Source: an uncultured Alphaproteobacteria bacterium (lineage in GTDB: Bacteria; Pseudomonadota; Alphaproteobacteria; HIMB59; GCA-002718135). Taken from it: a stretch of 64,000 bases of DNA. Where the stretch lies: the NCBI GenBank assembly GCA_902614375.1, contig CACMKZ010000002.1, positions 14,477-78,476 on the forward strand, written 5' to 3'. Made by a program: the position numbers and the translations under genes. The notes below the pieces were generated by a model. It did not search any database and was not told where the DNA came from. It saw only the letters and a program-made list of their open reading frames with translations. Within the stretch, counting starts at the first letter, position 1, and each line of letters begins with the position of its first letter. This document shows positions 1-64,000 of the stretch, one piece after another.

Positions 1-212
1 TACCTTTACTTATAGGGGGATCAACTATTATCGAACAAGTTTACCAATGGCCAGGAATTGGGAGTATGTTTATTCGCTCTGTGCGCGCTTCTGATTATCC
101 TTTAGTTATGACAATTTCACTAATGTATGTTTTTGTTGTTCTTACAGCAAGTTTAATAATAGATGTTTTAACAGCGTTAATTGACCCAAGAGTTAGGTTA
201 GGAAAAGAATAA
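1..212 (+). CDS. ABC transporter permease, DppB/OppB type (3' fragment; start upstream of window)
   Basis: Frame open from window edge (codons from nt 3) to TAA 210-212. Translation PLLIGGSTIIEQVYQWPGIGSMFIRSVRASDYPLVMTISLMYVFVVLTASLIIDVLTALIDPRVRLGKE is the conserved C-terminus of peptide/nickel-family permeases. Stop overlaps next start (TAATG). Confidence 0.85.
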   Translation, partial: PLLIGGSTIIEQVYQWPGIGSMFIRSVRASDYPLVMTISLMYVFVVLTASLIIDVLTALIDPRVRLGKE

Positions 213-1126
213 TGGCAAAATCTTCACTAGATAAGAAATTTGATCAAATAAGAAAACGTGAAGAGGAAAAAACTTTTTCTACAAAAAAAAGAAGTAGAAT
301 AGTTAATAAATTTTTAAATAACCGTTTAGCGGTTTTAGGTTTAATCATTTTTACAATAATTATTTTAGCTTCTATTTTTGCTCCTCTTCTCTCACCATAT
401 GATCCAATGCGAGTAGATTTACGTTCTATGAGACAACCGCCATCGTTTGATCATTGGTTTGGAACAGATAGTACAGGACGAGATGTGTTTACAAGGGTCT
501 TATTTGGAGGCAGAGTTTCAATATTTATCGGTTTAGGAAGTGCTATTCTATCAGCTGTTGTGGGAATAGCGGTTGGTTGTTACGCAGGATATAAAGGTGG
601 TTGGATTGATGTTATTGCTCTTAGAATTTCTGAAATATTTATGTCTTTCCCTCAAATTATTTTAGTTTTATTACTCGTATCCATCACAGGTCAAAGTTTA
701 TTTAATTTAATGGCTATATTTATCCTTACAGGTTGGGGAGGTATGTACAGGCTTGCTCGAGCTAGAATGTTGTCTTTAAGAGAGGAAGAATATGTTCAAG
801 CACTAAGAAGTTTTGGCTTATCTACATTTACGATATGCTACAAACATATGTTGCCGAATGCATTAAGTCCCATAATGGTCAATATTACTCTATCAACGGC
901 AATGTTTATTTTAACAGAAGCAGGACTAAGTTTTCTAGGTTTAGGGGTACCGTTAAATATTCCTACATGGGGAAATATTTTAAATGTTGCACAAGATATT
1001 TTAATTTTACAAAACTATTGGTGGATGTGGGGACCAGTTGGAATTGTTATTTCAGTTTTTGTTCTTTGTGTTAATTTTATAGGAGATGGTCTACGAGATT
1101 CAACAGATCCATCACAGCAAGGTTAG
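212..1126 (+). CDS. ABC transporter permease, DppC/OppC type
   Basis: 304 aa with multiple hydrophobic spans. OppC-type N-terminal segment (NRLAVLGLIIFTIIILASIFAPLLSPYDP) and typical C-terminal ...NFIGDGLRD. Translationally coupled to flanking transporter genes. Confidence 0.9.
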   Translation: MAKSSLDKKFDQIRKREEEKTFSTKKRSRIVNKFLNNRLAVLGLIIFTIIILASIFAPLLSPYDPMRVDLRSMRQPPSFDHWFGTDSTGRDVFTRVLFGGRVSIFIGLGSAILSAVVGIAVGCYAGYKGGWIDVIALRISEIFMSFPQIILVLLLVSITGQSLFNLMAIFILTGWGGMYRLARARMLSLREEEYVQALRSFGLSTFTICYKHMLPNALSPIMVNITLSTAMFILTEAGLSFLGLGVPLNIPTWGNILNVAQDILILQNYWWMWGPVGIVISVFVLCVNFIGDGLRDSTDPSQQG

Positions 1127-1128
1127 TA

Positions 1129-2142
1129 ATGGAAGATAAAAATAATATAGCGCTTTCAGTTAGAGATCTTAAAACTTTTTTTTATACGAATAATCGATGC
1201 AACAAAGCGGTTAATGGAGTTTCCTTTGATGTTGAAAAAGGTAAAACACTTTGTATCGTTGGTGAAAGTGGTTGTGGTAAAAGTGTTACCGCAGCTACAA
1301 TTATGCAATTACTTCCAACACTATCAAGAATTGAAGAGGGTGAAATTAAATTTCAAAAAGATGATAAAATTATCAATATTGAAAAATTAGAAAAAAATGG
1401 AAAAGAAATGAGGGAGATTAGAGGCTCAGATATTGCAATGATATTCCAAGATCCAATGACAGCACTTAATCCTGTGTACACAGTCGGATTTCAAATAAGT
1501 GAAAATCTTAAGTATCATACTAATCTCAATAAAAAAGAAATAAGGGAAAAGTGTATTTCTCTTCTCAATGACATGGGCATACCACTTCCAGAAAAAAGAG
1601 TTGATGAATATCCTCACAGTTATTCTGGTGGGATGAGGCAAAGAGCAATGATAGCAATGGCCATGGCTTGTAATCCAAAAATATTAATTGCGGATGAGCC
1701 AACAACAGCTCTAGATGTTACAATTCAAGCACAAATATTTGAGCTAATGGATAAATTAAAAAAAGAAAATGATACGGCTATTATTCTTATAACGCATGAT
1801 ATGGGAGTTGTAGCAGAGTTAGCTGATAATGTTGCAGTCATGTATATGGGAAACATTGTTGAAGCTGGAACAGCAGACGATGTTTTAAGACGACCAACAC
1901 ACCCCTATACTAAAGCTCTATTGGAGTCAGTACCTGTACTTGGAAGAGGGAAGAATCAAGATATTAATCCTATTAAAGGATCAACACCTGATCCCTATAA
2001 CAGACCTATTGGTTGTCAATTTGCTCCAAGGTGCAATTGGCAAACAGAAAGTTGTGACGTGATGCCAGAAATCACACAAATAAATGAAACTCACCAAGTA
2101 AGATGTCACAAGTACGAACAATTTTTTGAGAAATATAAATGA
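1129..2142 (+). CDS. ABC transporter ATP-binding protein, DppD/OppD type
   Basis: 337 aa. Walker A GESGCGKS, signature YSGGMRQR, Walker B ILIADEPTTALD, and the oligopeptide/dipeptide-type Cys-rich C-terminal tail (GCQFAPRC...C...C). Confidence 0.92.
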   Translation: MEDKNNIALSVRDLKTFFYTNNRCNKAVNGVSFDVEKGKTLCIVGESGCGKSVTAATIMQLLPTLSRIEEGEIKFQKDDKIINIEKLEKNGKEMREIRGSDIAMIFQDPMTALNPVYTVGFQISENLKYHTNLNKKEIREKCISLLNDMGIPLPEKRVDEYPHSYSGGMRQRAMIAMAMACNPKILIADEPTTALDVTIQAQIFELMDKLKKENDTAIILITHDMGVVAELADNVAVMYMGNIVEAGTADDVLRRPTHPYTKALLESVPVLGRGKNQDINPIKGSTPDPYNRPIGCQFAPRCNWQTESCDVMPEITQINETHQVRCHKYEQFFEKYK

Positions 2143-3146
2143 AAAAAGAGATACTTAAATTACGCGGTGTAAAAGTACATTTTCCAGTACAAGCAGGTGT
2201 GTTTAATCGTGTTGTAGGACATGTTTTGGCTGTTGATGGTGTGGATTTAGATATTTTTAGAGGTGAAGTTTTAGGTCTAGCTGGAGAAAGTGGTTGTGGA
2301 AAGACAACTCTTGGTAAAGCCATCCTAAGATTGGTAGAACCTACAGATGGAGAAGTAAAATATATTTCAAAAGATGATAATGAGACAGAATTAACATCTT
2401 TAGAAAAAAAAGATATGGATCCATTTCGAAAGAAGTTACAAATAGTCTTTCAAGATCCGCACTCCTCTCTTAATCCTTCGTTTACAATTTTTGGCTCGCT
2501 TCAAGATCCATTAAAAAAATTTGGTATAAAATCAAAAGAGGAAAGAAGAAAAATTATTGGTGATCTCCTAGAAGCAGTAAATATGCGCAGAGAATATATG
2601 GATAGATATCCTCACGAATTTTCAGGAGGACAAAGACAAAGAATTGGTATTGTCAGAGCTTTATGTCTTGAGCCGGAACTTATAGTTTGTGATGAAGCGG
2701 TTAGTGCTCTTGATGTATCAATTCAAGCACAAGTACTAAAATTATTAATGCAACTTAAGAAAGAAAAAAATCTAACCTACCTTTTCATTACTCATGATTT
2801 GAGTGTAACAGAATATCTATGTGATCGAATTGCTGTTATGTATCTTGGGAGAATTGTTGAACTTTGTGATTCTGAAGATCTATATAATAATACTCTTCAC
2901 CCCTACTCTGAAGCTTTGATTTCAGCTATCCCAGTTGCAGATCTTGACAAACAAACGAAAAGAATTGTTTTGGAAGGAGATGTACCAAGTCCAGTTAATC
3001 CACCTAAAGGCTGTCCTTTTCATCCTCGGTGTCCTAAAGCAACTGACATTTGTAAAACTGAGGTACCAACATTAAAAAAATATTCAACAAATGGTAATGA
3101 ACACTATGCATCTTGCCACTTAATTGATTTACCCGAAATTAGCTAA
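2139..3146 (+). CDS. ABC transporter ATP-binding protein, DppF/OppF type
   Basis: 335 aa. GESGCGKTT, FSGGQRQR, LIVCDEAVSALD, C-terminal GCPFHPRCP tail. 4-nt overlap with upstream ATPase gene. Confidence 0.92.
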   Translation: MKKEILKLRGVKVHFPVQAGVFNRVVGHVLAVDGVDLDIFRGEVLGLAGESGCGKTTLGKAILRLVEPTDGEVKYISKDDNETELTSLEKKDMDPFRKKLQIVFQDPHSSLNPSFTIFGSLQDPLKKFGIKSKEERRKIIGDLLEAVNMRREYMDRYPHEFSGGQRQRIGIVRALCLEPELIVCDEAVSALDVSIQAQVLKLLMQLKKEKNLTYLFITHDLSVTEYLCDRIAVMYLGRIVELCDSEDLYNNTLHPYSEALISAIPVADLDKQTKRIVLEGDVPSPVNPPKGCPFHPRCPKATDICKTEVPTLKKYSTNGNEHYASCHLIDLPEIS

Positions 3147-4076
3147 ATGTCTAAATATGATCCAAAAGATCTAAATGGTGTTATGCCTGCTATGATCACA
3201 TCGATTAATAAAGATGAAACTATAAACAAGGAAGGTTTAAGAAAAATTATCAATCATTTAATAGCCGAAAATATTAATGGCTTGTACGTAACTGGTAGTA
3301 CAGGTGAAACTTTTTTAATGTCACCAGAAGAAAAAAAAGAAGTGCTTGATATTATTGTTGAAGAAGTAAATGGCAGAGTTCCTGTTATTGCGCATGTTGG
3401 ATCTATTGGAACTAAAATTACAACTGATCTAGCAAAATATGCCACTCATGCTGGAGTCGACGCATTATCAGCATTGCCACCTTTTTATTACAATTTTTCT
3501 AATGAAGAGATTTATAATTATTATAGTGACATAGCTCAATCCTCACATTTGCCAATTATTATATATAATATTAGTCACGCAAATTTGCTGGACATTGATA
3601 TGTTAAAAAGATTGGCCGCTATAGATAATATTAAAGGAGTTAAATATACGGCAGCAACTCATTTTAATTTTGAGAAGATAAAAAAGGAGATTGGAGCATA
3701 TTTTAAAATTTATTCTGGTATGGATGAAATGGCTATCTCTGGTCTGATATCAGGTGCTGATGGTATGATTGGATCGTTTTATAATTTAATGCCAGAAATG
3801 TTTGTAGGAATTTTTCAAAATATGAAAAATGGTAATGTTGTTGAGGCAAAAAAATTACAAGACAAAGTCAATATGATCATTTTGTATGCTTTAAAAAAAT
3901 CAGGTTATCCATTTATTAAAATGGGATTAAGTTGGATGGGAATTGATTCAGGGTATGTAAGGAAGCCTTTTTCAAGTATTGTCAATACAGAGATAGAAAA
4001 GGGAATAAAAGATGATTTAAAAAAATTAATGTCGGAAAATGATCTTTCAGAAATAAAATTTTTAAAAGCATTATAA
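3147..4076 (+). CDS. nanA: N-acetylneuraminate lyase (DHDPS/NanA family class I aldolase)
   Basis: 309 aa, collinear by eye with E. coli NanA along its whole length. Shared blocks: GVMPAM.T, GLYVTGSTGE, IAHVG, ALPPFYY.FS.EE, IIIYNI, Schiff-base Lys context GVKYT, GADGMIGS.YN. Starts 1 nt after the ATPase stop. Confidence 0.85.
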   Translation: MSKYDPKDLNGVMPAMITSINKDETINKEGLRKIINHLIAENINGLYVTGSTGETFLMSPEEKKEVLDIIVEEVNGRVPVIAHVGSIGTKITTDLAKYATHAGVDALSALPPFYYNFSNEEIYNYYSDIAQSSHLPIIIYNISHANLLDIDMLKRLAAIDNIKGVKYTAATHFNFEKIKKEIGAYFKIYSGMDEMAISGLISGADGMIGSFYNLMPEMFVGIFQNMKNGNVVEAKKLQDKVNMIILYALKKSGYPFIKMGLSWMGIDSGYVRKPFSSIVNTEIEKGIKDDLKKLMSENDLSEIKFLKAL

Positions 4077-4084
4077 TTAACTTT

Positions 4085-4759
4085 GTGAAAAAAAATATTT
4101 TAAAAAAATTAAAAAATAAAATCATTGTATCATGTCAGCCTAATGAGGGTGGGCCTCAAGACAAGACGTCTATTGTTGTTTCAATGGCAGAAGCTGCAAT
4201 TATAGGAGGTTGTGGTGGTGTGCGAATTGAAGGAGAAAAAAATATACGAGCAGTCAAAAAAAATATTTCTTTACCAATAATTGGCATAATAAAAAATGAC
4301 TTAGATAACTTTAAAGTTAGAATTACGCCTCTCTTAAAGGATGTCGATAAAATTATTAATAGTGGTGCAGATATAATAGCATATGATGCCACAAATAGGA
4401 AAAGGCCTTTTCCAACAAAAGAAATTATTTTAAAAATTAAAAAAGCAAATCGTTTAGCTATGGCAGATTGCTCAAATTTAGATGATGCTAAAAAAGCTAT
4501 TTTAGAGGGTGCGGATATTATTGGAACAACACTTGCTGGCTATGTTGGTAAACAAGTGAAAGATACGGATAAACCAAATATAAAATTAATTAAAGAATTT
4601 AAAAAACTTAATTGCTTTGTAATGGCTGAAGGTCGTTACAACACTCCAGAGCTTGCAAAGCAAGCTGTACAAGCAGGAGCAGATGCAGTTACAATTGGAA
4701 GTGCTATTACGCGTATTGATAATATTACGAGTTGGTTTGTAAAAAAAATTAAAAATTAA
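4085..4759 (+). CDS. nanE: N-acetylmannosamine-6-phosphate 2-epimerase
   Basis: 224 aa, GTG start. Blocks IVSCQP, GVRIEG, LPIIGIIK.D, RITP, GADIIAYDAT.R.RP, LAMADCS, GADIIGTTLAGY, MAEGRYNTPE and AVTIGSAITR match E. coli NanE order and spacing. Confidence 0.9.
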   Translation: MKKNILKKLKNKIIVSCQPNEGGPQDKTSIVVSMAEAAIIGGCGGVRIEGEKNIRAVKKNISLPIIGIIKNDLDNFKVRITPLLKDVDKIINSGADIIAYDATNRKRPFPTKEIILKIKKANRLAMADCSNLDDAKKAILEGADIIGTTLAGYVGKQVKDTDKPNIKLIKEFKKLNCFVMAEGRYNTPELAKQAVQAGADAVTIGSAITRIDNITSWFVKKIKN

Positions 4760-4760
4760 A

Positions 4761-5642
4761 ATGAATAAAAAAATATTTAACAAATCAGGTATCGCAATTG
4801 ATTTTGGAGCAACTAAGATATCAGTATCTCAAATAATTAAAGGAAAGTTTAAAAAAACTATTACTGAGCCAACTTCAATACATAAAATAGCAAATAATTA
4901 CATTCAACAAATTGAAAAAAATATTAAAAACTTAAATATATCTAAATCTAAAAAAATAGGCATTGCTATTACAGGAAGGGTTGACCAATACGGAAATTGG
5001 TACCCAGTAAATAAAGAAAATTTAGGAAATTTCAAAATACCCCTTAAAAAACTTATAGAAAAAAAATTTAATACAGCTTCTACAATAATAAATGATGCAA
5101 CAGCTGCAGCTTTGGGAGAAGCAAATTATGGAAAAGGTTTTAAATACAAACGTGTGGGATATATTACAATTTCAAGTGGTATAGGAGTTGGTGTAATTTT
5201 AAACAATAAACCTCTTCTCTCAGAAAATGGATTAGCAGGACATTTAGGATTTACAACTTCAACGTTAGCAAAAACAAAATGTGGGAGTGGTAGAATTGGA
5301 ACTTTTGAAAGTATCGCTTCTGGTAAAGCAATGAGTAAAATTGCTAAACAAAAAGGTCATAAAAATATTAGTGCTAAAGAAATTTTTAAGCTTAGTTTTC
5401 AAAATAAAAAATGGGCAAAAGAAATAATCGATCTATCTGCCAAATCTGTCTCAGAACTGTGTGCAAATTTGAAAGCTATATTTGATATAGACATAATTAT
5501 TCTTGGTGGAAGTATTGGAATGGCACAAGGATATGTAGAGCTCGTAAAAAAAAATTTGAAAAAAGAACCTAAATTGTTTCACATAAAAGTAGTAAAGTCA
5601 TCTCTTGGAGTAAAAGCATCAAAAATGGGTGTTTTGCTATAA
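4761..5642 (+). CDS. nanK: ROK-family sugar kinase, N-acetylmannosamine kinase-like
   Basis: 293 aa. IAIDFGATKI, INDATAAALGE, GIGVGVI and GLAGHLGF are collinear with E. coli NanK. The ROK zinc motif is degenerate (CGSGRIGT instead of CxCGxxGC). Position after nanA-nanE supports the call. Confidence 0.75.
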   Translation: MNKKIFNKSGIAIDFGATKISVSQIIKGKFKKTITEPTSIHKIANNYIQQIEKNIKNLNISKSKKIGIAITGRVDQYGNWYPVNKENLGNFKIPLKKLIEKKFNTASTIINDATAAALGEANYGKGFKYKRVGYITISSGIGVGVILNNKPLLSENGLAGHLGFTTSTLAKTKCGSGRIGTFESIASGKAMSKIAKQKGHKNISAKEIFKLSFQNKKWAKEIIDLSAKSVSELCANLKAIFDIDIIILGGSIGMAQGYVELVKKNLKKEPKLFHIKVVKSSLGVKASKMGVLL

Positions 5643-5692
5643 ACACAAGAAACTGATTGTGCTTTTAATGAAAATTGCATAGGTTAATTAAA

Positions 5693-6994
5693 ATGGGAAA
5701 AGGACAAAAATTATATTCAAAAGCAAAGCAAATTGTTGCTGGTGGAAATATGCTTTTATCAAAAAGACCTGAAATGTTTTTACCTGAACATTGGCCTGCT
5801 TATTTTACTAAAACAAGAGGTTGTGAAGTATGGGATCTCGATGGAAATAAATACATAGATACCTTGATGATGCCAGGAACTAATTCACTTGGCTATAGTC
5901 ATCCAGAAGTCGATGAAGCTGTCAAAGAAATAGTTGGGAATGGAAATATGTCTTCCCTAAATGCCCCGGAAGAAGTTGAGCTCACGGAAAGATTAGTTGA
6001 ACTACATCCATGGGCTGATATGGCAAGATTTGCAAGATCAGGAGGTGAAGCTAATTCAGTCGCTATTCGTCTTTCAAGAGCTGCGTCCGGAAGAGATAAT
6101 GTAGCATTTTGTGGATATCATGGCTGGCACGACTGGTACTTAGCTTCAAATTTATCTGACTCAAAAGGGTTAGATGGTCACCTTCTACCAGGTTTAGATC
6201 CTCATGGTGTACCACAAAATCTCAAAGGAAGTGTATATCCATTTGAATATAATAATTTTGATAAACTAGAAAACTTAGTCAAAACTAAAAACATAGGCGT
6301 TATCAAAATGGAAGTTTACCGAAACAAAGAACCAGAAAATAATTTTTTACAAAGAGTTAGAAAATTAGCAAACGATAATAATATTGTTTTAGTATTTGAT
6401 GAATGTACATCAGGATTTAGAAAAAATTATGGTGGCTTGCATATGCTTTATGATGTTGAGCCTGACGTTGCAATGTTTGGAAAAGCTCTTGGAAATGGAT
6501 ATGCTGTAACTGCAGTCCTTGGTAAAAGAGAGGTAATGCAAGCAGCAGAAAAATCTTTTATAAGCAGCACCTTTTGGACTGAACGAATTGGATCTAGTGC
6601 TGGTCTTGCGACACTAAAAGTTATGGATAAAGAAAAATCATGGGAAAAAATTACAAAAATTGGTGAATACGTTAATAGTGAGTGGATGAAGTTATCTAAA
6701 GAATTTGATCTTCCAATTACTATTAGTGGATTAGCGGCACTGACAACATTTTCATTTAAAAGTGAAAATGCATTGGCCTATAAAACATTTATTACTCAAG
6801 AAATGCTTAAAAAAGGTTATCTTGCTGCAACTGCAGTCTATGTTTGTACTGCACACACAAAAGACATCATTGATGGTTACATTGAAAATATACGCCCTAT
6901 TTTTCAAACGATAAAAGAGTGTGAGGATGGAAGAAATATTATGGATTTATTAGAAGGCCCTATTGCACATAATGGTTTTAAACGATTAAACTAA
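5693..6994 (+). CDS. Class III (fold type I) PLP aminotransferase, glutamate-1-semialdehyde-aminomutase-like
   Basis: ORF opens at TTG 5675, but the first ATG at 5693 (MGKGQKLY...) is preferred. Motifs DECTSGFR and PLP-Lys context MFGKALGNG. Length about 430 aa. Confidence 0.8.
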   Translation: MGKGQKLYSKAKQIVAGGNMLLSKRPEMFLPEHWPAYFTKTRGCEVWDLDGNKYIDTLMMPGTNSLGYSHPEVDEAVKEIVGNGNMSSLNAPEEVELTERLVELHPWADMARFARSGGEANSVAIRLSRAASGRDNVAFCGYHGWHDWYLASNLSDSKGLDGHLLPGLDPHGVPQNLKGSVYPFEYNNFDKLENLVKTKNIGVIKMEVYRNKEPENNFLQRVRKLANDNNIVLVFDECTSGFRKNYGGLHMLYDVEPDVAMFGKALGNGYAVTAVLGKREVMQAAEKSFISSTFWTERIGSSAGLATLKVMDKEKSWEKITKIGEYVNSEWMKLSKEFDLPITISGLAALTTFSFKSENALAYKTFITQEMLKKGYLAATAVYVCTAHTKDIIDGYIENIRPIFQTIKECEDGRNIMDLLEGPIAHNGFKRLN

Positions 6995-8478
6995 TCTAAA
7001 GATATAATTTTATTTCCAATTTTTTTAAAAGGCAATCTTTTTAAATTACTTGTGCAAAGACCTTGGCTATCAATATAAAAACTCTGAGATGCAATTGGAT
7101 CATAAGCATCTTTATGAGACACAGCTGCTTTAATTATTATTAATTTTGCATCTCTAGGATTAATACCTTGTGAAGTTAGTTGGCCTAAATCCATTGGTGG
7201 TGTTTTAATTGATGTTAACAATAAGGTTAATTGATCATTTTTTAATACAGCGGAAGGGCCCATATTAATTTTTGTTCCCATCATTGAAGCTAAGTGAGAT
7301 TGTTTATTTTCAAGTTCAAATCTTCCATCAGAAATTCTTTCTAAATTTGCTTTAATAAAAATAGGTTTACCATGAAATACATCAAATTTTGCACCTATAT
7401 GTAGCTGAACTTCATTATTAATATGAGCTTTATGACAAGCATCTGCAGCTTCAGGATCATTAATTATAGCAACGATCCCGTTATGATTAGTTTGTAATAA
7501 TCGATCTAATAAATCAGTAGCATCTCCTGGTGTTCCTCCACCAATATTATCAGCTGGTTCAATTAGTAAAATAGGTTTTTTAATTTCTGTAATATTATCA
7601 ATCACATTTAGAGCCTCATCCAGAGAATTTTCTTTTGGATAACCATCTTTAATTTTTGCTTCTAGTATATTGACCAATTTATCTAGGTAATTTTTTGCAT
7701 CACTAATTTTTCCTCTGGTACAACAATTTATACTAAAACCACAATCTGGAATATCGGCGTATGAATATCCTGCCATAACATTAATGCATATGATCTCTGG
7801 ATCTTTCTTCTCAATTTTTAATGCTTCTTCTAAAATTGTTTTCATTGGATCATTTGCTGTACCGACACCTGTTGGAGGTAAAATATATTTTGTATCCAGA
7901 TGTACTTGTTTTACATTAGGATCTAGAAAAAGGTCGTTTAAAATTGATGCAGCTTTAACTGCTGTTTCTCTAGAATCACTGTGAGGGTTTTTTCTATATG
8001 CATAAACACATGTACTATACTTAATCATATTTTCTGAAACATTGGCGTGTAAATCTAAAACAGCAACAATAGGAATAGATATATTTTCTTTTGATAAAAA
8101 ACTTTGAATATCTCTGAGAAAATCTCCCTCAAAATCATCATGGTTAGTGCTTACCATAGCTCCATGTAAAACTAAGAAAATAGCATCTAGGTTGTGACAA
8201 GAAACTTTTAATTTTTCAAAGAAATTTTTTTTAAAATAGTTTTCTGATTCTTCATCAACAGTACCTGAGGGTCTGGCTGACATTTGAATTCCTGGAATTA
8301 TATTCCAATTTTGACCAGAAGCATATTCTATAAAACCATCTGTTGGAGATCCATTCCCAGTGTTTTCATTAATTATTTCTTCATCATGAAAAATAATAAA
8401 ATCTTTTAAATTAGTTGGTTCACCTAAAAATGTATGGGTTTCATGATATATACCTGAGAGAAAAATATTTTTAGACAT
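6991..8478 (-). CDS. MlrC-like (M81 family) metallopeptidase
   Basis: 495 aa. N-terminal IFLSGIYHETHTF resembles the MlrC/DUF1485 ..G..HETNTF signature, and size fits the two-domain MlrC family. Family recalled from memory, not searched. Confidence 0.7.
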   Translation of the reverse strand: MSKNIFLSGIYHETHTFLGEPTNLKDFIIFHDEEIINENTGNGSPTDGFIEYASGQNWNIIPGIQMSARPSGTVDEESENYFKKNFFEKLKVSCHNLDAIFLVLHGAMVSTNHDDFEGDFLRDIQSFLSKENISIPIVAVLDLHANVSENMIKYSTCVYAYRKNPHSDSRETAVKAASILNDLFLDPNVKQVHLDTKYILPPTGVGTANDPMKTILEEALKIEKKDPEIICINVMAGYSYADIPDCGFSINCCTRGKISDAKNYLDKLVNILEAKIKDGYPKENSLDEALNVIDNITEIKKPILLIEPADNIGGGTPGDATDLLDRLLQTNHNGIVAIINDPEAADACHKAHINNEVQLHIGAKFDVFHGKPIFIKANLERISDGRFELENKQSHLASMMGTKINMGPSAVLKNDQLTLLLTSIKTPPMDLGQLTSQGINPRDAKLIIIKAAVSHKDAYDPIASQSFYIDSQGLCTSNLKRLPFKKIGNKIISLD

Positions 8479-9388
8479 TTAGTATTTCTTCTAATTCATT
8501 ATTTGCATGTATTTTTATTTTTTTTACATCTTCTGCAGTTGCTCCATCATAAGGCCAGAGAACTTTTTCGGAAACTGGTCCCCATCCGCCAACAGAAGCA
8601 AGTAATTTATCTAAACCAGTGTTTGATAATTTATTAGCAAAAGGTAAAATATATTGTTTCATAAAGTTTAGGACTTTAGCTTCTAGTTCTTGTGCTTTTT
8701 CATAATCTTTCTCGATTAAATCCCAAATTTTAACAGCGCCATTTGGACTTAAACATGCAACATTGGAATAAGATCCATTTGCTCCTAAAGGTTTTCCATA
8801 TACAACCGTATGTCCAGGCACAAATACCGAAAAATCATCTAATAATTCTCTTCTTTGTGAGTACCATTGCTCATCACCCCCTGCACATTTAATTCCTACA
8901 AGATTTTGAACAGATTGTTTTAATAATCTAATCTCTTCAAGAGAAAGCAGGACTTTTGCATGAGGAGGATTGTATAAAATCATATAAATATCCTCAACCA
9001 CCTCTTGCATACCTAAAATAAAATTCTTTGACTCATTAAAAGTTGGAGGCCACCAATCTGGTAAGGTAATTTGAAATCCATTTGGTTTTAAACTTACCAT
9101 TCGCTTTGCTCTTTCTTGGCAAACTCTTGGATTAGTATGACTTAAACCAAGTTGAAATTTTTTATTCTTTTTTAATGCAATTGTTGAAACTATTTCCGAT
9201 AATTTATCAAATTCTTGTTCTGTTTGATTATGACATTCTGCAGCTGTACCATTAGTATAGATACCAGAAACTTTGGAGTCACATAAAATATGAATCTGTT
9301 CTTCAAATGCAACCCAGTCAATTTGATCATTATTAATTGGCAAAAGAATAGTTCCCCAAATTCCATTTGGTTTCTCTAGTGTTTTCAT
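8471..9388 (-). CDS. DapA/DHDPS-family class I aldolase-like protein
   Basis: 305 aa. GIYTNGTAAE (cf. G.TGE block) and candidate Schiff-base Lys in VGIKCAGG. More divergent than nanA. 8-nt overlap with the MlrC-like gene. Confidence 0.6.
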   Translation of the reverse strand: MKTLEKPNGIWGTILLPINNDQIDWVAFEEQIHILCDSKVSGIYTNGTAAECHNQTEQEFDKLSEIVSTIALKKNKKFQLGLSHTNPRVCQERAKRMVSLKPNGFQITLPDWWPPTFNESKNFILGMQEVVEDIYMILYNPPHAKVLLSLEEIRLLKQSVQNLVGIKCAGGDEQWYSQRRELLDDFSVFVPGHTVVYGKPLGANGSYSNVACLSPNGAVKIWDLIEKDYEKAQELEAKVLNFMKQYILPFANKLSNTGLDKLLASVGGWGPVSEKVLWPYDGATAEDVKKIKIHANNELEEILNV

Positions 9389-9389
9389 T

Positions 9390-10310
9390 TTAATGTTTAT
9401 GTAATTGATCTTCTGCTTGCTTAATAATATCTACGCCCACTCTATCGCTCCACCCTTGAATCAATTTCTTAGTTACTGGACCAACATTTCCATCAGCAAT
9501 TGGCATTCCATTAAACTTTGTTGCAGGCATTATTGAATATGGAGTACTAGTAATAAACATTTCATCAGAAGTTGCTAAATCATAAGATTGAATAACAGCT
9601 TCGATCACTTCAATGTCTAAAGATCGGGCTATTTCCATTGTTGAATTTCTTGTAAGCCCCTCCAAACAATTAGCAGTGGTTGGTGTAATTAACTTTCCAT
9701 CTTTAATCATAAATATATTACCACCTTTATTTTCTGCAACATTTCCATGAATATCAAGAATGACACTTTGCGCATCAGGATCAACTAATTTAGCTTCAAT
9801 TTCAGCTAACGTGTAAAAAAGACGACTTCTATTTTTAATTCTTGCATCTAAAGATTGTGAAGGCACCATTCTGGTAGGAGGAGTTACTGCATGACAACCT
9901 TTGCTATAAAAAGGAGCCCATGAAACAAGGTTCATAGGTTGAGTGTAAATCATAACAGTTGGCTTAGAGACTTGCAAAGCTGGATTACCTCCAGTGATTG
10001 AATGTCCTCGAGAAATATTATGCACAAGCCAACAATCCTCATTAGCCTTGTAATTATCTTTATTAATTTCTAATAATTCAAGACTAACCTTTTTCATTTC
10101 CTCTATTCTCATTTGAGGGTCAATACGTGTTAATTTAAATGATTTATATAATCTTTCTAAATGCTCATCTAATTTGAATGGTTTGAAATTAAATGTTCTA
10201 GTAGATTCAGTAACTGTATCGCCTAACAGTACTGCGCTATCAAATATTGAAATTTTAGCATCTACTTCTGGTACAATCTCACCAGAAATATAAACTTTTC
10301 TATTGTTCAT
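9390..10310 (-). CDS. Class IV (fold type IV) aminotransferase (branched-chain / D-amino-acid aminotransferase family)
   Basis: 306 aa. ISIFDSAVLLGD, HLERLYKS, GGNIFMIKDGKLITP and CLEGLTR blocks are typical of fold-type IV transaminases. Confidence 0.8.
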   Translation of the reverse strand: MNNRKVYISGEIVPEVDAKISIFDSAVLLGDTVTESTRTFNFKPFKLDEHLERLYKSFKLTRIDPQMRIEEMKKVSLELLEINKDNYKANEDCWLVHNISRGHSITGGNPALQVSKPTVMIYTQPMNLVSWAPFYSKGCHAVTPPTRMVPSQSLDARIKNRSRLFYTLAEIEAKLVDPDAQSVILDIHGNVAENKGGNIFMIKDGKLITPTTANCLEGLTRNSTMEIARSLDIEVIEAVIQSYDLATSDEMFITSTPYSIMPATKFNGMPIADGNVGPVTKKLIQGWSDRVGVDIIKQAEDQLHKH

Positions 10311-10311
10311 T

Positions 10312-11091
10312 TTATAATTTGTTTTTTGATTTTAATTCTGCTTTTAATTGTTCTTGTTCCATTTTCTCTTTCTGCTTGTCGTGTTTTGCAGAAACACCAT
10401 GATAAACAAAACCAAAAGCTCTTCGTGAGCGAGTTTTAGATTTATTGGGATCAGCAAAATGAATAATTTTAGCATGGTGCATTAAAAACATTCCAGCTTT
10501 ACCTTCAAACTTTACAGTATTTTTTTTATCCTCTTCAGTTCCAAAATCAGTTACCCCTTTTGAAAAACCTAAAATTTCTGATTTGCCATGTGGCCTGTAT
10601 CCTTCATATTTATGTGAACCTTTAACATAATGGATACATCCATTTTCATCATCAACATCTTCAAGTGCAAGCCAACCAGTAACAGCTTTATCATTATCTA
10701 AATTAAAATAATAACCATCTTGATGAGGAGGAGTAGGATTGCTTTTACCAGGAGGTTTATTAAAGTATTCCATTGCTCTAGGTATAACATCCTCACCTAA
10801 AGCGTTCGCAGCTAATTCTTTTATTTTACTATTGTGAAATAGATCATGAAAGAAAGCATCGTACTCTTCTAACTTTTGCATTTGCATTAAAGTATCTTTG
10901 TTTTCTTTATCAACGTAATACACTTCCCCTTCTTTCATTTTAGGAACACAGTCTTTAATATATCTATCAAACTCATTATTTATAAGCTCCATATCAGACT
11001 TCGAGAAAAGTTCAGGAATATGATTATAACCATTTTCATCATAAATTTTTTTTAGATCACTTAATTCAGGGGTGTTGGTATTAAAATTCAT
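10312..11091 (-). CDS. PhyH-family Fe(II)/2-oxoglutarate dioxygenase (paralog 1)
   Basis: 259 aa. PTPPHQDGYYF (H-x-D iron ligands), CIHYVKGSHK, and a distal His in LMHHAKIIH. Clear paralog of the adjacent gene. Confidence 0.75.
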   Translation of the reverse strand: MNFNTNTPELSDLKKIYDENGYNHIPELFSKSDMELINNEFDRYIKDCVPKMKEGEVYYVDKENKDTLMQMQKLEEYDAFFHDLFHNSKIKELAANALGEDVIPRAMEYFNKPPGKSNPTPPHQDGYYFNLDNDKAVTGWLALEDVDDENGCIHYVKGSHKYEGYRPHGKSEILGFSKGVTDFGTEEDKKNTVKFEGKAGMFLMHHAKIIHFADPNKSKTRSRRAFGFVYHGVSAKHDKQKEKMEQEQLKAELKSKNKL

Positions 11092-11852
11092 ATAAGATTT
11101 TTCTCCTTCATTTCTTTTCGAAGTTTTTCTTGATAAGCATCATGTGCTTCTTGATTTATTTCTGCGCTTTCTCCATAATAAATAAATCCCAGTGCTTTTC
11201 TAGTTCTTGTTTGAGATTTATTTCCTTCAGCCCAATGTATTGTTTTAGCATTGTGAATTAAAAAAGTTCCTGGCTCTCCAGGAAAAGAGACTGTGTTCTT
11301 TTTATCTTCCTCATTTCCAAAATCAGTAATACCTTGAGAAAAACCTAATACATTGGATCTACCATGAGGCCTATATTCAGATTTATGAGAACCTTTTACA
11401 TAATGAATACATCCATTCTCTTCATCTACTTTTTCTAGAGCTAACCAACAAGTAACGGCATTATGTTTTTTTAACATAAAGTAATAACCATCCTGATGTG
11501 GTGGTGTTGGCTTTCCAATTCCTGGTGGTTTATTAAAAAATTGTAAATTTTTGGGCTCAGCTTTTTCTCGTAAAACTATTTCTGCAACTTCTCTAATAGG
11601 AGATTTTTCAATTAATTCTTTAAAGTAATCATCATAAGTAAACATTTGCTGAAGTTGCTTTATAGAAGTTTTATCATCTTTATTTTCATAAAATATATGA
11701 TGATCAGGTACATTAGGCGTAACTTCTTTAATGTATCTAGATAATTCAATCTTAATCTCTTCTATTTTATCAATTGAAAATAATGGGTTTATTGCAATAT
11801 AGCCGTTGTCATCAAATTTAGATTGAAGATCTTGATTATTAAAAGTTGTCAT
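11088..11852 (-). CDS. PhyH-family Fe(II)/2-oxoglutarate dioxygenase (paralog 2)
   Basis: 254 aa. PTPPHQDGYYF, CIHYVKGSHK, LIHNAKTIH. 4-nt overlap with paralog 1. Confidence 0.75.
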   Translation of the reverse strand: MTTFNNQDLQSKFDDNGYIAINPLFSIDKIEEIKIELSRYIKEVTPNVPDHHIFYENKDDKTSIKQLQQMFTYDDYFKELIEKSPIREVAEIVLREKAEPKNLQFFNKPPGIGKPTPPHQDGYYFMLKKHNAVTCWLALEKVDEENGCIHYVKGSHKSEYRPHGRSNVLGFSQGITDFGNEEDKKNTVSFPGEPGTFLIHNAKTIHWAEGNKSQTRTRKALGFIYYGESAEINQEAHDAYQEKLRKEMKEKNLI

Positions 11853-11865
11853 AATTTAATAAAAT

Positions 11866-11917
11866 TATGGTAACTGAAATTAAAAAGATAGCTAGTAAAA
11901 ATTAATTATTTACCATA
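11866..11917. promoter_or_regulatory. 8-bp inverted repeat TATGGTAA / TTACCATA in divergent promoter spacer
   Basis: Arms at 11866-11873 and 11910-11917, separated by 36 bp, inside the 96-bp spacer between the PhyH pair (-) and the PanB-like pair (+). These are the only GG/CC-containing symmetric elements in that spacer. Confidence 0.25.
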
Positions 11918-11948
11918 TTTTCTTAATTAAATTATAAATCATAAGAGA

Positions 11949-12791
11949 ATGCAAAAAAAATATAAAAGAGTTTTTTCTATAAACAATGATCTAGGATATA
12001 GAAATTATACTGTCAGAGATTTAATAAATTTAAAAGGTAAGAAAAAACTAACACAAGTGAGAGTTACCACAGTTGAAGAAGCTGCCGCTGCTGAAGAAGC
12101 AGGAATTGATTTATTATTAACTGGACCAGGAAAAGATTTTTCAAATATTAGAAAAGCTGCTTCAAAAACTTTTATGACTGTTGGTGTACCTTTTATTGAG
12201 AACCCGTCAAAAAGAGAAGCAACAAAAAAAGCATTCGAAATAATTGAGGCTGGTGCTGATTCACTAATGTGTCAAAATTGGAATCTTGAATGGATGGCAC
12301 ATTTAAGTAAATTTAGAATTCCCTTTCAAAGTCATGTTGGTTTTATTCCAAGAAGAACGACATGGATAGGTGGTATTAAATCTTTTGGAAAGACAGCAAA
12401 TGAAGCTGCAGAATTATTTAGAGATATAAAGGATATTGAGAAAACTGGTGCATGGGGCATAGAAGTAGAACTCGTTCCAGAAAATATTTTAAATGTTATT
12501 ACAAAGCACACATCACTTGTTACTATTTCAATTGGTTCGGGAATAGCTGCGGATGCTCAATTTTTATTTGCCGAAGATATATTAGGACAGAGTAAAATAA
12601 GTTTTCCAAGACATGCAAAAAAATATAAAAATTTTGATAAAATATTACGTGATATTCAAAAAGAAAGAATTGATGCTTTCAAAAAGTATAAAATAGAAGT
12701 TCAAAAAAATAAATTTCCAACAAAAAAACATACTATTTCAATTAAAAAAATAGAATTAAATAAATTTAGAAAGTTTCTGGAACAACATTAA
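11949..12791 (+). CDS. PanB (ketopantoate hydroxymethyltransferase)-family protein, divergent (paralog 1)
   Basis: 280 aa. The C-terminal two thirds are collinear with E. coli PanB (HVGFIPRR, GIEVELVPE, ISIGSG..ADAQFLFAEDILG, PRHAKKY, C-terminal ..FP...H). N-terminal blocks differ: LLTGPGKD for VGDSLG, VGVPF for ADLPF, LMCQNW for VKIEGG. Confidence 0.7.
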   Translation: MQKKYKRVFSINNDLGYRNYTVRDLINLKGKKKLTQVRVTTVEEAAAAEEAGIDLLLTGPGKDFSNIRKAASKTFMTVGVPFIENPSKREATKKAFEIIEAGADSLMCQNWNLEWMAHLSKFRIPFQSHVGFIPRRTTWIGGIKSFGKTANEAAELFRDIKDIEKTGAWGIEVELVPENILNVITKHTSLVTISIGSGIAADAQFLFAEDILGQSKISFPRHAKKYKNFDKILRDIQKERIDAFKKYKIEVQKNKFPTKKHTISIKKIELNKFRKFLEQH

Positions 12792-12793
12792 TT

Positions 12794-13639
12794 ATGAAAA
12801 ATAAATTTAAAAAAGTTTACTCTCTTGCACATCAAGCTGGTTATAGAAACTATACGATTAAAGATTTAATAAATTTAAAAGGTAAGAAAAAATTAACACA
12901 AATAAATGTTATATCTGCTGAAGAAGCTGCAGCTGCAGAAGCTGCTGGTATAGATATGATTATTTGTGGGGTAGATCAGTTAAAAGAAATACGCGAAGCT
13001 GCGCCCAATACATTTTTAACGTGTGGGATAAAATATACTGAGTATGCTTCCAAAGAAAGTATGATGAAAAAAGTATTTGAATTACTTGAAGTCGGTGTAG
13101 ACTCGATACACACCAATTCATGGAATATAAATTTTATTAAATATTTAAGTGAGTTTAATATCCCTTTTCAAGGACATGTAGGTTTTGTTCCAATGAAATC
13201 AACGTGGACAGGGGGTGTAAAACCAGTTGGGAAAAGTTCTGCTGAGGCTATTAAAGTTTATCATGATATAAAAGAATTAGAAAAAATTGGTGCTTGGGCT
13301 GTAGAAGTCGAATGTGTACCAGAGGATGTTTTAAAAGAAATAACAAAAGGTACCAAAGCTTTGACTATTTCAATAGGATCAGGCAGATATGCCGATATTC
13401 AATTTTTGTTCGGTGAAGATATTTTGGGATATCACTTCAATTCAATTAAAACACCCAGACATGCAAAAAAATATAAAGATTTTAATAAGACATACGAAAA
13501 GTTACAAAAGGATAGAATAGATGCTTTTAAAGAATATCAGAAGGATGTAGTAAGTAAGAAATTTCCATCAAAAAATAATGTTGTTTTTGCCGAAAAAAAA
13601 GAGCTAGAAAAATTTAAGAAATTAATAAAAAAAATCTAA
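12794..13639 (+). CDS. PanB-family protein, divergent (paralog 2)
   Basis: 281 aa. HVGFVPMK, AVEVECVPE, ISIGSGRYADIQFLFGEDILG, PRHAKKY. N-terminal blocks IICGVDQL, TCGIKY and IHTNSW replace the canonical PanB metal/substrate motifs. 2-nt spacer after paralog 1. Confidence 0.7.
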   Translation: MKNKFKKVYSLAHQAGYRNYTIKDLINLKGKKKLTQINVISAEEAAAAEAAGIDMIICGVDQLKEIREAAPNTFLTCGIKYTEYASKESMMKKVFELLEVGVDSIHTNSWNINFIKYLSEFNIPFQGHVGFVPMKSTWTGGVKPVGKSSAEAIKVYHDIKELEKIGAWAVEVECVPEDVLKEITKGTKALTISIGSGRYADIQFLFGEDILGYHFNSIKTPRHAKKYKDFNKTYEKLQKDRIDAFKEYQKDVVSKKFPSKNNVVFAEKKELEKFKKLIKKI

Positions 13640-14452
13640 ATGGAAATTAGTAAATTAGTTAGAAGATTAAATGATAATGAAATATCGCAGTATGAAGATA
13701 AGGGTTATATAAAAGGTCTGCCTGTATTTTCTCAAGGTGGTGTTAAAGATCTTCAAAAACTTTTTTTAGATTTAAGTAATAGACTACCCGCAGGCGTTAA
13801 CATAAATAAAACTAATATGTGGCATAAAGCGAGTAAAAAGTTTTATGATTTAGCCCATACGCCTGCTATTCTTGATTATGTGGAGGATCTTTTAGGACCA
13901 AACTTCTTCCTTTGGGGTGGACAATTTTTTTACAAAGCAGCTAAAAGTAAAGGTGTTGTTCCATGGCATCAAGATTCTCAATATTGGCCTTTAAATCCAT
14001 CAAACTCTGTTACAGTTTGGTTAGCTGTATACGATACAGATAAATCTAATTCAGCAATGAAAATAGTATCAGAAAGCCACAAAACAAAAAGATTTTTACA
14101 TAAAATTAATGACGATAAAAATTATGATTTAAATCAAGAAGTATCTAATGATCAAATTGATAAAGAAAAAATAGTATATATGAATTTAAAAGCTGGTGAG
14201 ATTTCTCTTCATTCAGATGCTCTTTTACATGGTTCTGATGCAAACCATTCAAATAATCCTAGATGTGGAATTACTCTAAGATATTCTCCTTCAAATGTTA
14301 AAGCAGATTTATCAGAGTGGCCTTTTTTTTCTGTTCAAATAGCTAGAGGTGAAACAAATCACTCTTTAAATCCTATTGCTCCTATGCCGAGAGGTGAAGC
14401 AACTCCTGTTAAGGGCTTTCAATTTCATCATGAATTTGAAAGTGAGTGGTGA
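13640..14452 (+). CDS. PhyH-family Fe(II)/2-oxoglutarate dioxygenase (third copy, distinct subfamily)
   Basis: 270 aa. VPWHQDSQYWPL (H-x-D), VTVWLAVYD, and a distal His in LHSDALLHGS. Starts directly after the PanB-like stop. Confidence 0.75.
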   Translation: MEISKLVRRLNDNEISQYEDKGYIKGLPVFSQGGVKDLQKLFLDLSNRLPAGVNINKTNMWHKASKKFYDLAHTPAILDYVEDLLGPNFFLWGGQFFYKAAKSKGVVPWHQDSQYWPLNPSNSVTVWLAVYDTDKSNSAMKIVSESHKTKRFLHKINDDKNYDLNQEVSNDQIDKEKIVYMNLKAGEISLHSDALLHGSDANHSNNPRCGITLRYSPSNVKADLSEWPFFSVQIARGETNHSLNPIAPMPRGEATPVKGFQFHHEFESEW

Positions 14453-14482
14453 AGAAATAAAATTTTAACTAGTATAAAATAA

Positions 14483-15562
14483 ATGAAAATAATTGATGAA
14501 ATAATTCTATACGAAAACCCTGATCCTTTACTCGTTAGTAAACAAGGTATTTTCCCGGGTATAGTAAAATTACAGGATAATTCCTTACTTGCATTATTTA
14601 CTATTGGGCAAGCTTTTGATTCTGCTGATCAAAGAACATTTGTTTCAAAAAGTTTTGATGATGGAAGAAGTTGGTCTAAACCAAAACCTTTACATAATCA
14701 TAAATATAAAAATAAGGAAGAATCAGAATCTCTTAAACCACTATTATTACAAAATAATAAATTACTGGCAATAGGTTATGCTTTTGTAAGACCAGATAGT
14801 TTAACACCAATTGTTAATCCTAATACATTTGAAATACTGCCGCTCAATAATAAAATAAGTATTTCTAACGATAATGGTGAAAGTTGGTCTATGCCAGAAA
14901 ATTTTAACGTCAATGAAACACCGCTTGAAATATCAGGGCCGTGTATTCAGTTAAAATCAGGTAGAATATTAGGAGCAGCGCCACCTTTCCATTTAAAAGA
15001 GTCAGATCATTCAGGATGGATAATTTATAGTGATGATGAAGGAGAAAATTGGAGTAAACTATCTGAATTTTATAAATCCAAGGAAGGACATATTTCAACT
15101 TGGGAATGTCGATTATGTGAAACGAACAGCAAAATTATTGTTATTTTTTGGGCTTATGACAATAAAAATAAAAAAAATCTTAGCAACCATGTTGTAATTT
15201 CCGATGATGCTGGAAAAACATTTAATACTGTAATTGATACTAAAATTAGAGGACAAGCGTCTAATGTAATGTTTTATAAAGATGATATAATTTTTACCAT
15301 TCATTGTCACAGAGAAAACCCAACGGGATTAATTCTAAGAAAAGTTGATGTCAGAGATAATAAGTTTTCAATTTTAGATGAAATCAATTTGTTTTCTAAA
15401 GATGGTTTATCAAGTGATGATACTAATATAAGTAAACAGTTTGGCTCGCTAAAGTTTGGTCAACCATCAATTCTTCTTTTAAATAACAATGAATTACTAA
15501 TTTGTTTTTGGTGCATTCATGATAACCAACATATTATTAAAACGTATATCGTAAATATTTAG
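14483..15562 (+). CDS. BNR/Asp-box repeat beta-propeller protein (sialidase-like fold, no signal peptide)
   Basis: 359 aa. Four Asp-boxes (SFDDGRSW, SNDNGESW, SDDEGENW, SDDAGKTF). Size matches small 6-bladed sialidases. No N-terminal signal sequence. The canonical (Y/F)RIP motif was not found (GIFPGIV at the equivalent position). Confidence 0.75.
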   Translation: MKIIDEIILYENPDPLLVSKQGIFPGIVKLQDNSLLALFTIGQAFDSADQRTFVSKSFDDGRSWSKPKPLHNHKYKNKEESESLKPLLLQNNKLLAIGYAFVRPDSLTPIVNPNTFEILPLNNKISISNDNGESWSMPENFNVNETPLEISGPCIQLKSGRILGAAPPFHLKESDHSGWIIYSDDEGENWSKLSEFYKSKEGHISTWECRLCETNSKIIVIFWAYDNKNKKNLSNHVVISDDAGKTFNTVIDTKIRGQASNVMFYKDDIIFTIHCHRENPTGLILRKVDVRDNKFSILDEINLFSKDGLSSDDTNISKQFGSLKFGQPSILLLNNNELLICFWCIHDNQHIIKTYIVNI

Positions 15563-15570
15563 TCATCAAT

Positions 15571-16896
15571 ATGTTCAATCTAATATCTAAAGAAAAAGAA
15601 AAAATGAAAGTAATTAATTATTATCATTTTTCAACTGCACTACAAATGTGTGCTGTTATAGGAACAGTTGCAGCCCCTTTAACATTATATTCTGTAGAAT
15701 TAGGATTAGATCCAGATAGAATTGGTATTTTAGGTAGTCTTATGGCTTTTTGCCAAGTTTTAGCTTTAATTAGTATCCCTTTAACTCTTTATTTTGGTAG
15801 TAAGATTTTATCTATTTGGACATTATTTAGCAGGTACATTTTTCTTTTAATTTTTTTAATTGTTCCGTTTTATCAAGATAATTTAACACTTGTTTTCTAC
15901 TTGTTATTTTTTGCAATGCTTATGTTTTCTATTTTACGTTCATTATCTGAAGCTGCATTTGTGCCTTGGATGCAAGAATTTATTCCAAGAGATGTTAGGG
16001 GTAGAGTTATTGGTATTAATGGAATTATCTGTACACCCTTTGCCTTAGTTGCATCATATGGAATAAAAATCTGGTTGGATAGTAGAGAGGGTTTAGAGAG
16101 ATTTTACCCAGTTTTTTTTATAGCAATAATGCTTGGACTAATATCAGCTCTTTTACTTTTAAAATTAAAAGGGGGAAAAAAGATTAAAGGACGAGATGAT
16201 GATCAAGGTTATTTAAAAAATTTACTTAAAGCAACTAAAGATAAAAATTTTAACTTATTTTTAGTTTCATCAGGAACACAATATTTAGTCATTACCATAC
16301 TAGCTATTTTCTTAACTCTCTATTTTAAAATTAGAATGAATATTCCAAGTGGGGAATTAATTTTTTCTTCAACTTTAATTCTAATTGGTGGGACGTGTAG
16401 TGGTTTAGTAGTTGGAAGAGTAACAGATAGTTATGGTTGTAGGGGTATAAGAGTAATATTCCAAAGTCTACAAATAGTACTATTACTTACTTTACCATTT
16501 ATAAATTCTGATACTCCTTACTTAAGCTACGTAATTGGAATAATTTTCTTTCTCTTTGGTTTCTTAATGTGGGGAAGTGCATCAATAGGTTATATTTTTA
16601 TGCTAAACTATGTACCAAGTAATAACAAAGAATCTTTTATGTCACTTGCTTACAGCTTAGATGGAATAACAGCAGGAGTAACAACAGTGCTAGCTGGTTA
16701 TTTAGTTGTTTGGTTAGATAATAATGAGATTATTGTTTTTGACAAATTACTTGGCAGCTATGAAGTTTTATTTGTTATTTGTGCTTTTATTATAGCAATA
16801 TCTATGAATGCTTTTATTCTTATAAGAGAAGAAGGAGCTATGGGAGTTAGGACTTTTTTGAGACAATTAATTTTTTACAGAAAGCAATTACCATAA
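15571..16896 (+). CDS. MFS-type transporter
   Basis: 441 aa (alternative start M12 at 15604). About 12 hydrophobic spans split by a basic central loop (KLKGGKKIKGRDDDQ). No substrate assignment is possible. Confidence 0.7.
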   Translation: MFNLISKEKEKMKVINYYHFSTALQMCAVIGTVAAPLTLYSVELGLDPDRIGILGSLMAFCQVLALISIPLTLYFGSKILSIWTLFSRYIFLLIFLIVPFYQDNLTLVFYLLFFAMLMFSILRSLSEAAFVPWMQEFIPRDVRGRVIGINGIICTPFALVASYGIKIWLDSREGLERFYPVFFIAIMLGLISALLLLKLKGGKKIKGRDDDQGYLKNLLKATKDKNFNLFLVSSGTQYLVITILAIFLTLYFKIRMNIPSGELIFSSTLILIGGTCSGLVVGRVTDSYGCRGIRVIFQSLQIVLLLTLPFINSDTPYLSYVIGIIFFLFGFLMWGSASIGYIFMLNYVPSNNKESFMSLAYSLDGITAGVTTVLAGYLVVWLDNNEIIVFDKLLGSYEVLFVICAFIIAISMNAFILIREEGAMGVRTFLRQLIFYRKQLP

Positions 16897-16900
16897 AATA

Positions 16901-18019
16901 TTATTCAAATTTTAAACGTATCCAATGTAGATCCATTTTTTTATCATTACCCGCATAATAAAAAACTAAAACTTTCCCACTCTGTAAAACATCAGCATAG
17001 GGCAATCCAAAACTCCATATATTCATGTCAGCTAATAACCCTCCTAGCTCTTTACTATTTTGTTTAATTTTTTTTTGATTAAAAATTGTTACCTCAGAAA
17101 TTTCATCAAAATGAGCATTGAGATTATCTGATACTCTTACTTTTATGCTTTGATTTTTAAATCTATCAACCCATGCTAACACTACCTTACCATCCTTTAA
17201 TAATGCAGGATGAGAAGGTTGATCAGAAATATTTAAATCTTTTGGCTGAGACCATGTTTTACCTTCATCATTACTTATTCTTTGATGAATATTAAGGAAA
17301 GTTTTTTTTGCCGAATCATATGTCCATGCAAAAGACGTAATAGTTCCATTTTTATTTACACCACATCTTAAATCCCAATTAAAAATTTTTCCAGTTTCAT
17401 CACCTGCTGCTAAATAAGGTTTAGACCATGTTTTTCCATTATCAGAAGAACATATGAAAATATTTTTTTGATACCATTTTGATTCATCATAATAATCTTT
17501 ATTATTTTCAATACTCATAATTAATTTTCCATTTGGTAATTTCATAATAGGATTGGTAAGACTTGGTGGACCAATGTCTTTAGGTAGCTGAACTTTTCTA
17601 AGTTTTGACCACGTATTCCCATTATCATAAGAATCTGCAATTAGAATTTTCATTGGAAGACAGCCTTCAGTATTAGCATTAAATAATTCTTTTCCTGGAA
17701 TAGAAGTTCGATCGATCCACAATAATGATGCAATAATATGAGAATCAGAAATTTCAGTTAAATAGCAAAGTTTTAGACTGCCTTTAAGATTATCTATTTT
17801 AACATTTTTAAAAGGCTCCCAAGGTTCTGACCATTTCTCACCTTCATCATCTGATCGAAAAAACTCTATTCCCTCTAATTCAGAATCTTTATTATTTCCA
17901 CCTCTTGCAGTGGCAAGAATAGATCCATTACTAAGAGAAACAAATGATGAAAAAGTATAGCATGCTTTATTTGAATCAATTTTTGCAGAACATAAGATGC
18001 CTGAAGAATCTATTTTCAT
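16901..18019 (-). CDS. BNR/Asp-box repeat beta-propeller protein (sialidase-like fold, no signal peptide)
   Basis: 372 aa. Four Asp-boxes (SDDEGEKW, SYDNGNTW, SSDNGKTW, SNDEGKTW). No signal peptide. The RIP position reads YTFSSFV. Confidence 0.75.
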   Translation of the reverse strand: MKIDSSGILCSAKIDSNKACYTFSSFVSLSNGSILATARGGNNKDSELEGIEFFRSDDEGEKWSEPWEPFKNVKIDNLKGSLKLCYLTEISDSHIIASLLWIDRTSIPGKELFNANTEGCLPMKILIADSYDNGNTWSKLRKVQLPKDIGPPSLTNPIMKLPNGKLIMSIENNKDYYDESKWYQKNIFICSSDNGKTWSKPYLAAGDETGKIFNWDLRCGVNKNGTITSFAWTYDSAKKTFLNIHQRISNDEGKTWSQPKDLNISDQPSHPALLKDGKVVLAWVDRFKNQSIKVRVSDNLNAHFDEISEVTIFNQKKIKQNSKELGGLLADMNIWSFGLPYADVLQSGKVLVFYYAGNDKKMDLHWIRLKFE

Positions 18020-18030
18020 TTAATAAAATT

Positions 18031-18516
18031 TTATTTTTTTTTCTTAGGCCATCCCATTAAAAGTTTGGCATTTTTTTCTTCTTCAATAGCCTTTTCTTTA
18101 TCTTTAAAAATTTTCACTACGCATTGAGGTTTATTACGATCAATTACATCATAAACTAGATGGTGATCTACTTTATCAATAAGTGGGCCTATCCAACCAG
18201 CACAATGATCGCAGTATCTTTTCATAGGCTCTGCATCATTATCCAAAACTTTACTAAGACTTGGACAAACATTCATTCTTAATTCTAATTTTTCGTCATC
18301 TAATTTTAAATCCATATCACAGTTTTCTTCAATTCTAATATGATCCCAGTATTCATACATCCCCTTCAAACCTTTTTCTTTGAATAACTTTAAAGTATGT
18401 TTTTCTTGATTTTTACTGATTTCCAACCAGTAAGCCTCTAGATGTTCTTCTCCTTGATCTTCGAGAAACTTAAAAACTTCGTTATAGAAACGGGTAAAAT
18501 GATCACTAGGTATCAT
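18031..18516 (-). CDS. Hypothetical small protein with conserved C-x17-C-x29-C pattern (paralog B)
   Basis: ORF runs to 18543, but the ATG at 18516 (MIPSDHF...) gives an ATGA overlap with the upstream stop and is preferred. Cys in NVCPSL, RYCDHC and PQCVV. No family recognised with confidence. Confidence 0.5.
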   Translation of the reverse strand: MIPSDHFTRFYNEVFKFLEDQGEEHLEAYWLEISKNQEKHTLKLFKEKGLKGMYEYWDHIRIEENCDMDLKLDDEKLELRMNVCPSLSKVLDNDAEPMKRYCDHCAGWIGPLIDKVDHHLVYDVIDRNKPQCVVKIFKDKEKAIEEEKNAKLLMGWPKKKK

Positions 18517-19013
18517 GCTCTTTTCCTTATAGTTTGTCTGCATGCTGCTTCTCCTAAAATTTCAGTTTTAATTTCGTATGGAGTATCTTCAGCCAGTGCT
18601 TCATTTGTTTTAATAGTTTGATCACAAAAGTTAGGTGAAACATTTCCAACCAACTTTCTTACATGTTCATATGCTGTACAACGATTAACCGTTAAAATAA
18701 TTTCTTCATCATTAATAGAAATATTATAATCAGCATTTTCCCGATCAAAAAAATGCTGCCAATGTTTAGCTAACATTTTGATATTCCCTTTTTTAATATG
18801 ATCTTTGATATCTTTATAAACATCATTACCAACTTTTTTGAAGATATCGTTCATGGTATCGATACCATATTTATTAATTATAAACTCAATAGTTGTATTT
18901 GTAGCACCGTGAAAATCCATGTGGACATTGCCACCATCGTTGTAACGAAGTTTTTGATCTAAATTATTTTTATTCACTTTTATATACAGATTTTCCAGCA
19001 ATATAGGTTTCAC
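18513..19013 (-). CDS. Hypothetical small protein with conserved C-x17-C-x27-C pattern (paralog A)
   Basis: 166 aa. Cys in NRCTAY, NFCDQT and AACRQT align with paralog B. The annotated start overlaps nagA by 44 nt; an alternative start is M32 at 18920. Confidence 0.5.
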   Translation of the reverse strand: MKPILLENLYIKVNKNNLDQKLRYNDGGNVHMDFHGATNTTIEFIINKYGIDTMNDIFKKVGNDVYKDIKDHIKKGNIKMLAKHWQHFFDRENADYNISINDEEIILTVNRCTAYEHVRKLVGNVSPNFCDQTIKTNEALAEDTPYEIKTEILGEAACRQTIRKRA

Positions 19014-20148
19014 TAATCTCCAAATTATCTTTTTGTAAAAGAATAAAATCAGCTAATTTATTTTTTTCAATACTTCCCATAATATTTTCTAAACCTATTA
19101 CTCTTGCTGGCACTAAACTTGCAGCAATAGCAACTTGGGATAAAGTTTTTTTTGAAAACTTATAATAATTTTGTAATGCTTCAATAGAAGTTAATGATGA
19201 TCCAGCTAATAAACCATTGTAAGTAGAAGCTTTCCCTTTTTCAACTGTACACCATCGTCCAGGAAAAAATTCAAACTTAACAGGAACTGGAGAACCAGCT
19301 CCCTTAACAGAATCCGTTTCTAAGAATACTCTATCAGTTGGTAAGTGAGATAGTAGTTCAACTAATTGTGGGTGAACATGAATACCGTCACATATAACTC
19401 CAAGAGCAATTCGTGTTTCAGCAATTAAAGCATCAGTTAGAGATAATACATGAACACCTGTGTCATCTGGTGGATAAGTTGGAAGTGCATCATACATATG
19501 TGTTACAGCATCAACCCCCCAATCTGCAAATTTAGGCACATCAATTGGATTAGCTCCACTGTGACCCAAATGAATTGAAATTTTTTCTTTTTTAAGTCTC
19601 TTTATAAATTCTTCTGAGCCATTCATTTCTGGCGCTAGTGTCAGAGCTTTTAGTTTACCCTGGCATGCATCTAATAATTCTTCGGCTAAAGGTACAGAAG
19701 GATTGCGAAGATTTTTAGGATCATGAGCCCCAGGTAATGCAAAACAAGGTCCTTCTGAATGAATTCCTAAAACACGTGCGCCCTCTTTAGCTTTATCAAT
19801 GTCATTTGATAGTGCGTTTAATAAAGTTTTAGTTTTTTCAGGTGGCAAGCATGGTGTTGACGGTAAAAAACCTGTTACTCCTACTGATGGTAATATTTTA
19901 GAATTATCAACAGTACAATTTTCTTCTGCATGACCATACAAATAATTTAAAAAACCATGTTGCAGTACATCGATCATTCCTGGAAAGATAAAGTTATTCT
20001 GACCATCAATTATTTTCCATTCATCAGAAATATTTTCATTCGGACTCAAAATATCAACAATTTTATCGCCATCAATTAGAAGATCTTTATCTTCTTCTCC
20101 ATATGGAGTTACCAAAGTAACATTTGTAAATCTTTGTTTGTGTTGCAT
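18970..20148 (-). CDS. nagA: N-acetylglucosamine-6-phosphate deacetylase
   Basis: 392 aa amidohydrolase. PGMIDVLQHG, GIHSEGPCF, HLGHSGA, THMYDAL, ICDGIHVHP and ETDSV occur in NagA order. The first metal motif lacks HxH, as in E. coli-type NagA. Confidence 0.8.
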   Translation of the reverse strand: MQHKQRFTNVTLVTPYGEEDKDLLIDGDKIVDILSPNENISDEWKIIDGQNNFIFPGMIDVLQHGFLNYLYGHAEENCTVDNSKILPSVGVTGFLPSTPCLPPEKTKTLLNALSNDIDKAKEGARVLGIHSEGPCFALPGAHDPKNLRNPSVPLAEELLDACQGKLKALTLAPEMNGSEEFIKRLKKEKISIHLGHSGANPIDVPKFADWGVDAVTHMYDALPTYPPDDTGVHVLSLTDALIAETRIALGVICDGIHVHPQLVELLSHLPTDRVFLETDSVKGAGSPVPVKFEFFPGRWCTVEKGKASTYNGLLAGSSLTSIEALQNYYKFSKKTLSQVAIAASLVPARVIGLENIMGSIEKNKLADFILLQKDNLEISETYIAGKSVYKSE

Positions 20149-20218
20149 ATATTTAATTTAATATTAAGGTAAAACCTAAAACAACTATAGTGAAAAAACA
20201 AGAACTAGGGAAAATAAG

Positions 20219-20983
20219 ATGAAAGACCAATGTGTATGTATAACTGGATCTACACATGGTATAGGATTTGGAATTGCAGAGGCATTTGCTAAAAAAGGAG
20301 CAAAAATTGTCATTAATTCTCATGAAAAAGATAATGGCGCTTTAGATAAGCTCAAGAAATTGACTGAGTGTTATTTTGTACAATCAGATCTATCAACAAT
20401 TGATGGAAATAAAAAACTAATTCAAGAAGCAAAAGATAAACTTGGAAAAATAGATACTCTTATAAATAATGCTGGTACTTTTCAAGATACTGATTTTGAA
20501 AATATTAATAAAGAAAAATTTGATACAACATTTAATCTGAACGTTAGAGGTTATATGTTTACATCTCAAGAATTTGTAAAACAAATTTCAAATGATCAAA
20601 ATAATAGTAGTATTGTTTGTATTGGTTCCTCTAACTCCTTAGCAGCTGAAAAAAACAGCGTCATGTATGATACTTCCAAAGGAGCTGTACTAATGATGAT
20701 TAAATCAATGGCTGTAAGTTTAGCATCAAAGAACATACGTGTTAATGGTATTGGTCCAGGAATACTCGAAACACCACTGACTACTGCAGGTCTAAATAAA
20801 GGAAACAATAAAAAAGTAATCAGTGCACAAATTCCACTTGGAAGAATTGGGGAGCCATCAGATATCGGTGGAGCAGCTGTATTTTTAGCGTCTGAAGAAG
20901 CAAAATATATTACAGGACAAATGTTATACGTCGATGGTGGAATTTTAGCTAATCAATTAAATTGGGATGAGTCACTTTTATAA
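20219..20983 (+). CDS. Short-chain dehydrogenase/reductase (SDR)
   Basis: 254 aa. TGSTHGIG cofactor motif, NNAG, catalytic YDTSK. Confidence 0.85.
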   Translation: MKDQCVCITGSTHGIGFGIAEAFAKKGAKIVINSHEKDNGALDKLKKLTECYFVQSDLSTIDGNKKLIQEAKDKLGKIDTLINNAGTFQDTDFENINKEKFDTTFNLNVRGYMFTSQEFVKQISNDQNNSSIVCIGSSNSLAAEKNSVMYDTSKGAVLMMIKSMAVSLASKNIRVNGIGPGILETPLTTAGLNKGNNKKVISAQIPLGRIGEPSDIGGAAVFLASEEAKYITGQMLYVDGGILANQLNWDESLL

Positions 20984-21006
20984 AAAAATTTAAAAAAGGA
21001 GAGAAT

Positions 21007-21396
21007 ATGATTAAAATAATAACCACTGGTGCAAAATCAGTTTTACCTTTTAGCCCTGCAATTAAAGCAGGTGATTTTGTATATGTTTCAGGGCAAGCTT
21101 CCGTTGATCGAGAAAATGGTTCAATCATTGAAGGTACATTTGAAGAAGAAATGAGACGTTCAATTGAAAATTTAGAAGTGATTTTAAAAGAAGCAGGTCT
21201 GACCTTGGATCATGTTATTAATGTTAAGGGCTACGTAGCTGATCAAAAAGATTTAAAAGAATATAATAAAATTTATCCTGAATATTTTAAAGATCCACTA
21301 CCAACAAGAAGCACAATTGTAAAAGTGTTGCCTACTTTCTTAAAATTTGAGCTTGATTGTGTTGCTTATGCGCCAAATACTAGACAAGAAGGATAA
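21007..21396 (+). CDS. ridA: RidA/YjgF-family reactive enamine/imine deaminase
   Basis: 129 aa. GDFVYVSGQ, TLDHVI, P.RSTI.V. Strong SD (AAGGAGAG) upstream. Confidence 0.85.
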   Translation: MIKIITTGAKSVLPFSPAIKAGDFVYVSGQASVDRENGSIIEGTFEEEMRRSIENLEVILKEAGLTLDHVINVKGYVADQKDLKEYNKIYPEYFKDPLPTRSTIVKVLPTFLKFELDCVAYAPNTRQEG

Positions 21397-22677
21397 TTAA
21401 AAATAAGTTAATATTCCATCAAGAACATTATAGTCTTCATCAACAACTGGAATAAACTTCCATTTATCAAATGCTGTGCATGGATGTGAAATACCAGAAC
21501 AAATCATATCCCCTACCTGCCATTGATGATTATCAGCAAGTTTAACAAAGGCATGCTGATCATTTGTGCTAAATATTTCTGCTTCACCAATATCTAAGAA
21601 ACCTTCACCAGGTCTAAATCTTTTTATTGGTTTTGGTAAACCTGAATCATATGGAGCATCTCGTTTTCCCATAGTTAGAAAAGCAAGATTATTTTCAGGA
21701 ATGGATTGTACATAGGACCAAATTTCAAGAGCTGGTTGCAGAGATTGATCCCATTGTCTATTGGAATCACTTTTAGCTGTCTCAAGTGCATCCAAATAAG
21801 GTCCATGATCATGTGTAATATAACATCCGCTTCGTAATAGTACTTTAATTGGAACACTAAGTTTAATTTTTGAAAATCTTTCCCCCACAATATCAAAATG
21901 AGTTGATCCACCAGCAGTAATTAATAATTCATTTAGATGAGAGTAATAATTTGAAGGAATATCATTAATAATATCTTCAATCTTTGAACAAAAATCATGC
22001 ACAGCATCTGATCCTTTCATTGCTACAGCTGCTATACCCTCGTATGAAGAAATACCTGCGAAAGTAAAATTCTTTGATGAATCCTCTCCAATTATATTAA
22101 CAAGTTTTAAAAAAACTTCTTTTTTGCGTATACCTGTCCGTCCATTTTCAGCACCTACTTCGGGCAATAAATTTATTGGATTGGTTAAATTTTGATCACC
22201 AAGATTTTTTTTTATATTTGAGAACTGCTCAATTGAATCAACAAAACAATAGAAAGAAAAATTTTTATTTTGATTAATATATGATGCTATTGTTTCTAAA
22301 TGTGATTTACCTAAAAGTTGATTAGCAAGTAAAACTTTTTTTATACCAAAATCAAACATAACTTGAATTTGATTAATAGCACCAGCTGTAATGCCCCATG
22401 CTCCATGTTTTATCTGCTCAGAAAAAATCTGAGGGGCCATGGTAGTTTTACCATGAGGAGCAATATCTAGATTGTGTTTTTCTAAATAATTAGAAAAAGT
22501 TTTTAAATTATGAAGATAATTTTTTTGTTTTAATACCATTAATGGCATAGGCATATCTTCCTTCAAAATATTCCATTTTTTATTTTTTAATTCTTTTAGT
22601 GGAAATGGTTCACTTGAACCTGGAATACCTTTGGTTCGCCTATCTAAAATAGTATTTTGAATTTCACTTAAATCCAT
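21397..22677 (-). CDS. Fold-type III PLP enzyme, D-serine dehydratase-like / D-threonine aldolase-like (alanine racemase N-domain family)
   Basis: 426 aa. PLP-Lys context APHGKTTMAP, and a C-terminal D-Ser-dehydratase-like domain (..GISHPCTAFDKW..). Its stop abuts the ridA stop with 0 nt between them. Confidence 0.72.
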   Translation of the reverse strand: MDLSEIQNTILDRRTKGIPGSSEPFPLKELKNKKWNILKEDMPMPLMVLKQKNYLHNLKTFSNYLEKHNLDIAPHGKTTMAPQIFSEQIKHGAWGITAGAINQIQVMFDFGIKKVLLANQLLGKSHLETIASYINQNKNFSFYCFVDSIEQFSNIKKNLGDQNLTNPINLLPEVGAENGRTGIRKKEVFLKLVNIIGEDSSKNFTFAGISSYEGIAAVAMKGSDAVHDFCSKIEDIINDIPSNYYSHLNELLITAGGSTHFDIVGERFSKIKLSVPIKVLLRSGCYITHDHGPYLDALETAKSDSNRQWDQSLQPALEIWSYVQSIPENNLAFLTMGKRDAPYDSGLPKPIKRFRPGEGFLDIGEAEIFSTNDQHAFVKLADNHQWQVGDMICSGISHPCTAFDKWKFIPVVDEDYNVLDGILTYF

Positions 22678-23501
22678 TAAGAATTAATTTCTTCAAACTG
22701 ACTAACTAAATTCTCTGCATAATCAGATAATGCAATTACATCAGCACCAATATTTAGAAGATTGTATCCCATATCAATATAATTTTTTGCAACTCCGGGT
22801 CCACCTGGAGTAGCTGCAATTTTATTATTTTTTCTTGCTACTTCTGCAACTCTTTTTCTTGCACTTACAACATCAGGATGATCCATTTGACCTGGAACAC
22901 CTAGTGAAAGAGAATAATCTCCAGGCCCAAAAAATAGTGCATCTACACCTTCCATTTCAGCAATGGCTTCGACATCATTAATTACTTCAGGTGTTTCAAT
23001 CTGATAGATTACTAATCTTTCTTGATTAGCTTGTTTAATATACTCTGCCATATCAAGCTTTGTATATTTTCCATCATTGTTACCACCATCAACTCCTCTT
23101 TTGCCAATAGGAGGAAATTTTGTAAACTCCTCAATCTCTTTCGCATCTGCTAAACTTTTTATTTGAGGTATGATTAATCCCGTACAATCAACTTCTAAAC
23201 CTCTAATATAATTACTGTAGCTACCTCTATTAACACGAAGAAGAGAGTCAACATCATATATCTTAGCAGCATTACTCTGATTTTCAGCTTGATTGTAATC
23301 AAGTGATCCATGTTCCATACAAAGCCAGATGGCATCTGGTTGTGCTAAGGCAAAAATTTCTGCTACTTTAATATCAACTGTGTTGCATTTTAATATTGTT
23401 GCAACTTTCCCTGCACTAGTCTTTCTTTTTACTCTGCTCTTTCGAAAGGTGTTAAATGGTTTTTTTCCATTATTTGTTGTTGTTTCATCATATTTAGTCA
23501 T
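22677..23501 (-). CDS. HpcH/HpaI-family class II (metal-dependent) 2-oxoacid aldolase
   Basis: 274 aa. LCMEHGS, LLRVN, GLIIPQI.S...A, FPPIGKRG, IYQIET and GPGDYS blocks are typical of HpaI/GarL/YfaU aldolases. Confidence 0.8.
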   Translation of the reverse strand: MTKYDETTTNNGKKPFNTFRKSRVKRKTSAGKVATILKCNTVDIKVAEIFALAQPDAIWLCMEHGSLDYNQAENQSNAAKIYDVDSLLRVNRGSYSNYIRGLEVDCTGLIIPQIKSLADAKEIEEFTKFPPIGKRGVDGGNNDGKYTKLDMAEYIKQANQERLVIYQIETPEVINDVEAIAEMEGVDALFFGPGDYSLSLGVPGQMDHPDVVSARKRVAEVARKNNKIAATPGGPGVAKNYIDMGYNLLNIGADVIALSDYAENLVSQFEEINS

Positions 23502-23516
23502 ATTCTTTATCCTTTG

Positions 23517-24308
23517 TTATTTTGCAGTATATCCACCATCAACAGCAATAATTGTTCCAGTCAAATAAGCTGATGAGTCTGATGCTAAAAAAATTATTGG
23601 GCCTTTTAAATCAGTACTATTAGCCATTCGTCCTAGCTGGGTTCTTTTACTATAATTTTCAACAAATCTGTCTGGATGAGAAGGAACTTTAAATCCTCCT
23701 GGAGCTAAACAATTTACTCGAATATTAAAAGGACCTAACATACTTGCTGCCCATCTTGTAAAATTGTGCATGCCTCCCTTTTCATAAAAATATAATGGAG
23801 AAGTAGCAGGGGTGAAGTCTGTACCTTCATAATTACCATTTTCTACACCAACAGTACCCATCATTGATCCAATATTTATAATAGATCCAGATTTATTTTT
23901 TTTCATTCCTTCAGCAAACATATTTGTAATTTTAAATAATGCTGATGCATTTATTCTTAAACTTTTATCAAAGTCATCTAGACTATTGTCCCAACCTAGA
24001 CTGCCATGCTCTCTGGAAACTGCATTATTTATCAAGACATCACATTTTCCACTTTTCTCAATAATGTCATTGTATAATTTTTCGATTGAGTCATCCTGAG
24101 ATAAATCTAATTGTAATGCAGTAACTTTATAGCCTCGTTTTGTTTCTTCTTCTGCTACTTGTTGTAAACTTTCAAAATTTCGTGAAGCTATATATGTATC
24201 TGCTCCAGCTTCAGCTAATGCTTCCACTATTTGTCTCCCGTAAAGTCCAGCACCTCCAGTAACAAGTGCAACTTTACCTTTTAAAGAAAAACTTTCTAAA
24301 ACATTCAT
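23517..24308 (-). CDS. Short-chain dehydrogenase/reductase (SDR)
   Basis: 263 aa. VTGGAGLYG, NNAV, a Y-x3-K in YFYEK, C-terminal VDGGYTA. Confidence 0.8.
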   Translation of the reverse strand: MNVLESFSLKGKVALVTGGAGLYGRQIVEALAEAGADTYIASRNFESLQQVAEEETKRGYKVTALQLDLSQDDSIEKLYNDIIEKSGKCDVLINNAVSREHGSLGWDNSLDDFDKSLRINASALFKITNMFAEGMKKNKSGSIINIGSMMGTVGVENGNYEGTDFTPATSPLYFYEKGGMHNFTRWAASMLGPFNIRVNCLAPGGFKVPSHPDRFVENYSKRTQLGRMANSTDLKGPIIFLASDSSAYLTGTIIAVDGGYTAK

Positions 24309-25268
24309 CTAACTAACCTCACTTAAATTAATTTTAATTCCACCCTCTTCTCTACTCTTTATACCAGCAGCAACAAGTTGCATTAATTCTTTGGTTTCCT
24401 CCCATGCAACTGGTTTTACACCTGTTCGTAAATAATGAACATATGACTCTAATTGTTTTTTAAATGCATAAAAAGTATCATTTGATTTTATTTGTATTCC
24501 ACTTTTAGTTCCAACTAAAGAAACAAGACCAAAACCTCCAATCATATCAAAGACATTAGCAATATTGATATCAATACCTTTTGAATGATGTAAATGAACA
24601 ATATTTCTATCTTTATCTCCTAGATTTTGTATTGAGGTAAAGCCTGGACCAACAATTGGATATAATGTTTCTAAAGCGTGTATCCCATATTTTTCCCAAC
24701 TTTTTGCCATAGTGACATTAATGTATCTTAAATCACCTAGTTCGTAAGTTGATTGATGGTATGGCTCGTACTCTTTACAATATCGCATTGCAGAAGAACT
24801 AATTATCGGCTTTCCTTCATCAATCCACTGTTGAAAAATTTTTAGATCAGTAAAATTATCGCATAATGGTTTATCAACAAAGATTGGTACATTTGCCTCA
24901 ACGAATGATTTACACCTCTCAACATGCTCTGAACCAATATCAGTTGCAACTAAAACTGCATCGACTTGTCCAATCACATCTTTTGGATCTTCAACAATAT
25001 TTTCAATTTCTGCAACTTTAGCGACAAGTTTTGCATCCTCAGGATTATCTGTCCATACATGTGAAACTTCTACATCTTTTATACCTAGGGTATTTTTTGG
25101 TTGCTTTGAAATATAATCAATAATTGCTGCATAAGGACATTGTGCTAATGCTTCAGCGTTATATCGACCGTTAATAATTATACTCCATGAGTAAGGATGT
25201 CCATTTCCTTCCGTCATTCCTAGCATTGCTAATTTGATTTTTTTATTTTCTATGGGAAACTGAGTCAT
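24309..25268 (-). CDS. Gfo/Idh/MocA-family oxidoreductase
   Basis: 319 aa. N-terminal Rossmann-like region and FVDKPL (a variant of the family EKP motif). Abuts the SDR gene with 0 nt. Confidence 0.7.
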   Translation of the reverse strand: MTQFPIENKKIKLAMLGMTEGNGHPYSWSIIINGRYNAEALAQCPYAAIIDYISKQPKNTLGIKDVEVSHVWTDNPEDAKLVAKVAEIENIVEDPKDVIGQVDAVLVATDIGSEHVERCKSFVEANVPIFVDKPLCDNFTDLKIFQQWIDEGKPIISSSAMRYCKEYEPYHQSTYELGDLRYINVTMAKSWEKYGIHALETLYPIVGPGFTSIQNLGDKDRNIVHLHHSKGIDINIANVFDMIGGFGLVSLVGTKSGIQIKSNDTFYAFKKQLESYVHYLRTGVKPVAWEETKELMQLVAAGIKSREEGGIKINLSEVS

Positions 25269-25281
25269 TAATTAATATCAC

Positions 25282-26061
25282 TTACCACGCTGTCCAACCA
25301 CCATCAACTATAAGTGAATGACCCGTCATATAACTTGATGCATCAGATAAAAGAAAAATTGTTGGTTTTGCGGTTTCGATAGGTTTACCGAAACGTTTTA
25401 ACATTGTAGAATTTTTTAAATTACTCAAAAATTTTTTATTATTATTTGCAGCCTTAGTTATGTTTGGAAAAGGTCCAGGTACAATTGCATTAATACGAAT
25501 ATTATTTTTACCATAATATGAGGAAAAATATTTTACCATTTGGTTTAGACCAGCTTTTCCAGCACCATATTCTACAGGATTAGGATTAATATTTTTTGGA
25601 TACATTTCCATTTTTGGCGATACTAATCCATACATTGAAGCAAACATTACGATACTTCCACCTTTTTTCATTTTATTTGCAACACCTCTCATAAGTAAAA
25701 AAGAACCTGTTAAATTAATTTGATTAGCTTTATTAAATTTTTCTGCAGTTAATTCTGATAGTTTATCTGAAGTTGATCCAAATGTTGCATTAACTAATCC
25801 ATCTATGTATTTAAATTTTTGATAAGCTAATTTAATATTTTTAGAAATAGATTTAGGATCAATCATATCTAAGTGAGAAAATATAATTTTACTCTTGGGA
25901 TATTTTTTTTGTAATTTTTTTATTACTAATTCAGATCTTTTGATGTCTTGGTCAGCTAAAAATAAATTTCCGTCTAGTTTCAATATTTCTTCACATAAAA
26001 CTGAACCAAGATATCCACTACCTCCAGCAATAAAAATATTTTTATTTTTCAAACTAATCAT
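25282..26061 (-). CDS. Short-chain dehydrogenase/reductase (SDR)
   Basis: 259 aa. IAGGSGYLG, catalytic YGAGK, C-terminal VDGGWTA. Confidence 0.8.
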   Translation of the reverse strand: MISLKNKNIFIAGGSGYLGSVLCEEILKLDGNLFLADQDIKRSELVIKKLQKKYPKSKIIFSHLDMIDPKSISKNIKLAYQKFKYIDGLVNATFGSTSDKLSELTAEKFNKANQINLTGSFLLMRGVANKMKKGGSIVMFASMYGLVSPKMEMYPKNINPNPVEYGAGKAGLNQMVKYFSSYYGKNNIRINAIVPGPFPNITKAANNNKKFLSNLKNSTMLKRFGKPIETAKPTIFLLSDASSYMTGHSLIVDGGWTAW

Positions 26062-26062
26062 A

Positions 26063-27067
26063 TTAACTGATTTTAATTATTTTTTTATTTTTCCAAGACG
26101 ATTTAGCAGCCAATACAACTTTTAAATTTAAATAAGCTTCTTCTAAAGTTGCTAAGTCACAATCCTTACCTTCATAACCATCTAAAAATCTGTTTGCCTG
26201 TAAAAGAAAATTATTTTGATGTACTTCCATTGGATCTTGACCTTTCATATAATCTTTTTGATCTTTCCAAACACCACTATCATCATCAGCAAACATTAAA
26301 GTAGAATGATCAAGTTTTATATTACCTTTAGTGCCAACAAACTCATATGTATTAATATTTGGTTTCTGAAATTGATTAACAGTTATATTGGCTAAACATC
26401 CATTAGAAAATTTTATATTAATAAGACAAGTATCCTCAGTTTCTGTTCCCTCTAATACTAATCTGTCGTACATACATCCTACCTCTTCAGGAATACCCAA
26501 TATCCAAATTAATTGATCAATCATATGAGTAGAAGCATCAAGAATGGCTCCGCCTCCGGTTTCTTCTTTTGCATAATAAATAGTTCGATAATCTGGCCTA
26601 TATTTAGGAAACTCTTGAGAAGAATTAATATAAGCTAATTTAACGTCACCAATTTTATTATTCATAATTTGATCTTTTAAGGCTCTGGAGACTAAGCTAT
26701 TTCTTCTTGTATATCCTACACGAACAAATAATTTTTTTTCTCTGACCTCTTTTATAATGTTTTCCAGACCATCAATTTTTGTAGAAAGAGGTTTTTCTAC
26801 CATAAATGATAGATTATTTTTTATACAAAACTGCATATGTTCCATATGCCAATTAGCTGGTGAACATATTATTGCTAGATCAAATTTTTGATTAACGTCA
26901 TCAAGAGAATTAAATGTATGTTGAATTTCAAATTCACTATTTAAGTTTTTTTGTTTATTAACATCTGGTTCAACAATAGAAATTTTAGCTCTGCTAGTTC
27001 CCAAATAACCTTTAATATGTCTTTTACCAATTCCACCTGCTCCAATTATTAAAATATTATAAATCAT
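26063..27067 (-). CDS. Gfo/Idh/MocA-family oxidoreductase
   Basis: 334 aa. IIGAGGIGKRH Rossmann motif, MVEKPL family motif, C-terminal alpha/beta domain. Confidence 0.8.
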   Translation of the reverse strand: MIYNILIIGAGGIGKRHIKGYLGTSRAKISIVEPDVNKQKNLNSEFEIQHTFNSLDDVNQKFDLAIICSPANWHMEHMQFCIKNNLSFMVEKPLSTKIDGLENIIKEVREKKLFVRVGYTRRNSLVSRALKDQIMNNKIGDVKLAYINSSQEFPKYRPDYRTIYYAKEETGGGAILDASTHMIDQLIWILGIPEEVGCMYDRLVLEGTETEDTCLINIKFSNGCLANITVNQFQKPNINTYEFVGTKGNIKLDHSTLMFADDDSGVWKDQKDYMKGQDPMEVHQNNFLLQANRFLDGYEGKDCDLATLEEAYLNLKVVLAAKSSWKNKKIIKIS

Positions 27068-27154
27068 TATTTATATAAAACTAACTTGACCACTTTATAA
27101 TAGTATGATGTTATATGAATAAGTAAATTGATAATATAAATAAATTCAAAAAAA

Positions 27155-27811
27155 ATGGCTCTTAATTTTGAAGAATATAAAACGAAACTTTATTCAGCTG
27201 TATTAGCTGATACATTAGATAGTTTGGGTTATCATAAACAAACATTAACGCCTGGTATCAAATCAATAAAACCAGATGTAATTATATGTGGGCTTGCGAG
27301 AGTTGGTTTGTATATGCCTATTTATCATGATGATGAAAATACAAATGTTTACGAACATGAAATAGCATTGATTGATAGTTTAAAAGAAAATGAAATTGCT
27401 GTTTTATGTTGTCATGGAAATGAAAAGATAGCTCCATGGGGAGAATTATTATCAACTCGCGCAACTTATCTAAAATCAGCAGGTTGTTTAACAGATGGTT
27501 GCGTTCGTGATACAAAAATGATTAATGAAATTGGTTTTCCAGTTTTTGCAAAAGGCACTAATCCTGTTGATACAAAATTTAGAGGTAAAATGATGATGGC
27601 AGATGTGCCAGGCGAAATAGCAAATGTCTATGTTGAAAGTGGAGATTTGGTATTTGGCGATAATGATGGTGTTGTTATTGTACCATCTAAAGTTATTGAT
27701 GAAGTAATAAGAAAAGCTCTAGAAAAAGTAAGTAGTGAAAATACTGTTAGAGATGAACTAAAAAAAGGTGATAGTTTAACTGCCGTATTTGAGAAACATA
27801 AAATTTTATAA
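27155..27811 (+). CDS. RraA-family protein (4-hydroxy-4-methyl-2-oxoglutarate aldolase / oxaloacetate decarboxylase-like)
   Basis: 218 aa. GCLTDGCVRD, FPVFAKG.NP and GDLVFGDNDGVVIVP are typical of the RraA/HMG-aldolase fold. Confidence 0.8.
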   Translation: MALNFEEYKTKLYSAVLADTLDSLGYHKQTLTPGIKSIKPDVIICGLARVGLYMPIYHDDENTNVYEHEIALIDSLKENEIAVLCCHGNEKIAPWGELLSTRATYLKSAGCLTDGCVRDTKMINEIGFPVFAKGTNPVDTKFRGKMMMADVPGEIANVYVESGDLVFGDNDGVVIVPSKVIDEVIRKALEKVSSENTVRDELKKGDSLTAVFEKHKIL

Positions 27812-28639
27812 TTTTATATTATTATTTTCAGCAACTGCTACCCATAAATTTGGATAAGTTTTAAGAAAAGAATTTTTTGCATTTTCAGCTTTAAGTTTAT
27901 TTTCAAAAACTGAAAAAATACATGATCCACTACCTGTTAGTCTTGTAAAAATAGTATCTTCTAAATTATCCATCTTATTATAAATAGAATTAAAATCAGG
28001 CTCGAGTTTTTTAATTACTTTTTCAAAATCATTCCCGTTATCATTATCATTAATTTCTTCAATATCTTCCTCGACATTATAATCAAAATCAGAAGGAATG
28101 AATGTGTCGTACATTTTTTTTGTGGAGCAATTAAAATTAGGTTTTGTTATTAAAAAAAAATATTTTGGGAAGACAATATTTGAAATTAAGTCTCCCCTTC
28201 CTCTTACCAAACTATCGTGCTGATTAAGAAAGAAAGGAATATCAGAACCTAAATCTGTATAGTCAAAAATATTTTTTTTATTAATAATTTCTAGATTTTC
28301 TAGTATCTTTATTACTGTTGCTGCATTTGAAGATGCCGAGCCCAATCCAGCTTGATAGGGAAAGTTTTTTGTAATTGAAAACGAAATGTTGGGAGGTGCA
28401 ATATTCAAAAAACTAAATATTTTTTTTATAATACAATCATCAAATATATTATTTTCTGGAGCAAATGCACCCCTGTATTCAACATTGAATTGATTGCTTG
28501 GCTTTACCTCTATTTCATCACATAAATTAATACTGGTTATTCCTGTTCTAATATTATGATAATTATCTTCTCTTCGATTTAAAATTTTAAGAAATAAATT
28601 TATTTTTGCAGGTGACTTCTCAGTAATACTATTATCCAT
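27806..28639 (-). CDS. ispE: 4-diphosphocytidyl-2-C-methyl-D-erythritol kinase
   Basis: 277 aa. PAKINLFLKI, R.DNYH, GHMP-kinase motif GLGSASSNAA. Confidence 0.9.
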   Translation of the reverse strand: MDNSITEKSPAKINLFLKILNRREDNYHNIRTGITSINLCDEIEVKPSNQFNVEYRGAFAPENNIFDDCIIKKIFSFLNIAPPNISFSITKNFPYQAGLGSASSNAATVIKILENLEIINKKNIFDYTDLGSDIPFFLNQHDSLVRGRGDLISNIVFPKYFFLITKPNFNCSTKKMYDTFIPSDFDYNVEEDIEEINDNDNGNDFEKVIKKLEPDFNSIYNKMDNLEDTIFTRLTGSGSCIFSVFENKLKAENAKNSFLKTYPNLWVAVAENNNIKL

Positions 28640-29939
28640 TAAATTTTTCTAATTTAATTTTAACATTTTCTTCAATTTCATCTTCAGGTTCAGCTAATTC
28701 TAGTGCTTGTTGCCAGAAATGAATAGCTTCTCTTTTTCTATTCATAGCATAATAAATATCTCCTAGGTGGTCTAGAGATATTGCTTCACCTGGTGCAATA
28801 TCTATTACCATTTCCATTAAACGAGCAGCTTCTGAAAGATTATTTTTTTTAAAATGTGCCCAAGCAAGACTGTCAATAATATAGAAACTTTCAGGGTTAG
28901 CTTCATACGCTTCTTCTAACATTTGTAAAGAACGATCTAATTTCATTTCTCTTTCAACCCAACCATAAGCAAGATAATTTAATACATTTGGACTATCAGG
29001 TTTTATTTCAAGTGATTTTAAAAAATCTTTTTCTGCTAAATCCCAATCACCTAATTGTTCAAAACATATACCTCTCATATAATATATATTCCAAATGTCA
29101 CCGCGGTTTTCTTCAATCATCTGGTTATAAATTGATAAAGCTAAATCATATTTTTTATTGTACCGATAAAAATCACCAAGAATTTTTTTAAGAGAATAAT
29201 TGTTATGGTTATTTTGTAGAATAGACAAAATTTTATTTTCAGCATCTTCATATGAACTATTATATAAATAATTTATTGCTAAACTACTTTGTGCATCTAA
29301 ATAATATGGACTTTCCTTCCCTATCTTCTCAAAAGTATTTCTTGCCACTTCGAATTGACCAACTTGATCAAATAGTTCAGCCTTAATAATTATTGCTCTT
29401 TCATTTTTTGGATCAATTAATTTGGCAAGTGAAGTGTAAAATAATAAAAAATTATAATTTAAACGTCTTTGCTCATTGTTTGAAAAAGATGATGCCACAA
29501 TTTCAACAAGTGAACGACTAATGGTAGCACCATCCTTAAGTCTATTATTTGTGAAGAAAATAAAATCTAGTAATTCATTTGGTTGGTCTAAATTATCTCG
29601 TAATTCTTTTATCTGATTAAATTTTTTATCTAAAAATAAGGATGAAATTTTAATTATATATGCTTCTTGATTATTTTTGTTTTTTTCCAAAATTTTATTA
29701 GCAATATCTTTGGCTAAATTAATATCTTCGGTAATAATCGCCGCTATTGCTTTATCAAGTAGTTGGTCTTGTGATAGTTTTATTTTATCGACATTAAAAT
29801 TCAATAATGTTGCAGGATAATCATAATTTTTAAAGGCTAGTTGTGAGATTAAAAAGTTAGAACTACTTGTTGCAAAAACAGTAGTATTGAAGGAGATAAT
29901 AAGACAAATAAAAAACCATTTTTTAATCAAATTAATCAT
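28632..29939 (-). CDS. TPR-repeat protein with signal peptide
   Basis: 435 aa. Hydrophobic N-terminus, and several TPR-like units in the C-terminal half (e.g. W..A...F.K.L...P....). 8-nt overlap with ispE. Confidence 0.75.
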   Translation of the reverse strand: MINLIKKWFFICLIISFNTTVFATSSSNFLISQLAFKNYDYPATLLNFNVDKIKLSQDQLLDKAIAAIITEDINLAKDIANKILEKNKNNQEAYIIKISSLFLDKKFNQIKELRDNLDQPNELLDFIFFTNNRLKDGATISRSLVEIVASSFSNNEQRRLNYNFLLFYTSLAKLIDPKNERAIIIKAELFDQVGQFEVARNTFEKIGKESPYYLDAQSSLAINYLYNSSYEDAENKILSILQNNHNNYSLKKILGDFYRYNKKYDLALSIYNQMIEENRGDIWNIYYMRGICFEQLGDWDLAEKDFLKSLEIKPDSPNVLNYLAYGWVEREMKLDRSLQMLEEAYEANPESFYIIDSLAWAHFKKNNLSEAARLMEMVIDIAPGEAISLDHLGDIYYAMNRKREAIHFWQQALELAEPEDEIEENVKIKLEKFNG

Positions 29940-29986
29940 TTTAAATATACTAGAGTTGCACTATGAATAGATAATTGTAATTTTAC

Positions 29987-30697
29987 ATGAATCAATCAAA
30001 TAAAAAAAATTTAGAATTCATAGTTAATTCTGGAGTAAACTATTTTCTTCAAGATTCTCCAAGAAACTGGTTTGAAAATGAGAAAAAATCTGAATTACCT
30101 GATCCCAATATCAATGCTGGGGATAAAAAAAGGGAAATTGATGATGTGATTAAAGACCTTAAAGATCACAAATCTAATCTTCAAAAAACCGCAAAAAATT
30201 TAGTAGTCTATGATGGAAATTTAAATGCAAAAGTTATGTTAATTGGTGAGGCTCCAGGAAGAGATGAGGATCAGCAAGGTATTCCATTTGTTGGCAGAGC
30301 TGGGCAACTACTAAATAAAATGCTTTTAGCAATTAATTTACAAAGAGAAGACGTCTACATTACTAATGTTGTTAATTGGCGTCCGCCTGATAATAGAACT
30401 CCTAATGATGAAGAAATTTTAGAATTTTTGCCATTTTTACAAAGACAAATTGATATCATTAAACCAAAATTTATCTTTCTATTAGGAGGCGTTGCAGCAA
30501 AAGCTATTTTATCAACGCCTCTAGCGCTTGGAAAACTCAGAGGTAAATGGCATGAATACAAATCACTCAATTTAGATGAATCAATTCCGACGATAGCTTC
30601 CTATCATCCTGCTTTTTTACTGCGATCTCCTCAGTATAAAAAACATTCTTGGGAAGATTTACAAATGCTACAAGAGAAATTGAAAAATGTATCATAA
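29987..30697 (+). CDS. Uracil-DNA glycosylase, family 4
   Basis: 236 aa. GEAPGRDEDQQGIPFVGRAGQLL and SYHPAFLLR motifs. Confidence 0.85.
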   Translation: MNQSNKKNLEFIVNSGVNYFLQDSPRNWFENEKKSELPDPNINAGDKKREIDDVIKDLKDHKSNLQKTAKNLVVYDGNLNAKVMLIGEAPGRDEDQQGIPFVGRAGQLLNKMLLAINLQREDVYITNVVNWRPPDNRTPNDEEILEFLPFLQRQIDIIKPKFIFLLGGVAAKAILSTPLALGKLRGKWHEYKSLNLDESIPTIASYHPAFLLRSPQYKKHSWEDLQMLQEKLKNVS

Positions 30698-32432
30698 AAA
30701 ATTTTTAATTTTTTGTTTTTTTGTATTCTTTATAATTTTTTCAAAACAAATATACGCATACCAACAAGATATAGTCACCAAATACGATGATATATTCTCA
30801 TCAAAGGTTCTTAGTGAAGAAGATGTTTATAACTATCAACAAGCATACAAGTTTCAAGATATATGCAAATGGAAAAGTGCAAACAATTTTATTTTAAAAA
30901 TTAAAAATAAATCTTTATTAGGACACATCTATGCACAAAAATTTTTGCATCCAAATTGTTATCGATCAAAGTATTTAGAATTATATTATTGGCTAAAAAA
31001 ATATAATGATCATCCACAAGCAAAGCAAATATATAAATTGGCTATTCGAAGAATGCCAGAGGGTTATAAAAGCCCAACTAAACCAAGCATTCCAATTGGG
31101 ATAGAATCGGAACAGGTAAATAGTAAGAAATCTAATAAATATAAAAGTTCCAAAAAACTATCTAACAATCAAAGAGCTGAAAAAAGAAAATTAATTAACG
31201 GAATTAAATCAAGAGTTAACAAAGGATGGCCGACAGGTGCAGTACAATTATTAAATCAAAGAGATGTAGATCTATTATTAGATCAAGTTGAGATAGATCA
31301 ACAAAAAGAATTAATCGCCAAAGGATATTTCTTAGCAAATAAAAATGACTTAGCAATCCAATACGCTTCTGAAGCTCTTGTAAATTCTGCAAAATATGTT
31401 CCTTATGCAGCTTGGACTGCTGGTTTATCTTCTTGGAGGCTAGAAAAATATGAAAATGCTGCAAAATATTTTTCTCTCTTTTCGATTAGTTTAAAAGATG
31501 ATGCGTGGCATCAAACGTCAGGAAGTTTTTGGACAGCTAGATCATATGCAAAACTTGGTCGTTATGATGATATTAATTTTTGGTTAAAAAGAGCATCAAA
31601 TAATCCAAATAGTTTTTATGGAATGCTTGCATTAGAAATTTTAGGTGTAGATGAAAAAATAGAATGGGTAGAACATACTGATCTAAATAAAAATAATAGT
31701 ACAATTTTAAATATACCAGCAGGAAAAAGAATACAGACACTAATACAAGTAGGTTTTGCAGATGAATTAGAAAAGGAAATTGTTCATATCAATTCCATTT
31801 TAAATAGAGAAATAGCAAAAGAGTCTATTCAAATTGCCGAAAATTTTGATCTTGCCTATACACAATTAAAAATTGTCAATAAGCTTGAGAACTTTGGTAT
31901 GGATGTTCCTACTTACCTCTATTACCCAACTAGTGTTTGGAAGCCACGAGATGGTTTCAAATTAGAAAAAGAATTACTCCACGCCTTTATGCATCAAGAA
32001 TCTATGTTTAATATAAAAGCAAAAAGTAAAGATGGTGCCATAGGGTTAATGCAAGTTTTACCTTCAACAGCTAAATTTATTACAAAAAGTAAAGACGTAA
32101 AAAGAAGCAATAGTAATATTCTTAAAAATCCAGAAATAAATCTGGAGGTGGGACAAGAATACTTGACGTATCTTCTAGATCTAGAGCAGGTTTCAAGAAA
32201 TCTTATATTTCTAGCAGCAGCATATAATGGTGGTCCAGGAAATTTACAAAAATGGAAAAATGAAACAAATTATATGGAAGACTCACTCTTTTTTATGGAA
32301 AGTATTCCATCAAGAGAAACAAGATGGTTCATAGAAAAGATCTTAACAAAATATTGGATTTACCAAAATAAAAACAATAAAGAAATGCGCTCCCTAAAAA
32401 TGCTAGCAAATGGAAATGATCCACTTTATTAA
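30687..32432 (+). CDS. slt: Soluble lytic murein transglycosylase (Slt family)
   Basis: 581 aa. Signal peptide, superhelical N-domain, catalytic ESMFN...GAIGLMQVLPSTA and AAYNGGPGN. Confidence 0.85.
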   Translation: MYHKKFLIFCFFVFFIIFSKQIYAYQQDIVTKYDDIFSSKVLSEEDVYNYQQAYKFQDICKWKSANNFILKIKNKSLLGHIYAQKFLHPNCYRSKYLELYYWLKKYNDHPQAKQIYKLAIRRMPEGYKSPTKPSIPIGIESEQVNSKKSNKYKSSKKLSNNQRAEKRKLINGIKSRVNKGWPTGAVQLLNQRDVDLLLDQVEIDQQKELIAKGYFLANKNDLAIQYASEALVNSAKYVPYAAWTAGLSSWRLEKYENAAKYFSLFSISLKDDAWHQTSGSFWTARSYAKLGRYDDINFWLKRASNNPNSFYGMLALEILGVDEKIEWVEHTDLNKNNSTILNIPAGKRIQTLIQVGFADELEKEIVHINSILNREIAKESIQIAENFDLAYTQLKIVNKLENFGMDVPTYLYYPTSVWKPRDGFKLEKELLHAFMHQESMFNIKAKSKDGAIGLMQVLPSTAKFITKSKDVKRSNSNILKNPEINLEVGQEYLTYLLDLEQVSRNLIFLAAAYNGGPGNLQKWKNETNYMEDSLFFMESIPSRETRWFIEKILTKYWIYQNKNNKEMRSLKMLANGNDPLY

Positions 32433-32438
32433 TAGGTT

Positions 32439-32966
32439 ATGCCAATTGATACTTCTCTAGATTTTGTTCCCATAAATATTGCTGTTATTACAATTTCAGA
32501 TTCAAGAACTAAAGAAAACGATACATCTGGAGATACATTAGAAAAGCGCATTACTGATGCTGGTCATACAATGATTAAACGGACAATTATACCAGATGAT
32601 GTTTCTCAAATAAAAGATACCTTAAATACAATGTCTAAAGAAAAAGAGATTGATTGCATTATTACAACTGGTGGGACTGGATTAACAGGAAGAGATACTA
32701 CACCAGAAGCTGTAAACGCTATTGCTAGTAAACATATCGATGGATTTGGGGAATTATTTCGCAAAGTTAGTTTTGAAAAAATTGGTACATCGGCAATTCA
32801 ATCACGAGCAGTTGCAGCCTTAATAAATAGCACGTATGTTTTTTGTTTACCTGGATCAACAGGTGCATGCAAGGACGGCTGGGATGAAATTTTACAATAT
32901 CAATTGGACATTAGACATAAGCCCTGTAATTTTGTTGAAATCATGCCAAGATTAAATGAAAAGTAG
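32439..32966 (+). CDS. moaB: MoaB/MogA-family molybdenum cofactor biosynthesis protein
   Basis: 175 aa. TTGGTGLTGRDTTPEA motif. Confidence 0.8.
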   Translation: MPIDTSLDFVPINIAVITISDSRTKENDTSGDTLEKRITDAGHTMIKRTIIPDDVSQIKDTLNTMSKEKEIDCIITTGGTGLTGRDTTPEAVNAIASKHIDGFGELFRKVSFEKIGTSAIQSRAVAALINSTYVFCLPGSTGACKDGWDEILQYQLDIRHKPCNFVEIMPRLNEK

Positions 32967-33580
32967 TGACTGATTTTTCTATAGAGAAATCAATAGATGG
33001 GCCTGTGATTGGTTTAGATGAAGTTGGCAGAGGTCCATTAGCAGGCCCAGTGGTGAGTTGTGGATGTTATTTTTCTAATTATGATAATTTAGAATCAGAA
33101 ATACCCATTACTGACTCAAAAAAACATACAGCAAAACAAAGAGAAAAATTATTCTTATTTTTTAAAAAATTACAAAAAGAAAAAAAACTTCAATATTACT
33201 TAGGCTACGCTAGCGTAAAAGAAATAGATACAATTAATATTTTGGAAGCAACAAAATTATCAATGAAAAGAGTAATTGAAAAATTTAATTTTGAAAATCC
33301 ATATCTTATTATTGATGGAAACTTTTCATTAAATTATCAAAATGAAAAATCTATAATAGGTGGAGATAAAAAATCTTTATCGATTGCAAGTGCATCTATT
33401 ATTGCAAAAGTTCACCGTGATCGACTGATGAGTATTCTTGATAGTAAGTTTACATTTTATGATTGGAAAAAAAATGCAGGTTATGGAACTAAAAAACATA
33501 TTGATGCAATACACAAACACGGTGTAACTCAATTTCACCGAAAATCGTTTGAACCAATTAAATCGTTATTAAAAAAATAA
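32966..33580 (+). CDS. rnhB: Ribonuclease HII
   Basis: 204 aa, GTG start overlapping the moaB stop. GLDEVGRGPLAGPVV and IIDGN, with the catalytic Asp context conserved. Confidence 0.9.
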   Translation: MTDFSIEKSIDGPVIGLDEVGRGPLAGPVVSCGCYFSNYDNLESEIPITDSKKHTAKQREKLFLFFKKLQKEKKLQYYLGYASVKEIDTINILEATKLSMKRVIEKFNFENPYLIIDGNFSLNYQNEKSIIGGDKKSLSIASASIIAKVHRDRLMSILDSKFTFYDWKKNAGYGTKKHIDAIHKHGVTQFHRKSFEPIKSLLKK

Positions 33581-33670
33581 ATTACCCAAATTTATCCATG
33601 CAAAGAATGCATACCAAATATTATATTATTATGCTTCAAAAAGATGCGACAAACACTAAATAGATATTAG

Positions 33671-33728
33671 GTTTCATCATTCCTCCCATTTGATGAACTA
33701 TTCTAGGGGTCTTCGGACCCCTTTTTTT
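33671..33728 (+). ncRNA. Candidate sRNA 3' module: CCUCCC-loop hairpin followed by intrinsic terminator (5' end undefined, possibly about 33600)
   Basis: Hairpin 1 has stem 33673-33679 (TTCATCA) pairing with 33691-33697 (TGATGAA) and an 11-nt loop TTCCTCCCATT. Terminator hairpin follows 8 nt later. It lies 90-145 nt downstream of the rnhB stop, in the largest non-coding gap of the window. Confidence 0.3.
33705..33728 (+). terminator. Rho-independent terminator (GC stem, UUCG tetraloop, U7)
   Basis: GGGGTC (33706-33711), loop TTCG, GACCCC (33716-33721), then TTTTTTT (33722-33728). This is the only GC-rich canonical terminator I could find in the window. Confidence 0.75.
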
Positions 33729-33733
33729 ATGTT

Positions 33734-33832
33734 TTTGGCCAAATTTTAAGGTTATCCCTACCTAAAGATTCCCCCTGTTGATAACTCAATTGACCTGATT
33801 CCATATCTGCTTAAAGATTCTTTTTATCAATT
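33734..33832 (+). promoter_or_regulatory. ccrM upstream region with three GANTC sites and two palindromes
   Basis: GATTC at 33767-33771, 33797-33801 and 33816-33820. A 10-bp palindrome TTTGGCCAAA at 33734-33743. An inverted repeat GTTATC (33751-33756) / GATAAC (33780-33785) brackets the first GANTC. Confidence 0.5.
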
Positions 33833-34903
33833 ATGAAGAATAATCAAATTATTTTAGGTGATTCTATTAAGGAAATGAAAAAATTAAAAGATCATTCGGT
33901 TGATCTTATTTTTGCTGATCCACCCTATAATCTTCAATTAAAGGATACATTATACAGACCTGATCAAACAACGGTGGAAGCAGTTACACAAGATTGGGAT
34001 AAATTTAGTACGTATATAGAATATGATCAATTTACTAATGCTTGGCTTAGTGAATGTAAACGTATTTTAAAAAAAGGTGGGGCACTTTGGGTGATAGGAA
34101 GTTATCATAATATTTTACGTGTAGGTTCTACAATCCAAGATGAAGGCTTATGGATCTTAAATGATATTATTTGGCATAAAACAAACCCTATGCCAAACTT
34201 TCGTGGTACACGTTTCACAAATGCGCATGAAACACTGTTATGGTGCACAACATCAAGAGAAGCAAAATACACATTCAACTATCAAAATCTCAAAGAACTA
34301 AATGAAGGAAAACAAATGCGAAGTGACTGGTATATTCCTATTTGTTCAGGTAAAGAAAGACTGCGAAAAAATAATAATCAGCGATCGCATCCAACACAAA
34401 AACCAGAAGCGCTCCTTTATCGAATTCTACTAGCATCGACAAACAAAGGTGACCTTGTTCTTGATCCATTTTCAGGCAGTGGAACAACTGCGGTTGTTGC
34501 AAAAAAATTACAACGTAACTTTATTGGTATAGAAAAAGATGAGGACTACGTTAAACTATCAAAAGAACGATTAAAGAAAACTAAAGTATTGAAAGAAGAA
34601 GTTGTAACTATTGCAAAGAGCAGAAGAGAGTTACCAAAAGTTCCTTTTGGTGAATTAGTCGAGCAAGGAATTATTCCACCTGGTGCTGTATTAACTGATA
34701 AAAAAGAACGCTTTAAAGCAACGGTTAGTATTGATGGAACACTTAAAATAAAAGATTTAACAGGTTCTATTCATCAAATGGGAGCAAAGATACAAGGACT
34801 ACCAAGTTGTAATGGATGGGATTTTTGGCATGTAAAAGATAAATCTAAATCAATCCTTCTAGATGAAATACGATCTAATTACCGTAGAGATAAACTAAAT
34901 TAA
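33833..34903 (+). CDS. ccrM: CcrM-type N6-adenine DNA methyltransferase (GANTC-specific family)
   Basis: 356 aa, collinear with Caulobacter CcrM. Shared blocks: [75 protein letters not shown]-terminal GSIH..GA......NGW.FWH. Confidence 0.93.
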
Positions 34904-35448
34904 TAATCTTTTATTCTTCCAACGACATTAAGATTTCGATCAGCTATTAATATTTCACCGGAAGTTACTGCCTGACCAAAGATAGCAGCGATTACTACGT
35001 AGTGTGTGACGAATACTATATTACCTTCATTTTCTAAATTATTTATAAAATTAATTAATTTCTCAAGTTGTGGCTCTTTATTTTTGTAAAATTTAGGATC
35101 ATAAAACGAATTAAGAGCATCAAATGTTTCAAATTTTTGGAATGCTAGATTTGCTGTTTCTTTACAACGACACCATTCACTAGATAAAACTAAATCTATA
35201 GAGATATTGTTTGTATCAAAAAATTTACCTAATTCGATAGATTGCTCTTTACCTACACTATTAAGATTCCGCTGAGTAGAACAATCAAAAATATCAAAAT
35301 TATCAGGATCTCCATTACCAGGAGCTAGAGCATGTCGAATAAATATTAATTTATTGTTTTGTTTTAATACCTTTACATAATCTGAATTAGCATTAGTTGA
35401 TAAAGAATAAATAAAAGTCAGTACAATAATAATTAATTTCTTAATCAA
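34900..35448 (-). CDS. Histidine phosphatase superfamily protein with signal peptide
   Basis: 182 aa. Hydrophobic N-terminus ([16 protein letters not shown]), catalytic [14 protein letters not shown]...CSTQRNL and distal VTHYVV. Its stop overlaps the convergent ccrM stop in TTAA. Confidence 0.8.
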
Positions 35449-36760
35449 TTATAATTCTAGGTTCGAAAGGGTGTAGTTTTTCTAGGCGTTCAACTGCCCA
35501 AAGATTATCTTCAGTAACTTGATTCAAAGAATACATGCCCTCTACATCACCATTAATATCAAAGTCTAATGATCCTGACACACCTTCATAATTAATTTCG
35601 ACACCTCGAACAAGTAAAGCACGAGCAGCTTCCCAACTTCCCGGTCCCATTTTAATTCCTGGTGGATTTGCAACACTAACTAAACTTTTCGATAAATCTT
35701 CCTTTGCAATATTATTGTGTGCCTGATGCTGTAGTGCCAAAGCTGCTAGCATCATAGTGTCAAAACTTATAGCTGAGTAGGGAGAATTGGGATCAACGCC
35801 TGCATTCAACATAATATTTGCGTAAGTTTGAAATTCTTCTGAACTTTGTGAAGTTGCTTGGGCAACAATAGTTGTATTTTCGTTTAATTGAATTGGAATA
35901 TACGAATAAATTAAATCTTTAACTTCATTGGTTAACATACTATCAGAACCATAATGATGTTTAAAAATTCCTGAGGTTCCTAATTCTTGTAATCTGCTTA
36001 AAACAGTATTGGTAAACTGTTCAAGTAAATTGACTGTTCTCTCATTTCCATGAAGAAACATAACTAAACCTGGTTGATCATTCTCTATGGCAATATCAAC
36101 AAATGTATTGATGAAGTTTTGATTGATAACTGTTTTGTCTGTCAGTAAAGTATTAAATAACACTATACCTTCTTGCTCAGTGTAAACTTTTAAAAAATTT
36201 TGAGCCAGTGTAGAATTATAATTATCATCACCGTAAAGAAGAATTATTTCTCTGATATTCTTGGATAGAAGATAATTGGCAATAGAGGTTGATTGCTGAA
36301 TATCAGAAGGAATGGTTCTAAAAAATAGATCATTATCTTCAATTGTTGAAAGTAAAGGGTAACTTGCAGAAGAAGAGATCGTTAATATTTTTTCTGGAAT
36401 AGTAACTTTCTCTATTACTCTAACAGCACTTGTTGAGCACGTCGGTCCTAAAAGAATTTCAGGGTCATTTTTTTTTAAATAGTCATTTAAACTATCTTCT
36501 GTTTTTCTAGGATCACATCCTGAATCAATGCTATCAATAGAGATGAGGCCTCTTCCTACAATACCAATACCATCCGCATTAATTGTTTCTACAGCAACTC
36601 TTTTTGCTTCTGCAATTGACTCAGCAATTTCACTCACTGGGCCACTTTCTGCATAAAGGGCAGCAATTTTCACTTCTGCACTCACAAAAGTTGAGTAAAA
36701 TAATATGATCTTGAGGATAATTATCGTAAAAATTTTCATTATGTGAGATGTTTTTATCAT
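35441..36760 (-). CDS. Type-I periplasmic binding protein (Leu/Ile/Val-binding / ANF-receptor family), orphan
   Basis: 439 aa. Signal peptide (..FYSTFVSA-EV), KIAALY..SGP, GPTCSTS and LFFRTIPSD blocks of the Peripla_BP_6/ANF_receptor fold. No cognate permease or ATPase nearby. Confidence 0.75.
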   Translation of the reverse strand: MIKTSHIMKIFTIIILKIILFYSTFVSAEVKIAALYAESGPVSEIAESIAEAKRVAVETINADGIGIVGRGLISIDSIDSGCDPRKTEDSLNDYLKKNDPEILLGPTCSTSAVRVIEKVTIPEKILTISSSASYPLLSTIEDNDLFFRTIPSDIQQSTSIANYLLSKNIREIILLYGDDNYNSTLAQNFLKVYTEQEGIVLFNTLLTDKTVINQNFINTFVDIAIENDQPGLVMFLHGNERTVNLLEQFTNTVLSRLQELGTSGIFKHHYGSDSMLTNEVKDLIYSYIPIQLNENTTIVAQATSQSSEEFQTYANIMLNAGVDPNSPYSAISFDTMMLAALALQHQAHNNIAKEDLSKSLVSVANPPGIKMGPGSWEAARALLVRGVEINYEGVSGSLDFDINGDVEGMYSLNQVTEDNLWAVERLEKLHPFEPRIIID

Positions 36761-36766
36761 AAATTT

Positions 36767-38449
36767 TTAGAATGAAAATGTGGTATTAAGTAAATACACA
36801 GGTCTAGAAGTAGTTCCCTCAATACTTTTATCAGCTTCTGCTACTTCAAAACTAATATCAAGGCTGTTAGAATTAAGAGGAATTTTAATTTTAACACCGT
36901 ACCCTCCACTTGCTACTTCTGTTCGGCTGAACTCACCTGATGCTGGTCGTTTATAGTAGGTAGCACCAACACCGAGATGGATGTAAGGTTCAATACGTAT
37001 AGACTCTTCCCTTTTATCTTCGTCATCTTCTGAAAAAGGATACAAGGGCCTACTCAATTCTGTTCGCAAAAACAAGCCTTGATCACCAGACATATTACCT
37101 GATTCAAAACCAGACATTTGTCCTGGTCCTGTTATATTTATTTGTTCTGAATTGATTAAACCTCTATCGCTAACAAGTTTTTGAAAAACAAAACGTGTAT
37201 TCAATAAATACTCTCTAAATATTTGCCTATTCAAATTAATATCACTATTCCATTTTATAAAATTTAACGTGGAACCAACACGGGATAATGTTTTTGTATC
37301 AGCTGTTTTGTTTGTATAGATGGGAGTGCCAAACTTTAAAACTGAACTACCTTTAAGCGAGAAAGAATCTAAGAAAGATAAGTTAGTGGTTGTATATTTT
37401 AACTCTAGAGCATTGTATTCATCATAAAAGGTATCATTTGTGAGGAAAGATAATGTTCGATGTTCTCTTTCCTTAATCCATTGCCAATCTAATGAAAGGT
37501 TATTTTTTATGAGCCGCGTATTTTTTATTTGATATTCAAGACCAAGGTTAATTTTTTTAAATTCCCCTTTTTTATTTAAACCTTTAGGTTCTGAATAAGA
37601 TTCATTAACAGCACCAAAAATAGAAAAGTCTGAGGCAAGAAGTGGTACTTTACCACCAACAAGATATGCTTCTCGAAAATCTGTTCGTTTAATAATTTCT
37701 GTTTCATCAATTGGAACATTAACACCATTTTCAGGATCTAAGACGTAGGCTGCATAAAGATTTTCACCATAACCAAAAGGGCTATTAAAACTTAGGTAAG
37801 AGGTGAACTGATCTTTTCCTGCTGTTTCTGATAATCCATTTGAATAGGTAAAATAACCACTTACTAATTCGTGTTCAGCATTTAGTTGTAGTGAAGATGT
37901 TCCAGGTTCTTCTCCTGCCTTAATTGTTGTTTCTAAATCAACACCTGGTAATTCTCGTGATTTAATGATTGATTTTTCAATAGCAGGATATTCTAACCCT
38001 TTAATACCAACGAGTTTATCGAAATATTTCTTTATTGGTTTTGAAATACGTTTATCTAATTGTGAGTAATCAATTGATTCAATTTTACCAGGAAAAACAA
38101 TAGCTTTTATTTTAGTATTTTGTTCAATCGTTTGAGGTGGAACAATAAAACGCGTTAAAAAATATCCATTTAAAACGTACAATTGCTCTAATGCAATCAG
38201 TAAATTATAAAAATCTTTTAATGTTATTGTTTTAAAAATTTTTGAGCTAAATAAATTTTTACGAAACTCAATCATGTCTTCGATTTCATTTTCAATTTCA
38301 ATTCCAACAAAATTAAATGAAATATTTTCTGCTCCAGGTGGTACGACCAAACCTGTTTCATAAACAATATAATTACCAGTATTTGTCAAACCAGGATATG
38401 ACATGAATGAAATAGAAATAAAAAAGATAAAAGATAAAAAATATCGCAT
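36767..38449 (-). CDS. TpsB outer-membrane transporter (ShlB/FhaC/HecB family, Omp85 superfamily)
   Basis: 560 aa. Signal peptide, POTRA-like N-region (..FPGKIESIDY.., ..ELPGVDLETTIKAGEEPGTSSLQL..), then a long beta-strand-rich C-domain ending in the aromatic OMP signature ...LLNTTFSF. Directly follows tpsA. Confidence 0.85.
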   Translation of the reverse strand: MRYFLSFIFFISISFMSYPGLTNTGNYIVYETGLVVPPGAENISFNFVGIEIENEIEDMIEFRKNLFSSKIFKTITLKDFYNLLIALEQLYVLNGYFLTRFIVPPQTIEQNTKIKAIVFPGKIESIDYSQLDKRISKPIKKYFDKLVGIKGLEYPAIEKSIIKSRELPGVDLETTIKAGEEPGTSSLQLNAEHELVSGYFTYSNGLSETAGKDQFTSYLSFNSPFGYGENLYAAYVLDPENGVNVPIDETEIIKRTDFREAYLVGGKVPLLASDFSIFGAVNESYSEPKGLNKKGEFKKINLGLEYQIKNTRLIKNNLSLDWQWIKEREHRTLSFLTNDTFYDEYNALELKYTTTNLSFLDSFSLKGSSVLKFGTPIYTNKTADTKTLSRVGSTLNFIKWNSDINLNRQIFREYLLNTRFVFQKLVSDRGLINSEQINITGPGQMSGFESGNMSGDQGLFLRTELSRPLYPFSEDDEDKREESIRIEPYIHLGVGATYYKRPASGEFSRTEVASGGYGVKIKIPLNSNSLDISFEVAEADKSIEGTTSRPVYLLNTTFSF

Positions 38450-41400
38450 TTATAGTCTTTGAATACTAAGCGCGTCTACCTGAGGAAAAGATGTAATAAA
38501 TTCATTTTGTATTAGTGCTGCATTAGATGCACCATCAACAGATATAAAAGACACAATTCGAGATACGTCATCGAAAACATCTTTATTTATTTTTTCTTGA
38601 ACAACAATTTTTTCTTTTTCTTCATCTGGTGCTACTCCTGGAAGTGGCGGAGTTTTAGAACCACTAAGAATGTTAGCAAGTTGAACCGTTTCTAAAGGTC
38701 CATTTGAATCTTCAATTGTAATACTACCTGAAGTAAACCCTGAGAGTTGATAATTGATTGGAACCTCTTTATTATTTTCAACATCTGCTGTTAAAAAACT
38801 ACCAGAGGAATTTAAAGAAAGATCAGTACCTGTTAAATTTAAACCTGATATTGTTCCTCCACTAACTGTAGCTGATGTAGTTCCATCATATGTCTTATCG
38901 TCAGCGCTAGCCCCTGATATTGAAAAATTATCTGAAATTAGAGTACCTGTGGTAGCAGTGACATTAGATAGATTTATATTTCCCATACTAGCATTGGTTA
39001 ATGTACCGCCATCTAAAAGTTTTATAGTTAAATCATCTGCTGTTAAGCTTGCAGAACTAGCAACAACATCTCCTACTCCAGCATCTCTATCACTATCAGA
39101 AACATTGTTAGTATTTGTGTCACTTGCAATAATTTCTAGATCTGCTGCTGTATTGATATTGCTGTTAATATTAACATCCCTTCCGGCATGAAGATTTAAA
39201 TTTCCAGTTCCTGTAACAGTAATAGCAGAACTAATGGTAATATCTGTATTTGCTTGAAGGGTAACTTCAACGCCGTTATTTAAAAATTCCTCTAATTCTG
39301 TTATGTTGATAACCACATCATCACTTGCAAAATCTGTGTAAGATGTTGCCCCTTGCATGATTGTATCAGACCATAAATATACTGCTCCCGCATCTGTTCC
39401 ATCAACGTCATCATTACCAAGTCCATCATCCCTAGTTGCTCCTACAGCCATTAATGTTCCTGTATCATCCATAGCTATACTGTTTGGAAATTCATCAGCA
39501 TCTTCTAGTCCGTGAGTCGTAGCATTAAGCGTATTACTACCAGTTTGACCAAGTCCTATAGTAAATTGTAAACTTGCTCCATTTAAAGATGTATCCTGAA
39601 AACCAAATACATGTACATCATCCGTATCATGGTGACCAATTGCTAGTCGATTTCCATCACCATCAATAGCTACCTGACCTGCCTTAAAACCAGAAATTCC
39701 TGATGTATCGTAATCTTTTCCACCATTACCCTCATATTTATTTCCTATAGATGCAACATAGTCAGGAGTGCTAAAATTATCACCAAAGGTGAAAAGGTGC
39801 ACTGCACCTGTATCAGTATAATTGCCATCAAAACCATCATCTTTATGCGTTCCAACAGCTAAAATTTTACCATCCTTTGTTAATGCAATATGACTAGCAA
39901 AATTGTCATTATTATCTAAAATTGCACTTATATTTTCATTATTATTTCCTGTATAACCAGATCCTATTGTGCCGACATGATTAGGATTATCAAAATCGGT
40001 ATTACTAAATCTAATTAAATGAACTGCACCTGCATTTGTTGCGGTATCATCATATCCATCATCTCTTTGAGCGCCAACAACAAGACCTGATCCATCATCA
40101 GTTAAAGCCACTGAGGTAAATAAATCACCGTCATCTAAAGTACTTATTGATAGATTGTGTTCGTTATCTGAGGGATAACTTCTTCCAATTGTACCGACAT
40201 GTTCAGGAGTACTAAAATTATCACCAAATGTTACTAAATAGACAGATCCTGTTTCTACTGCTCCTGTAGTAGTTTTATATCCTGAAAAAGCTAATCTGTC
40301 ACCGTCTCCATCTAAAGCTACTCGCCATGCTCTTTCATTATTTGCTAGAGAATTTATATCTAAATTGTTGGACCCTGTATAACCTTTTCCAATTTTTCCT
40401 TTAAATTCTGGGGTAGAAAAATTTGTATCAGCAAATGTAAATAAATATACTGCTCCAGTATTTGTTTGGAGGTCGTCACTTCCATCATCATAAGTTGATG
40501 TTACAGCCATTCTATCTCCATCACGATCGAGAGATATACCTCTACCAAATTGGTCATTACTATCTAGTTGATCATCAATATCTAAATTACTAGCACCATA
40601 TCCACTACCAACGATTCCATAAATTTCACCACTGCTGAAAGCATCATCATCAAATTTAATAAGCATCACTTCACCACTTTTAGATTGTGTATTACTATTT
40701 CCGCTTGCAAGCATACCTGAAATTACAAGACGACTGCCCGTTTCATTCAAATCTACACCATCTCCAAAAAGATCTTTAGCATCCATATACGCACTTAAAT
40801 CAACATTTTTACCACCACTATACCCATCACCTATTGTTGCTACATAAGATGCTGATGCTAAATTATCAGTTAAATTATATAAATGTACACCACCAGGCTT
40901 GGTAGTACCACCCTCAGATAACTTGTCGTTAAAGCTAACAGCTAAACGATTAGCATCTTTATCAAACGCCACTGATTTACCTAAAACATCTTGTGATCCA
41001 AGTGTTTCTGTGTGTTCACTATCATCACTCGTATCTAGATAATCGTAACCATACCCAATTGTTCCAACATAAGTAGCTGTTCCCGTTTCAGCAGAAACAA
41101 CACTACCGTCTTTCATAAATTTAAATAAATTAACTGCTCCCGCATTTGTTGCATTATTACCTTTACCATCATCAAATATCCTTGATGCTGCAAGTAAAGA
41201 TCCTTCATGATTTAACGTTACACTCCAACCAAGACGATCTCTTCTGTTTAACTTTAAATCGGTTTCACTTTCTGTATCAAAATCCTGTGAAAATGATGCA
41301 CAAGTGCTATTTGCATAACAATCAGAACCTGTATTATATGTATAGCCATGACCAATTCGAGATTTAACTTCACCACCTTTAAAATCTGAATTTAAGGAAA

Positions 41401-43690
41401 TCATAAAAACTGAACCAGAGTCATCTCTTTCTGACCCTCCCTCCGAATAACCATGGTCACCATAACTACCGACTGCCAAAACATCAGCATCACCATCTAG
41501 AGCTACACTTACTCCAAATAAATCAGATACCTCAATAACAGGAGCATTATTATCTCCCTGACTCAATAAATTTATATCGTTAGAACCAGTATAACCAGCA
41601 CCTATTGTGCCTACGTGTTCACCACCTGCGTATGATGTATCACTAAAAGTAATTAAATAAACTGCACCTGCATTTTTATAATCACCATCATAACCATCAT
41701 CACCCGTTGCTCCAATTGCTAGTCGTTTTCCTGTGCTATCAAAAGATACAGATCGTCCAAATTTATCATCTTTACCTATAGTGCTGATATTTATATTAAG
41801 ACCTCCGGTATATCCTTTTCCTATACGACCCATGAGTGTAGCATTTGTAAAATCGCCATCATCAAATTTATACAAATATACTTCTCCAGATGATGATGAT
41901 TGATTTGAAGATCCTTTACCGTGCCTTGCTCCAACTACCATTAAAGTAGCATCATCACTAATGCTAACATCTGATCCAAAATTATCATCTATTTCTAGAT
42001 TTCCTTCATTTAGATTTCCATCTAGTAATGTATCTACGTAATCGTGTCCAATCAAACCACGATAGATCCAATTCTGTGATGTTACGCCTGTTCCTACAGT
42101 TATATTTTTTGGATCAAGTAATAAATGACCACCGTCTGATATATTGACATTTGATAAGCCCACATGACGTAAGGTATCTTTAGAAGAAATTTCAACCGCA
42201 CCACCTATTGTTCCTGTTGCAAGAATATTTCCAAGCATGGTTGTTTCTTGATCACTCCAAATAATAGCGGTACCGGCTTTTCCATTTGAGGATGAAATAT
42301 CAATCCTAGAACCGTCCGAGACTAAAACTGTTTTTGCATTTGTGAGCGATCGTCTTTCACCCCATCTATCAACAAAAACATTTTGTTGTTCTGCAGTTCT
42401 TGTTAAATTATTATTGCCTTGAAACTCTCCACCAATACGAACTAAACCACCTTGGGTATTGCCTGCAACATCAATCTTAGAAGATAATAATCGAATATAC
42501 CCCTCTGATTCTAAGTCAATGTATCCACCTTGTTGATTACCTTTTGCGGAAACTGAACCAGAAGACATAATATTTGGTGCGGATAAAAGAATATCACCAC
42601 CATTGGTATTTCCTGATGAATTAATTTCACTGCCGTAACTTTGAACAATTTTATACTCAGATTTAATATTTATATCACCGCCATCATTACTAGTAGAAGA
42701 AGCATTTAAATTGCCTCCCAAAGAAATTTCTCCAGAACTATTTAAATTTATTGCGCCTGCATTTGTTCCAGATACATCAACTTCTCCTCCAAAAGATAAA
42801 AAGTCTCCTTCAACATTAATGTTGCCACCCTCTTTTGCCGTTAAGTTTCCTGCAACAACAATGTCACTTCCACTACCAAGAGTAATGACACCGTTTTGTT
42901 GTGAAGCCGTAGTTGCAACAAGATTACCGGGAATGTTAACAGCACGCTGAACAACATTTTTGGCAGCACCAACATCAATGTCTATTCTATTTGCCGTTGA
43001 TGTTCCTGCATGATTGATTATGGTATTTAATTCTTCTGCATTTTGATCGAGTAATGTTATCGCTTCACTAAATGGAATGCTTACTTGTAAAAATTTATCA
43101 CCACTCAAGTCTAACGTAATTTCTTTTCCAGCCCCTATGCCAATTTTACCAAGATTAGCATTAATCGTACCTTCATTATTAATAGCGCCACCTAAGAGAG
43201 CAGTAAAACCTCCATCCAAAGTAGTAATTGAACCTTTATGAATAATAGAAGAAAAAATATTATTTACATTATCTGCTTTAAATAAAAATCTATTATTGAG
43301 AAAATCATCATTGGATAAAGCCAGCGTGGAGGCAGCAAAGGAATGCGCATTGATTGTCGACGTGGGTGTAAAGTAAACGCCGTTTTCATTCACCACAAAA
43401 ACTTTACCATTGGCATTTAGTACACCAGCAAGCGTTGTTGGATTTCCAGAGACAACTCTATTTAAAGCACTTGCATTAACAGAAGGTTGATTAAAAGTAA
43501 CTGTATTATTTTCTCCAATGTTAAAACTATTCCATTCTATGATAGCTTGGTCTGATTGCTGTTGAATTGTCAGCGTCTGATCATCAGTAGTAAGTGAAAC
43601 ATCACCTGATATCGTTGTACTTCCACTCGGTAATTCAGCAAATAAATGAAGTGAATAAAAAAAGAATAAAATAATTACAAATACTCTCAT
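38450..43690 (-). CDS. TpsA-type giant exoprotein: TPS secretion domain + beta-helix + about 12 FG-GAP repeats + YDG module
   Basis: 1746 aa. Signal peptide, then TPS (haemagglutination-activity) domain IIEWNSFNIGENNTVTFNQP...LNRVVSGNPTTLAGVLNANGKVFVVNENGVYF. Gly-rich helix repeats end in GGAVEISSK...GHLLLDPKNITVG. The FG-GAP array spans aa 568-1442. A KTYDGTTSATV module sits near aa 1600. Confidence 0.9.
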   Translation of the reverse strand: MRVFVIILFFFYSLHLFAELPSGSTTISGDVSLTTDDQTLTIQQQSDQAIIEWNSFNIGENNTVTFNQPSVNASALNRVVSGNPTTLAGVLNANGKVFVVNENGVYFTPTSTINAHSFAASTLALSNDDFLNNRFLFKADNVNNIFSSIIHKGSITTLDGGFTALLGGAINNEGTINANLGKIGIGAGKEITLDLSGDKFLQVSIPFSEAITLLDQNAEELNTIINHAGTSTANRIDIDVGAAKNVVQRAVNIPGNLVATTASQQNGVITLGSGSDIVVAGNLTAKEGGNINVEGDFLSFGGEVDVSGTNAGAINLNSSGEISLGGNLNASSTSNDGGDINIKSEYKIVQSYGSEINSSGNTNGGDILLSAPNIMSSGSVSAKGNQQGGYIDLESEGYIRLLSSKIDVAGNTQGGLVRIGGEFQGNNNLTRTAEQQNVFVDRWGERRSLTNAKTVLVSDGSRIDISSSNGKAGTAIIWSDQETTMLGNILATGTIGGAVEISSKDTLRHVGLSNVNISDGGHLLLDPKNITVGTGVTSQNWIYRGLIGHDYVDTLLDGNLNEGNLEIDDNFGSDVSISDDATLMVVGARHGKGSSNQSSSSGEVYLYKFDDGDFTNATLMGRIGKGYTGGLNINISTIGKDDKFGRSVSFDSTGKRLAIGATGDDGYDGDYKNAGAVYLITFSDTSYAGGEHVGTIGAGYTGSNDINLLSQGDNNAPVIEVSDLFGVSVALDGDADVLAVGSYGDHGYSEGGSERDDSGSVFMISLNSDFKGGEVKSRIGHGYTYNTGSDCYANSTCASFSQDFDTESETDLKLNRRDRLGWSVTLNHEGSLLAASRIFDDGKGNNATNAGAVNLFKFMKDGSVVSAETGTATYVGTIGYGYDYLDTSDDSEHTETLGSQDVLGKSVAFDKDANRLAVSFNDKLSEGGTTKPGGVHLYNLTDNLASASYVATIGDGYSGGKNVDLSAYMDAKDLFGDGVDLNETGSRLVISGMLASGNSNTQSKSGEVMLIKFDDDAFSSGEIYGIVGSGYGASNLDIDDQLDSNDQFGRGISLDRDGDRMAVTSTYDDGSDDLQTNTGAVYLFTFADTNFSTPEFKGKIGKGYTGSNNLDINSLANNERAWRVALDGDGDRLAFSGYKTTTGAVETGSVYLVTFGDNFSTPEHVGTIGRSYPSDNEHNLSISTLDDGDLFTSVALTDDGSGLVVGAQRDDGYDDTATNAGAVHLIRFSNTDFDNPNHVGTIGSGYTGNNNENISAILDNNDNFASHIALTKDGKILAVGTHKDDGFDGNYTDTGAVHLFTFGDNFSTPDYVASIGNKYEGNGGKDYDTSGISGFKAGQVAIDGDGNRLAIGHHDTDDVHVFGFQDTSLNGASLQFTIGLGQTGSNTLNATTHGLEDADEFPNSIAMDDTGTLMAVGATRDDGLGNDDVDGTDAGAVYLWSDTIMQGATSYTDFASDDVVINITELEEFLNNGVEVTLQANTDITISSAITVTGTGNLNLHAGRDVNINSNINTAADLEIIASDTNTNNVSDSDRDAGVGDVVASSASLTADDLTIKLLDGGTLTNASMGNINLSNVTATTGTLISDNFSISGASADDKTYDGTTSATVSGGTISGLNLTGTDLSLNSSGSFLTADVENNKEVPINYQLSGFTSGSITIEDSNGPLETVQLANILSGSKTPPLPGVAPDEEKEKIVVQEKINKDVFDDVSRIVSFISVDGASNAALIQNEFITSFPQVDALSIQRL
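39365..41989 (-). repeat. Protein-level array of about 12 FG-GAP (integrin-alpha-like) units, period about 70 aa, inside tpsA
   Basis: The recurring unit has three parts. First, (D/N)xFGxSV(A/S).D.(D/T)G.RLA(V/I)GA. Second, ..DDG....NAGAVYLFTF. Third, the linker ..(H/Y)VGTIG.GYTG.N. Examples are DDKFGRSVSFDSTGKRLAIGATGDDGYDGDYKNAGAVYLITF and NDQFGRGISLDRDGDRMAVTSTYDDGSDDLQTNTGAVYLFTF. The units are diverged, so there is no nucleotide-level tandem repeat. Confidence 0.75.
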
Positions 43691-43781
43691 AATAATGTTT
43701 ATCGCCTTTTAAAAATTTAGACCAAATTTTTGATATTATTTATATATGTTTTAAAAAAAATATAGGTATTTTCTCAGTTTT

Positions 43782-45095
43782 TTAGGTGATGCGTTGATAA
43801 ATTTTACCTAAATAAGAAAATAAAGTCAAAGCTCTGGCAATAAAGAAGATGCAGAGTGATAACCATAAGCCTGTATTACCAAAACTTGCTATTAAAAAAA
43901 AAGAAGCGACAATATAAATCACCACAGATACTATCATTGCGTTTCGCAGTTCTGTTGTTTGGGATGCACCTACAAAAATACCATCAAATTGAAAACAGAA
44001 AGAGGAAATAAAAGGAATAATAACAATCCAATATGCATAGGAAAAACAGATATCTCTAATCTCGGACAAATCAGTCATGGCAATAATAAAGTAATGATTA
44101 CCAAAGAAAAAAATAACACATATTAATAAAGCTGTAGAAGCACTTAAAATAAAAGAATTTTTAATAACGTCTTTTAATAAACGTAAATTTTTAGAGCCAA
44201 TAGAATATCCAACAATACCCTCTGTTGAAAATGCATAGGCATCAAGAATAAACGCAGATAGCATCGTTAGATTAAGCAATATTGTGTTTGCAGCAACCGT
44301 CTCCTCACTAATAGAATTGCCAAGATAGGTAAAATATAAGAAAGCAAATGTAAGAAGAATAGATCGGATAAATATATTAAAATTAATATTAAAAATATTT
44401 TTAATTTTTTTAAAGTTAAAAATCTTTTGTTTATTATATTCTAACTGAGCAAACTTATTTAAATCAAAAAAAGTATAAAATAAAAAAATAATTGTAGTCA
44501 GAGAAGAAGAGACTAAAGTACCAAGAGCAACACCCTGAACATTCAAATTTAAATATAAAACAAAAAATAAGCTAAAGAGTATATTTGTAATAGAAAAGAA
44601 ACCAATAATGATACTTGATGTTTTTGTTTTCTGTAAACCAATAAACAATCCTGTAATAACAAAAATAGTAAGCTCTCCAAATGAGGAATAAATACGAAGA
44701 TTAAAATAGTCTTTAAAATATTTTTTTGTTTCTAATGATAGTTCAAATATAGATAATGATATTTGAAATATATATCTCTGAAAAATAATAAGTAGTAAGG
44801 AAATAATAATTACAAAAGAAATATTTCGTAAAAATATATTTATAATTTCCTGATAATCTTTTGATCCATAAGCTTGAGCTACCATGCCGACCGTACCCAT
44901 GCGCAGGAAGCCAAAACTCCAGAAAATCATCGAAAAAACACTTGCTGCAATACTGGTAGCAACCAAGTAACTAGCATTATCAAGATTGCCCATTAGTCCT
45001 GTGTCAACAATAGCAACTAAAGGAATAGCTAAGTTTGCAAAAAATATTGGAATAGAAAGTTTAATTATATTTTTGATAGAAGATTTAAAGGACAT
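43782..45095 (-). CDS. MATE-family efflux transporter
   Basis: 437 aa, about 12 TM spans. The N-terminal IPIFFANLAIPLVAIVDTGLMGNL block is typical of MATE (NorM/DinF) proteins. Confidence 0.8.
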   Translation of the reverse strand: MSFKSSIKNIIKLSIPIFFANLAIPLVAIVDTGLMGNLDNASYLVATSIAASVFSMIFWSFGFLRMGTVGMVAQAYGSKDYQEIINIFLRNISFVIIISLLLIIFQRYIFQISLSIFELSLETKKYFKDYFNLRIYSSFGELTIFVITGLFIGLQKTKTSSIIIGFFSITNILFSLFFVLYLNLNVQGVALGTLVSSSLTTIIFLFYTFFDLNKFAQLEYNKQKIFNFKKIKNIFNINFNIFIRSILLTFAFLYFTYLGNSISEETVAANTILLNLTMLSAFILDAYAFSTEGIVGYSIGSKNLRLLKDVIKNSFILSASTALLICVIFFFGNHYFIIAMTDLSEIRDICFSYAYWIVIIPFISSFCFQFDGIFVGASQTTELRNAMIVSVVIYIVASFFLIASFGNTGLWLSLCIFFIARALTLFSYLGKIYQRIT

Positions 45096-45212
45096 TATAA
45101 ATTTAGATTTTTATTAGTAAAATTTGATAATAAACTATTTATCCAATCACTAAAGTAACAAATTATTCACTATCTTTATTAATCAAATCTTATAAAGCAT
45201 TACATACTTTAA

Positions 45213-45692
45213 ATGAAAATTGGCAGATACAAATACGAGTTTGATTTCTTTAGTTGGATCAAAAAAACCGAGCTAGTAGAACTCGATGGTGTTAATCCAT
45301 CTGATGATCCGGTACGACCAGAACTTGATAATGAATTTCGAACTTCTAAAGGAAGAAAAATTTTTGGCCTTAAATATAAGGATGATATTGAGGGTATTGC
45401 CTGCTTTGCCTTTACAAATGAAATACCAGCAACCATTAAAGAAATGGATTTGATGAGTGTTGAAGAAGATCAAGCAACCATTCCAATCGCCTATACGTTA
45501 TGGTCTTTTAAAAAAGGGGCTGGGAAAAAAATTATGAAAGAATTACAAAAATATATCAAATCAAAAGAGCAGTTTGAAAGCATCATTACCATTTCGCCTT
45601 TAACTCCTGTTGCTACCCACTATCATATTCGAAATGGTGCAAGATTAATTAAGATTAACCCTACAACACAGAACTTCGAATATAAAATTTAA
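45213..45692 (+). CDS. Hypothetical protein (possible GNAT-fold acetyltransferase)
   Basis: 159 aa and the longest ORF in this gap. The weak motif-A-like WSFKKGAGKKIMKEL is the only support for a GNAT call. Confidence 0.4.
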   Translation: MKIGRYKYEFDFFSWIKKTELVELDGVNPSDDPVRPELDNEFRTSKGRKIFGLKYKDDIEGIACFAFTNEIPATIKEMDLMSVEEDQATIPIAYTLWSFKKGAGKKIMKELQKYIKSKEQFESIITISPLTPVATHYHIRNGARLIKINPTTQNFEYKI

Positions 45693-45701
45693 GACGTAGG
45701 G

Positions 45702-45723
45702 GTTCAAAAATTATTATTTGAAC
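45702..45723 (+). terminator. Weak AT-rich hairpin after the hypothetical gene (possible terminator)
   Basis: GTTCAAA (45702-45708), 8-nt loop, TTTGAAC (45717-45723), followed by the interrupted T-rich TATTTATTTTA. Confidence 0.3.
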
Positions 45724-45764
45724 TATTTATTTTACAAATCGAAACAAAATAAATATTGTTGGAA

Positions 45765-46871
45765 ATGGCCTACCAGATAAATACTAATTATTCCGTTACT
45801 TTTGATGATGTTCTGCTCTCACCAGCGTATTCGGAGATAAAACCAAAAGATGTAGATACATCGATTACCATTGGAAAAGTCAAATTACATATTCCTATAC
45901 TCTCTGCTGCTATGGATACCGTTACAGAGAATAAAATGGCAATCAATCTCGCACTACATGGTGGTCTTGGTGTTATTCACCGTAATATGCCAATTGATAA
46001 ACAAGCAAGTGAAGTCAAAAAAGTTCATAGTTTTAAAGTTAACGTTAAAAAATTTCAAAATGCTGTGATTAATTCTAACAAACAAATTGCAGTAGGCGCT
46101 GCAATCGGTGTTGAAAATAATGCTTACTTACGACTATTAGAATTATTAAAAGTCGGCGTTGATATTGTCTTTATTGATGTAGCTCATGCACATACAAAAA
46201 CAACTTTACAGTTTATTGAAAAAGCAAAAAAAGTTTTAAAGAAAACCCCTCTTATAGTTGGAAACATTGCTACAAAAAAAGCTGCATCAGATTTAATCAG
46301 TGCTGGTGTTGATGCTATCAAAGTAGGTATTGGACCAGGATCAATTTGTACTACAAGAGTTGTAACTGGTGTTGGTATTCCTCAACTCTCAGCTGTTATG
46401 GATACATTTCAAGTTGCCAAAAGATTTAAAATTCCAGTAATTGCAGATGGAGGAATAAAAACATCCGGTGATATTGCAAAAGCTATAGCAGGTGGTGCAA
46501 GTGCTTGTATGATAGGGTCTTTATTTGCTGGCACTGAAGAGTCACCAGGGAAATTATTAAAGATTAAAGGTAAAAAATATAAATCTTACAGAGGTATGGG
46601 TTCTGTAGGAGCAATGCAAAAAGGATCTTTTGATCGATACTCGCAAGAAGAAACAAAGAATGCAAAAAAATTAGTAGCAGAAGGTGTGGAAGGGATGGTT
46701 CCATACAAAGGTAAAATAGAAGATGTAGCGTATCAACTTGTTGGTGGCTTAAGATCTTCTATGGGGTACACTGGTCATAAAACGATAAAAAAAATGCAAG
46801 GGAATTGTAAATTTGTCTTTATTTCAAAAGCAGGAGCCCGCGAAAGTAATGTCCACGATGTCATTATGTAA
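45765..46871 (+). CDS. guaB: IMP dehydrogenase lacking the CBS/Bateman subdomain
   Basis: ORF opens at TTG 45756, but ATG 45765 is preferred (368 aa). [18 protein letters not shown], catalytic [25 protein letters not shown] and ESNVHDV are collinear with E. coli GuaB. Only about 20 aa (46026-46088) stand where the roughly 115-aa CBS pair normally lies. Confidence 0.85.
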
Positions 46872-46913
46872 TAATGTATCGAATCATCATTGAATTGATA
46901 CAATAAAATAAAA

Positions 46914-47405
46914 ATGATGTCAGCATCAACAAAACATAAGGTAGCAATTGTGATGGGTAGCAAGTCTGATTATGCTACCATGAAAAATTGTGAAAAAATT
47001 TTAAAATTACTAAAAGTTAAGTTTGAAACCAAAATTGTTTCTGCACACCGTACACCAGAGAGAATGTTTAAATTTGCCAAAGCAGCGGAAGATAATAATA
47101 TTTCTGTCATTATTGCTGGTGCAGGAGGCTCTGCGCATTTACCAGGAATGATTGCATCATTAACAACTATACCTGTTATCGGTGTACCAGTAGAAAGTCG
47201 TAAATTAAAGGGATTGGATAGTTTGTTATCTATAGTACAAATGCCAAAAGGTATCCCTGTTGGTAGTGTGGCAATTGGTGAGGACGGCGCAATGAATGCC
47301 GGTTTATATGCAGCTTCCATTATTGCTCTTACGAATAAAGAAATTAAGAAAAATTTAAAAAATTACCGAACTAAACAATCAAAAGCTGTTAAACAAAAAC
47401 CATAA
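46914..47405 (+). CDS. purE: N5-carboxyaminoimidazole ribonucleotide mutase
   Basis: 163 aa. [27 protein letters not shown]. Confidence 0.92.
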
Positions 47406-47408
47406 GTC

Positions 47409-48452
47409 ATGAATACACCCACACTTGGCATTATCGGTGGTGGACAATTAGGAAGTCTTTTAGCAGATGCAGCAAAAAAAATAGATATACAAACCGTCAT
47501 ATTAAGTGATGATCCTGATGCGCCTGGACAACACTTTGCGACTAAATTTATTTTTGGTCAGTATGATGATGATACAACGATAAATAATTTTATTAATGCA
47601 GTTGATCTTGTTACATTTGAATTTGAAAATATTCCCTTTGCAATATTAAAAAAGATAAATGAAAAGAAACAAGTTTTACCTAAACCAGAAATTAATAGAC
47701 TCATTCAACACCGGGAAACAGAAAAAAAATTTCTCAATAATAATAATATAACAACAACAAAATATGTAACTGTCAAAAATGAAAAGGATGTGAGTGAAAA
47801 TGTAGGCTTGCTTCCTGGTTTGTTAAAAACAACAACATTAGGATACGATGGCAAAGGTCAATATAAATTACATACTGTAGATGATATTACGGACGAAATT
47901 GATTTTACAAAAGAATACATTTTAGAAAAACTCATTCATCTTAAAAAAGAAATTTCAGTCGTCATTACTCGTTATGATCAAAATAGTTATGAGATCTATG
48001 ATCCTATTGAGAATGTTCATGAAGAACAAATTTTAAAATATTCAACAATACCAAGTGATATTTCTGATGACATACGAAAAAAATCGATTGAGTGGGCAAA
48101 ACACGTTGTAGAAAAACTAGATTACATTGGAACGTTATGTGTAGAATTTTTTATTGATACTGATGATAATTTATATGCTAACGAAATTGCTCCTCGTGTT
48201 CATAATTCTGGGCATCTGACAATGAACTCTCATAATATTAGTCAATTTGAAAATCATGTACGAGCAGTATGCGGCTTAGAAAAGATTGAAACAAAAAAAT
48301 TGTATAATGCCAAAATGATTAATTTAATTGGTGATGAGATATCACCGTATCGAAATAAAACATTTAAGGATAACGAATTTTTTTATGATTATTTAAAAAC
48401 AGAAATTAAACAAAAAAGAAAAATGGGTCATTTAACGATTATAGAAAAATAA
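47409..48452 (+). CDS. purK: N5-carboxyaminoimidazole ribonucleotide synthase
   Basis: 347 aa ATP-grasp. LGIIGGGQLG, GYDGKGQ, NEIAPRVHNSGH, KMGH near the C-terminus. Confidence 0.88.
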   Translation: MNTPTLGIIGGGQLGSLLADAAKKIDIQTVILSDDPDAPGQHFATKFIFGQYDDDTTINNFINAVDLVTFEFENIPFAILKKINEKKQVLPKPEINRLIQHRETEKKFLNNNNITTTKYVTVKNEKDVSENVGLLPGLLKTTTLGYDGKGQYKLHTVDDITDEIDFTKEYILEKLIHLKKEISVVITRYDQNSYEIYDPIENVHEEQILKYSTIPSDISDDIRKKSIEWAKHVVEKLDYIGTLCVEFFIDTDDNLYANEIAPRVHNSGHLTMNSHNISQFENHVRAVCGLEKIETKKLYNAKMINLIGDEISPYRNKTFKDNEFFYDYLKTEIKQKRKMGHLTIIEK

Positions 48453-48456
48453 ATTA

Positions 48457-49359
48457 TTAACTTAAATTAAATTGATCAGTTAGTTGTGTTACCAGTTGAT
48501 ATTTATTGGCAACATCTACTAAATCTTCTCCTTCACGAAAAGATTGTTTATCTAATTGTTTTGTTGGATCTCCGCCAGGCCATATTCGCCAACTATCATT
48601 ATCAACAACATCAGATAAAACTAACGAGTTATCCGATACTTTAAAACCAAGCTCAAACTTAATATCTACTAAATGTATAGGACCATCAATTGTCTCAATA
48701 GTTTTCCATTTGTCTTCAATAAGTTCAAAACTTGGAAGAATAATTTTATTAATAGCTATTTCTAATTCTTGATCAGACAATAATTTTTTGGTTTTCATCA
48801 AGCTTTTGCTTGTTATAGGCTGTTTGGCAGAAAATAACTCCCATTCTTCTCCAGTTTTTACTAAAGGATCCGTAAATACACCCTCTTCCCATTTTCCATC
48901 TTTTAAAAATTGTCTTCTCGCTTCACTCTCATCCATTTGAACAGGTTCTTCAACATGTGGAGGGATAACAACCGCTTGTTTATGAAATATTTCCCAAACT
49001 AAGTTTTCAAATTGGTGAGGATTACTTTTATCTTTTGCAAATTGAGTGTTTCTACTTAAATAACTTCCCCATGCATAGCGCCTAACTACAAATTCTAAGG
49101 GAAGCATATTACAGTTGTAACTTAAAAGACTATTTGGCGAATCTTGTTCAATAAATGATGTTGCTATACCTGCCTTGGTGAGCATACTAAACACATTACT
49201 TGTTTGTTTTGTCTTTTGTATTCCAATATCTTTAATTTCCTCTTTCTTCGCTGCATCCCCACCTGTTAAAAAATCTTTTGTTACAATTCGAATGATATTT
49301 TGATCATTTGTTTTCTCAATAATTTTTGTTTTTCCTTCAACTAAAAAAGAATTACTCAT
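48457..49359 (-). CDS. purC: SAICAR synthetase (long, about 300-aa form)
   Basis: ORF extends to 49401, but ATG 49359 (MSNSFLVEGKTK...) leaves only an 8-nt overlap with purD. GKTK, LPLEFVVRRYAWGS and DIKFELG blocks. Confidence 0.85.
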   Translation of the reverse strand: MSNSFLVEGKTKIIEKTNDQNIIRIVTKDFLTGGDAAKKEEIKDIGIQKTKQTSNVFSMLTKAGIATSFIEQDSPNSLLSYNCNMLPLEFVVRRYAWGSYLSRNTQFAKDKSNPHQFENLVWEIFHKQAVVIPPHVEEPVQMDESEARRQFLKDGKWEEGVFTDPLVKTGEEWELFSAKQPITSKSLMKTKKLLSDQELEIAINKIILPSFELIEDKWKTIETIDGPIHLVDIKFELGFKVSDNSLVLSDVVDNDSWRIWPGGDPTKQLDKQSFREGEDLVDVANKYQLVTQLTDQFNLS

Positions 49360-50629
49360 CAATATATCTCCAACCAATATCTTTTCGATAATATCCCTCA
49401 TCCCAATTAATTTGATTGATTATATTGTGAATATTTTCTCTAATAGTTTTTAAATCTTTACCCGTATTAGAGATATTTAAGACGCGCCCACCATTAGAGA
49501 GCCATTTGTTTTCTTTGAGGATTGTTCCTGCATGAAATAGATAGTCATCTTTTGTTAAATTAAGATTTTCCAAATTATTAATTGGTGTTAATTTTTTATA
49601 ATCCTCAGGATAACCATGAGCAGCCATTACTACTGTCATGGCATAATCATTTTTCCACTTAATTTTTTTTATTTCATTTAAGGTGCCTATCGCTGATGCA
49701 TGAAGGAGTTCTAATAAATCTGTTTCTAATAGTGGAATAATTGCTTGTGTTTCCGGATCGCCGAAACGAACATTAATTTCGAGTAAATTTGGACCCTTAT
49801 CTGTTAGAATTAATCCTGCATAAAACATTCCTTGATACTTGATGCCTTGTTCAGCAAGATGTTGAACGATAGGTTCAACAAATGTTTTGGATAATTCATT
49901 CATTTTATTTGACGAAATAGAAGGAACAGGAGTGTAGGCTCCCATACCACCAGTATTTAACCCTTTTTCTCCTTCTAAGATTTTTTTATGATCTTGTGCT
50001 GTTGTAAGTGGCAATACAAATCCATTTTTATCAACAAGTGAAAATAAACTTACCTCTTCACCAACTAAAAATTCTTCAATAACAACAACTGAACCAGCAT
50101 CACCAAAAGAATTATCTTTAAAACATTTAATCAGTGCATCTTTTGCATCTTCCATTGTTTGACAAATAATAACTCCTTTTCCTGCTGCTAAACCATCAGC
50201 TTTAATAACAAGAGGATAGGATTGGTTTTGACAAAAAATGAAGGCATCATCATAGTTGTCAAATACGTCATAAGCAGCTGTTGCTATATGTAATTTTTTA
50301 CAAATATCTTTTGTAAACTTTTTTGATTTTTCTAGTTCAGCTCCCATCTGATCAGGGCCAAAGACTAAAATAGAATTGTTCATTAAAAGGTTGGATAATC
50401 CTTTAGTTAAAGGTAGTTCTGGACCTATTACCACTAGATCAATTTTATTTTCTAGACAAAATTGAAGAATAGCATCATGATCATCAACATCTGTGATAAT
50501 TGAAGAAGCAATCTCACTGATACTATCACTTCCAGGAATACAATATAAATTAGAACAATTAGGAGATTGTTTTATACCATAACATAATGCGTGCTCTCTT
50601 CCACCATTACCAATGACAAGAACGTTCAT
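49352..50629 (-). CDS. purD: Phosphoribosylamine-glycine ligase
   Basis: 425 aa. MNVLVIGNGGREHAL, VIKADGLAAGKGV, LEINVRFGDPE. Confidence 0.92.
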   Translation of the reverse strand: MNVLVIGNGGREHALCYGIKQSPNCSNLYCIPGSDSISEIASSIITDVDDHDAILQFCLENKIDLVVIGPELPLTKGLSNLLMNNSILVFGPDQMGAELEKSKKFTKDICKKLHIATAAYDVFDNYDDAFIFCQNQSYPLVIKADGLAAGKGVIICQTMEDAKDALIKCFKDNSFGDAGSVVVIEEFLVGEEVSLFSLVDKNGFVLPLTTAQDHKKILEGEKGLNTGGMGAYTPVPSISSNKMNELSKTFVEPIVQHLAEQGIKYQGMFYAGLILTDKGPNLLEINVRFGDPETQAIIPLLETDLLELLHASAIGTLNEIKKIKWKNDYAMTVVMAAHGYPEDYKKLTPINNLENLNLTKDDYLFHAGTILKENKWLSNGGRVLNISNTGKDLKTIRENIHNIINQINWDEGYYRKDIGWRYIDE

Positions 50630-50649
50630 GAAAAAAAATAATTCATTAA

Positions 50650-52137
50650 TTAATTATTTGAAGCAAGACTTAAGAATGAAAGTTTTTTTAAGCTTTCGTC
50701 ATTCAAGTAATCTAAAGGTCTGACTGGATACTCTCCTGTAAAATAATGATCAGTAAATTGAGGATTATCATTATCTCTCTCATCATAACCAAGAGCTTGA
50801 TACAAACCGTCTAATGATAAAAATTTTAATGATTTAGCTCCAATATATTTACACATTTCCTCTAAATTTTTGTTTGCAGCTAATAATTCTTCTTGGGTCG
50901 GAGTATCAACTCCATAAAAATCAGGATATTTAATTGCAGGTGAAGCAATACGCATATGGACTTCTTTTGCGCCAAAATCATAAAGCATTTTTATTATCTT
51001 AGTGGATGTTGTTCCTCGAACCAATGAGTCGTCAATTAAAACAACTTTCTTTTTTTTAATAGAACTTTGGTTAGGATTTAGTTTTAACTTTACACCTAAA
51101 CTTCTAATTTGCTGAGTTGGCTCAATAAATGTCCTCCCCACATAATGATTTCGTATTAATCCTAACTCAAAAGGAATACCAGACTCTTGACTAAAACCAA
51201 GCGCAGCAGGAACACCTGAGTCTGGAACTGGTACGACTACATCAGGTTTTATATCGGTTTCTTTTGCTAAGTATGTACCTAAATTTTTTCTATATTCATA
51301 GGCGGTTTTATTTTTTAAAATACTATCTGGCCGCGAAAAATAAATATATTCAAATACACATGGTTTGATTTGTTTTTTTGGAAAAGGTCTTCGACTTTCA
51401 ACTTTATTATCTTTTATAACTACAACTTCTCCATTTTCAATTTCACGGATAAATTTTGCACCTATAATGTCTAGCGCGCAAGTTTCAGAGGCAAGGATAA
51501 ATGCATTTTTAAATTTACCTAAAACAAGTGGTCTAATACCTAATGGATCTCTTGCACCAATTAACGTACCATTAGCAATAATTGATAAAGCATAACCACC
51601 TTGAATTTGCATTAAAGCATCAATAATTTTATTTAAAATATCTTTCTTTTTTGAACGAGCTACAAGCTGAACAATTGTTTCGGTATCTGATGTTGTTTGA
51701 AATATTGCACCTTCACGTACCATTTGCTCTCTTAAAAGTAGTGCATTAGTTAAATTACCATTATGAGCAATACTAATAGCTCCACCATGAAGGTCAGCAT
51801 AAAAAGGTTGTATATTCCTTATTGTTTCACCGCCCGTTGTTGAATAGCGATTGTGTCCTATCGCAATTTTTCCCTTTAACTTGTCTAATGAGTGTTTCTT
51901 CGTAAAATTATCGCCAACCAATCCAAATTTTCTTTCTGAGTGATAGGAGTTGCCATCATAACTTACAATTCCACAACCTTCTTGACCACGATGTTGCAAC
52001 GCATGCAAACCAAGAGCTGTTAAGGCAGCAGCATCCTTGGTTCCACTTATTCCAAAAACTCCACACTCCTCATTAAATCTGGGAACATGAGATTGCCTTA
52101 CCCTGAATTTTTTTAGAAAATTTAATCGATTTTTCAT
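50650..52137 (-). CDS. purF: Amidophosphoribosyltransferase
   Basis: 495 aa. Ntn Cys in EECGVFGI, HRGQEG, and PRTase motif VVLIDDSLVRGTT. Confidence 0.92.
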   Translation of the reverse strand: MKNRLNFLKKFRVRQSHVPRFNEECGVFGISGTKDAAALTALGLHALQHRGQEGCGIVSYDGNSYHSERKFGLVGDNFTKKHSLDKLKGKIAIGHNRYSTTGGETIRNIQPFYADLHGGAISIAHNGNLTNALLLREQMVREGAIFQTTSDTETIVQLVARSKKKDILNKIIDALMQIQGGYALSIIANGTLIGARDPLGIRPLVLGKFKNAFILASETCALDIIGAKFIREIENGEVVVIKDNKVESRRPFPKKQIKPCVFEYIYFSRPDSILKNKTAYEYRKNLGTYLAKETDIKPDVVVPVPDSGVPAALGFSQESGIPFELGLIRNHYVGRTFIEPTQQIRSLGVKLKLNPNQSSIKKKKVVLIDDSLVRGTTSTKIIKMLYDFGAKEVHMRIASPAIKYPDFYGVDTPTQEELLAANKNLEEMCKYIGAKSLKFLSLDGLYQALGYDERDNDNPQFTDHYFTGEYPVRPLDYLNDESLKKLSFLSLASNN

Positions 52138-52138
52138 C

Positions 52139-52708
52139 TTACTGTTGTCTTTTTAAAAGTGTTTTTGCAACCATTTGTAATGCTCTAGGATAAACCTTAT
52201 GCTCTTCTATCAATATTTTCTTTGAGAGTGATTCGGTATTATCTTTCTTCAAAATCTTTACTTTTTTTTGCAAAATAATCTTTCCAGAGTCAATTTTAGC
52301 GCTTACGTAATGAACACTACAACCAGAATAGCTCGCTTTAGCTTTTATGGCCTGATCCTGAGCATTTAAGCCTTTGAAAGCTGGAAGATAAGATGGATGA
52401 ATATTGATTAATCGCGATCGCCACTGCCTGACAAATTTTGAGTCTAAAACTTGCATAAAACCAGCTAAACAAATGATATCTATATTTTTTAGATACTTCA
52501 TGACTTTGCTTTCGAAATTTTTTCTTGGAATAAAATGTATGAATGGAATTTTATTTTTTTTGGCAATAGTTAAACCTTTTGCTCTGGCGTTATTGGATAC
52601 GACTAATTGAACCTGTACTAAACTTTGCTTTTTAAATGATGTTTGTATTAGTGATTCTAAATTGGAACCTCTTCCCGATATGAAAATAGCAACTTGTAAT
52701 TTTTTCAA
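52139..52708 (-). CDS. purN: Phosphoribosylglycinamide formyltransferase
   Basis: 189 aa. AIFISGRGSNL, LAGFM, INIHPSYLP. Confidence 0.9.
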   Translation of the reverse strand: MKKLQVAIFISGRGSNLESLIQTSFKKQSLVQVQLVVSNNARAKGLTIAKKNKIPFIHFIPRKNFESKVMKYLKNIDIICLAGFMQVLDSKFVRQWRSRLINIHPSYLPAFKGLNAQDQAIKAKASYSGCSVHYVSAKIDSGKIILQKKVKILKKDNTESLSKKILIEEHKVYPRALQMVAKTLLKRQQ

Positions 52709-53739
52709 CTAATTGTGCACCTTGATGATTTGTTAACTTCTATTTTCCCAATTTCAAAAATATCTAAATTTTCATCTTTTATTAATTGCTCAAATTCTTT
52801 GTAATTATTTTTTGAAATAGTCATTATTAAACCTAATCCACAATTAAAGGTCTTTAACATTTCTTCATCTGAAATGTTAGCTAAACTTTGAAACCATTGG
52901 AAAATTTCTTCATCACAAATAAATTTTTTATCAATCCTTGCTGATAAATTTTCAGAGAGCATTCTTGGTGCATTACCAATAATGCCTCCGCCTGTTATAT
53001 GCGAAATACCATTGATAAGATTTGTTGTTAAAATTTTTTTTAAAAAAGGAAAATATAATTTTGTTGGAGCCATTAAGGCTGCTGCATTTGTTTCATAAGA
53101 TGATTTAAATTCTGTTTCTTTATGTAGATCTATATTTTTGTCTTTTAAAACTTTTCGAATGAGAGAATATCCATTTGAATGAAAGCCCGAAGATCTAATC
53201 CCATATAGAAGATCATCTTCTTTCATGACATCTCTTTTAGGTAGAATTTTTTTTCTCTCTACTGCACCAACACAAAATCCGGCAAAATCAAAGTCATCTT
53301 TTTTATAAAGCCCAGGCATCTCTGCTGTTTCACCACCAATAAGAGAGCAATTATTTATCTTGCAAGCTTCAGTAATGCTTTTCATAATTTTTAAAAAAGA
53401 ATTTTTATCAATCTTGGAAGAAGCATAGTAATCTAAAAAAAATAATGGCTCTGCACCATGGCAAAGAATATCATTAAGGCACATACCAACGAGATCATGA
53501 CCCAAACCATCTAAAATGTCAGTTTCAATCCCTAGTAATATTTTTGTCCCTATACCATCTGTTCCAGAGACCAATAAAGGATCTTCATATCCACAATTTT
53601 TAAGATCAAAAATACCACCAAATCCGCCAATTTTATCAAAATTTCCGTTTCTGTTTGTTGATTTGCTTAGCTCAGAAATATCTTCAACAAGGGCATCTGT
53701 ATTTTCTATATCAACACCTGCTTCTTTATATGTTGTCAT
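52705..53739 (-). CDS. purM: Phosphoribosylformylglycinamidine cyclo-ligase (AIR synthetase)
   Basis: 344 aa. YKEAGVDI, GGFGGIFDL, SGTDGIGTK, GGETAEMPG, HITGGG. Confidence 0.92.
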   Translation of the reverse strand: MTTYKEAGVDIENTDALVEDISELSKSTNRNGNFDKIGGFGGIFDLKNCGYEDPLLVSGTDGIGTKILLGIETDILDGLGHDLVGMCLNDILCHGAEPLFFLDYYASSKIDKNSFLKIMKSITEACKINNCSLIGGETAEMPGLYKKDDFDFAGFCVGAVERKKILPKRDVMKEDDLLYGIRSSGFHSNGYSLIRKVLKDKNIDLHKETEFKSSYETNAAALMAPTKLYFPFLKKILTTNLINGISHITGGGIIGNAPRMLSENLSARIDKKFICDEEIFQWFQSLANISDEEMLKTFNCGLGLIMTISKNNYKEFEQLIKDENLDIFEIGKIEVNKSSRCTIS

Positions 53740-53754
53740 ATTTAATTAGTTTTA

Positions 53755-53803
53755 AACGAATCGTTAACGAGTAAACTATTAATATAGTAAATTAAGTTGA
53801 TTC
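53755..53803. promoter_or_regulatory. Palindrome AACGA-A-TCGTT plus repeated GATTCGT motif in the purM/purL divergent spacer (both contain GANTC)
   Basis: An 11-nt palindrome at 53755-53765 contains GAATC (53758-53762). GATTCGT recurs at 53799-53805 and contains GATTC (53799-53803). The spacer is only 73 bp. Confidence 0.3.
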
Positions 53804-53812
53804 GTACTCATA

Positions 53813-56740
53813 ATGACAAATACAATTCAAATTCTCTCCATTGAGAAGACAGGGAAAGAAAGTTCACTACAAAAAGAACACAATAATAAATCCATCAAAA
53901 TTATAGATGGATATTTCTTTTCGACAAACCTTGATGATCAAAAGTTTACTAAAATTAGTAAACTTATTTCTAATGACGTTTCTCAAACAATATTAACAAA
54001 AAAAAATGTAAATAAGGTTTTATCTGGTTATAGTAATTTTAACTGGGTTGTAGAAATAAAATTTTTACCAGGTGTAACTGATAATATTGCTACAACTGTA
54101 AAAGAAATAATCAAAGATAATCTTAAAAGTAGTTTTAAAAGCTTTGAACTTGGTTCAACAAAAATTATTTTAATAAAAGGAAGAAAAGAAGATATTACCA
54201 AAATATCTAAAAATGAAGCAAATCCCTTAATTCAAACAATTAAGATTTATCCATTTAAAAAATATTTAAATAATTTTAAAAAAAATCAATTTAAAATAGA
54301 AAAGGTAAAATTACCGAAAAAAAAATATAGTAAAAAAGAAATTAATTTAAATATTTCTGATCATCAACTCAGTCTTATTGGTAAACTTGGTATTGAAGAA
54401 AATGATAAATCTAGAAGGGGAACACTTGGCTTAGATCTGGAATCTCTAAAAGCCATAAGAAATTATTTTTCCACTATAAAACGTAAACCAACAGATGTAG
54501 AAATTGAAACATTAGCACAGACGTGGTCCGAGCATTGTAAACACAAAATATTTTCAGCTAAGATTGATGATATTCACGAAGGTATATTTAAAAAATACAT
54601 TAAAGGCGCAACTGAAAAAATTATTCAATTAAGAAAAGATAATTTTTGTGTTTCTCTTTTTACGGATAATGCCGGTGGAATAGAATTCAATAAAGATTGG
54701 ATTATTTGTCATAAAGTTGAAACACATAATACGCCTTCAGCCTTAGATCCATTTGGCGGTGCCATCACTGGAATTGTTGGTGTTAATAGGGATTGTCTTG
54801 GATTTGGGAAAGGAGCAAAACCTATAGCGAATACGTATGCATATTATTTAGCAGACCCGAATAAGAAATATCAATTGTATCGTCAAAAAAATAAGGATCC
54901 AATGCTTCCAGCAAATTTTATTGCGAAGGGCATTATAAGTGGTGTTAGAGTTGGAGGAAATTGTTCGGGTATTCCTACTCCACAAGGTAATGTGTATTTT
55001 GATGATCGGTTTGCAGGAAAGCCTCTTGTGTTTTGTGGAACAGTTGGGATTATTCCAAAAAAAATAAAAGGAAAATTATCACATAAGAAGAAAGCTAATC
55101 CAGGAGATATCATACTAATGGCTGGAGGCAGAGTAGGAAAAGATGGTATTCACGGTGCAACATTTTCATCGGAAGAGTTAGATCCTAATAGTCCAGTTTC
55201 TGCCGTACAAATTGGTGATCCAATAACACAAAAGAAAATGTCTGATGTCATCATTAGAGAATTGCGTGATGAAAATCTTTACTCGAGCATAACAGATAAT
55301 GGGGCTGGAGGATTATCATCATCAATTGGAGAAATGGCAAAAGAGAGTGGTGGTTTTATAGTTAATCTTGAAAAAGTTCCCCTCAAATATAATGGTTTAT
55401 ATCCTTGGGAGATTTGGGTTTCTGAATCACAAGAAAGAATGACACTAGCAGTACCTCCGAAGAATGTAAAAAAAGTTATAAAGAGATTTAATGTAAGAGG
55501 TGTAGAAGCAACAATAATTGGTAAGTTTATTAAAAAAGAAAAAGCTATAGTAAAATATAATAAAACTGAAATTCTCAATTTAGATATGGAATTTCTTCAT
55601 GAAGGTTATCCTAAATTAAATTTAAAAACATCTTTTCCAAAAATTAAAAAAGAGAAGAAAAAAATAATTAAAAAAAGTTCCTTAATAGATAAATTACATA
55701 AACTTCTCTCTAGTCCAAATATTGTATCAAAAGAATTTATAGCCACGCAATATGATCACGAAGTACAAGCAACCTCCATTATAAAACCATTACAAGGCGA
55801 AGGCAGAGTTTTTGGAAATGCTACTGCTATTAAACCTCTATTTGATGATGAAAAATCAATAGCTCTTTCTCAAGCTGCTTATCCTCAGTACGCCGAAACA
55901 AATCCTTATGATATGGCTGGGTGCTCTATCGATACAGCATATAAAAATTTAATTGTAAGTGGTGCCAACTCAAAAAAAATTGCAATTCTTGATAACTTTT
56001 GTTGGTGCAGCTCCGATGAACCTGATCGCTTATATCAATTGAAAGAAGCAGCAAAAGCTTGTTATGATTATGCAGTTGCGTACCAAACACCTTTTATTTC
56101 AGGAAAAGATAGTATGTTTAATGATTTTAAAGGTTTTGATAAAACTGGAAAATCAGTAAAAATTTCAATACCTCCAACATTGCTTATTTCTTCTATTGGA
56201 GTGGTAGATAAAATTTCACACTTAACAAAAATAACACCAGATGATGGTGATATACTTTTAGTTTTAGGAGCTACCCGTAATGAATTACAGGATAGTGTTT
56301 ATTCCAAAATTATAGGTTATGAAAAATCAAAAAATCCAGTTGTAAATAGCAAGGATGCACTTCGCACATATAGAAATTTTGAAAAAGCTAACAAACTCGG
56401 AATTATAAATTCTGCAATTGGAATAGATTTGGGTGGACTTGGAATTGCAGTTACAAAGATGGCAATTGCTTCAAAGAAAGGTTTTACCATTGATTTAAAA
56501 CTTAAAAATAAAATCTCAGTTGACCAATTTTTATTTTCTGAAACACAAAGCAGAATTCTTGTTTCCATGAAAAAAAATAAGTTAGCCAATTTTAAAAAAA
56601 TATTTAAAGCTTCTGATTATACAATTATTGGTAAATGTACGGGCTCAGATGTAATTGAGTTTAAAGATAACAAAAAAATTATGAGAGGTAAAATTTCAGA
56701 TTTTGCTAAGTCATACAAACAAAATATTAAAGGGTTATGA
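53813..56740 (+). CDS. purL: FGAM synthase subunit PurL with N-terminal PurS-like extension (PurS-PurL fusion)
   Basis: 975 aa. The canonical small-PurL core starts near aa 176 (WSEHCKHK at aa 238-245; the equivalent motif sits near aa 51 in B. subtilis PurL). In the extension, aa 75-147 (NWVVEIKFLPGVTDNIATTVKEII...ANPLIQTIKIY) resemble PurS. No separate purS is present in the cluster. Confidence 0.88.
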   Translation: MTNTIQILSIEKTGKESSLQKEHNNKSIKIIDGYFFSTNLDDQKFTKISKLISNDVSQTILTKKNVNKVLSGYSNFNWVVEIKFLPGVTDNIATTVKEIIKDNLKSSFKSFELGSTKIILIKGRKEDITKISKNEANPLIQTIKIYPFKKYLNNFKKNQFKIEKVKLPKKKYSKKEINLNISDHQLSLIGKLGIEENDKSRRGTLGLDLESLKAIRNYFSTIKRKPTDVEIETLAQTWSEHCKHKIFSAKIDDIHEGIFKKYIKGATEKIIQLRKDNFCVSLFTDNAGGIEFNKDWIICHKVETHNTPSALDPFGGAITGIVGVNRDCLGFGKGAKPIANTYAYYLADPNKKYQLYRQKNKDPMLPANFIAKGIISGVRVGGNCSGIPTPQGNVYFDDRFAGKPLVFCGTVGIIPKKIKGKLSHKKKANPGDIILMAGGRVGKDGIHGATFSSEELDPNSPVSAVQIGDPITQKKMSDVIIRELRDENLYSSITDNGAGGLSSSIGEMAKESGGFIVNLEKVPLKYNGLYPWEIWVSESQERMTLAVPPKNVKKVIKRFNVRGVEATIIGKFIKKEKAIVKYNKTEILNLDMEFLHEGYPKLNLKTSFPKIKKEKKKIIKKSSLIDKLHKLLSSPNIVSKEFIATQYDHEVQATSIIKPLQGEGRVFGNATAIKPLFDDEKSIALSQAAYPQYAETNPYDMAGCSIDTAYKNLIVSGANSKKIAILDNFCWCSSDEPDRLYQLKEAAKACYDYAVAYQTPFISGKDSMFNDFKGFDKTGKSVKISIPPTLLISSIGVVDKISHLTKITPDDGDILLVLGATRNELQDSVYSKIIGYEKSKNPVVNSKDALRTYRNFEKANKLGIINSAIGIDLGGLGIAVTKMAIASKKGFTIDLKLKNKISVDQFLFSETQSRILVSMKKNKLANFKKIFKASDYTIIGKCTGSDVIEFKDNKKIMRGKISDFAKSYKQNIKGL

Positions 56741-57501
56741 ACGTATTAGTTTTGTCAGGTTATGGTATTAATTGTGAAAATGAAACACTACATGCATTTG
56801 AAGTAGTAGGATTTAAAGGAAAAATTATTCATATTAATGATCTGATTCAAAATCCTAAACAACTTTATAACTATCAAGTATTCGCTATACCTGGTGGTTT
56901 TTCTTATGGCGATGATACAGGTTCAGGAAATGCAATGGCGAAAAAAATTATGACCAATTTGTATGATCAGTTAACAGATTTTTCATTAAAAGATAAATTA
57001 ATCATAGGTATTTGTAATGGATGCCAAATATTAATTAATCTTGGATTAGTACCAAGTCTAAATAAAAAAGATCCAGAAGTAGCATTGATTGAAAATAAAT
57101 CTGGTAGCTATGAGTGTCGATGGGTTGATGTAAAAGTAAGTAATAATAAATCACCATGGCTAGAAAATATTAGTACGCTGAACTTGCCTGTTGCCCATCA
57201 AGAAGGGCAATTTATGATACCTATTAATATATTAAAAAGTATTAAAGCTAATAACCTTATTGGTTTGCAATACATTGATCATCATAAAAAATTAGCAAAA
57301 GGTCAATTTCCTTTTAATCCGAATGGATCTAAAGATGATATTGCTGCGTTAACAAATCAAAATGGTAATGTTCTTGCAATGATGCCTCATCCTGAAAGAG
57401 CATTTTATCATTATCATATTCCCAATTGGCAAAGTAAAACCTTAAAAAAATTTGGGGATGGATATAAAATTTTTATGAACGCAAAAAAATTCTTTGCATA
57501 A
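56737..57501 (+). CDS. purQ: FGAM synthase glutamine amidotransferase subunit
   Basis: 254 aa. PGGFSYGD, catalytic GICNGCQ, MMPHPER. Confidence 0.9.
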   Translation: MNVLVLSGYGINCENETLHAFEVVGFKGKIIHINDLIQNPKQLYNYQVFAIPGGFSYGDDTGSGNAMAKKIMTNLYDQLTDFSLKDKLIIGICNGCQILINLGLVPSLNKKDPEVALIENKSGSYECRWVDVKVSNNKSPWLENISTLNLPVAHQEGQFMIPINILKSIKANNLIGLQYIDHHKKLAKGQFPFNPNGSKDDIAALTNQNGNVLAMMPHPERAFYHYHIPNWQSKTLKKFGDGYKIFMNAKKFFA

Positions 57502-57502
57502 A

Positions 57503-58552
57503 TTATACTGCTATATCTACTATTTTTTTCATCACGGTTGGCATTCTAGAGCTAGAATAAGAAGATTTCTTTATCCAATTACTTTTTGATAATTTTGCTT
57601 TTTTAACATTGCCATAAAAAATTTCTGTCTCTAAATCAAAATGACTAAATGAATATTCAAATGAGCCTTTAGATTGTAATTTTGTTTTTATTTTTTGTAT
57701 ATCTTGATCAGTGGTTAATAATTTCTTATTTTTAACCCAGACATCATTTGGTACTTCAAGCATGGAAGCCAACATTCCTTTATTTGGTCTACTTCGCACA
57801 AGGATTTCATTTTTTTCATTCACAATTACATAAGCTCTTGTATACTTTATAGGTTTAGTAGTTTTCTTTTTTAGTTTTAAAGGAATTTTTTGCTGTAAAT
57901 TTTTTTTATATGATTGGCAAAATTTATTAATTCCACAAATATTACATTTGGGGTTTCTTGGAAGACAGATCTCTGATCCGTAATCCATAAAAGACTGAAT
58001 TAAATTTGAAGAATATTTATCTGAGATGAATTTTTTTCCTAAATCTTTAAGTTTATTTTTGACTTTATTAATTGGTTTATCGATAGCATATAACCTAACC
58101 AAAATTCTCTCAATATTAGCATCAAGTGGCATAACTGATTGATTATATCCTATTCCAAGAATTGCTTTTGCTGTGTAATCTCCAATGCCAGGAAGTTGGA
58201 TGAGTTCATCATAAGTTTTTGGTATATTATTTTTAAAATTTTTATGAATTATTTTTGCAGACTTTAATAAATTTCTTGCTCTTGAATAATAACCAAGGCC
58301 TGACCAGAACTTTAAAATATTTGGTTCTGAAGTTTGCGCTAATTTATTTAGTGAAGGCCATTTTAAAATAAAATCATTAAATTTATTTTTTACGGTATTT
58401 ACTGTTGTTTGTTGGAGCATATATTCACTTACAAACACAAAGTATGGATCAGGTAAATTTAGAGTATTTTTCTTCCGCCACGGTAAATTTCTGGCATTCA
58501 CGGAATACCATTGAAGCAAAAAATTTATTACTTGTGTTTCGTGTTTAAACAT
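57503..58552 (-). CDS. mutY: A/G-specific adenine DNA glycosylase
   Basis: 349 aa. HhH-GPD LPGIGDYTAKAILGIGY, 4Fe-4S loop C.PRNPKCNICGINKFC, and a C-terminal NUDIX-like domain. Confidence 0.88.
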   Translation of the reverse strand: MFKHETQVINFLLQWYSVNARNLPWRKKNTLNLPDPYFVFVSEYMLQQTTVNTVKNKFNDFILKWPSLNKLAQTSEPNILKFWSGLGYYSRARNLLKSAKIIHKNFKNNIPKTYDELIQLPGIGDYTAKAILGIGYNQSVMPLDANIERILVRLYAIDKPINKVKNKLKDLGKKFISDKYSSNLIQSFMDYGSEICLPRNPKCNICGINKFCQSYKKNLQQKIPLKLKKKTTKPIKYTRAYVIVNEKNEILVRSRPNKGMLASMLEVPNDVWVKNKKLLTTDQDIQKIKTKLQSKGSFEYSFSHFDLETEIFYGNVKKAKLSKSNWIKKSSYSSSRMPTVMKKIVDIAV

Positions 58553-58585
58553 ATTGCTTTCATATTTAGGTACTATAAATTATTT

Positions 58586-59107
58586 ATGCATATGGACAAA
58601 AAAAATATAAAGCAAAAAAGAACATTTGTTCCACAATCTATAGGCGATACTCTAAGGAAGGTTAATCGAAAATTTTCCTCTAAATATAATCGTACAGAAT
58701 TTATAATTAACTCCAAATGGCCTGAAATTGCTGGTAGTTATTTTAAAGAATATTCAGAGCCTTTAAATGTTTCAAGGGTGCGTGATTTTGAGAACGATGT
58801 AGGTGAGACAGTATATAAAAATTATCTAAATGTGAGTGTTGCTCCAGCTGCAGCCATTGAATTTCAACACTTTAAGGACACTATAATTGAAAAAATTAAT
58901 ACTTATTTTGGCTATAAAGCTATAATAGACTTGAGAATTCATCAAAATTACATACCTAAGTATATTCATATGAAACAAAGTAAGAAAAAACAAATAGATA
59001 AAGATGACATAGAATTTGTTAAGCAAAACATTAAAGAATTTCAAAATTCTGATTTAAAAAAATCGCTATTAAATTTAGGTAATAAAATTACAACTGAGGA
59101 CAAATAA
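58586..59107 (+). CDS. DUF721-family protein (DciA-like)
   Basis: ORF opens at 58511 inside mutY; ATG 58586 (or 58592) is preferred. WPEIAGSYFKEYSEPLNVS....LNVSVAPAAAIEFQH fits the DUF721 pattern. The position between mutY and dsbA-like/smc is a common alphaproteobacterial arrangement (from memory). Confidence 0.6.
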   Translation: MHMDKKNIKQKRTFVPQSIGDTLRKVNRKFSSKYNRTEFIINSKWPEIAGSYFKEYSEPLNVSRVRDFENDVGETVYKNYLNVSVAPAAAIEFQHFKDTIIEKINTYFGYKAIIDLRIHQNYIPKYIHMKQSKKKQIDKDDIEFVKQNIKEFQNSDLKKSLLNLGNKITTEDK

Positions 59108-59718
59108 TGAAAATTAAAATTTTATTTATTTCTATTATACTATCACTACTTTTTATTACTGCCAAAGCAGCTGAAAACTCAATACTAGATGTTAAAGATA
59201 ATGATTTTTATATTGGGGAAGAAAATGCCCCAATCACAATTATAGAATATGCTTCAATGTCTTGTAGTCACTGTGCAGATTTTCATAATGATACCCTAGA
59301 AGAATTAAAAAAAGAGTTTATTGATACTGGTAAAGTTAAGTTTATTTTTCGTGATTTTCCCTTTAATTATCCGGCTCTTGCTGGAAGTATGATTTTAAGA
59401 TGTGTCCCAGAAGATGTAAGATATGATTACATGAATGGCCTTTATAAACTCCAAAATAATTGGGTTAATAGAGATCATTCAAAAACAAAGTCCGAGTTAT
59501 ACAAAATAATGCAAAGTGGCGGTATGCAACAAGAAGATTTTGATGCATGTTTAAGTAATGTGGATTTAGAGAATCAATTACTTGAGGGTGTAATGGAAGC
59601 GCAAAGAGAATATAAAATAGGCTCCACTCCGTCATTCATTGTTAATGGAGTTTTATATTCCGGGAATAAAAACATAAAAGAGTTTAGACAAATCATCGAT
59701 AAAATATTATCACAATAG
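59107..59718 (+). CDS. DsbA-like thiol:disulfide oxidoreductase
   Basis: 203 aa. Signal peptide, thioredoxin-fold active site SCSHC, and GSTPSFIVNG near the C-terminus. Confidence 0.8.
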   Translation: MKIKILFISIILSLLFITAKAAENSILDVKDNDFYIGEENAPITIIEYASMSCSHCADFHNDTLEELKKEFIDTGKVKFIFRDFPFNYPALAGSMILRCVPEDVRYDYMNGLYKLQNNWVNRDHSKTKSELYKIMQSGGMQQEDFDACLSNVDLENQLLEGVMEAQREYKIGSTPSFIVNGVLYSGNKNIKEFRQIIDKILSQ

Positions 59719-59721
59719 TTG

Positions 59722-62367
59722 ATGATTAATTTTAGGACCCTTAAAGTCAAAGGCTTTAAGTCTTTTGTTGAACCCACAGAAATTTTGATTGAAAATGGCT
59801 TAACAGGTATTGTTGGTCCAAACGGATGTGGTAAATCTAATCTTGTAGAGGCTTTTAGGTTTGTTATGGGTGAACTTTCTCCAAAACAAATGAGAGGAAG
59901 TGAATTAGACGATGTTATCTTTAATGGAACAGATGATAGACCAGCATGGGATATTGCCGAGGTTACTATAGATTTAGATAATAAAGCAAGAAAAGCACCA
60001 AGTATTTTCAATGAAAATGATACTATTGAAGTCACTAGAAGAATTTGGCGAGGTGAAGGCTCAGAATATAGAGTTAATGGCAAGGAGGTGCGTTTAAAGG
60101 ATGTGCAATTGCTATTTGCTGATGCAGCAACAGGTGCTCGTTCAACATCGATGGTTAGTCAAGGTAGAGTTGGTGCTATTATCGCTGCTAAGCCAGAGCA
60201 AAGAAGAACATTACTTGAAGAAGCTGCGGGAATTACAGGTCTGCATTCAAGGCGACATGAAGCTGAATTGCGATTAAATGCGACTGAAAATAATTTAGAG
60301 CGTGTTAAGGACGTATTAAAAGCACAAGATGAACAATTAACAATATTAAAGAAACAATCTAAACAAGCCGAAAGATATAAGTACATCCAAAAAGATATTA
60401 CTAAAGCAAGAGCAAGATTATTTTATAAGAAATGGATTGATGAAAAAGATAAATTAAAAAATGCTAATGAAAAAATTCAATCTGAAACAAATGTAGTAAA
60501 TGATCAAACACAGGTTGTAGCAAAAATAAATATCGAATTTGAAAAAGTTCAAGAAAGTCTTCCAAACCTTAGACTCCAAGAAAGTAAGGTTGCAGCTGAA
60601 CTACAAAAATATTCAATTAGTTTAGAAAATCAAGAAAAAGAAATTGAAAGAGCAAATATTGCAGTAGACGAAACAAAAGTCCGTATAGAGCAAATTAAAA
60701 ATGATATTGATAGAGAAAAATTTTTATATGAAGATGCAAAACAAAATCTTGAAAGAGTACAAGAAGAAAAATCAATACTTTTAAAACAACAAGGTGATCT
60801 TTTTATTCAAAATGATGATGATCAAAATAATGAAAATGTTTCTAATAAAAAAAATAATAACCCAATAATTGATTATCTAGATTTTGAAGATGGTCTTGAA
60901 CAAGCAATTGCTGCAGTTTTTTCAGATGAATTAATTGCATCTATTGATGAAGAACAAAGCATTTTTTGGAGAAAATTAGATGTGGAAGATTCTTCCTTTA
61001 ACTCAGAAATTACAAAATTTTCTTCTCTAATCAAAGCACCAGATAATTTGAAAAAGAAATTAGAATTTGTTGGATTAATAGAAAATAAGGAAAATATTTT
61101 AGAAATTCAAAAAACCTTAAAGCCAGGACAAATATTAGTCAGCAAACTAGGAGAAATTTGGAGATGGGATGGCTATGTATCCAGAGGTAAACAAAATAAT
61201 TCTACTAAAGCCATATTGGAGCAATTAAAAAATAGACGAATAAAGCAATTAAGTGCTGAAGAAAAACAATGGAATGATATTTCTTCAAAAGCAAATCAAA
61301 GAATAGAAGAGTTAAATTCAAGGCAAAGTTCATTAATTGGTGAATTATCAAATCTCCAATCCGTTCCTGAAGATGTATCAAGTGAAAAATTAAAAATACA
61401 AAAGTTGATTGATGAAAATAAAAGTTCTTATGAACAAATAGCTGAGCAGCTTCGTCAAACTGAACAAAATTCTAATGAGATCAATAAGAAATTAAAATTA
61501 GAAGAAATTAAATTAAATGAACTACGAGAAGAGAGAATCAGAACTGAAGGTCAAATTAATACAATTAATGAAGCAATTAAATTATTATCTACTCAAGTAA
61601 AAGAAAGATTGAGTGTAGATCTAGAAGAACTTTACAATATTGGAGAAATCAATCCAAATAAAGTTTTAGGCGAGACTGATTATTTAGAAAAAAAGCTAGA
61701 GAGACTAATTGGAGAACAAGAACGTTTAGGTGGTGTTAATCTTCTCGCAGAACAAGAGTCAAAAGATTTAGAAGAAAAAGTCAATACGATAAAGAAAGAT
61801 CAAAGCGACCTTTTAAGTGCGATTGCAAAACTAAGGGAAGCAATTGATTCACTTAATACAGAAGGTAGACAACGCTTACTTGCTGCATATGGAATAGTAA
61901 ATGAAAATTTTCAAAAGTTATTTACCAGGTTGTTTGGTGGTGGAAAGGCTTATCTAAAGTTTACAGATGAGTCAGATCCTCTTCAAGCTGGTTTAGAAAT
62001 ATTTGCTAGTCCTCCTGGAAAAAAATTACAAAATCTAAATTTACTTTCTGGAGGTGAGCAAGCTCTTACAGCCTTATCATTATTATTTGCTGTATTTTTA
62101 TCAAACCCAGCTCCAATTTGTGTACTTGATGAGGTTGACGCTCCATTAGATGATACTAATGTTGATAGATTTTGTTCATTAGTGGAGGAAATAGCTAAAA
62201 CTTCTTCAACAAAATTCTTAGTAATAACTCACCATAGAATGACAATGGCGAGAGTAAATAGATTATTTGGTGTTACTATGCCTGAGAAAGGTGTATCACA
62301 ATTAGTTTCCGTTGATCTTGAAAAAGCAATTGAGATAAAAGAGCAAGACGCTACAAATGAATTATAA
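59722..62367 (+). CDS. smc: Chromosome partition protein SMC (short-armed, 881 aa)
   Basis: Head N-lobe FKSF...GIVGPNGCGKSN. Hinge-like centre (IIDYLDFEDGLEQAIAAVF...; ...ILVSKLGEIWRWDGYVSRG). C-lobe LSGGEQALTALSLLFA, VLDEVDAPLDD. TTG at 59719 or ATG at 59722. Confidence 0.88.
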   Translation: MINFRTLKVKGFKSFVEPTEILIENGLTGIVGPNGCGKSNLVEAFRFVMGELSPKQMRGSELDDVIFNGTDDRPAWDIAEVTIDLDNKARKAPSIFNENDTIEVTRRIWRGEGSEYRVNGKEVRLKDVQLLFADAATGARSTSMVSQGRVGAIIAAKPEQRRTLLEEAAGITGLHSRRHEAELRLNATENNLERVKDVLKAQDEQLTILKKQSKQAERYKYIQKDITKARARLFYKKWIDEKDKLKNANEKIQSETNVVNDQTQVVAKINIEFEKVQESLPNLRLQESKVAAELQKYSISLENQEKEIERANIAVDETKVRIEQIKNDIDREKFLYEDAKQNLERVQEEKSILLKQQGDLFIQNDDDQNNENVSNKKNNNPIIDYLDFEDGLEQAIAAVFSDELIASIDEEQSIFWRKLDVEDSSFNSEITKFSSLIKAPDNLKKKLEFVGLIENKENILEIQKTLKPGQILVSKLGEIWRWDGYVSRGKQNNSTKAILEQLKNRRIKQLSAEEKQWNDISSKANQRIEELNSRQSSLIGELSNLQSVPEDVSSEKLKIQKLIDENKSSYEQIAEQLRQTEQNSNEINKKLKLEEIKLNELREERIRTEGQINTINEAIKLLSTQVKERLSVDLEELYNIGEINPNKVLGETDYLEKKLERLIGEQERLGGVNLLAEQESKDLEEKVNTIKKDQSDLLSAIAKLREAIDSLNTEGRQRLLAAYGIVNENFQKLFTRLFGGGKAYLKFTDESDPLQAGLEIFASPPGKKLQNLNLLSGGEQALTALSLLFAVFLSNPAPICVLDEVDAPLDDTNVDRFCSLVEEIAKTSSTKFLVITHHRMTMARVNRLFGVTMPEKGVSQLVSVDLEKAIEIKEQDATNEL

Positions 62368-62644
62368 AAATAAAAATTTAGAAGAATTAGGTAAAAAAAT
62401 TGATGATTTAGATAATCAAAATAAAGAACCTAATATTAAAAAAAAAGAAAGTGGTGCAGGATTTGGTTTTAAAATTAGTACAGAAATTATAGCTGCACTA
62501 GTTGTTGGAGTTGGAATTGGGCTTATTGTGGATAATTACTTTAATACTAAACCAATAGGCTTAATTATTTTCTTCATATTTGGCGCATTAGCTGGATTTT
62601 TGAACGTTTATCGTGTAATGCGTCGCATTGAAAAGCAAAGGTAA
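62357..62644 (+). CDS. atpI: AtpI/AtpZ-like ATP synthase accessory protein
   Basis: 95 aa. Two TM spans with ..GIGLIVD...T.P...IFFIFGALAGFLNVYR. Sits immediately upstream of atpB as in alphaproteobacterial F0 operons. Confidence 0.7.
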   Translation: MNYKNKNLEELGKKIDDLDNQNKEPNIKKKESGAGFGFKISTEIIAALVVGVGIGLIVDNYFNTKPIGLIIFFIFGALAGFLNVYRVMRRIEKQR

Positions 62645-62665
62645 TTTTAATATTCAATATCAATT

Positions 62666-63400
62666 ATGGCCGCAAAAGATAGTCCTCTAAAACAGTTCGA
62701 AATAGATCCAATATCTAATATTGAACTTGGAGGTTATAACATTTCTTTCACAAACTCATCTTTTGCAATGCTAATTACTGTTTTAGTGATTACTCTATTT
62801 TTAACCTTAACAGTGAACACAAGATCAATTATCCCTTCTAGGATGCAGCTTATCTCAGAGCTTATGTATAATTTTATTGCTCAGCTACTCTCTGATACAG
62901 TTGGAGATAATGGAAAAAGATATTTCCCATTTGTTTTCTCTTTATTCATGTTTGTACTAATTGGAAATATGGTTGGAATGATACCATATCAATTTACTTT
63001 CACGAGTCACATCATTGTTACATTTGCATTAGCAGCAGTTGTATTTATTGGCGTAACTATTCTTGGATTTATTAACCATGGTATTAAATTTTTTACTTTC
63101 TTCTATATACCAGGTGTACCGTTTTACATGCATCCACTGCTTATTCCCATTGAGGTAATTTCTTATTTATCAAGACCTATAAGTTTATCAGTTAGATTAT
63201 TTGCAAACATGCTGGCTGGTCACACACTACTAAAAGTGTTTGCAGGATTTGTTGTTTCCATGCCATTTTTTACAGGAGTTTTTCCTTTAGCTTTCATTGT
63301 AGCTTTAACAGGATTAGAAATTTTAATTGCTTTTTTGCAAGCATATGTGTTTGCAATACTGACGTGTTTATATATTAACGATGCTTATCATTTACATTAA
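62666..63400 (+). CDS. atpB: ATP synthase F0 subunit a
   Basis: 244 aa. Essential Arg context SLSVRLFANMLAGH, and five hydrophobic spans. Confidence 0.92.
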   Translation: MAAKDSPLKQFEIDPISNIELGGYNISFTNSSFAMLITVLVITLFLTLTVNTRSIIPSRMQLISELMYNFIAQLLSDTVGDNGKRYFPFVFSLFMFVLIGNMVGMIPYQFTFTSHIIVTFALAAVVFIGVTILGFINHGIKFFTFFYIPGVPFYMHPLLIPIEVISYLSRPISLSVRLFANMLAGHTLLKVFAGFVVSMPFFTGVFPLAFIVALTGLEILIAFLQAYVFAILTCLYINDAYHLH

Positions 63401-63418
63401 TTTAAAATAGGAGGACTT

Positions 63419-63643
63419 ATGGAAATTGAAGCAGCAAAAGTAATCGGAGCGGGTTTAGCCGTTATCGGTGTTATTGGATCAGGTATTGGAATTGGGAATA
63501 TTTTCTCATCTTTTATCCAAGCAGTTGGAAGAAATCCAGCAGCAAGAGGTGAAGTTTTTACAATGACAATGTTAGGTTTCGCATTAGTTGAAGCGATTGC
63601 ACTTTTCGCACTAGTTATTGCGTTAGTTATTTTGTTTGGATAG
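63419..63643 (+). CDS. atpE: ATP synthase F0 subunit c
   Basis: 74 aa. Hairpin with GRNP loop and carboxylate in LVEAIALFAL. Strong SD (AGGAGG) 6 nt upstream. Confidence 0.92.
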   Translation: MEIEAAKVIGAGLAVIGVIGSGIGIGNIFSSFIQAVGRNPAARGEVFTMTMLGFALVEAIALFALVIALVILFG

Positions 63644-63660
63644 AACTTAATAATTAATTA

Positions 63661-64000
63661 ATGCCTCAATTAAATCCAGAGTTTTTTGTTTCACAGCTCT
63701 TTTGGTTAGCTGTATTTTTTACTTTTCTATTTGTATTTTTATGGAGGGTATCACTTCCAAGAATAGCTACAGTTTTAGAAAAAAGACAAAATAAAATAGA
63801 TGAAAATTTATCTTCAGCAAAAGAGCTTCAAGAACAGGCAATGGAAATTGAAAAAAAAATCAATGATCAGATCAATAAGGCTAAACTAGAAACAGATGAG
63901 AAAATTAAAGAAACAATCAATGCTTTACAAGAAAATGTTTCTTCTCAACTTTCTTCACTTGATAAAGATTTAGAAAAAAAAGTTTCTGATGCAGAAAAAG
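63661..64000 (+). CDS. atpF: ATP synthase F0 subunit b' (5' fragment; continues beyond window)
   Basis: ATG 63661. MPQLNPEFFVSQLFWLAVFFTFLFVFLWRVSLPRIATVLEKRQNKIDENL... is a single TM followed by a charged coiled coil, typical of b/b' subunits. The frame stays open to the window end. Confidence 0.75.
   Translation, partial: MPQLNPEFFVSQLFWLAVFFTFLFVFLWRVSLPRIATVLEKRQNKIDENLSSAKELQEQAMEIEKKINDQINKAKLETDEKIKETINALQENVSSQLSSLDKDLEKKVSDAEK

What the first reader, a model, noticed from the sequence alone, without database searches (positions are those of the whole stretch)
1..5642. Sialic-acid catabolic genes nanA-nanE-nanK fused to a peptide-type (Dpp/Opp-like) ABC importer
Seen in sequence: nanA, nanE and nanK homologues are collinear by eye with the E. 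coli enzymes. They follow the four transporter genes with 0-8 nt spacers, so they look like one operon. nagA lies 13 kb away in the same island, and no nagB is present in the window. Established knowledge: NanA, NanK, NanE and NagA form the canonical Neu5Ac to GlcN-6-P route. Peptide-family ABC systems have been reported as sialic acid importers (H. ducreyi SatABCD, Corynebacterium glutamicum SiaEFGI). Inference: the transporter imports a sialic or related nonulosonic acid rather than peptides. For an AT-rich, streamlined marine alphaproteobacterium, a lineage usually viewed as specialised on small organic acids, amino acids, osmolytes and C1 compounds, this would be a notable accessory capability aimed at algal or animal glycoconjugate debris.
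Basis: partly seen in the sequence, partly recalled or inferred. Interest (0 to 1): 0.55.

Follow-up and report, generated by a model that had tools for sequence, protein, structure and literature searches.

The report
SAR11 sialic-acid uptake and breakdown operon
An abundant ocean bacterium (SAR11) carries one operon joining a peptide-type ABC importer to the three enzymes that break down sialic acid, and the importer's binding protein, encoded just outside the window, is a rearranged (circularly permuted) member of a clade found next to sialic-acid genes in many bacteria.

Summary
Window 1-5642 holds the 3' end of a dppB-like permease, then dppC, two oligo_HPY ATPases, nanA, nanE and a nanK-like ROK kinase. 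All are on one strand, with junctions from a 4-nt overlap to an 8-nt spacer.

The interpretation (import of a sialic or related nonulosonic acid) is supported by comparative evidence only.
- Near-identical SAR11 contigs supply the missing upstream binding-protein gene. It is a family-5 SBP that is circularly permuted.
- It is no closer to H. ducreyi SatA than to peptide, nickel or opine binders.
- Its nearest normal-order relatives (38-45% identity) sit in nan-type clusters. One has a secreted sialidase, NagB and YhcH. Another has the order transporter-DHDPS-nanE-ROK.
- In about 65 of 83 surveyed loci with the permuted SBP, a lyase that keeps every E. coli NanA catalytic and sugar-binding residue lies next to the transporter.
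- nanE/nanK recur beside this transporter in unrelated lineages.

nanE-nanK look like an insertion into an older transporter-lyase-aminotransferase operon. That operon belongs to a roughly 30-kb island shared with roseobacters and Devosia. No nagB is in the window, and the nagA-like gene scores below its family cutoff.

I rate it a new variant of a known kind. No experimental evidence bears on it.

The parts
3..211 (+). 3' end (69 codons) of the dppB-like permease; the gene start and the SBP gene lie upstream of the window
   Evidence: Frame-3 translation. It is about 99% identical to L001-L003, where the full 321-aa permease and a 535-aa SBP_bac_5 gene precede it.
212..1126 (+). dppC/oppC-like permease
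   Evidence: BPD_transp_1 + OppC_N. Best NCBIfam match is Opp4C at 337.9 bits, below its cutoff of 350.
1129..2142 (+). ABC ATPase, DppD/OppD type
   Evidence: ABC_tran + oligo_HPY.
2139..3146 (+). ABC ATPase, DppF/OppF type
   Evidence: ABC_tran + oligo_HPY; 4-nt overlap with the preceding gene.
3147..4076 (+). N-acetylneuraminate-lyase-type aldolase (NanA)
   Evidence: NF003164 290.4 bits, above its cutoff of 281. Top 33 PDB hits are all NAL or putative NAL. Y43, S47, T48, Y110, Y137, K165, T167, G189, D191, E192 and S208 are conserved.
4085..4759 (+). N-acetylmannosamine-6-phosphate 2-epimerase (NanE)
   Evidence: PF04131 247.5 bits; NF002231 282.6 bits, above its cutoff of 189. All PDB hits are NanE, best E 5e-60.
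4761..5642 (+). ROK-family kinase, NanK-like, with a degenerate zinc motif
   Evidence: Best families and best PDB hits are ManNAc kinases, but it is below the NCBIfam cutoffs. The motif GHLGF...CGSGRIGT keeps 1 of the 4 zinc ligands of the reference GHIGH...CGCGRxGC.
5675..6994 (+). Class-III aminotransferase, probable last gene of the operon; conserved partner of the transporter-lyase unit
   Evidence: PF00202. It is 63-66% identical to the gene that directly follows the lyase in roseobacter loci, and is linked to it (not always adjacent) in Devosia loci.
6991..10310 (-). Convergent conserved partners: M81/MlrC-like hydrolase, second DHDPS-family protein, class-IV aminotransferase
   Evidence: Orthologues (50-64% identity) are linked to the same transporter in other Alphaproteobacteria.
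18970..20148 (-). NagA-like amidohydrolase (candidate GlcNAc-6-P deacetylase)
   Evidence: TIGR00221 200.8 bits, below its cutoff of 225.65. Orthologues lie in the same island in Paradevosia and others.
20219..27811 (.). Remainder of the conserved island: SDR, RidA, D-Ser-dehydratase-like PLP enzyme, HpcH/HpaI aldolase, SDR, GFO, SDR, GFO, RraA-like protein
   Evidence: The same genes, in the same order, lie next to the transporter in about 30 non-SAR11 loci.

Best explanation
This is a SAR11 (Pelagibacteraceae) catabolic operon with the order SBP (just upstream of the window), dppB, dppC, dppD, dppF, nanA, nanE, nanK, and probably a class-III aminotransferase.

Proposed mechanism:
1. A periplasmic, circularly permuted family-5 binding protein captures free sialic acid, most likely Neu5Ac or a close 9-hydroxy nonulosonic acid.
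2. It delivers the sugar to a PepT-type ABC translocator (two permeases, two ATPases).
3. In the cytoplasm, NanA cleaves it to pyruvate and N-acetylmannosamine.
4. The ROK kinase phosphorylates C6.
5. NanE epimerises the product to GlcNAc-6-P.
6. The NagA-like amidohydrolase 13 kb away may deacetylate that to GlcN-6-P.
7. With no nagB in the window, GlcN-6-P would feed cell-wall synthesis unless a deaminase is encoded elsewhere. Pyruvate and acetate are the direct carbon gain.

Shown: gene content, order and spacing; family assignments; conservation of active-site residues; the permutation of the SBP; conserved gene neighbourhoods across phyla.

Inferred: the ligand, co-transcription, and the fate of GlcNAc-6-P.
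For: Gene order and tight junctions.

Enzyme assignments:
- NanA passes an equivalog cutoff and keeps all NAL residues.
- NanE is above its cutoff.
- The kinase's best matches are all ManNAc kinases.

The SBP:
- It was recovered from contigs about 99% identical to the window.
- BLASTP against the canonical sister P0244 gives two swapped segments: 281-546 onto 58-324, and 44-274 onto 333-564, at 44-45% identity.
- A re-permuted sequence aligns as one colinear stretch with PDB family-5 SBPs.
- The AF2 model is confident (pLDDT 88, pTM 0.80).

Context of the canonical sisters:
- P0244 lies with a sialidase, an NAL-type DHDPS, NagB, GlcNAc 2-epimerase, DUF386 and an RpiR regulator.
- P0245 has the order transporter-DHDPS-NanE-ROK, with the NAL-type lyase 4 kb upstream.
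- P0246 lies with a GntR/FCD regulator, DUF386, and a lyase with the same residue pattern as the window.

Survey of 83 loci carrying the permuted SBP (80 genome loci plus L007-L009):
- An NAL-type lyase is adjacent in about 65.
- NanE/NanK lie beside the transporter in Marinosulfonomonas, Hyphomicrobiales, Geminicoccales and Oceanospirillales.
- NanE-NanK fusions occur in Planktomarina and a Rhodobacter MAG.
Against: - There is no biochemical or expression evidence.
- The SBP shows no specific similarity to the only structurally characterised family-5 sialic-acid binder, SatA (E 2e-8 to 2e-9; Foldseek rank 11 among peptide and nickel binders).
- Most non-SAR11 loci, and some SAR11 lineages (L027, L030, L082), lack nanE/nanK. 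They carry aminotransferases, oxidoreductases and a second aldolase instead. The ancestral substrate, or its downstream route, may therefore differ from the E. coli paradigm.
- NanA differs from E. coli at positions 142 (A for L), 209 (F for T) and 252 (Y for F).
- The kinase and the NagA-like protein are below the curated cutoffs, and nagB is absent from the window.
- A few loci with the same SBP family (SAR324 and Deltaproteobacteria) have no NAL at all.
Confidence: 0.68

Rival explanations
1. The transporter and lyase act on a different nonulosonic acid or sialic-acid derivative, such as Neu5Gc, KDN, O-acetylated forms, or 5,7-diamino acids like legionaminic or pseudaminic acid. The conserved aminotransferases, SDR/GFO oxidoreductases, PLP dehydratase, RidA and HpcH aldolase would form its main, non-phosphorylative breakdown route. 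On this reading nanE/nanK in this SAR11 lineage are a later add-on that handles only part of the flux.
For: - The core shared with roseobacters, Devosia and nanEK-less SAR11 is SBP-BCDF-lyase-AT3 (+AT4, DHDPS2) plus the GFO-SDR-GFO-SDR-HpcH-Dserdeh block.
- The lyases of this island type share A142/F209 rather than the E. coli L142/T209.
- SDR3 has a sub-threshold match to the flagellin-modification protein PtmA.
Against: - NanK needs a 6-OH on the hexosamine, so 9-deoxy acids (Leg, Pse) cannot use the nanEK branch.
- All NAL residues that contact the sugar hydroxyls are kept.
- Canonical-topology sisters of the SBP sit in ordinary sialidase-containing nan clusters.
- Planktomarina carries the aminotransferases and a NanE-NanK fusion in one operon, so the two sets are compatible with a single substrate.
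Confidence: 0.2
2. The ABC system imports a larger conjugate or another amino sugar, for example a small sialoside or ManNAc. Sialic acid would then be released or made inside the cell, for instance by the two cytoplasmic BNR/Asp-box proteins in the island.
For: - Family-5 SBPs typically hold larger ligands such as oligopeptides, chitobiose and opines (PDB hits).
- Two BNR_2 proteins without signal peptides flank an MFS transporter at 14483-18019.
- BNR-like genes occur near the transporter in two spirochaete loci.
Against: - The BNR proteins lack the FRIP arginine motif of GH33 sialidases (the motif itself is from my own knowledge).
- They have no NCBIfam match.
- They are not conserved with the transporter outside SAR11.
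- SatA shows that a family-5 SBP can bind the free monosaccharide (PMC11364026).
Confidence: 0.08
3. It is an ordinary di/oligopeptide importer that merely lies next to nan genes.
For: The permeases and ATPases score best against Opp/Dpp models. Source databases name the SBP 'peptide/nickel transport system substrate-binding protein'.
Against: - All those matches are below the equivalog cutoffs.
- The junctions with nanA are 0-8 nt.
- The SBP-lyase linkage is conserved across Alphaproteobacteria, Gammaproteobacteria, KSB3, deltaproteobacterial MAGs and Gram-positive sister clusters.
Confidence: 0.04

Closest known systems
SatABCD of Haemophilus ducreyi, family ST3 of Severi et al. 2021 (includes C. 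glutamicum SiaEFGI and Bifidobacterium NanBCDF)
   Same: A PepT-type ABC importer with a Pfam SBP_bac_5 binding protein, encoded in a nan cluster and used (in ST3, shown experimentally) for Neu5Ac uptake (PMC8461474, PMC11364026).
   Different: - The SBP is not specifically related to SatA (E 2e-8 to 2e-9, behind peptide, nickel and agrocinopine binders).
- Its domain order is circularly permuted.
- SatC is a fused permease-ATPase, whereas here dppC, dppD and dppF are separate genes.
- ST3 is reported only from Actinobacteria and Pasteurellaceae; this system is in marine Alphaproteobacteria and others.
- SiaE itself could not be compared because no sequence was available.
E. coli nanATEK-yhcH sialic-acid catabolic operon
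   Same: The NanA lyase, NanE epimerase and ROK-type NanK are homologous and collinear, and sit in one operon with the transporter.
   Different: - The transporter is an ABC system, not the MFS NanT.
- There is no YhcH and no NanR.
- The kinase has lost the ROK zinc site.
- A class-III aminotransferase follows nanK.
- nagA is only 'nagA-like' and nagB is not nearby.
Uncharacterised canonical-topology family-5 SBPs in Gram-positive and other nan clusters (P0244, P0245, P0246)
   Same: They are 38-45% identical to the SAR11 SBP over both halves, have the same BCDF partner genes, and sit next to a DHDPS-family gene. In P0244 and P0246 that adjacent gene is NAL-type. In P0245 it is not, and the NAL-type lyase lies 4 kb upstream. 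One locus has the same order, transporter-DHDPS-nanE-ROK.
   Different: They have the normal N-to-C domain order. At least one is a lipoprotein. They are accompanied by secreted sialidase, esterases, NagB, AGE-type epimerase and DUF386, which the SAR11 locus lacks.
DppABCDF/OppABCDF peptide importers (TC 3.A.1.5, PepT family)
   Same: Same subunit composition and domain families (BPD_transp_1, OppC_N, oligo_HPY, SBP_bac_5).
   Different: No subunit reaches any peptide-transporter equivalog cutoff. The SBP is permuted, and its genomic partners are sugar-acid enzymes rather than peptidases.

Membership tests
Canonical NanA-NanK-NanE sialic-acid pathway | NanA: class-I aldolase with Schiff-base Lys165, Tyr137, the GSTGE motif (S47/T48), and sugar-binding D191/E192/S208 | tested here: met
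   All are conserved in the window protein. The top 33 PDB hits are NAL or putative NAL.
Canonical NanA-NanK-NanE sialic-acid pathway | NanA scores above the curated equivalog cutoffs | tested here: inconclusive
   NF003164 290.4 bits vs cutoff 281 (passes); TIGR00683 249.5 bits vs cutoff 382 (fails).
Canonical NanA-NanK-NanE sialic-acid pathway | NanE: ManNAc-6-P 2-epimerase family | tested here: met
   PF04131 247.5 bits; NF002231 282.6 bits vs cutoff 189. All PDB hits are NanE.
Canonical NanA-NanK-NanE sialic-acid pathway | NanK: ROK kinase specific for ManNAc | tested here: inconclusive
   The best hits are all NanK, but the scores are below cutoff (211.5 vs 283; 188.1 vs 450). The ROK zinc motif is degenerate.
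Canonical NanA-NanK-NanE sialic-acid pathway | NagA and NagB to carry GlcNAc-6-P to fructose-6-P | tested here: not met
   The NagA-like gene is below the TIGR00221 cutoff. No NagB or SIS deaminase is in the window. The rest of the genome was not examined.
ST3 / SatABCD sialic-acid ABC transporters | The binding protein belongs to Pfam SBP_bac_5 | tested here: met
   PF00496 171 bits in two stretches.
ST3 / SatABCD sialic-acid ABC transporters | The binding protein groups with SatA (ST3 forms a single clade) | tested here: not met
   SatA chains rank 26-30 among PDB hits at E 2e-8. SatA is absent from the canonical sister's hits at E 1e-12 or better. Foldseek does not separate it from peptide binders. 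The actinobacterial SiaE was not available for comparison.
ST3 / SatABCD sialic-acid ABC transporters | SatC is a fused permease-ATPase and SatD is the second ATPase | tested here: not met
   There are separate dppC, dppD and dppF genes. The ST3 architecture is taken from PMC8461474, Table 1.
ST3 / SatABCD sialic-acid ABC transporters | Demonstrated Neu5Ac binding or transport | not testable with these tools
   This needs ligand-binding or uptake assays.
PepT-family (Dpp/Opp) ABC importers | Two BPD_transp_1 permeases (one with OppC_N), two ATPases with oligo_HPY, and a family-5 SBP | tested here: met
PepT-family (Dpp/Opp) ABC importers | Canonical N-to-C domain order of the cluster-C SBP | tested here: not met
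   The SBP is circularly permuted.

The most novel reading that the evidence does not exclude
The permuted-SBP transporter defines an undescribed, independently evolved family of nonulosonic-acid importers, in effect a ninth family beside ST1-ST8. It would be widespread in pelagic marine bacteria (SAR11, Planktomarina, other roseobacters, SAR324).

The conserved island around it would encode a so far undescribed non-phosphorylative route for the lyase product. Its parts are the lyase, class-III and class-IV aminotransferases, a second DHDPS-like enzyme, an M81 hydrolase, NagA-like deacetylase, SDR/GFO dehydrogenases, a PLP dehydratase with RidA, and an HpcH aldolase. The substrates could be bacterial or algal acids such as legionaminic or pseudaminic acid, for which I know of no described catabolic pathway.
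Probability: 0.2. Interest if true: 0.8.

Novelty: new variant of a known kind. Interest (0 to 1): 0.62.

Why it matters
SAR11 is the most abundant heterotroph in the surface ocean and is usually described as living on small acids, amino acids, osmolytes and C1 compounds. A dedicated high-affinity uptake and cleavage system for sialic-type sugars would add glycoconjugate debris to its diet. It would also provide pyruvate, which, to my knowledge, cultured SAR11 strains require.

For the transporter field, this is a candidate sialic-acid ABC importer that arose separately from SatABCD. Its binding protein is a naturally circularly permuted cluster-C SBP, with the new termini at the inter-lobe hinge. 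I found no paper describing such a permutation, and it raises a direct structural question about how the Venus-flytrap closure works with one hinge strand cut.

The family is common in marine metagenomes. The exact DppC sequence is indexed in 1670 blocks of the contig collection, and the SBP cluster has 953 member sequences.

Tried and rejected
- The promoter and terminator consensus scan over 1-12000 gave counts equal to shuffled sequence. It gives no support for or against internal transcription signals.
- An Rfam scan of the window and of L003, including the SBP leader, found no riboswitch or other RNA family.
- Mapping SatA ligand residues was abandoned. SatA binds Neu5Ac mostly through main-chain atoms plus His333 (PMC11364026), and the sequence alignment to SatA is too weak.
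- I tested whether the island's GFO oxidoreductases are NanOx/YjhC-like, which would point to 2,7-anhydro-Neu5Ac. GFO2 matches YjhC only at E 5e-6, behind inositol dehydrogenases. GFO1 has no PDB hit. The GFO in the Gram-positive sister cluster is closest to a glucuronide-3-dehydrogenase. The idea was rejected.
- A Foldseek search against AFDB50 was not possible because the library is unavailable.
- Literature searches found no study of SAR11 sialic-acid catabolism. The only mention is a count of nanE genes in 'Pelagibacter sp001438335' (PMC10570557). They also found nothing on natural permutation of family-5 SBPs.
- I considered assembly error as the cause of the permutation and rejected it. 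The same gene occurs in dozens of independent SAGs and MAGs and in isolate genomes of Devosia and Paradevosia.

Full report
**What is in the window**

The first 5.6 kb carry, on the + strand:
- the last 69 codons of a dppB-like permease (3-211);
- a dppC-like permease (212-1126);
- two ABC ATPases with the oligo_HPY domain (1129-2142, 2139-3146);
- a DHDPS-family protein (3147-4076);
- a NanE epimerase (4085-4759);
- a ROK kinase (4761-5642).

Junctions are 0, 2, -4, 0, 8 and 1 nt. A class-III aminotransferase follows after 32-50 nt, depending on the start codon chosen (5675-6994). Consensus scans for promoters and terminators are at chance level, and no Rfam family is present.

**Enzyme identities**

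- *NanA.* The DHDPS-family protein passes the NF003164 N-acetylneuraminate lyase cutoff (290.4 vs 281) but not the TIGR00683 cutoff. Its 33 best PDB matches are all N-acetylneuraminate lyases or putative ones (E 3e-54 to 3e-41), ahead of dihydrodipicolinate synthases (5e-35). It is 36% identical to E. coli NanA.
  - It keeps Y43, S47, T48, E50, Y110, Y137, K165, T167, G189, D191, E192 and S208.
  - It differs at 142 (A), 209 (F) and 252 (Y).
- *NanE.* It is well above its cutoff, and all its PDB hits are NanE.
- *NanK-like kinase.* Its best matches are all ManNAc kinases, but it is below the curated cutoffs. It has lost three of the four ROK zinc ligands (GHLGF...CGSGRIGT).

**The missing binding protein**

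The dppC product occurs identically on many contigs (indexed in 1670 blocks of the collection). Six contigs with long flanks are about 99% identical to the window where compared (L001-L003). They show an SBP_bac_5 gene and the full dppB immediately upstream. Record titles identify the organisms as Pelagibacteraceae/SAR11 single-cell genomes.

The SBP is 535 aa with a Sec signal peptide and a strong RBS. Its domain order is swapped:
- residues about 284-530 match the N-terminal part of solved family-5 SBPs;
- residues about 21-235 match their C-terminal part.

Cutting the sequence at residue 262 and rejoining the halves gives a single colinear alignment with PDB proteins (for example 49-511 against 55-495 of 8efz). 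An AlphaFold model is confident (pLDDT 88, pTM 0.80). Every Foldseek PDB hit covers only about 240 columns, as expected for a permuted protein.

H. ducreyi SatA is a weak, undistinguished hit in all these searches.

**Closest relatives and their neighbourhoods**

The exhaustive search of 50%-identity representatives found few colinear (permuted) clusters. Directly after them come proteins that match in two swapped stretches. These are canonical-order sisters at 38-45% identity. BLASTP of P0001 against P0244 shows 281-546 onto 58-324 and 44-274 onto 333-564.

The old C-terminus (...DWxV) is joined through SGG to the old N-terminus (TLQTNTGPVEFF). The new termini lie where the chain normally crosses from lobe I to lobe III.

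The sisters sit in nan-type clusters:
- *P0244* lies with an RpiR regulator, DUF386/YhcH, an NAL-type lyase, NagB, GlcNAc 2-epimerase, esterases and a large secreted sialidase.
- *P0245* has the order transporter-DHDPS-NanE-ROK, with the NAL-type lyase 4 kb upstream.
- *P0246* lies with a GntR/FCD regulator, DUF386, and a lyase with the same residue pattern as the window.

P0244 itself does not hit SatA at E 1e-12 or better.

**Survey of the permuted family**

I examined 80 genome loci plus L007-L009.
- An NAL-type lyase lies next to the transporter in about 65 of the 83 loci. Many of the exceptions are truncated contigs. A SAR324/deltaproteobacterial group truly lacks the lyase.
- NanE/NanK recur beside the transporter in different arrangements in Marinosulfonomonas, Hyphomicrobiales, Geminicoccales and Oceanospirillales.
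- NanE-NanK fusions, with the same degenerate zinc motif, occur in Planktomarina and a Rhodobacter MAG.

**How the SAR11 operon arose**

In roseobacters, Devosia, Paradevosia and three SAR11 lineages (L027, L030, L082), the lyase is followed directly by the class-III aminotransferase, without nanE/nanK. One SAR11 genome has lost nanK only (L017).

The window's aminotransferases and second DHDPS-like gene are 56-66% identical to the Marinovum genes. The block at 18970-27811 contains NagA-like, SDR, RidA, D-Ser-dehydratase-like, HpcH aldolase, SDR, GFO, SDR, GFO and RraA-like genes. It is syntenic with the region upstream of the transporter in those genomes.

So nanE-nanK were inserted into an older operon that is part of a roughly 30-kb island. 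Beyond about 27.8 kb the window is housekeeping.

**Interpretation**

The best-supported reading is uptake of a sialic acid by a PepT-type ABC system, followed by NanA cleavage and the NanK/NanE route to GlcNAc-6-P.

The conserved aminotransferase and oxidoreductase genes are not explained by the E. coli pathway. They may be an alternative branch for the hexosamine product, or they may indicate a broader or different nonulosonic-acid substrate.

nagB is absent from the window and the NagA-like protein is sub-threshold, so the end of the pathway is open.

**Comparison with known systems**

Severi et al. 2021 (PMC8461474) list eight sialic-acid transporter families. The only family-5 one, ST3/SatABCD, is reported from Actinobacteria and Pasteurellaceae and has a fused SatC. 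This system differs in SBP clade (as far as SatA can represent ST3), topology, subunit architecture and taxonomy.

A 2023 metagenome survey counted nanE genes in a Pelagibacter species but did not discuss them (PMC10570557). I found no paper on natural permutation of family-5 SBPs.

**Verdict**

It is a new variant of a known kind, of moderate to high interest both for SAR11 physiology and for transporter evolution.

Noticed in passing
L003:7360-8967 (upstream of window position 1): The operon's binding protein is a naturally circularly permuted family-5 (cluster C) SBP. The new termini fall at the inter-lobe hinge, and the old termini are joined by about 3 residues. Canonical-order sisters exist at 38-45% identity.
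   Followed up: yes
window 18970-27811: A conserved ten-gene block: NagA-like, SDR, RidA, D-Ser-dehydratase-like PLP enzyme, HpcH aldolase, SDR, GFO, SDR, GFO, RraA-like. It is syntenic with the region flanking the same transporter in roseobacters, Devosia and other Alphaproteobacteria. It looks like an undescribed oxidative, deaminating sugar-acid route.
   Followed up: partly
window 14483-18019: Two BNR/Asp-box beta-propeller proteins (four Asp-boxes each) flank an MFS transporter. They have no signal peptide, no FRIP motif and no NCBIfam match, so they are sialidase-like but probably not GH33 sialidases.
   Followed up: partly
window 10312-14452: Three PhyH-type Fe(II)/2-oxoglutarate dioxygenases and two tandem PanB-like (ketopantoate hydroxymethyltransferase family) paralogues, all below their equivalog cutoffs. 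Their function within the island is unknown.
   Followed up: no
window 4761-5642; L034:19763-21433, L043:9841-11514, L088:18698-20353: The NanK-like kinase has lost three of the four ROK zinc ligands. Planktomarina and a Rhodobacter MAG encode NanE-NanK fusion proteins with the same degenerate motif.
   Followed up: partly
L017, L027, L030, L082 (SAR11 loci): Population variants of the operon. One SAR11 genome has nanK cleanly deleted. Three more divergent SAR11 lineages have no nanE/nanK at all, with the lyase abutting the aminotransferase.
   Followed up: partly
window 36767-43690 (-): A two-partner secretion pair in a streamlined SAR11 genome: a ShlB/FhaC-type TpsB, and a 1746-aa TpsA with a TPS domain, FG-GAP repeats and a YDG domain.
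   Followed up: no
window 18031-19013 (-): Two overlapping ORFs (170 and 166 aa) between BNR2 and the NagA-like gene have no Pfam or NCBIfam match.
   Followed up: no

What the first reader, a model, noticed from the sequence alone, without database searches (positions are those of the whole stretch)
1..27811. 28-kb regulator-less accessory island rich in 2-oxoacid C-C lyases and built from paralog pairs
Seen in sequence: 31 consecutive genes end at the core gene ispE. I recognise no transcription factor, sigma factor, riboswitch-sized leader, integrase, transposase or tRNA among them. The block has six aldolase-type proteins: NanA, DapA-like, HpcH/HpaI, RraA-like and two PanB-like. It also has three PLP enzymes plus RidA, and three Fe/2OG dioxygenases. 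There are five sets of local paralogs: PhyH/PhyH, PanB-like/PanB-like, BNR/BNR, 3-Cys/3-Cys, and SDR-Gfo/SDR-Gfo. Established knowledge: streamlined marine oligotroph genomes carry few paralogs and few regulators, and concentrate strain-specific functions in hypervariable islands. Inference: this is likely a hypervariable-region-type catabolic island for a complex nitrogenous glycan or glycopeptide substrate. The unusual paralog density suggests recent local innovation. The left border lies outside the window.
Basis: partly seen in the sequence, partly recalled or inferred. Interest (0 to 1): 0.6.

Follow-up and report, generated by a model that had tools for sequence, protein, structure and literature searches.

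The report
Fixed sialic-acid-type catabolic cluster, regulator lost
This block is a roughly 31-kb set of nutrient-degrading genes, probably for sialic-acid-like amino sugars, that is stably inherited in a group of tiny ocean bacteria (AEGEAN-169/HIMB59) and has lost its own regulators, so it is not a fast-changing strain-specific island.

Summary
The gene inventory is correct: 30 complete genes plus a partial oppB lie before ispE. There is no regulator, tRNA, Rfam RNA or mobility gene, coding density is 98.9%, and the longest intergenic gap is 96 bp.

The organism is not SAR11 proper. It belongs to AEGEAN-169 / order HIMB59, genus AG-337-I02.

The block is accessory only at order level. One related lineage has ispE directly abutting the ATP-ligase that flanks the island's left side here, which marks a clean ~31.4-kb, 33-gene presence/absence.

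Within the genus the block is fixed. All 15 informative species representatives, plus a sister lineage, carry the right half at ispE in the same order. Composition matches the flanks, and the paralogs are old (18-53% identity).

A much more distant lineage (IspE 49%) has the cluster at the same site. Devosia rhodophyticola carries both halves as one cluster with GntR-type regulators, so the regulator-less state is a derived loss.

The content (SBP_bac_5 ABC importer, NanA with sialate-lyase residues, NanE, NanK, NagA-like, plus a conserved oxidative/deaminating aldolase set) points to catabolism of sialic-acid-like nonulosonic acids.

The truly hypervariable spot in this window is 34.9-43.8 kb.

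The parts
1..211 (+). 3' end of the oppB-like permease gene. The cluster continues about 3.5 kb upstream of the window with FA_hydroxylase, SBP_bac_5 and OppB.
   Evidence: Window 1-14076 aligns collinearly to L011 6855-20930 at 98.9%.
212..1126 (+). OppC-type ABC permease
   Evidence: BPD_transp_1 and OppC_N domains; 73% identical to the Devosia cluster.
1129..2142 (+). OppD-type ABC ATPase
   Evidence: ABC_tran and oligo_HPY domains; 76% identical to Devosia.
2139..3146 (+). OppF-type ABC ATPase
   Evidence: ABC_tran and oligo_HPY domains; 79% identical to Devosia.
3147..4076 (+). NanA, N-acetylneuraminate-lyase-type class I aldolase
   Evidence: NF003164 scores 290.4 against a cutoff of 281. 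Best PDB hits are all NanA, E 3e-54. The GSTGE motif, the Tyr and Lys of the active site, the D-E pair and GSxYN all align.
4085..4759 (+). NanE, ManNAc-6-P 2-epimerase
   Evidence: PF04131 E 7e-74. NF002231 scores 282.6 against a cutoff of 189. Absent in lineage L042.
4761..5642 (+). ROK-family sugar kinase (NanK-like) with no DNA-binding domain
   Evidence: ROK E 2e-48. The best NCBIfam match is N-acetylmannosamine kinase at 211.5 bits, below the cutoff of 283.
5675..6994 (+). Class-III (GSA-aminomutase-like) aminotransferase. It is a conserved neighbour of NanA in every lineage examined.
   Evidence: It sits next to the NanA-like gene in L042, L044 and Devosia.
6991..8478 (-). M81/MlrC-family metallopeptidase-like protein
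   Evidence: DUF1485 and MlrC_C domains. PDB 3iuu E 1e-32 and microcystinase C E 6e-20.
8471..9388 (-). Second DHDPS-family aldolase. It keeps the Tyr and Lys but lacks GSTGE and the D-E pair.
9390..10310 (-). Class-IV (branched-chain / D-amino-acid type) aminotransferase
   Evidence: 65% identical to Devosia.
10312..11091 (-). PhyH-family Fe/2OG dioxygenase 1
   Evidence: 52% identical to PhyH2.
11088..11852 (-). PhyH-family Fe/2OG dioxygenase 2
   Evidence: The pair is also present in L042 and L044.
11949..12791 (+). PanB-like protein 1 (not bona fide PanB)
   Evidence: panB scores 95 bits against a cutoff of 207. Its ortholog in L044 is 79% identical.
12794..13639 (+). PanB-like protein 2, an old paralog that is absent from L044
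   Evidence: 53% identical to PanB1 but 62-64% to the PanB-like gene near ispE in L041.
13640..14452 (+). PhyH-family dioxygenase 3
14483..15562 (+). BNR_2 sialidase-fold beta-propeller 1, with no signal peptide
   Evidence: The best PDB match is the uncharacterised Dfer_1899, followed by sialidases.
15571..16896 (+). MFS transporter
16901..18019 (-). BNR_2 beta-propeller 2, a presence/absence polymorphism within the genus
   Evidence: Present in 9 and absent in 4 species representatives.
18031..18543 (-). hyp1, a small Cys/His-motif protein whose true start is probably at 18516
   Evidence: No Pfam hit. The family has 212 clusters; C84, Y101, H104 and C105 are invariant and C102 and C132 nearly invariant. 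AF2 pLDDT 92.9, with weak similarity to the Bet3/YslB/MopR-sensor fold.
18513..19013 (-). hyp2, a remote paralog of hyp1
   Evidence: hhalign probability 97.5%, E 7e-12.
18970..20148 (-). NagA-like amidohydrolase (N-acyl amino sugar deacetylase type)
   Evidence: TIGR00221 scores 200.8 against a cutoff of 225.65; 50% identical to Devosia and 82% to L045.
20219..20983 (+). SDR1, glucose-1-dehydrogenase-type
   Evidence: NF005559 scores 226.6 against a cutoff of 215.
21007..21396 (+). RidA enamine/imine deaminase. The 23-bp gap upstream is where other lineages carry a 331-aa GntR-HTH protein.
21397..22677 (-). Fold-type III PLP D-amino-acid dehydratase/ammonia-lyase-like enzyme
   Evidence: PF14031; PDB 3gwq E 3e-81.
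22677..23501 (-). HpcH/HpaI class II 2-keto-3-deoxy-acid aldolase. Three allele classes have been swapped gene-precisely.
23517..24308 (-). SDR2
   Evidence: 69% identical to Devosia.
24309..25268 (-). Gfo/Idh/MocA oxidoreductase 1
   Evidence: 64% identical to Devosia.
25282..26061 (-). SDR3
   Evidence: 51% identical to Devosia.
26063..27067 (-). Gfo/Idh/MocA oxidoreductase 2
   Evidence: 56% identical to Devosia.
27155..27811 (+). RraA-like (HMG-aldolase / oxaloacetate-decarboxylase family) protein. This is the right-hand end of the cluster.
   Evidence: It is 61-69% identical to alphaproteobacterial homologs and lies next to SBP-OppBCDF-NanA in Devosia and L050.
27806..28639 (-). ispE, the core gene at the right border (not part of the cluster)

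Best explanation
The block is the larger part of a ~31.4-kb, 33-gene catabolic gene cluster. The window holds 30 complete genes plus the oppB 3' end. FA_hydroxylase, a signal-peptide SBP_bac_5 binding protein and the rest of OppB lie just upstream of the window. The organism is an AEGEAN-169 / order-HIMB59 bacterium of genus AG-337-I02. The cluster sits between an ATP-dependent DNA ligase and ispE.

Evolutionary status (shown). The cluster is old in this order and inherited with the chromosome. It is fixed and collinear across the species of the genus. It is missing from the same site in some other lineages, most simply by loss. It is tuned only by small events: BNR2 present or absent, NanE-NanK present or absent, a second PanB-like gene, a lactonase gene, and gene-precise swaps of the HpcH aldolase allele. 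It is therefore not a hypervariable region.

The same enzyme set and transporter are clustered in Devosia rhodophyticola in a different arrangement. This shows that the two halves of the island form one functional unit. Devosia has a GntR/FCD regulator and a 331-aa protein with a GntR/HutC-type HTH. A deep HIMB59-order lineage still has the 331-aa gene between SDR1 and RidA. The window's genus has neither. The regulator-less state is thus a secondary loss, consistent with genome streamlining, and expression is presumably constitutive or under global control (inferred).

Mechanism (inferred from families and conserved neighbourhood).
1. The Opp-like ABC system imports a sialic-acid-like nonulosonic acid or a small glycoside of one.
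2. The cytoplasmic BNR propellers may release the monosaccharide.
3. NanA cleaves it to pyruvate plus an N-acyl hexosamine.
4. In this genus NanK and NanE feed that product to GlcNAc-6-P, and the NagA-like enzyme then deacetylates it.
5. A parallel non-phosphorylative branch is conserved even where NanE and NanK are absent. It oxidises the N-acyl hexosamine (SDR/Gfo, plus a lactonase in some lineages) and deacylates it (NagA-like).
6. The fold-III PLP lyase with RidA then eliminates ammonia, and HpcH splits the resulting 2-keto-3-deoxy acid to pyruvate plus an aldehyde.
7. The aminotransferases, M81 peptidase, PhyH dioxygenases and PanB-like, RraA-like and DHDPS2 lyases would handle further amino or N-acyl substituents.
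For: Identity and taxonomy.
- ispE loci come from AG-xxx SAGs, including AG-337-I02 and AG-891-K05.
- Papers assign these to order HIMB59 / AEGEAN-169.

Fixed within the genus.
- 15/15 species representatives have RraA..hyp1 in the same order at 94-100% aa identity.
- Sister lineage L038 also has it.
- Collinear gap-free DNA alignments reach 94-99%.
- As an internal contrast, in the same genomes the stretch after the MTase has at least 5 configurations.

Clean empty site.
- In L039, ispE overlaps the stop of the ligase, which is 77% identical to the ligase left of the island (RMMBL 86%, Lhr 84%).

Old and vertical.
- L045-47 (IspE 49%) carry the right half at ispE.
- Island proteins diverge at about 0.6 times the rate of flanking core proteins at both depths. 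Against L038 the divergence is about 7% versus 11%, and against L045 about 22% versus 37%.
- Tetranucleotide distance to the core is 0.15-0.20 for island chunks versus 0.11-0.17 for core chunks. Codon-frequency correlation is r=0.983, and GC3 is 0.165 versus 0.183.

One functional unit.
- The Devosia cluster has NagA-like | SDR, 331-aa, RidA | esterase, DSD, HpcH, SDR, Gfo, SDR, Gfo | RraA, GntR+FCD, SBP, OppBCDF, NanA-like, AT-III..., AT-IV, at 46-79% identity.
- L050 has BNR_2, RraA, SBP-OppBCDF and NanA-like together.

Regulator loss.
- The 331-aa protein matches the HutC/GntR HTH at E 3e-7 (Devosia) and 4e-6 (L045).
- In the window, SDR1 and RidA are only 23 bp apart.

Substrate class.
- NanA passes the NCBIfam equivalog cutoff, and its sialate-lyase residues are conserved in all five cluster NanA-like proteins.
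- NanE passes its cutoff; NanK and NagA are best hits just below theirs.
- The SBP_bac_5 ABC architecture is the same family as the Neu5Ac transporter SatABCD.
- RidA sits next to a PLP dehydratase-type enzyme and an HpcH aldolase.
Against: - No experiment or ligand data exist, so substrate identity is inferred.
- The BNR proteins are closest to an uncharacterised structure and are not shown to be sialidases.
- The SBP is closer to peptide-binding proteins (E 2e-22) than to SatA (E 2e-8).
- NagB was not found in the window.
- NanE and NanK are absent from the L042 lineage and from Devosia, so classical Neu5Ac catabolism is not the conserved core.
- Roles for M81, PhyH x3, PanB-like x2, DHDPS2, hyp1/2 and RraA are guesses.
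- Left-half conservation across all species of the genus was seen only in 5 SAGs plus metagenome contigs found by an exact NanA match.
- Vertical inheritance with loss, versus same-site transfer, is argued from parsimony and proportional divergence, not from a phylogeny.
- HpcH allele A is 93% identical to that of the distant L045 lineage, which shows that some inter-lineage exchange does occur.
- No fragment recruitment was run here. The published recruitment on AG-891-K05 lists only LPS, 'no determined function', P and Phn islands, without coordinates.
Confidence: 0.6

Rival explanations
1. The block is a hypervariable, strain-specific island of a streamlined oligotroph, whose paralog pairs reflect recent local duplication and innovation.
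For: - The block is absent at the same site in two related lineages.
- It contains small polymorphisms: the BNR2 indel and the HpcH allele swaps.
- It has several same-family gene pairs.
Against: - It is present and collinear in 15/15 species representatives and in a sister lineage, with core-like identity.
- It has no compositional signature.
- The paralogs are 18-53% identical, and the individual copies have separate orthologs in Devosia or other lineages.
- A real hypervariable spot with at least 5 configurations lies 7 kb away in the same genomes.
Confidence: 0.05
2. The genus acquired the cluster fairly recently by horizontal transfer from another marine alphaproteobacterium (a Devosia-like donor). 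It only looks native because it has ameliorated.
For: - Identity to Devosia is unusually high for a cross-order comparison (OppF 79%, OppD 76%, RidA 75%, RraA 69%).
- Distribution inside the order is patchy.
- HpcH allele A is 93% identical to that of a distant lineage.
Against: - GC3 is 0.165 against a core value of 0.183, and codon-frequency correlation is 0.983.
- The cluster is at the same ispE junction in a lineage whose IspE is only 49% identical.
- Island-to-core divergence ratios are similar at two depths.
- There is no integrase, tRNA or repeat at either junction.
- An ancient transfer into the ancestor of the order cannot be excluded and is compatible with the best explanation.
Confidence: 0.1
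3. The cluster degrades a peptide-like or D-amino-acid-containing compound (peptidoglycan fragments, an opine or Amadori-type conjugate) rather than a nonulosonic acid. On this reading the NanA-family enzyme acts on another 2-keto-3-deoxy acid.
For: - The Opp/Dpp-type ABC system has an SBP closest to peptide- and opine-binding proteins.
- The cluster includes an M81/MlrC peptidase-like protein, a class-IV aminotransferase of the D-amino-acid/BCAA type, and a D-amino-acid dehydratase-like PLP enzyme with RidA.
- In a Kordiimonadaceae contig, M81, RidA and RraA form an operon without NanA.
Against: - All cluster NanA-like proteins keep the residues that bind the sialate glycerol tail in E. coli NanA.
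- NanE and NanK are inserted directly after NanA in two lineages.
- NagA-like and sialidase-fold proteins co-occur with it.
- The sugar oxidoreductase and lactonase content also points to a sugar substrate.
Confidence: 0.2
4. There is no single pathway. Several unrelated small operons have accumulated at a recombination-permissive site next to ispE.
For: - The block has seven alternating transcription blocks.
- Individual genes come and go between lineages (NanEK, PanB2, BNR2, SGL, the 331-aa gene).
- The neighbourhood between the SH3_4 gene and ispE differs among lineages.
Against: - Both halves co-occur, rearranged, in Devosia.
- RraA, SBP-Opp, NanA and BNR co-occur in L050.
- This kind of neighbourhood conservation across orders is not expected for unrelated operons.
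Confidence: 0.1

Closest known systems
Canonical bacterial sialic acid (nan) utilisation clusters: NanA-NanK-NanE with NagA/NagB, a dedicated transporter such as the SBP_bac_5 ABC system SatABCD (ST3), and a regulator (PMC2693436, PMC8461474)
   Same: - A NanA lyase with conserved catalytic and sialate-binding residues.
- NanE.
- A ROK kinase with best match to NanK.
- A NagA-like deacetylase.
- An ABC importer of the same SBP_bac_5/PepT superfamily.
- Sialidase-fold proteins nearby.
   Different: - It has no NanR-type regulator and no NagB in the block.
- The SBP is only distantly related to SatA and is circularly permuted.
- NanE and NanK are dispensable across lineages.
- About 20 extra conserved enzymes have no role in the textbook pathway (Gfo x2, SDR x3, HpcH, fold-III PLP lyase, RidA, RraA-like, two aminotransferases, M81, PhyH x3, PanB-like x2, DHDPS2, hyp1/2).
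- The host is a free-living oligotrophic marine bacterium, not a mucosal one.
Uncharacterised orthologous cluster in Devosia rhodophyticola (CP118247.1, about 341.9-362.5 kb) and related Alphaproteobacteria
   Same: The transporter and enzyme families are the same, at 46-79% identity. Each SDR and Gfo copy has its own ortholog there.
   Different: - The arrangement differs: RraA and the transporter follow the oxidoreductase block.
- Devosia has GntR/FCD and 331-aa GntR-HTH genes, a CE7-type esterase and a ureidoglycolate-lyase-like gene.
- It has no NanE or NanK in the stretch seen, and its GC content is much higher.
- The middle genes (M81, PhyH, PanB-like, BNR, MFS, hyp1/2) could not be checked because the locus is cut.
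Flexible or metagenomic genomic islands of SAR11 and HIMB59 (for example the LPS, phosphate and phosphonate islands of Molina-Pardines et al. 2023, PMC10734472)
   Same: The block lies at a conserved chromosomal position bordered by the same core gene in several lineages of the order. It is present or absent among lineages, and there is some allele replacement inside it.
   Different: Gene content does not vary among close relatives, and composition is not atypical. It is not listed among the islands found by recruitment on AG-891-K05, a genome that carries the block.
Non-phosphorylative sugar-acid pathways ending in an HpcH-family 2-keto-3-deoxy aldolase, and amino-sugar-acid ammonia-lyase chemistry (glucosaminate-type)
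   Same: The enzyme logic is dehydrogenase, then lactonase, then elimination, then class II aldolase. A RidA is paired with a PLP elimination enzyme.
   Different: The PLP enzyme here is a fold-type III, 3gwq-like protein with no known substrate. No step has been demonstrated, and the resemblance rests on family-level inference only.

Membership tests
nan (sialic acid catabolism) cluster | N-acetylneuraminate lyase with a Schiff-base Lys, a catalytic Tyr, the GSTGE motif and the sialate-binding D-E/S residues | tested here: met
   NF003164 scores 290.4 against a cutoff of 281. The alignment to E. coli-type NanA structures conserves all these positions. TIGR00683 is not reached (249 against 382).
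nan (sialic acid catabolism) cluster | ManNAc kinase (NanK) and ManNAc-6-P epimerase (NanE) adjacent to NanA | tested here: met
   NanE scores 282.6 against a cutoff of 189. The ROK protein's best match is ManNAc kinase, but it is below the cutoff (211.5 against 283). Both genes directly follow NanA.
nan (sialic acid catabolism) cluster | GlcNAc-6-P deacetylase NagA and GlcN-6-P deaminase NagB | tested here: inconclusive
   The NagA-like protein scores 200.8 against a cutoff of 225.65. No NagB family hit occurs among the 30 genes. The rest of the genome was not available.
nan (sialic acid catabolism) cluster | Dedicated regulator (NanR, RpiR or GntR type) | tested here: not met
   No HTH protein is in the block or just upstream. 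GntR-type genes are present in the Devosia and L045 versions.
nan (sialic acid catabolism) cluster | GH33 sialidase | tested here: inconclusive
   There are two BNR_2 propellers with Asp-boxes. The best PDB match is the uncharacterised 5hx0, and sialidases match mainly through Asp-boxes. No FRIP motif is evident on reading the sequences.
ST3 SatABCD sialic acid ABC transporter | SBP orthologous to SatA, with its Neu5Ac-binding residues | tested here: inconclusive
   The Pfam family is the same, but the match to SatA (5z99/5za4/5yyb) is only E 2e-8, against 2e-22 to peptide-binding proteins. The domain order is permuted.
Hypervariable region / metagenomic island of streamlined marine bacteria | Gene content differs among close relatives at the same locus | tested here: not met
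   15/15 species representatives and other SAGs are collinear. The only variants are a one-gene indel and one gene's alleles. The adjacent 34.9-43.8 kb stretch does show this behaviour.
Hypervariable region / metagenomic island of streamlined marine bacteria | Under-recruitment of metagenomic reads relative to the core | not testable with these tools
   Only indirect evidence is available. The exact RraA protein occurs in 169 sample blocks. 90%-identity cluster sizes are similar for RraA (791) and IspE (641). The published recruitment on AG-891-K05 names no such island.
Mobile genomic island (integrative element) | Integrase or transposase, a tRNA or direct-repeat border, atypical composition | tested here: not met
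   None was found. The junctions are 57 bp on the left and a 6-bp gene overlap on the right.

The most novel reading that the evidence does not exclude
The cluster encodes a so-far uncharacterised pathway, widespread in Alphaproteobacteria, for nonulosonic acids or N-acyl amino sugars. Uptake uses an ABC system whose cluster-C binding protein is circularly permuted. NanA-type cleavage is followed by a non-phosphorylative branch: N-acyl-hexosamine dehydrogenase, (lactonase), NagA-like deacylase, a fold-III PLP ammonia-lyase with RidA, and an HpcH aldolase. A new Cys/His metalloprotein pair (hyp1/hyp2) also takes part. In AEGEAN-169 this pathway takes up about 31 kb of a streamlined genome and runs with no dedicated regulator. 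Together this would make AEGEAN-169 an unrecognised sink for sialic-acid-like compounds in the surface ocean.
Probability: 0.3. Interest if true: 0.65.

Novelty: new variant of a known kind. Interest (0 to 1): 0.45.

Why it matters
AEGEAN-169/HIMB59 bacteria are abundant in surface oceans, and published comparisons stress only their broader sugar use. I found no paper linking them, or SAR11, to sialic acid catabolism.

A fixed 31-kb locus is a large investment for a streamlined genome. It predicts a concrete phenotype, growth on or uptake of sialic-acid-like nonulosonic acids. This can be tested in cultivable Devosia and, if they carry the cluster, in AEGEAN-169 isolates.

The comparison with Devosia and a deep HIMB59 lineage gives a clear case of regulator loss from an otherwise conserved catabolic cluster, which bears on how streamlined cells control expression.

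The case also shows that large blocks which are accessory at order level can be core at genus level. 'Island-like' gene content alone therefore does not identify hypervariable regions.

Tried and rejected
- Sigma-70 promoter and intrinsic-terminator scans over 1-36 kb gave counts at shuffle level (91 vs 100.5; 82 vs 88.8; terminators 10 vs 9.2 and 11 vs 6.0) and were not used.
- A palindrome search in the three divergent intergenic regions found no arms of 6 nt or more.
- Single-sequence AF2 of hyp1 was poor (pLDDT 54.5). The alignment-based model was good (92.9), but Foldseek against PDB gave only weak matches (best E 7.5e-3, TM about 0.5; Bet3/TRAPP, YslB, MopR sensor). I treat this as a lead.
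- A profile of the hyp1 family found nothing meaningful against PDB sequences. Six of 35 members hit PF14196 ATC_hydrolase weakly (best E 0.0068).
- Plasmid tblastn for the DSD-like protein, hyp1 and RraA found only distant homologs or none. The one RraA hit (Chelatococcus, 48%) lies in an unrelated context.
- The last PDB sequence search, for SDR1, used too strict a cutoff. It could not test similarity to N-acylmannosamine 1-dehydrogenase.
- The last exact-match look-up, with BNR1, returned only contig NODE_4 of AG-913-M07. That contig differs from the window at the variable spot, so the window's exact source genome was not identified.
- Literature searches for nonulosonic acid catabolism in marine bacteria, and for glucosaminate ammonia-lyase with RidA, gave nothing directly relevant.

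Full report
**Observation.** The window has about 30% GC. From position 1 to 27811 it holds the 3' end of an oppB-like gene and 30 complete genes, followed by ispE.

In order, the genes are:
- OppC, OppD, OppF.
- NanA, NanE and a ROK kinase.
- A class-III aminotransferase.
- An M81/MlrC peptidase-like protein.
- A second DHDPS-family protein.
- A class-IV aminotransferase.
- Two PhyH dioxygenases, two PanB-like proteins and a third PhyH.
- A BNR_2 propeller, an MFS transporter and a second BNR_2 propeller.
- Two small proteins with no family.
- A NagA-like amidohydrolase.
- An SDR and RidA.
- A D-Ser-dehydratase-like fold-III PLP enzyme.
- HpcH/HpaI.
- SDR, Gfo, SDR, Gfo.
- An RraA-like protein.

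There is no tRNA, no Rfam family, and no HTH, sigma, integrase or transposase domain. Coding density is 98.9% and the longest intergenic gap is 96 bp. The ROK protein is a kinase-only form.

The paralog pairs exist but are old:
- PhyH1/PhyH2: 52%.
- PanB1/PanB2: 53%.
- BNR1/BNR2: 26%.
- SDRs: 28-29%.
- hyp1/hyp2: 18-25%, with hhalign probability 97.5%.
- Gfo1/Gfo2: no BLAST hit.

**Whose genome.** Loci recovered with IspE come from GORG single-cell genomes such as AG-913-M07, AG-337-I02 and AG-891-K05. AG-337-I02 is the GTDB genus name for an AEGEAN-169 / order-HIMB59 group. AG-891-K05 is the reference genome of genomospecies GCA002718135-1.A of that order. The host is therefore the former 'SAR11 clade V'. 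It is streamlined and low in GC, but it is not Pelagibacterales proper.

**Borders.** SAGs that carry the identical NanA show what lies left of the window. The order is Lhr helicase, an RMMBL protein, an ATP-dependent DNA ligase, then FA_hydroxylase, an SBP_bac_5 binding protein and OppB, running into window position 1.

In L039, a relative with 67% IspE identity, ispE directly overlaps the stop of the orthologous ligase (ligase 77%, RMMBL 86%, Lhr 84% identical). Relative to that genome the block is a clean insertion or deletion of about 31.4 kb and 33 genes, from FA_hydroxylase to RraA. It corresponds to window coordinates about -3548 to 27811. No repeats or mobility genes lie at the junctions. 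Another relative, L041 (65%), lacks both the block and the Lhr-ligase module.

**Variable or fixed.** All 15 that extend past ispE carry RraA, Gfo2, SDR3, Gfo1, SDR2, HpcH, DSD, RidA, SDR1, NagA-like, hyp2 and hyp1 in the same order. Their identities are 94-100%, the same range as the flanking core genes.

A sister lineage with 85% IspE also has the block. Its island proteins are 89-97% identical, against 85-95% for the core. Other SAGs align to the window without gaps: 98.5% over 21 kb, 98.9% over 14 kb, and 94.3% over 17 kb for AG-891-K05.

Composition does not set the block apart:
- Tetranucleotide distance to the core is 0.15-0.20 for island chunks and 0.11-0.17 for core chunks.
- Codon-frequency correlation is 0.983.
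- GC3 is 0.165 versus 0.183.

The same genome set provides an internal control. The stretch between the N6-methyltransferase and MatE (window 34.9-43.8 kb) occurs in at least five configurations, and homology with the near-identical SAG AG-913-M07 stops at 34913. The published read recruitment on AG-891-K05 reports only an LPS island, one island of undetermined function, and phosphate and phosphonate islands.

**Deeper history.** Contigs L045-L047 belong to a far more distant lineage of the same order (IspE 49%, with identical flanking synteny). They carry the right half at the same ispE junction, with two extra genes. One is an SGL lactonase between RraA and ispE. The other is a 331-aa gene between SDR1 and RidA.

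Island proteins diverge at roughly 0.6 times the rate of these flanking core proteins at both depths. Against L038 the figures are about 7% versus 11%, and against L045 about 22% versus 37%. This fits co-divergence with the chromosome. It implies loss in the L039 and L041 lineages, whose core identities are intermediate.

Lineages L044 and L042 (NanA 76% and 73%) carry the left half in the same order behind FA_hydroxylase, with different genes upstream. L044 has a single PanB-like gene, and L042 has no NanE or NanK. PanB2 is closer to a PanB-like gene near ispE in L041 (62-64%) than to PanB1 (53%).

Within the genus there are two micro-polymorphisms. BNR2 is present in 9 and absent from 4 species representatives. 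HpcH occurs as three allele classes 72-75% apart, which replace each other exactly at the gene boundaries. Allele A is 93% identical to that of the distant L045 lineage.

**One unit, and where the regulators went.** The RraA-like protein has homologs at 61-69% identity in cultured and uncultured Alphaproteobacteria.

In Devosia rhodophyticola the neighbourhood reads as follows, at 46-79% identity to the window proteins:
- NagA-like.
- SDR, a 331-aa protein, RidA.
- An esterase, DSD-like, HpcH, SDR, Gfo, SDR, Gfo.
- RraA, GntR plus FCD (called as two ORFs), SBP_bac_5, OppBCDF, NanA-like, a class-III aminotransferase, a ureidoglycolate-lyase-like protein and a class-IV aminotransferase.

A third lineage, L050, has BNR_2, RraA, SBP-OppBCDF and NanA-like together. 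Both halves of the island therefore belong together. The SDR/Gfo pairs predate the split between these organisms.

The 331-aa protein of Devosia and of L045 matches the HutC/GntR winged-helix model at its N-terminus (E 3e-7 and 4e-6). The window's genus has only 23 bp at that position. The regulator-less state is real, and it is a loss.

**What it does.** These steps are inferred.

The NanA protein passes the NCBIfam N-acetylneuraminate-lyase cutoff. All its best solved relatives are NanA (E 3e-54). The GSTGE motif, the catalytic Tyr and Lys, the D-E pair and the GSxYN serine are conserved in all five cluster NanA-like proteins, including those from lineages without NanE and NanK.

NanE passes its cutoff. 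The NanK-like and NagA-like proteins are best hits just below theirs. The importer belongs to the SBP_bac_5 family, which includes the Neu5Ac transporter SatABCD, but its match to SatA is weak. The BNR proteins have the sialidase fold and Asp-boxes, but they are closest to an uncharacterised structure.

I therefore favour the following route:
1. A sialic-acid-like nonulosonic acid, or a small glycoside of one, is imported.
2. NanA cleaves it to pyruvate plus an N-acyl hexosamine.
3. That product is processed either by NanK, NanE and the NagA-like enzyme, or by a conserved non-phosphorylative branch.
4. The branch consists of SDR/Gfo oxidation, a lactonase in some lineages, NagA-like deacylation, ammonia elimination by the 3gwq-like PLP enzyme with RidA, and HpcH aldol cleavage.
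5. The aminotransferases, M81, PhyH, PanB-like, DHDPS2 and RraA-like proteins may deal with further amino or N-acyl substituents.

A peptide or D-amino-acid conjugate remains a serious rival substrate.

**Comparison with what is known.** The block works like a nan cluster with a large uncharacterised extension. It is not a textbook nan operon: it has no regulator, no NagB, an uncertain transporter and an uncertain sialidase. It is not a hypervariable or mobile island either.

I found no paper that links SAR11 or AEGEAN-169 to sialic acid catabolism. I rate it a new variant of a known kind and of moderate interest.

Noticed in passing
window 34900-43690 (between the N6-methyltransferase at 33833-34903 and MatE at 43782-45095): This is the real hypervariable spot of the window. 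Here it holds a His_Phos-like gene, a Peripla_BP_6-like binding protein, a ShlB/FhaC TpsB (560 aa) and a 1746-aa TpsA with FG-GAP repeats. Among the species representatives and SAGs, at least 5 different configurations occur: the full set, the set without His_Phos, His_Phos-MatE, MatE directly, and an autotransporter. The stretch is compositionally deviant (tetranucleotide distance 0.22-0.29). It may be the 'island of no determined function' reported for AG-891-K05.
   Followed up: partly
L011:4386-6032 (about 2.5 to 0.8 kb upstream of window position 1); also L048:11625-13202: The cluster's SBP_bac_5 binding protein looks circularly permuted. After the signal peptide it begins with the 'DPRVRQAL..AID' motif, and residues about 40-250 match the C-terminal lobe of canonical family members. 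Residues about 300-540 match the usual N-terminal lobe. The same order is found in the Devosia ortholog (61% identical), so it is not an assembly artefact.
   Followed up: partly
window 22677-23501: The HpcH aldolase exists as three allele classes 72-75% apart in an island that is otherwise 96-100% identical. DNA identity drops to about 70-77% exactly over this gene and recovers on both sides. The window's allele is 93% identical to that of a lineage whose IspE is only 49% identical.
   Followed up: yes
window 16901-18019: The second BNR_2 gene is a single-gene presence/absence polymorphism. Where it is absent, the MFS gene abuts hyp1 directly. It is present in 9 and absent from 4 species representatives, and present in 3 and absent from 5 other contigs.
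   Followed up: yes
window 18031-19013: hyp1 and hyp2 belong to a small family (212 clusters at 50% identity among 1.84 billion proteins). C84, Y101, H104 and C105 are invariant and C102 and C132 nearly invariant. Some homologs are about 320 aa long, with two matching stretches in some, which may be fused pairs. The AF2 model is confident (pLDDT 92.9) but matches the Bet3/YslB/MopR-sensor folds only weakly. Six of 35 members hit PF14196 ATC_hydrolase weakly. Homologs start at residue 10 of the listed ORF, so the true start is probably at 18516.
   Followed up: partly
L045:2793-3788 and L048:1652-2647 (the position equivalent to the window gap at 20984-21006): A 331-aa protein has an N-terminal GntR/HutC-type HTH and an unassigned C-terminal region of about 250 aa. 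It is present in Devosia and in a deep HIMB59-order lineage but deleted in the window's genus. It is a candidate cluster regulator with a new effector domain.
   Followed up: partly
L011:1-3248 and L039:10824-15811 (left of the island): The Lhr helicase, RMMBL nuclease-like and ATP-dependent DNA ligase module is itself variably present. It is absent next to ispE in L041. The neighbourhood between an SH3_4 gene and ispE differs in every lineage examined.
   Followed up: no
L011:6033-6100: A strong GC-rich hairpin followed by a T-run (AAAGCTGAGGCATACGCCTCAGCTTTCTTTTTTT) lies between the binding-protein gene and oppB. This is typical of partial termination that gives excess binding-protein mRNA.
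   Followed up: no
window 11853-11948: The longest intergenic region (96 bp, between the divergent PhyH2 and PanB1 genes) contains the inverted pair ATGGTAA ... TTACCAT, read by eye from the printed sequence and not picked up by the short-loop palindrome search. Its conservation was not tested.
   Followed up: no
whole window versus L002/L021/L051 (AG-913-M07 NODE_4): The window is not identical to any contig in the collections. The only exact BNR1 match is AG-913-M07, which is 98% identical over the island at the DNA level but carries different genes at the variable spot.
   Followed up: partly

What the first reader, a model, noticed from the sequence alone, without database searches (positions are those of the whole stretch)
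10312..14452. Divergent cluster of three PhyH dioxygenases and two tandem PanB-like proteins that appear to have lost all PanB metal ligands
Seen in sequence: two paralogous PhyH genes on the minus strand (4-nt overlap) face two paralogous PanB-family genes on the plus strand (2-nt spacer) across a 96-bp spacer. A third PhyH gene starts directly after the PanB pair. Both PanB-like proteins keep the C-terminal PanB blocks (HVGF.P, .EVE.VPE, ISIGSG...QFLF.EDILG, PRHAKKY). Where E. coli PanB has GDS, ADLPF and KIEGG, they read GPG/GVD, VGVPF/CGIKY and MCQNW/HTNSW. A segment of about 20 aa after the first block is missing. Established knowledge: in PanB these N-terminal acidic residues and the Lys/Glu block form the Mg2+ and substrate site. 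PanB belongs to the PEP-mutase/isocitrate-lyase superfamily of 2-oxoacid C-C enzymes. PhyH-family enzymes hydroxylate diverse small molecules, including amino acids, ectoine and 2-aminoethylphosphonate. Inference: this is a neofunctionalised or non-catalytic PanB lineage working with Fe/2OG hydroxylases on an unknown substrate. I cannot map this combination onto any described pathway.
Basis: partly seen in the sequence, partly recalled or inferred. Interest (0 to 1): 0.68.

Follow-up and report, generated by a model that had tools for sequence, protein, structure and literature searches.

The report
PanB-like proteins paired with oxygenases
A SAR11 gene cluster pairs three iron/2-oxoglutarate hydroxylases with two copies of a widespread PanB relative, mis-annotated as PanB, that lacks PanB's magnesium site. 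In two thirds of the sampled loci from distant bacteria this relative sits beside methyl-attacking oxygenases, which suggests (untested) a folate-linked way of capturing the one-carbon units released by demethylation.

Summary
Gene layout, overlaps, spacers, paralogy and the motif substitutions are all as described. The window is SAR11 (Pelagibacteraceae). The ten-gene divergent cluster is syntenic in more than 20 single-cell genomes, and the five core genes are under purifying selection.

The two PanB-like proteins belong to a large subfamily (thousands of sequences in SAR11, rhizobia, Chloroflexota, Actinomycetota and others) that public sources name PanB. In this subfamily E. coli D84 is Gly, K112 is Tyr/His/Met, E114 is deleted, and in most members a ~20-aa loop is gone. 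H136, E181 and the C-terminal blocks are invariant, and new invariant residues appear (a Glu two residues before E181; Arg-His in PRHAK). This argues for a neofunctionalised protein, not a dead one.

The key result is context. Oxygenase genes of three unrelated families (PhyH, FA_hydroxylase, MocD-type FA_desaturase with Rieske ferredoxin and reductase) pile up within 3 kb of PanB-like genes and are absent beyond 5 kb. In rhizobia the gene closes a mocDEF-like operon and is often followed by purU.

My best reading (about 45%, no biochemistry) is a folate-dependent acceptor of the C1 unit released by oxidative demethylation. I found no published assignment.

The parts
10312..11091 (-). PhyH_A, a PhyH-family Fe(II)/2-oxoglutarate dioxygenase (259 aa). 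Putative facial triad H123/D125/H211.
   Evidence: ORF. PF05721 115.5 bits. HxD...H motif. dN/dS 0.02-0.06.
11088..11852 (-). PhyH_B, a paralogue of PhyH_A (52% identical, 254 aa). Putative triad H119/D121/H206. First gene of the minus-strand operon.
11853..11948 (.). 96-bp AT-rich divergent intergenic spacer, the presumed promoter/operator region for both operons. It carries an 8-bp inverted repeat, TATGGTAA (11866-11873) and TTACCATA (11910-11917).
   Evidence: Sequence. The left arm and a central ATCTAGTAAAA are kept in related SAGs, but the right arm is not always kept. No Rfam family reached its gathering score.
11949..12791 (+). PanBL1, a short-loop PanB-like protein (280 aa). The Mg2+/keto-acid ligand positions are replaced (P60, G61, G79, M107, Q109). 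It keeps H129 and E174 (Ec H136, E181) and has the subfamily residues E172, D202, R221 and H222.
   Evidence: AF2 model pLDDT 89.7. PanB is the only close PDB fold. dN/dS 0.10-0.19.
12794..13639 (+). PanBL2, a tandem paralogue (53% identical, 281 aa). It has V60/D61, G78, H106 and N108 at the lost ligand positions, and keeps H128, E171, E173, D201, R222 and H223.
   Evidence: dN/dS 0.07-0.16.
13640..14452 (+). PhyH_C, a third and distant PhyH-family dioxygenase (270 aa). Putative triad H110/D112/H197.
14483..16896 (+). Rest of the plus-strand operon: a BNR/sialidase-like beta-propeller protein (14483-15562) and an MFS transporter (15571-16896). The intergenic gaps are 30 and 8 nt.
   Evidence: Syntenic in SAR11 SAGs. 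Divergent relatives also place a transporter beside the PhyH and PanB-like genes.
6991..10310 (-). Rest of the minus-strand operon, downstream of PhyH_A: a class IV aminotransferase (9390-10310), a DHDPS-family lyase (8471-9388) and an MlrC/M81 peptidase-like protein (6991-8478). The genes overlap or lie 1 nt apart.
   Evidence: Syntenic.

Best explanation
The cluster is a catabolic module. Its three PhyH-type Fe(II)/2-oxoglutarate oxygenases hydroxylate methyl groups (O-, N- or possibly C-methyl) of an imported substrate that is still unidentified, possibly a methylated amino sugar, sugar acid or cyclitol. The two PanB-like proteins, perhaps as a heteromer, take the resulting one-carbon unit onto tetrahydrofolate as 5,10-methylene-THF.

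PanB normally moves a hydroxymethyl group between methylene-THF and a Mg2+-bound 2-oxo acid. This lineage has discarded the Mg2+/2-oxo-acid half of the site (D45, S46, D84, K112, E114) and kept the other half (H136, E181, the GxGxG...D...Q.L...D blocks, the PKFAK-like block). I therefore propose that it runs only the folate half-reaction. The C1 donor would be free formaldehyde or the oxygenase-made hemiacetal/hemiaminal. A less likely donor is a hydroxymethyl group removed by retro-aldol cleavage. The methylene-THF is then oxidised for energy (FolD, then PurU or formate dehydrogenase) instead of escaping as toxic formaldehyde.

Shown: the residue pattern, the fold, purifying selection, and the cross-phylum adjacency to oxygenases. 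Inferred: methyl hydroxylation, folate binding, C1 capture, the heteromer, and the substrate.
For: 1. Ligand loss is subfamily-wide and selective. Across 52 diverse members, Ec D84 is Gly in 48, K112 is Tyr 42/His 7/Met 2, and E114 is deleted in 41. H136, E181 and D209 are kept in 52/52. New invariant residues are Glu at Ec179, Arg at Ec228 and His at Ec229.

2. The fold is still PanB. The AF2 model has pLDDT 89.7. PanB structures are the only close PDB hits, with TM 0.58-0.72. The top hits are 3vav_H and 1m3u_A, at 20-26% identity.

3. Census of 93 non-redundant loci. Catalytic oxygenase genes (PhyH, FA_hydroxylase, FA_desaturase) occur at 2.24 per 10 kb within 1.5 kb of the PanB-like gene, 1.02 at 1.5-3 kb, 0.12 at 3-5 kb, and 0 in 255 kb beyond 5 kb. 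Of 43 loci with adequate flanks, 29 have an oxygenase component within 1.7 kb.

4. The partner oxygenases are mechanistically unrelated, so what they share is chemistry (C-H hydroxylation), not a protein interface:
- PhyH: L030, L031, L035, L078, L091, L094-L097, L103, L113.
- FA_hydroxylase: L022, L033, L039, L051, L053-L055.
- MocD-like with Rieske ferredoxin and reductase: L034, L036-L038, L041, L042, L093, L104, L108-L111, L115, L116, L118, L120.
- In L111/L115, two PanB-like genes are interleaved with three oxygenase genes.

5. In Rhizobium and Sinorhizobium the operon is LacI | mocD-mocE-mocF-like - PanB-like - purU (ACT + Formyl_trans_N). R. etli annotators named the neighbours mocD/mocEa/mocFa. 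In Aestuarium the operon adjoins a rhizopine-binding-protein-type ABC system, inositol 2-dehydrogenase and iolC. From my own knowledge (Bahar et al. 1998): MocDEF is the genetically assigned remover of the O-methyl group of 3-O-methyl-scyllo-inosamine. moc gene roles are summarised in PMC10107442. Also from my own knowledge (Chlumsky et al. 1995): purU beside demethylating oxidases is a classic mark of folate-linked C1 disposal.

6. PanB chemistry is compatible. Some PanB variants condense free formaldehyde with the keto acid, and the methylene-THF reaction is reversible (PMC7073904).

7. SAR11 oxidises C1 units through THF, and its formaldehyde-to-THF step is drawn as spontaneous (PMC3160333).

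8. One PanB-like gene lies ~1.7 kb from folP-folK (L125). This is a single anecdote.
Against: - There is no direct evidence that any member binds folate. No PanB-folate structure was among the PDB hits, so 'the folate half is kept' is an inference from what is conserved.
- No folate C1 gene lies in the SAR11 cluster itself. The only Formyl_trans_N hit in the window is a PurN-sized gene inside the purine cluster.
- purU adjacency was seen in only three loci, all of the mocDEF-like type. Two are rhizobial genomes and one is an unassigned metagenome contig.
- About one third of loci with good flanks lack any of the five oxygenase components. Their neighbours include Zn-ADH, GMC oxidoreductase, PfkB kinase, formamidase and SDRs, or nothing telling.
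- Retention of the proposed general base E181 together with H136 fits enolate/carbonyl chemistry on a new substrate at least as well as formaldehyde capture.
- 21 of 52 members have Asp or Glu at or near the D45 position, and a new Glu pair (ExE) exists. A rebuilt metal site therefore cannot be excluded.
- From memory: the classical S. meliloti L5-30 moc locus is described without such a gene, so the protein would be an accessory and not essential.
Confidence: 0.45

Rival explanations
1. The PanB-like proteins act on the carbon skeleton of the oxygenase substrate or product without folate. They could be an isomerase, epimerase, aldolase/lyase or dehydratase using a rebuilt active site (H129, E172, E174, D202, R221, H222), possibly with a different metal.
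For: The invariant new acidic/His/Arg residues sit at positions expected at the C-terminal barrel rim. The PEP-mutase/isocitrate-lyase superfamily is rich in C-C lyases, and weak Foldseek hits to phosphonomutases, methylisocitrate lyase and petal death protein appear. Contexts are full of sugar/cyclitol catabolic enzymes: GFO/IDH/MocA, SDR, AP_endonuc_2, DHDPS-like, IlvD/EDD and PfkB. Some loci have no oxygenase at all.
Against: This does not explain why the gene tracks three unrelated oxygenase families more tightly than any dehydrogenase or isomerase. It does not explain why it follows mocF and precedes purU in the rhizobial operons. Nor does it explain why exactly the keto-acid-binding half of the PanB site was lost while the rest was frozen.
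Confidence: 0.3
2. The PanB-like proteins are non-catalytic. They would be a scaffold, chaperone, effector-binding or regulatory subunit for the oxygenases or for the pathway.
For: All four canonical Mg2+/substrate ligands are lost. The window copies deviate further from the subfamily consensus Tyr-Cys, reading Met-Cys and His-Thr. Tandem paralogues often include a degenerate subunit.
Against: About 30 invariant positions across 52 members as little as 34% identical to PanBL1 include the catalytic-type residues H136 and E181 plus new charged residues. dN/dS is 0.07-0.19. The partners belong to unrelated protein families, soluble and membrane-bound, so a conserved physical interface is unlikely.
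Confidence: 0.08
3. They are ordinary PanB enzymes (3-methyl-2-oxobutanoate hydroxymethyltransferase) for pantothenate synthesis, as public sources name them.
For: PF02548 is the only Pfam hit. NCBI and JGI source names say PanB.
Against: The NCBIfam panB equivalog scores 95 against a cut-off of 207.55. D45, D84, K112 and E114 are all replaced, although canonical KPHMT strictly requires a divalent metal (PMC13488298). A canonical PanB with every ligand exists in another Pelagibacteraceae genome (L029). No pan gene lies nearby. The gene is duplicated inside a catabolic cluster.
Confidence: 0.02

Closest known systems
Ketopantoate hydroxymethyltransferase PanB (EC 2.1.2.11; PF02548; PDB 1M3U, 1OY0, 3VAV)
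   Same: Same fold and family: TM 0.58-0.72 and 20-26% identity across the PanB chains. The proteins keep H136, E181, the GxGxG...D.Q.L...D blocks and the C-terminal FP..H helix region.
   Different: D45, S46, D84 and K112 are replaced and E114 is replaced or deleted. A ~20-aa loop after beta2 is missing. New invariant residues are Glu at Ec179 and Arg-His at Ec228/229. Scores fall below the panB equivalog cut-off. The context is catabolic and oxygenase-linked, not pantothenate biosynthesis.
MocDEF rhizopine (3-O-methyl-scyllo-inosamine) demethylating oxygenase system of rhizobia
   Same: Orthologues of the window's PanB-like proteins are the fourth gene of mocD-mocE-mocF-like operons under LacI control, next to inositol-catabolic and rhizopine-binding-protein-type transport genes.
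   Different: The window has no MocDEF; soluble PhyH dioxygenases take that place. From memory, the classical moc locus is described without a PanB-like gene. MocDEF's demethylase role is genetic inference, not biochemistry.
Folate-coupled demethylating enzymes with a GcvT-type THF domain (dimethylglycine/sarcosine dehydrogenase, heterotetrameric sarcosine oxidase, TMAO demethylase Tdm, DmdA)
   Same: The proposed logic is the same: an oxidative or lytic demethylation whose formaldehyde equivalent is trapped on THF instead of released (PMC13619132 and PMC4769866, abstracts). purU lies beside the demethylase genes, as in sarcosine oxidase operons (own knowledge).
   Different: The putative folate-binding partner has a PanB TIM-barrel fold, not a GcvT fold. 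It is a separate polypeptide. The oxidising partners are non-haem iron oxygenases, not flavoproteins or Zn/Fe Tdm. Folate binding is untested here.
Formaldehyde-activating enzymes Fae (H4MPT) and Gfa (glutathione)
   Same: Under the most novel reading, the role is the same: enzymatic condensation of formaldehyde with a C1 carrier, a step long assumed to be spontaneous (PMC7073904; PMC3160333).
   Different: Different folds and carriers. According to the papers read, no THF-specific formaldehyde-activating enzyme is known. The activity is not shown for this family.
Cytochrome P450 6-O-methyl-D-galactose demethylase system of marine Bacteroidota
   Same: Oxidative demethylation of a methylated sugar within a polysaccharide-utilisation context, which creates a formaldehyde-disposal problem (PMC9400963, abstract). 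Divergent PanB-like/PhyH pairs sit beside GH127, GH51 and SASA genes.
   Different: The oxygenase class is different. There, formaldehyde is detoxified by a separate pathway and not by a dedicated neighbouring folate protein.

Membership tests
Canonical PanB / KPHMT (EC 2.1.2.11) | Significant match to the family profile (Pfam PF02548) | tested here: met
   128.4 and 130.5 bits against a cut-off of 28.7, but only profile positions ~67-258 align.
Canonical PanB / KPHMT (EC 2.1.2.11) | Score above the curated equivalog cut-off (NCBIfam TIGR00222 / NF001452) | tested here: not met
   TIGR00222: 95.5 and 94.4 bits against 207.55. NF001452: 118.1 and 113.5 bits against 272.
Canonical PanB / KPHMT (EC 2.1.2.11) | Mg2+ ligands Asp45 and Asp84, with Glu114 via water (E. 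coli numbering; ligand identities from my knowledge of von Delft et al. 2003) | tested here: not met
   PanBL1 has P60, G79 and Q109. PanBL2 has a gap/V60 (with D61 one residue later), G78 and N108. In the subfamily, Gly replaces D84 in 48/52 members and E114 is deleted in 41/52. Canonical enzymes depend on a divalent metal (PMC13488298).
Canonical PanB / KPHMT (EC 2.1.2.11) | Substrate-carboxylate binders Ser46 and Lys112 | tested here: not met
   G61/V60 and M107/H106 in the window proteins. The subfamily has Tyr 42, His 7 and Met 2 at the K112 position.
Canonical PanB / KPHMT (EC 2.1.2.11) | His136 and the proposed general base Glu181 | tested here: met
   H129/H128 and E174/E173. Both are invariant in 52/52 subfamily members.
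Canonical PanB / KPHMT (EC 2.1.2.11) | Use of 5,10-methylene-THF as the C1 donor/acceptor | not testable with these tools
   No folate-bound PanB structure appeared among the PDB hits.
Canonical PanB / KPHMT (EC 2.1.2.11) | Pantothenate-pathway context (panC/panD/panE) or a single housekeeping copy | tested here: not met
   The neighbours are catabolic genes. Two tandem copies are present. A canonical PanB exists in another Pelagibacteraceae genome (L029).
PhyH family Fe(II)/2-oxoglutarate dioxygenases (PF05721) | Profile match above the gathering score | tested here: met
   115.5, 107.6 and 96.8 bits against 22. No NCBIfam equivalog is reached; the best is 54.9 bits against a cut-off of 226.3.
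PhyH family Fe(II)/2-oxoglutarate dioxygenases (PF05721) | 2-His-1-carboxylate facial triad (HxD...H) | tested here: met
   H123/D125/H211, H119/D121/H206 and H110/D112/H197 align across the three window proteins and four PhyH genes found next to PanB-like genes elsewhere.
PhyH family Fe(II)/2-oxoglutarate dioxygenases (PF05721) | 2-oxoglutarate turnover and hydroxylation of a defined substrate | not testable with these tools
   This needs biochemistry.
PEP mutase / isocitrate lyase superfamily | (beta/alpha)8 barrel of the superfamily | tested here: met
   The AF2 model shows eight beta/alpha units. Foldseek finds PanB first, then phosphonomutase-like proteins, methylisocitrate lyase and petal death protein at E ~1e-5 to 1e-6.
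PEP mutase / isocitrate lyase superfamily | Divalent-metal site formed by acidic residues after beta2, beta3 and beta4 | tested here: not met
   All three positions are non-acidic in PanBL1. In PanBL2, D61 may be a shifted beta2 residue.
Folate-coupled oxidative demethylation systems | An oxidising enzyme that converts a methyl group into a formaldehyde equivalent | tested here: inconclusive
   Oxygenases of three families are the dominant neighbours. Only the MocDEF type has a (genetic) demethylase assignment, which I know from the literature (for the moc genes). The reaction of the window's PhyH proteins is unknown.
Folate-coupled oxidative demethylation systems | A THF-binding component that accepts the C1 unit | not testable with these tools
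   This is inferred from descent from a methylene-THF enzyme and from selective retention of the non-keto-acid half of the site. There are no binding data.
Folate-coupled oxidative demethylation systems | Neighbouring folate C1-oxidation genes (purU, folD and similar) | tested here: inconclusive
   purU directly follows the PanB-like gene in L034, L037 and L093. It is absent from the SAR11 cluster. folD and metF were not searched for, because I had no seed sequences.

The most novel reading that the evidence does not exclude
The short-loop PanB-like family is a tetrahydrofolate-specific formaldehyde-activating (formaldehyde:THF condensing or hydroxymethyl-accepting) enzyme, an activity so far assumed to be spontaneous. 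It would be recruited repeatedly as the C1-harvesting partner of non-haem iron oxygenases that demethylate methyl sugars, methyl cyclitols and related compounds. In SAR11 this would make methylated carbohydrates of marine dissolved organic matter a source of folate-bound C1 units for energy.
Probability: 0.3. Interest if true: 0.85.

Novelty: new variant of a known kind. Interest (0 to 1): 0.66.

Why it matters
1. Thousands of genes in public databases are named 3-methyl-2-oxobutanoate hydroxymethyltransferase yet cannot be PanB. Some are very abundant SAR11 genes: single 90%-identity clusters hold 653 and 902 member sequences. Metabolic reconstructions that credit them with pantothenate synthesis are wrong.

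2. The family is a strong genomic marker for oxygenase-based attack on small methylated or alkylated nutrients. It occurs in the ocean's most abundant heterotroph, in rhizobia (mocDEF-like operons on symbiotic megaplasmids) and in polysaccharide degraders.

3. If the protein captures C1 units on THF, it fills a recognised gap. No enzyme is known for formaldehyde + THF condensation, a step that matters for natural methylovory in SAR11 and for synthetic methylotrophy.

4. It gives a concrete, testable entry point. The rhizobial orthologues are in genetically tractable organisms, and O-methyl-inositols are candidate substrates.

Tried and rejected
- **Rfam.** A whole-window scan found no riboswitch or other RNA family, including in the 96-bp spacer.
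- **Spacer inverted repeat.** TATGGTAA/TTACCATA is exact only in the closest SAGs, so I did not pursue it as an operator.
- **'PurU' hit in the window.** The hit at 52139-52708 is a 189-aa PurN-sized gene inside the purine cluster, so I rejected it as C1-disposal evidence.
- **Literature.** Nine searches (PanB-like paralogues, SAR11 + PhyH, mocDEF, pinitol demethylation, formaldehyde/THF, PF02548) found no paper that assigns this subfamily. Subscription-only literature is not covered.
- **S. meliloti Rm41 pSymB.** The record carries no annotation, so no locus tags were available to look up.
- **Clustering.** Single-linkage clustering of PanB-like sequences at 65% identity merged most of them and was too coarse for counting independent lineages. 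I used distance-binned gene densities and a locus count after dropping near-identical SAR11 copies instead.
- **L029 translation.** My first translation used the wrong frame. I redid it with the ORF listing.
- **Link to the adjacent aminotransferases.** I considered that the PanB-like proteins might act on 2-oxo acids made by them. I rejected this as the core link because only the oxygenase (plus a transporter) stays adjacent across distant taxa.

Full report
**Observation**

The ORF map reproduces the finding exactly.
- PhyH_A is 10312-11091(-). PhyH_B is 11088-11852(-). They overlap by 4 nt.
- A 96-bp spacer follows.
- PanBL1 is 11949-12791(+). PanBL2 is 12794-13639(+). The gap is 2 nt.
- PhyH_C, 13640-14452(+), starts on the next base.

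Pfam places the three dioxygenases in PF05721 (97-116 bits). It places the two others in PF02548 (128 and 130 bits), but only from profile position ~67 onward. NCBIfam's panB equivalog scores 95 bits against a cut-off of 207.55.

PanBL1 and PanBL2 are 53% identical. PhyH_A and PhyH_B are 52% identical, and PhyH_C is a distant third. All three PhyH proteins keep an HxD...H triad.

Short intergenic distances indicate two divergent operons:
- Minus strand: PhyH_B, PhyH_A, class IV aminotransferase, DHDPS-like lyase, MlrC/M81-like protein.
- Plus strand: PanBL1, PanBL2, PhyH_C, BNR protein, MFS transporter.

**Source and conservation**

Relatives at 90-99% identity are single-cell genomes of Pelagibacteraceae or 'uncultured Alphaproteobacteria'. 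The whole neighbourhood is syntenic in more than 20 of them. Pairwise dN/dS for the five genes is 0.02-0.19. These are real, maintained genes.

**What the PanB-like proteins are**

I aligned them to E. coli PanB.

| E. coli PanB | PanBL1 | PanBL2 |
|---|---|---|
| D45/S46 | P60/G61 | gap/V60 (D61 aligns with Ec L47) |
| D84 | G79 | G78 |
| K112 | M107 | H106 |
| E114 | Q109 | N108 |

About 20 residues after beta2 are missing.

This is not a SAR11 oddity. A profile search of 1.84 billion representatives gave 3380 hits, 105 of them below 1e-30. Word-indexed searches gave thousands more, from Sinorhizobium, Rhizobium, Ensifer, Kineosporia, Caldilineaceae, Stellaceae and many metagenomes. Where a source names them, it calls them PanB.

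Across 52 diverse members:
- D84 is Gly in 48.
- K112 is Tyr 42, His 7, Met 2.
- E114 is deleted in 41.
- The D45 position is variable (Pro 13, Asp 11, Glu 10).
- H136, E181 and D209 are invariant.
- New invariant residues appear: Glu at Ec179 (giving an ExE motif), Arg-His at Ec228/229 (PRHAK), and Asp at Ec109 in 51 of 52.

Intermediate forms keep the long loop, and one keeps KIEG, while lacking the aspartates (P0154, P0161, P0213, P0216). This suggests stepwise loss.

A canonical PanB with every ligand is present in another Pelagibacteraceae genome (L029). The PanB-like genes therefore appear to be extra copies, not replacements.

The AF2 model of PanBL1 is confident (pLDDT 89.7). It is a (beta/alpha)8 barrel with an added N-terminal hairpin and a disordered loop at residues 135-141. 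PanB structures are the only close PDB matches, at TM 0.58-0.72. No member of the subfamily has a solved structure.

**Genomic context across taxa (the main new evidence)**

Distant relatives, 37-43% identical and from non-SAR11 contigs, again sit next to PhyH:
- L030: PhyH, SSF transporter, PanB-like, beside GH51 and DUF4185.
- L031/L032: MFS, PhyH, PanB-like, beside GH127 and SASA.
- L035 (Caldilineaceae): PhyH, GFO, PanB-like.

Other SAR11 loci pair the gene with FA_hydroxylase (L022, L033).

In Sinorhizobium fredii, Rhizobium anhuiense and a Stellaceae MAG the order is LacI | FA_desaturase-like, Rieske ferredoxin, ferredoxin reductase, PanB-like. In the first two, purU (ACT + Formyl_trans_N) follows. 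R. etli CIAT 652 annotators named those neighbours mocD, mocEa and mocFa. In Aestuarium the same unit adjoins a rhizopine-binding-protein-type ABC system, inositol 2-dehydrogenase and iolC. Homologues lie on 279 plasmids or megaplasmids, mostly rhizobial.

I then fetched 80 metagenome loci and scored neighbours with HMMs built from the seeds above. After I dropped near-identical SAR11 copies, 93 loci remained.

| Distance from PanB-like gene | Catalytic oxygenase genes per 10 kb |
|---|---|
| within 1.5 kb | 2.24 |
| 1.5-3 kb | 1.02 |
| 3-5 kb | 0.12 |
| beyond 5 kb (255 kb sampled) | 0 |

- 29 of 43 loci with at least 1.5 kb on both sides have an oxygenase component within 1.7 kb.
- Of the twelve database look-ups, nine showed an oxygenase neighbour and three did not.
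- Striking cases are L111/L115 (MocD, reductase, Rieske, PanB-like, MocD, PanB-like, FA_hydroxylase) and L104 (PanB-like followed by a 760-aa FA_desaturase-Rieske-FNR fusion).
- Transport genes nearby are mostly of the ribose/inositol/rhizopine-binding type, or MFS, SSF or TRAP.
- Loci without these oxygenases show Zn-ADH, GMC oxidoreductase, PfkB kinase, formamidase or SDRs, or nothing telling. One lies 1.7 kb from folP-folK.

**Mechanistic inference**

The three partner families share no fold, cofactor supply or cellular location. One is Fe/2OG. The other two carry the membrane di-iron oxygenase Pfam domains, and their redox partners differ between loci: Rieske ferredoxin plus reductase in most, none nearby in others. 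What they share is hydroxylation of unactivated C-H bonds, notably of methyl groups.

From my own knowledge (Bahar et al. 1998), MocDEF is the system genetically assigned to removing the O-methyl group of the rhizopine 3-O-methyl-scyllo-inosamine. PMC10107442 summarises the moc genes.

Hydroxylating an O- or N-methyl group gives a hemiacetal or hemiaminal that releases formaldehyde. PanB's own reaction moves exactly that unit between methylene-THF and an enolate held on Mg2+. It is reversible, and some PanBs accept free formaldehyde (PMC7073904).

A PanB that has lost the keto-acid/Mg2+ half of the site but frozen the rest is therefore a natural candidate for a folate-side C1 acceptor. purU immediately downstream in rhizobia fits oxidation of that C1 unit to formate. 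From my own knowledge (Chlumsky et al. 1995), sarcosine oxidase operons carry purU in the same way.

SAR11 is known to oxidise C1 units through THF. Its formaldehyde-to-THF step is drawn as spontaneous, and slow formaldehyde oxidation in HTCC1062 was ascribed to the lack of an activating enzyme (PMC3160333).

I put this explanation at about 0.45. A variant inside it is retro-aldol removal of an oxygenase-made hydroxymethyl group next to a carbonyl, the literal reverse of the PanB reaction.

The window's substrate is unknown. The neighbours are two aminotransferases, DHDPS-like lyases, an M81 peptidase-like protein, BNR proteins, NanA/NanE/ROK, a NagA-like amidohydrolase and an Opp-type ABC system. 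They hint at a methylated amino sugar, nonulosonic acid or amino-acid conjugate.

**Rivals**

- **Folate-independent enzyme (0.3).** It would act on the sugar or cyclitol skeleton at a rebuilt, possibly metal-binding, site. This fits the retained E181/H136, the new ExE and RH residues and the dehydrogenase-rich contexts. It does not explain the preference for oxygenases or the position of purU.
- **Non-catalytic partner (0.08).** This fits the ligand loss. It clashes with the invariant charged residues, the purifying selection and the diversity of partners.
- **Ordinary PanB (0.02).** The ligand loss, the sub-threshold equivalog scores and the context exclude it.

**Comparison with known systems**

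In family terms these are members of Pfam PF02548 and of the PEP-mutase/isocitrate-lyase superfamily. They fail the defining PanB features: the metal ligands, the carboxylate binders, the equivalog score and the pathway context.

In functional terms the closest analogues are demethylating enzymes that trap formaldehyde on THF through a GcvT-type domain (DMGDH, sarcosine oxidase, Tdm), and the formaldehyde-activating enzymes Fae and Gfa. Here the putative carrier-binding protein has a different fold and is a separate polypeptide.

Nine literature searches, Pfam, NCBIfam and the PDB turned up no functional assignment for the subfamily.

**Limits**

- There is no biochemical evidence of any kind.
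- Folate binding is inferred.
- I could not inspect model coordinates, and two structure libraries were unavailable.
- The neighbour census used five home-made HMMs. It therefore misses other oxygenase classes and did not score folD, metF or fhs.
- The metagenome sample is biased toward marine contigs.

Noticed in passing
window 212-5642 and 14483-20148: The cluster is embedded in what looks like an amino-sugar or nonulosonic-acid catabolic island. It holds Opp-type ABC components (OppC/D/F), a NanA-like DHDPS lyase, NanE, a ROK kinase, two BNR/sialidase-like proteins, an MFS transporter and a NagA-like amidohydrolase. This is unusual content for a streamlined SAR11 genome.
   Followed up: partly
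window 18031-18543(-) and 18513-19013(-): Two small overlapping ORFs (170 and 166 aa) have no Pfam or NCBIfam match. They are weakly paralogous to each other (25% identity over 61 aa, E 7e-7). They are kept in synteny in almost all related SAGs.
   Followed up: partly
window 11866-11873 and 11910-11917: The divergent 96-bp spacer carries an 8-bp inverted repeat, TATGGTAA...TTACCATA. The left arm and a central ATCTAGTAAAA are conserved in related SAGs, but the right arm degenerates in several. It may be an operator or promoter element. No regulator gene is adjacent.
   Followed up: partly
window 36767-43690(-): A two-partner secretion pair: a 1746-aa exoprotein with a TPS secretion domain, FG-GAP repeats and a YDG domain, plus a ShlB/FhaC-type transporter. 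This is a surprisingly large investment for a SAR11 genome.
   Followed up: no
window 20219-27811: A second catabolic block lies next to the island: SDR, RidA, a D-serine-dehydratase-like protein, an HpcH/HpaI aldolase, two more SDRs, two GFO/IDH/MocA oxidoreductases and an RraA-like aldolase. RraA-like genes also occur two genes from PanB-like genes in other SAR11 loci, for example L033.
   Followed up: no
L111 3057-9837 and L115 3056-9837: A metagenome operon with the order MocD-like, ferredoxin reductase, Rieske ferredoxin, PanB-like, MocD-like, PanB-like, FA_hydroxylase. Two PanB-like genes are interleaved with three oxygenase genes.
   Followed up: partly
L104 8803-11085: A 760-aa single polypeptide fuses FA_desaturase, Rieske and FNR (FAD_binding_6 + NAD_binding_1) domains. 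It lies directly downstream of a PanB-like gene, so it is a self-sufficient MocDEF-type oxygenase.
   Followed up: no
protein P0122 (542 aa): A natural tandem fusion of two nearly identical PanB-like domains in one polypeptide. This fits a dimeric functional unit, like the tandem pair in the window.
   Followed up: no
L125 4016-7801: A PanB-like gene (P0398) lies about 1.7 kb downstream of folP (Pterin_bind) and folK (HPPK). This echoes the published panB-folK clustering (PMC4814558). It is a single case.
   Followed up: no
L022 4801-10876: A SAR11-type genome carries three PanB-like genes within 6 kb. They sit together with FA_hydroxylase, a DHDPS-like lyase, an IlvD/EDD-family dehydratase, an SDR, a GlcD-like FAD oxidase and an Ldh_2 dehydrogenase.
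   Followed up: partly
window 33833-34903(+): An N6/N4 DNA methyltransferase with a C-terminal RAMA domain. No restriction-enzyme family was detected among the adjacent ORFs scanned.
   Followed up: no
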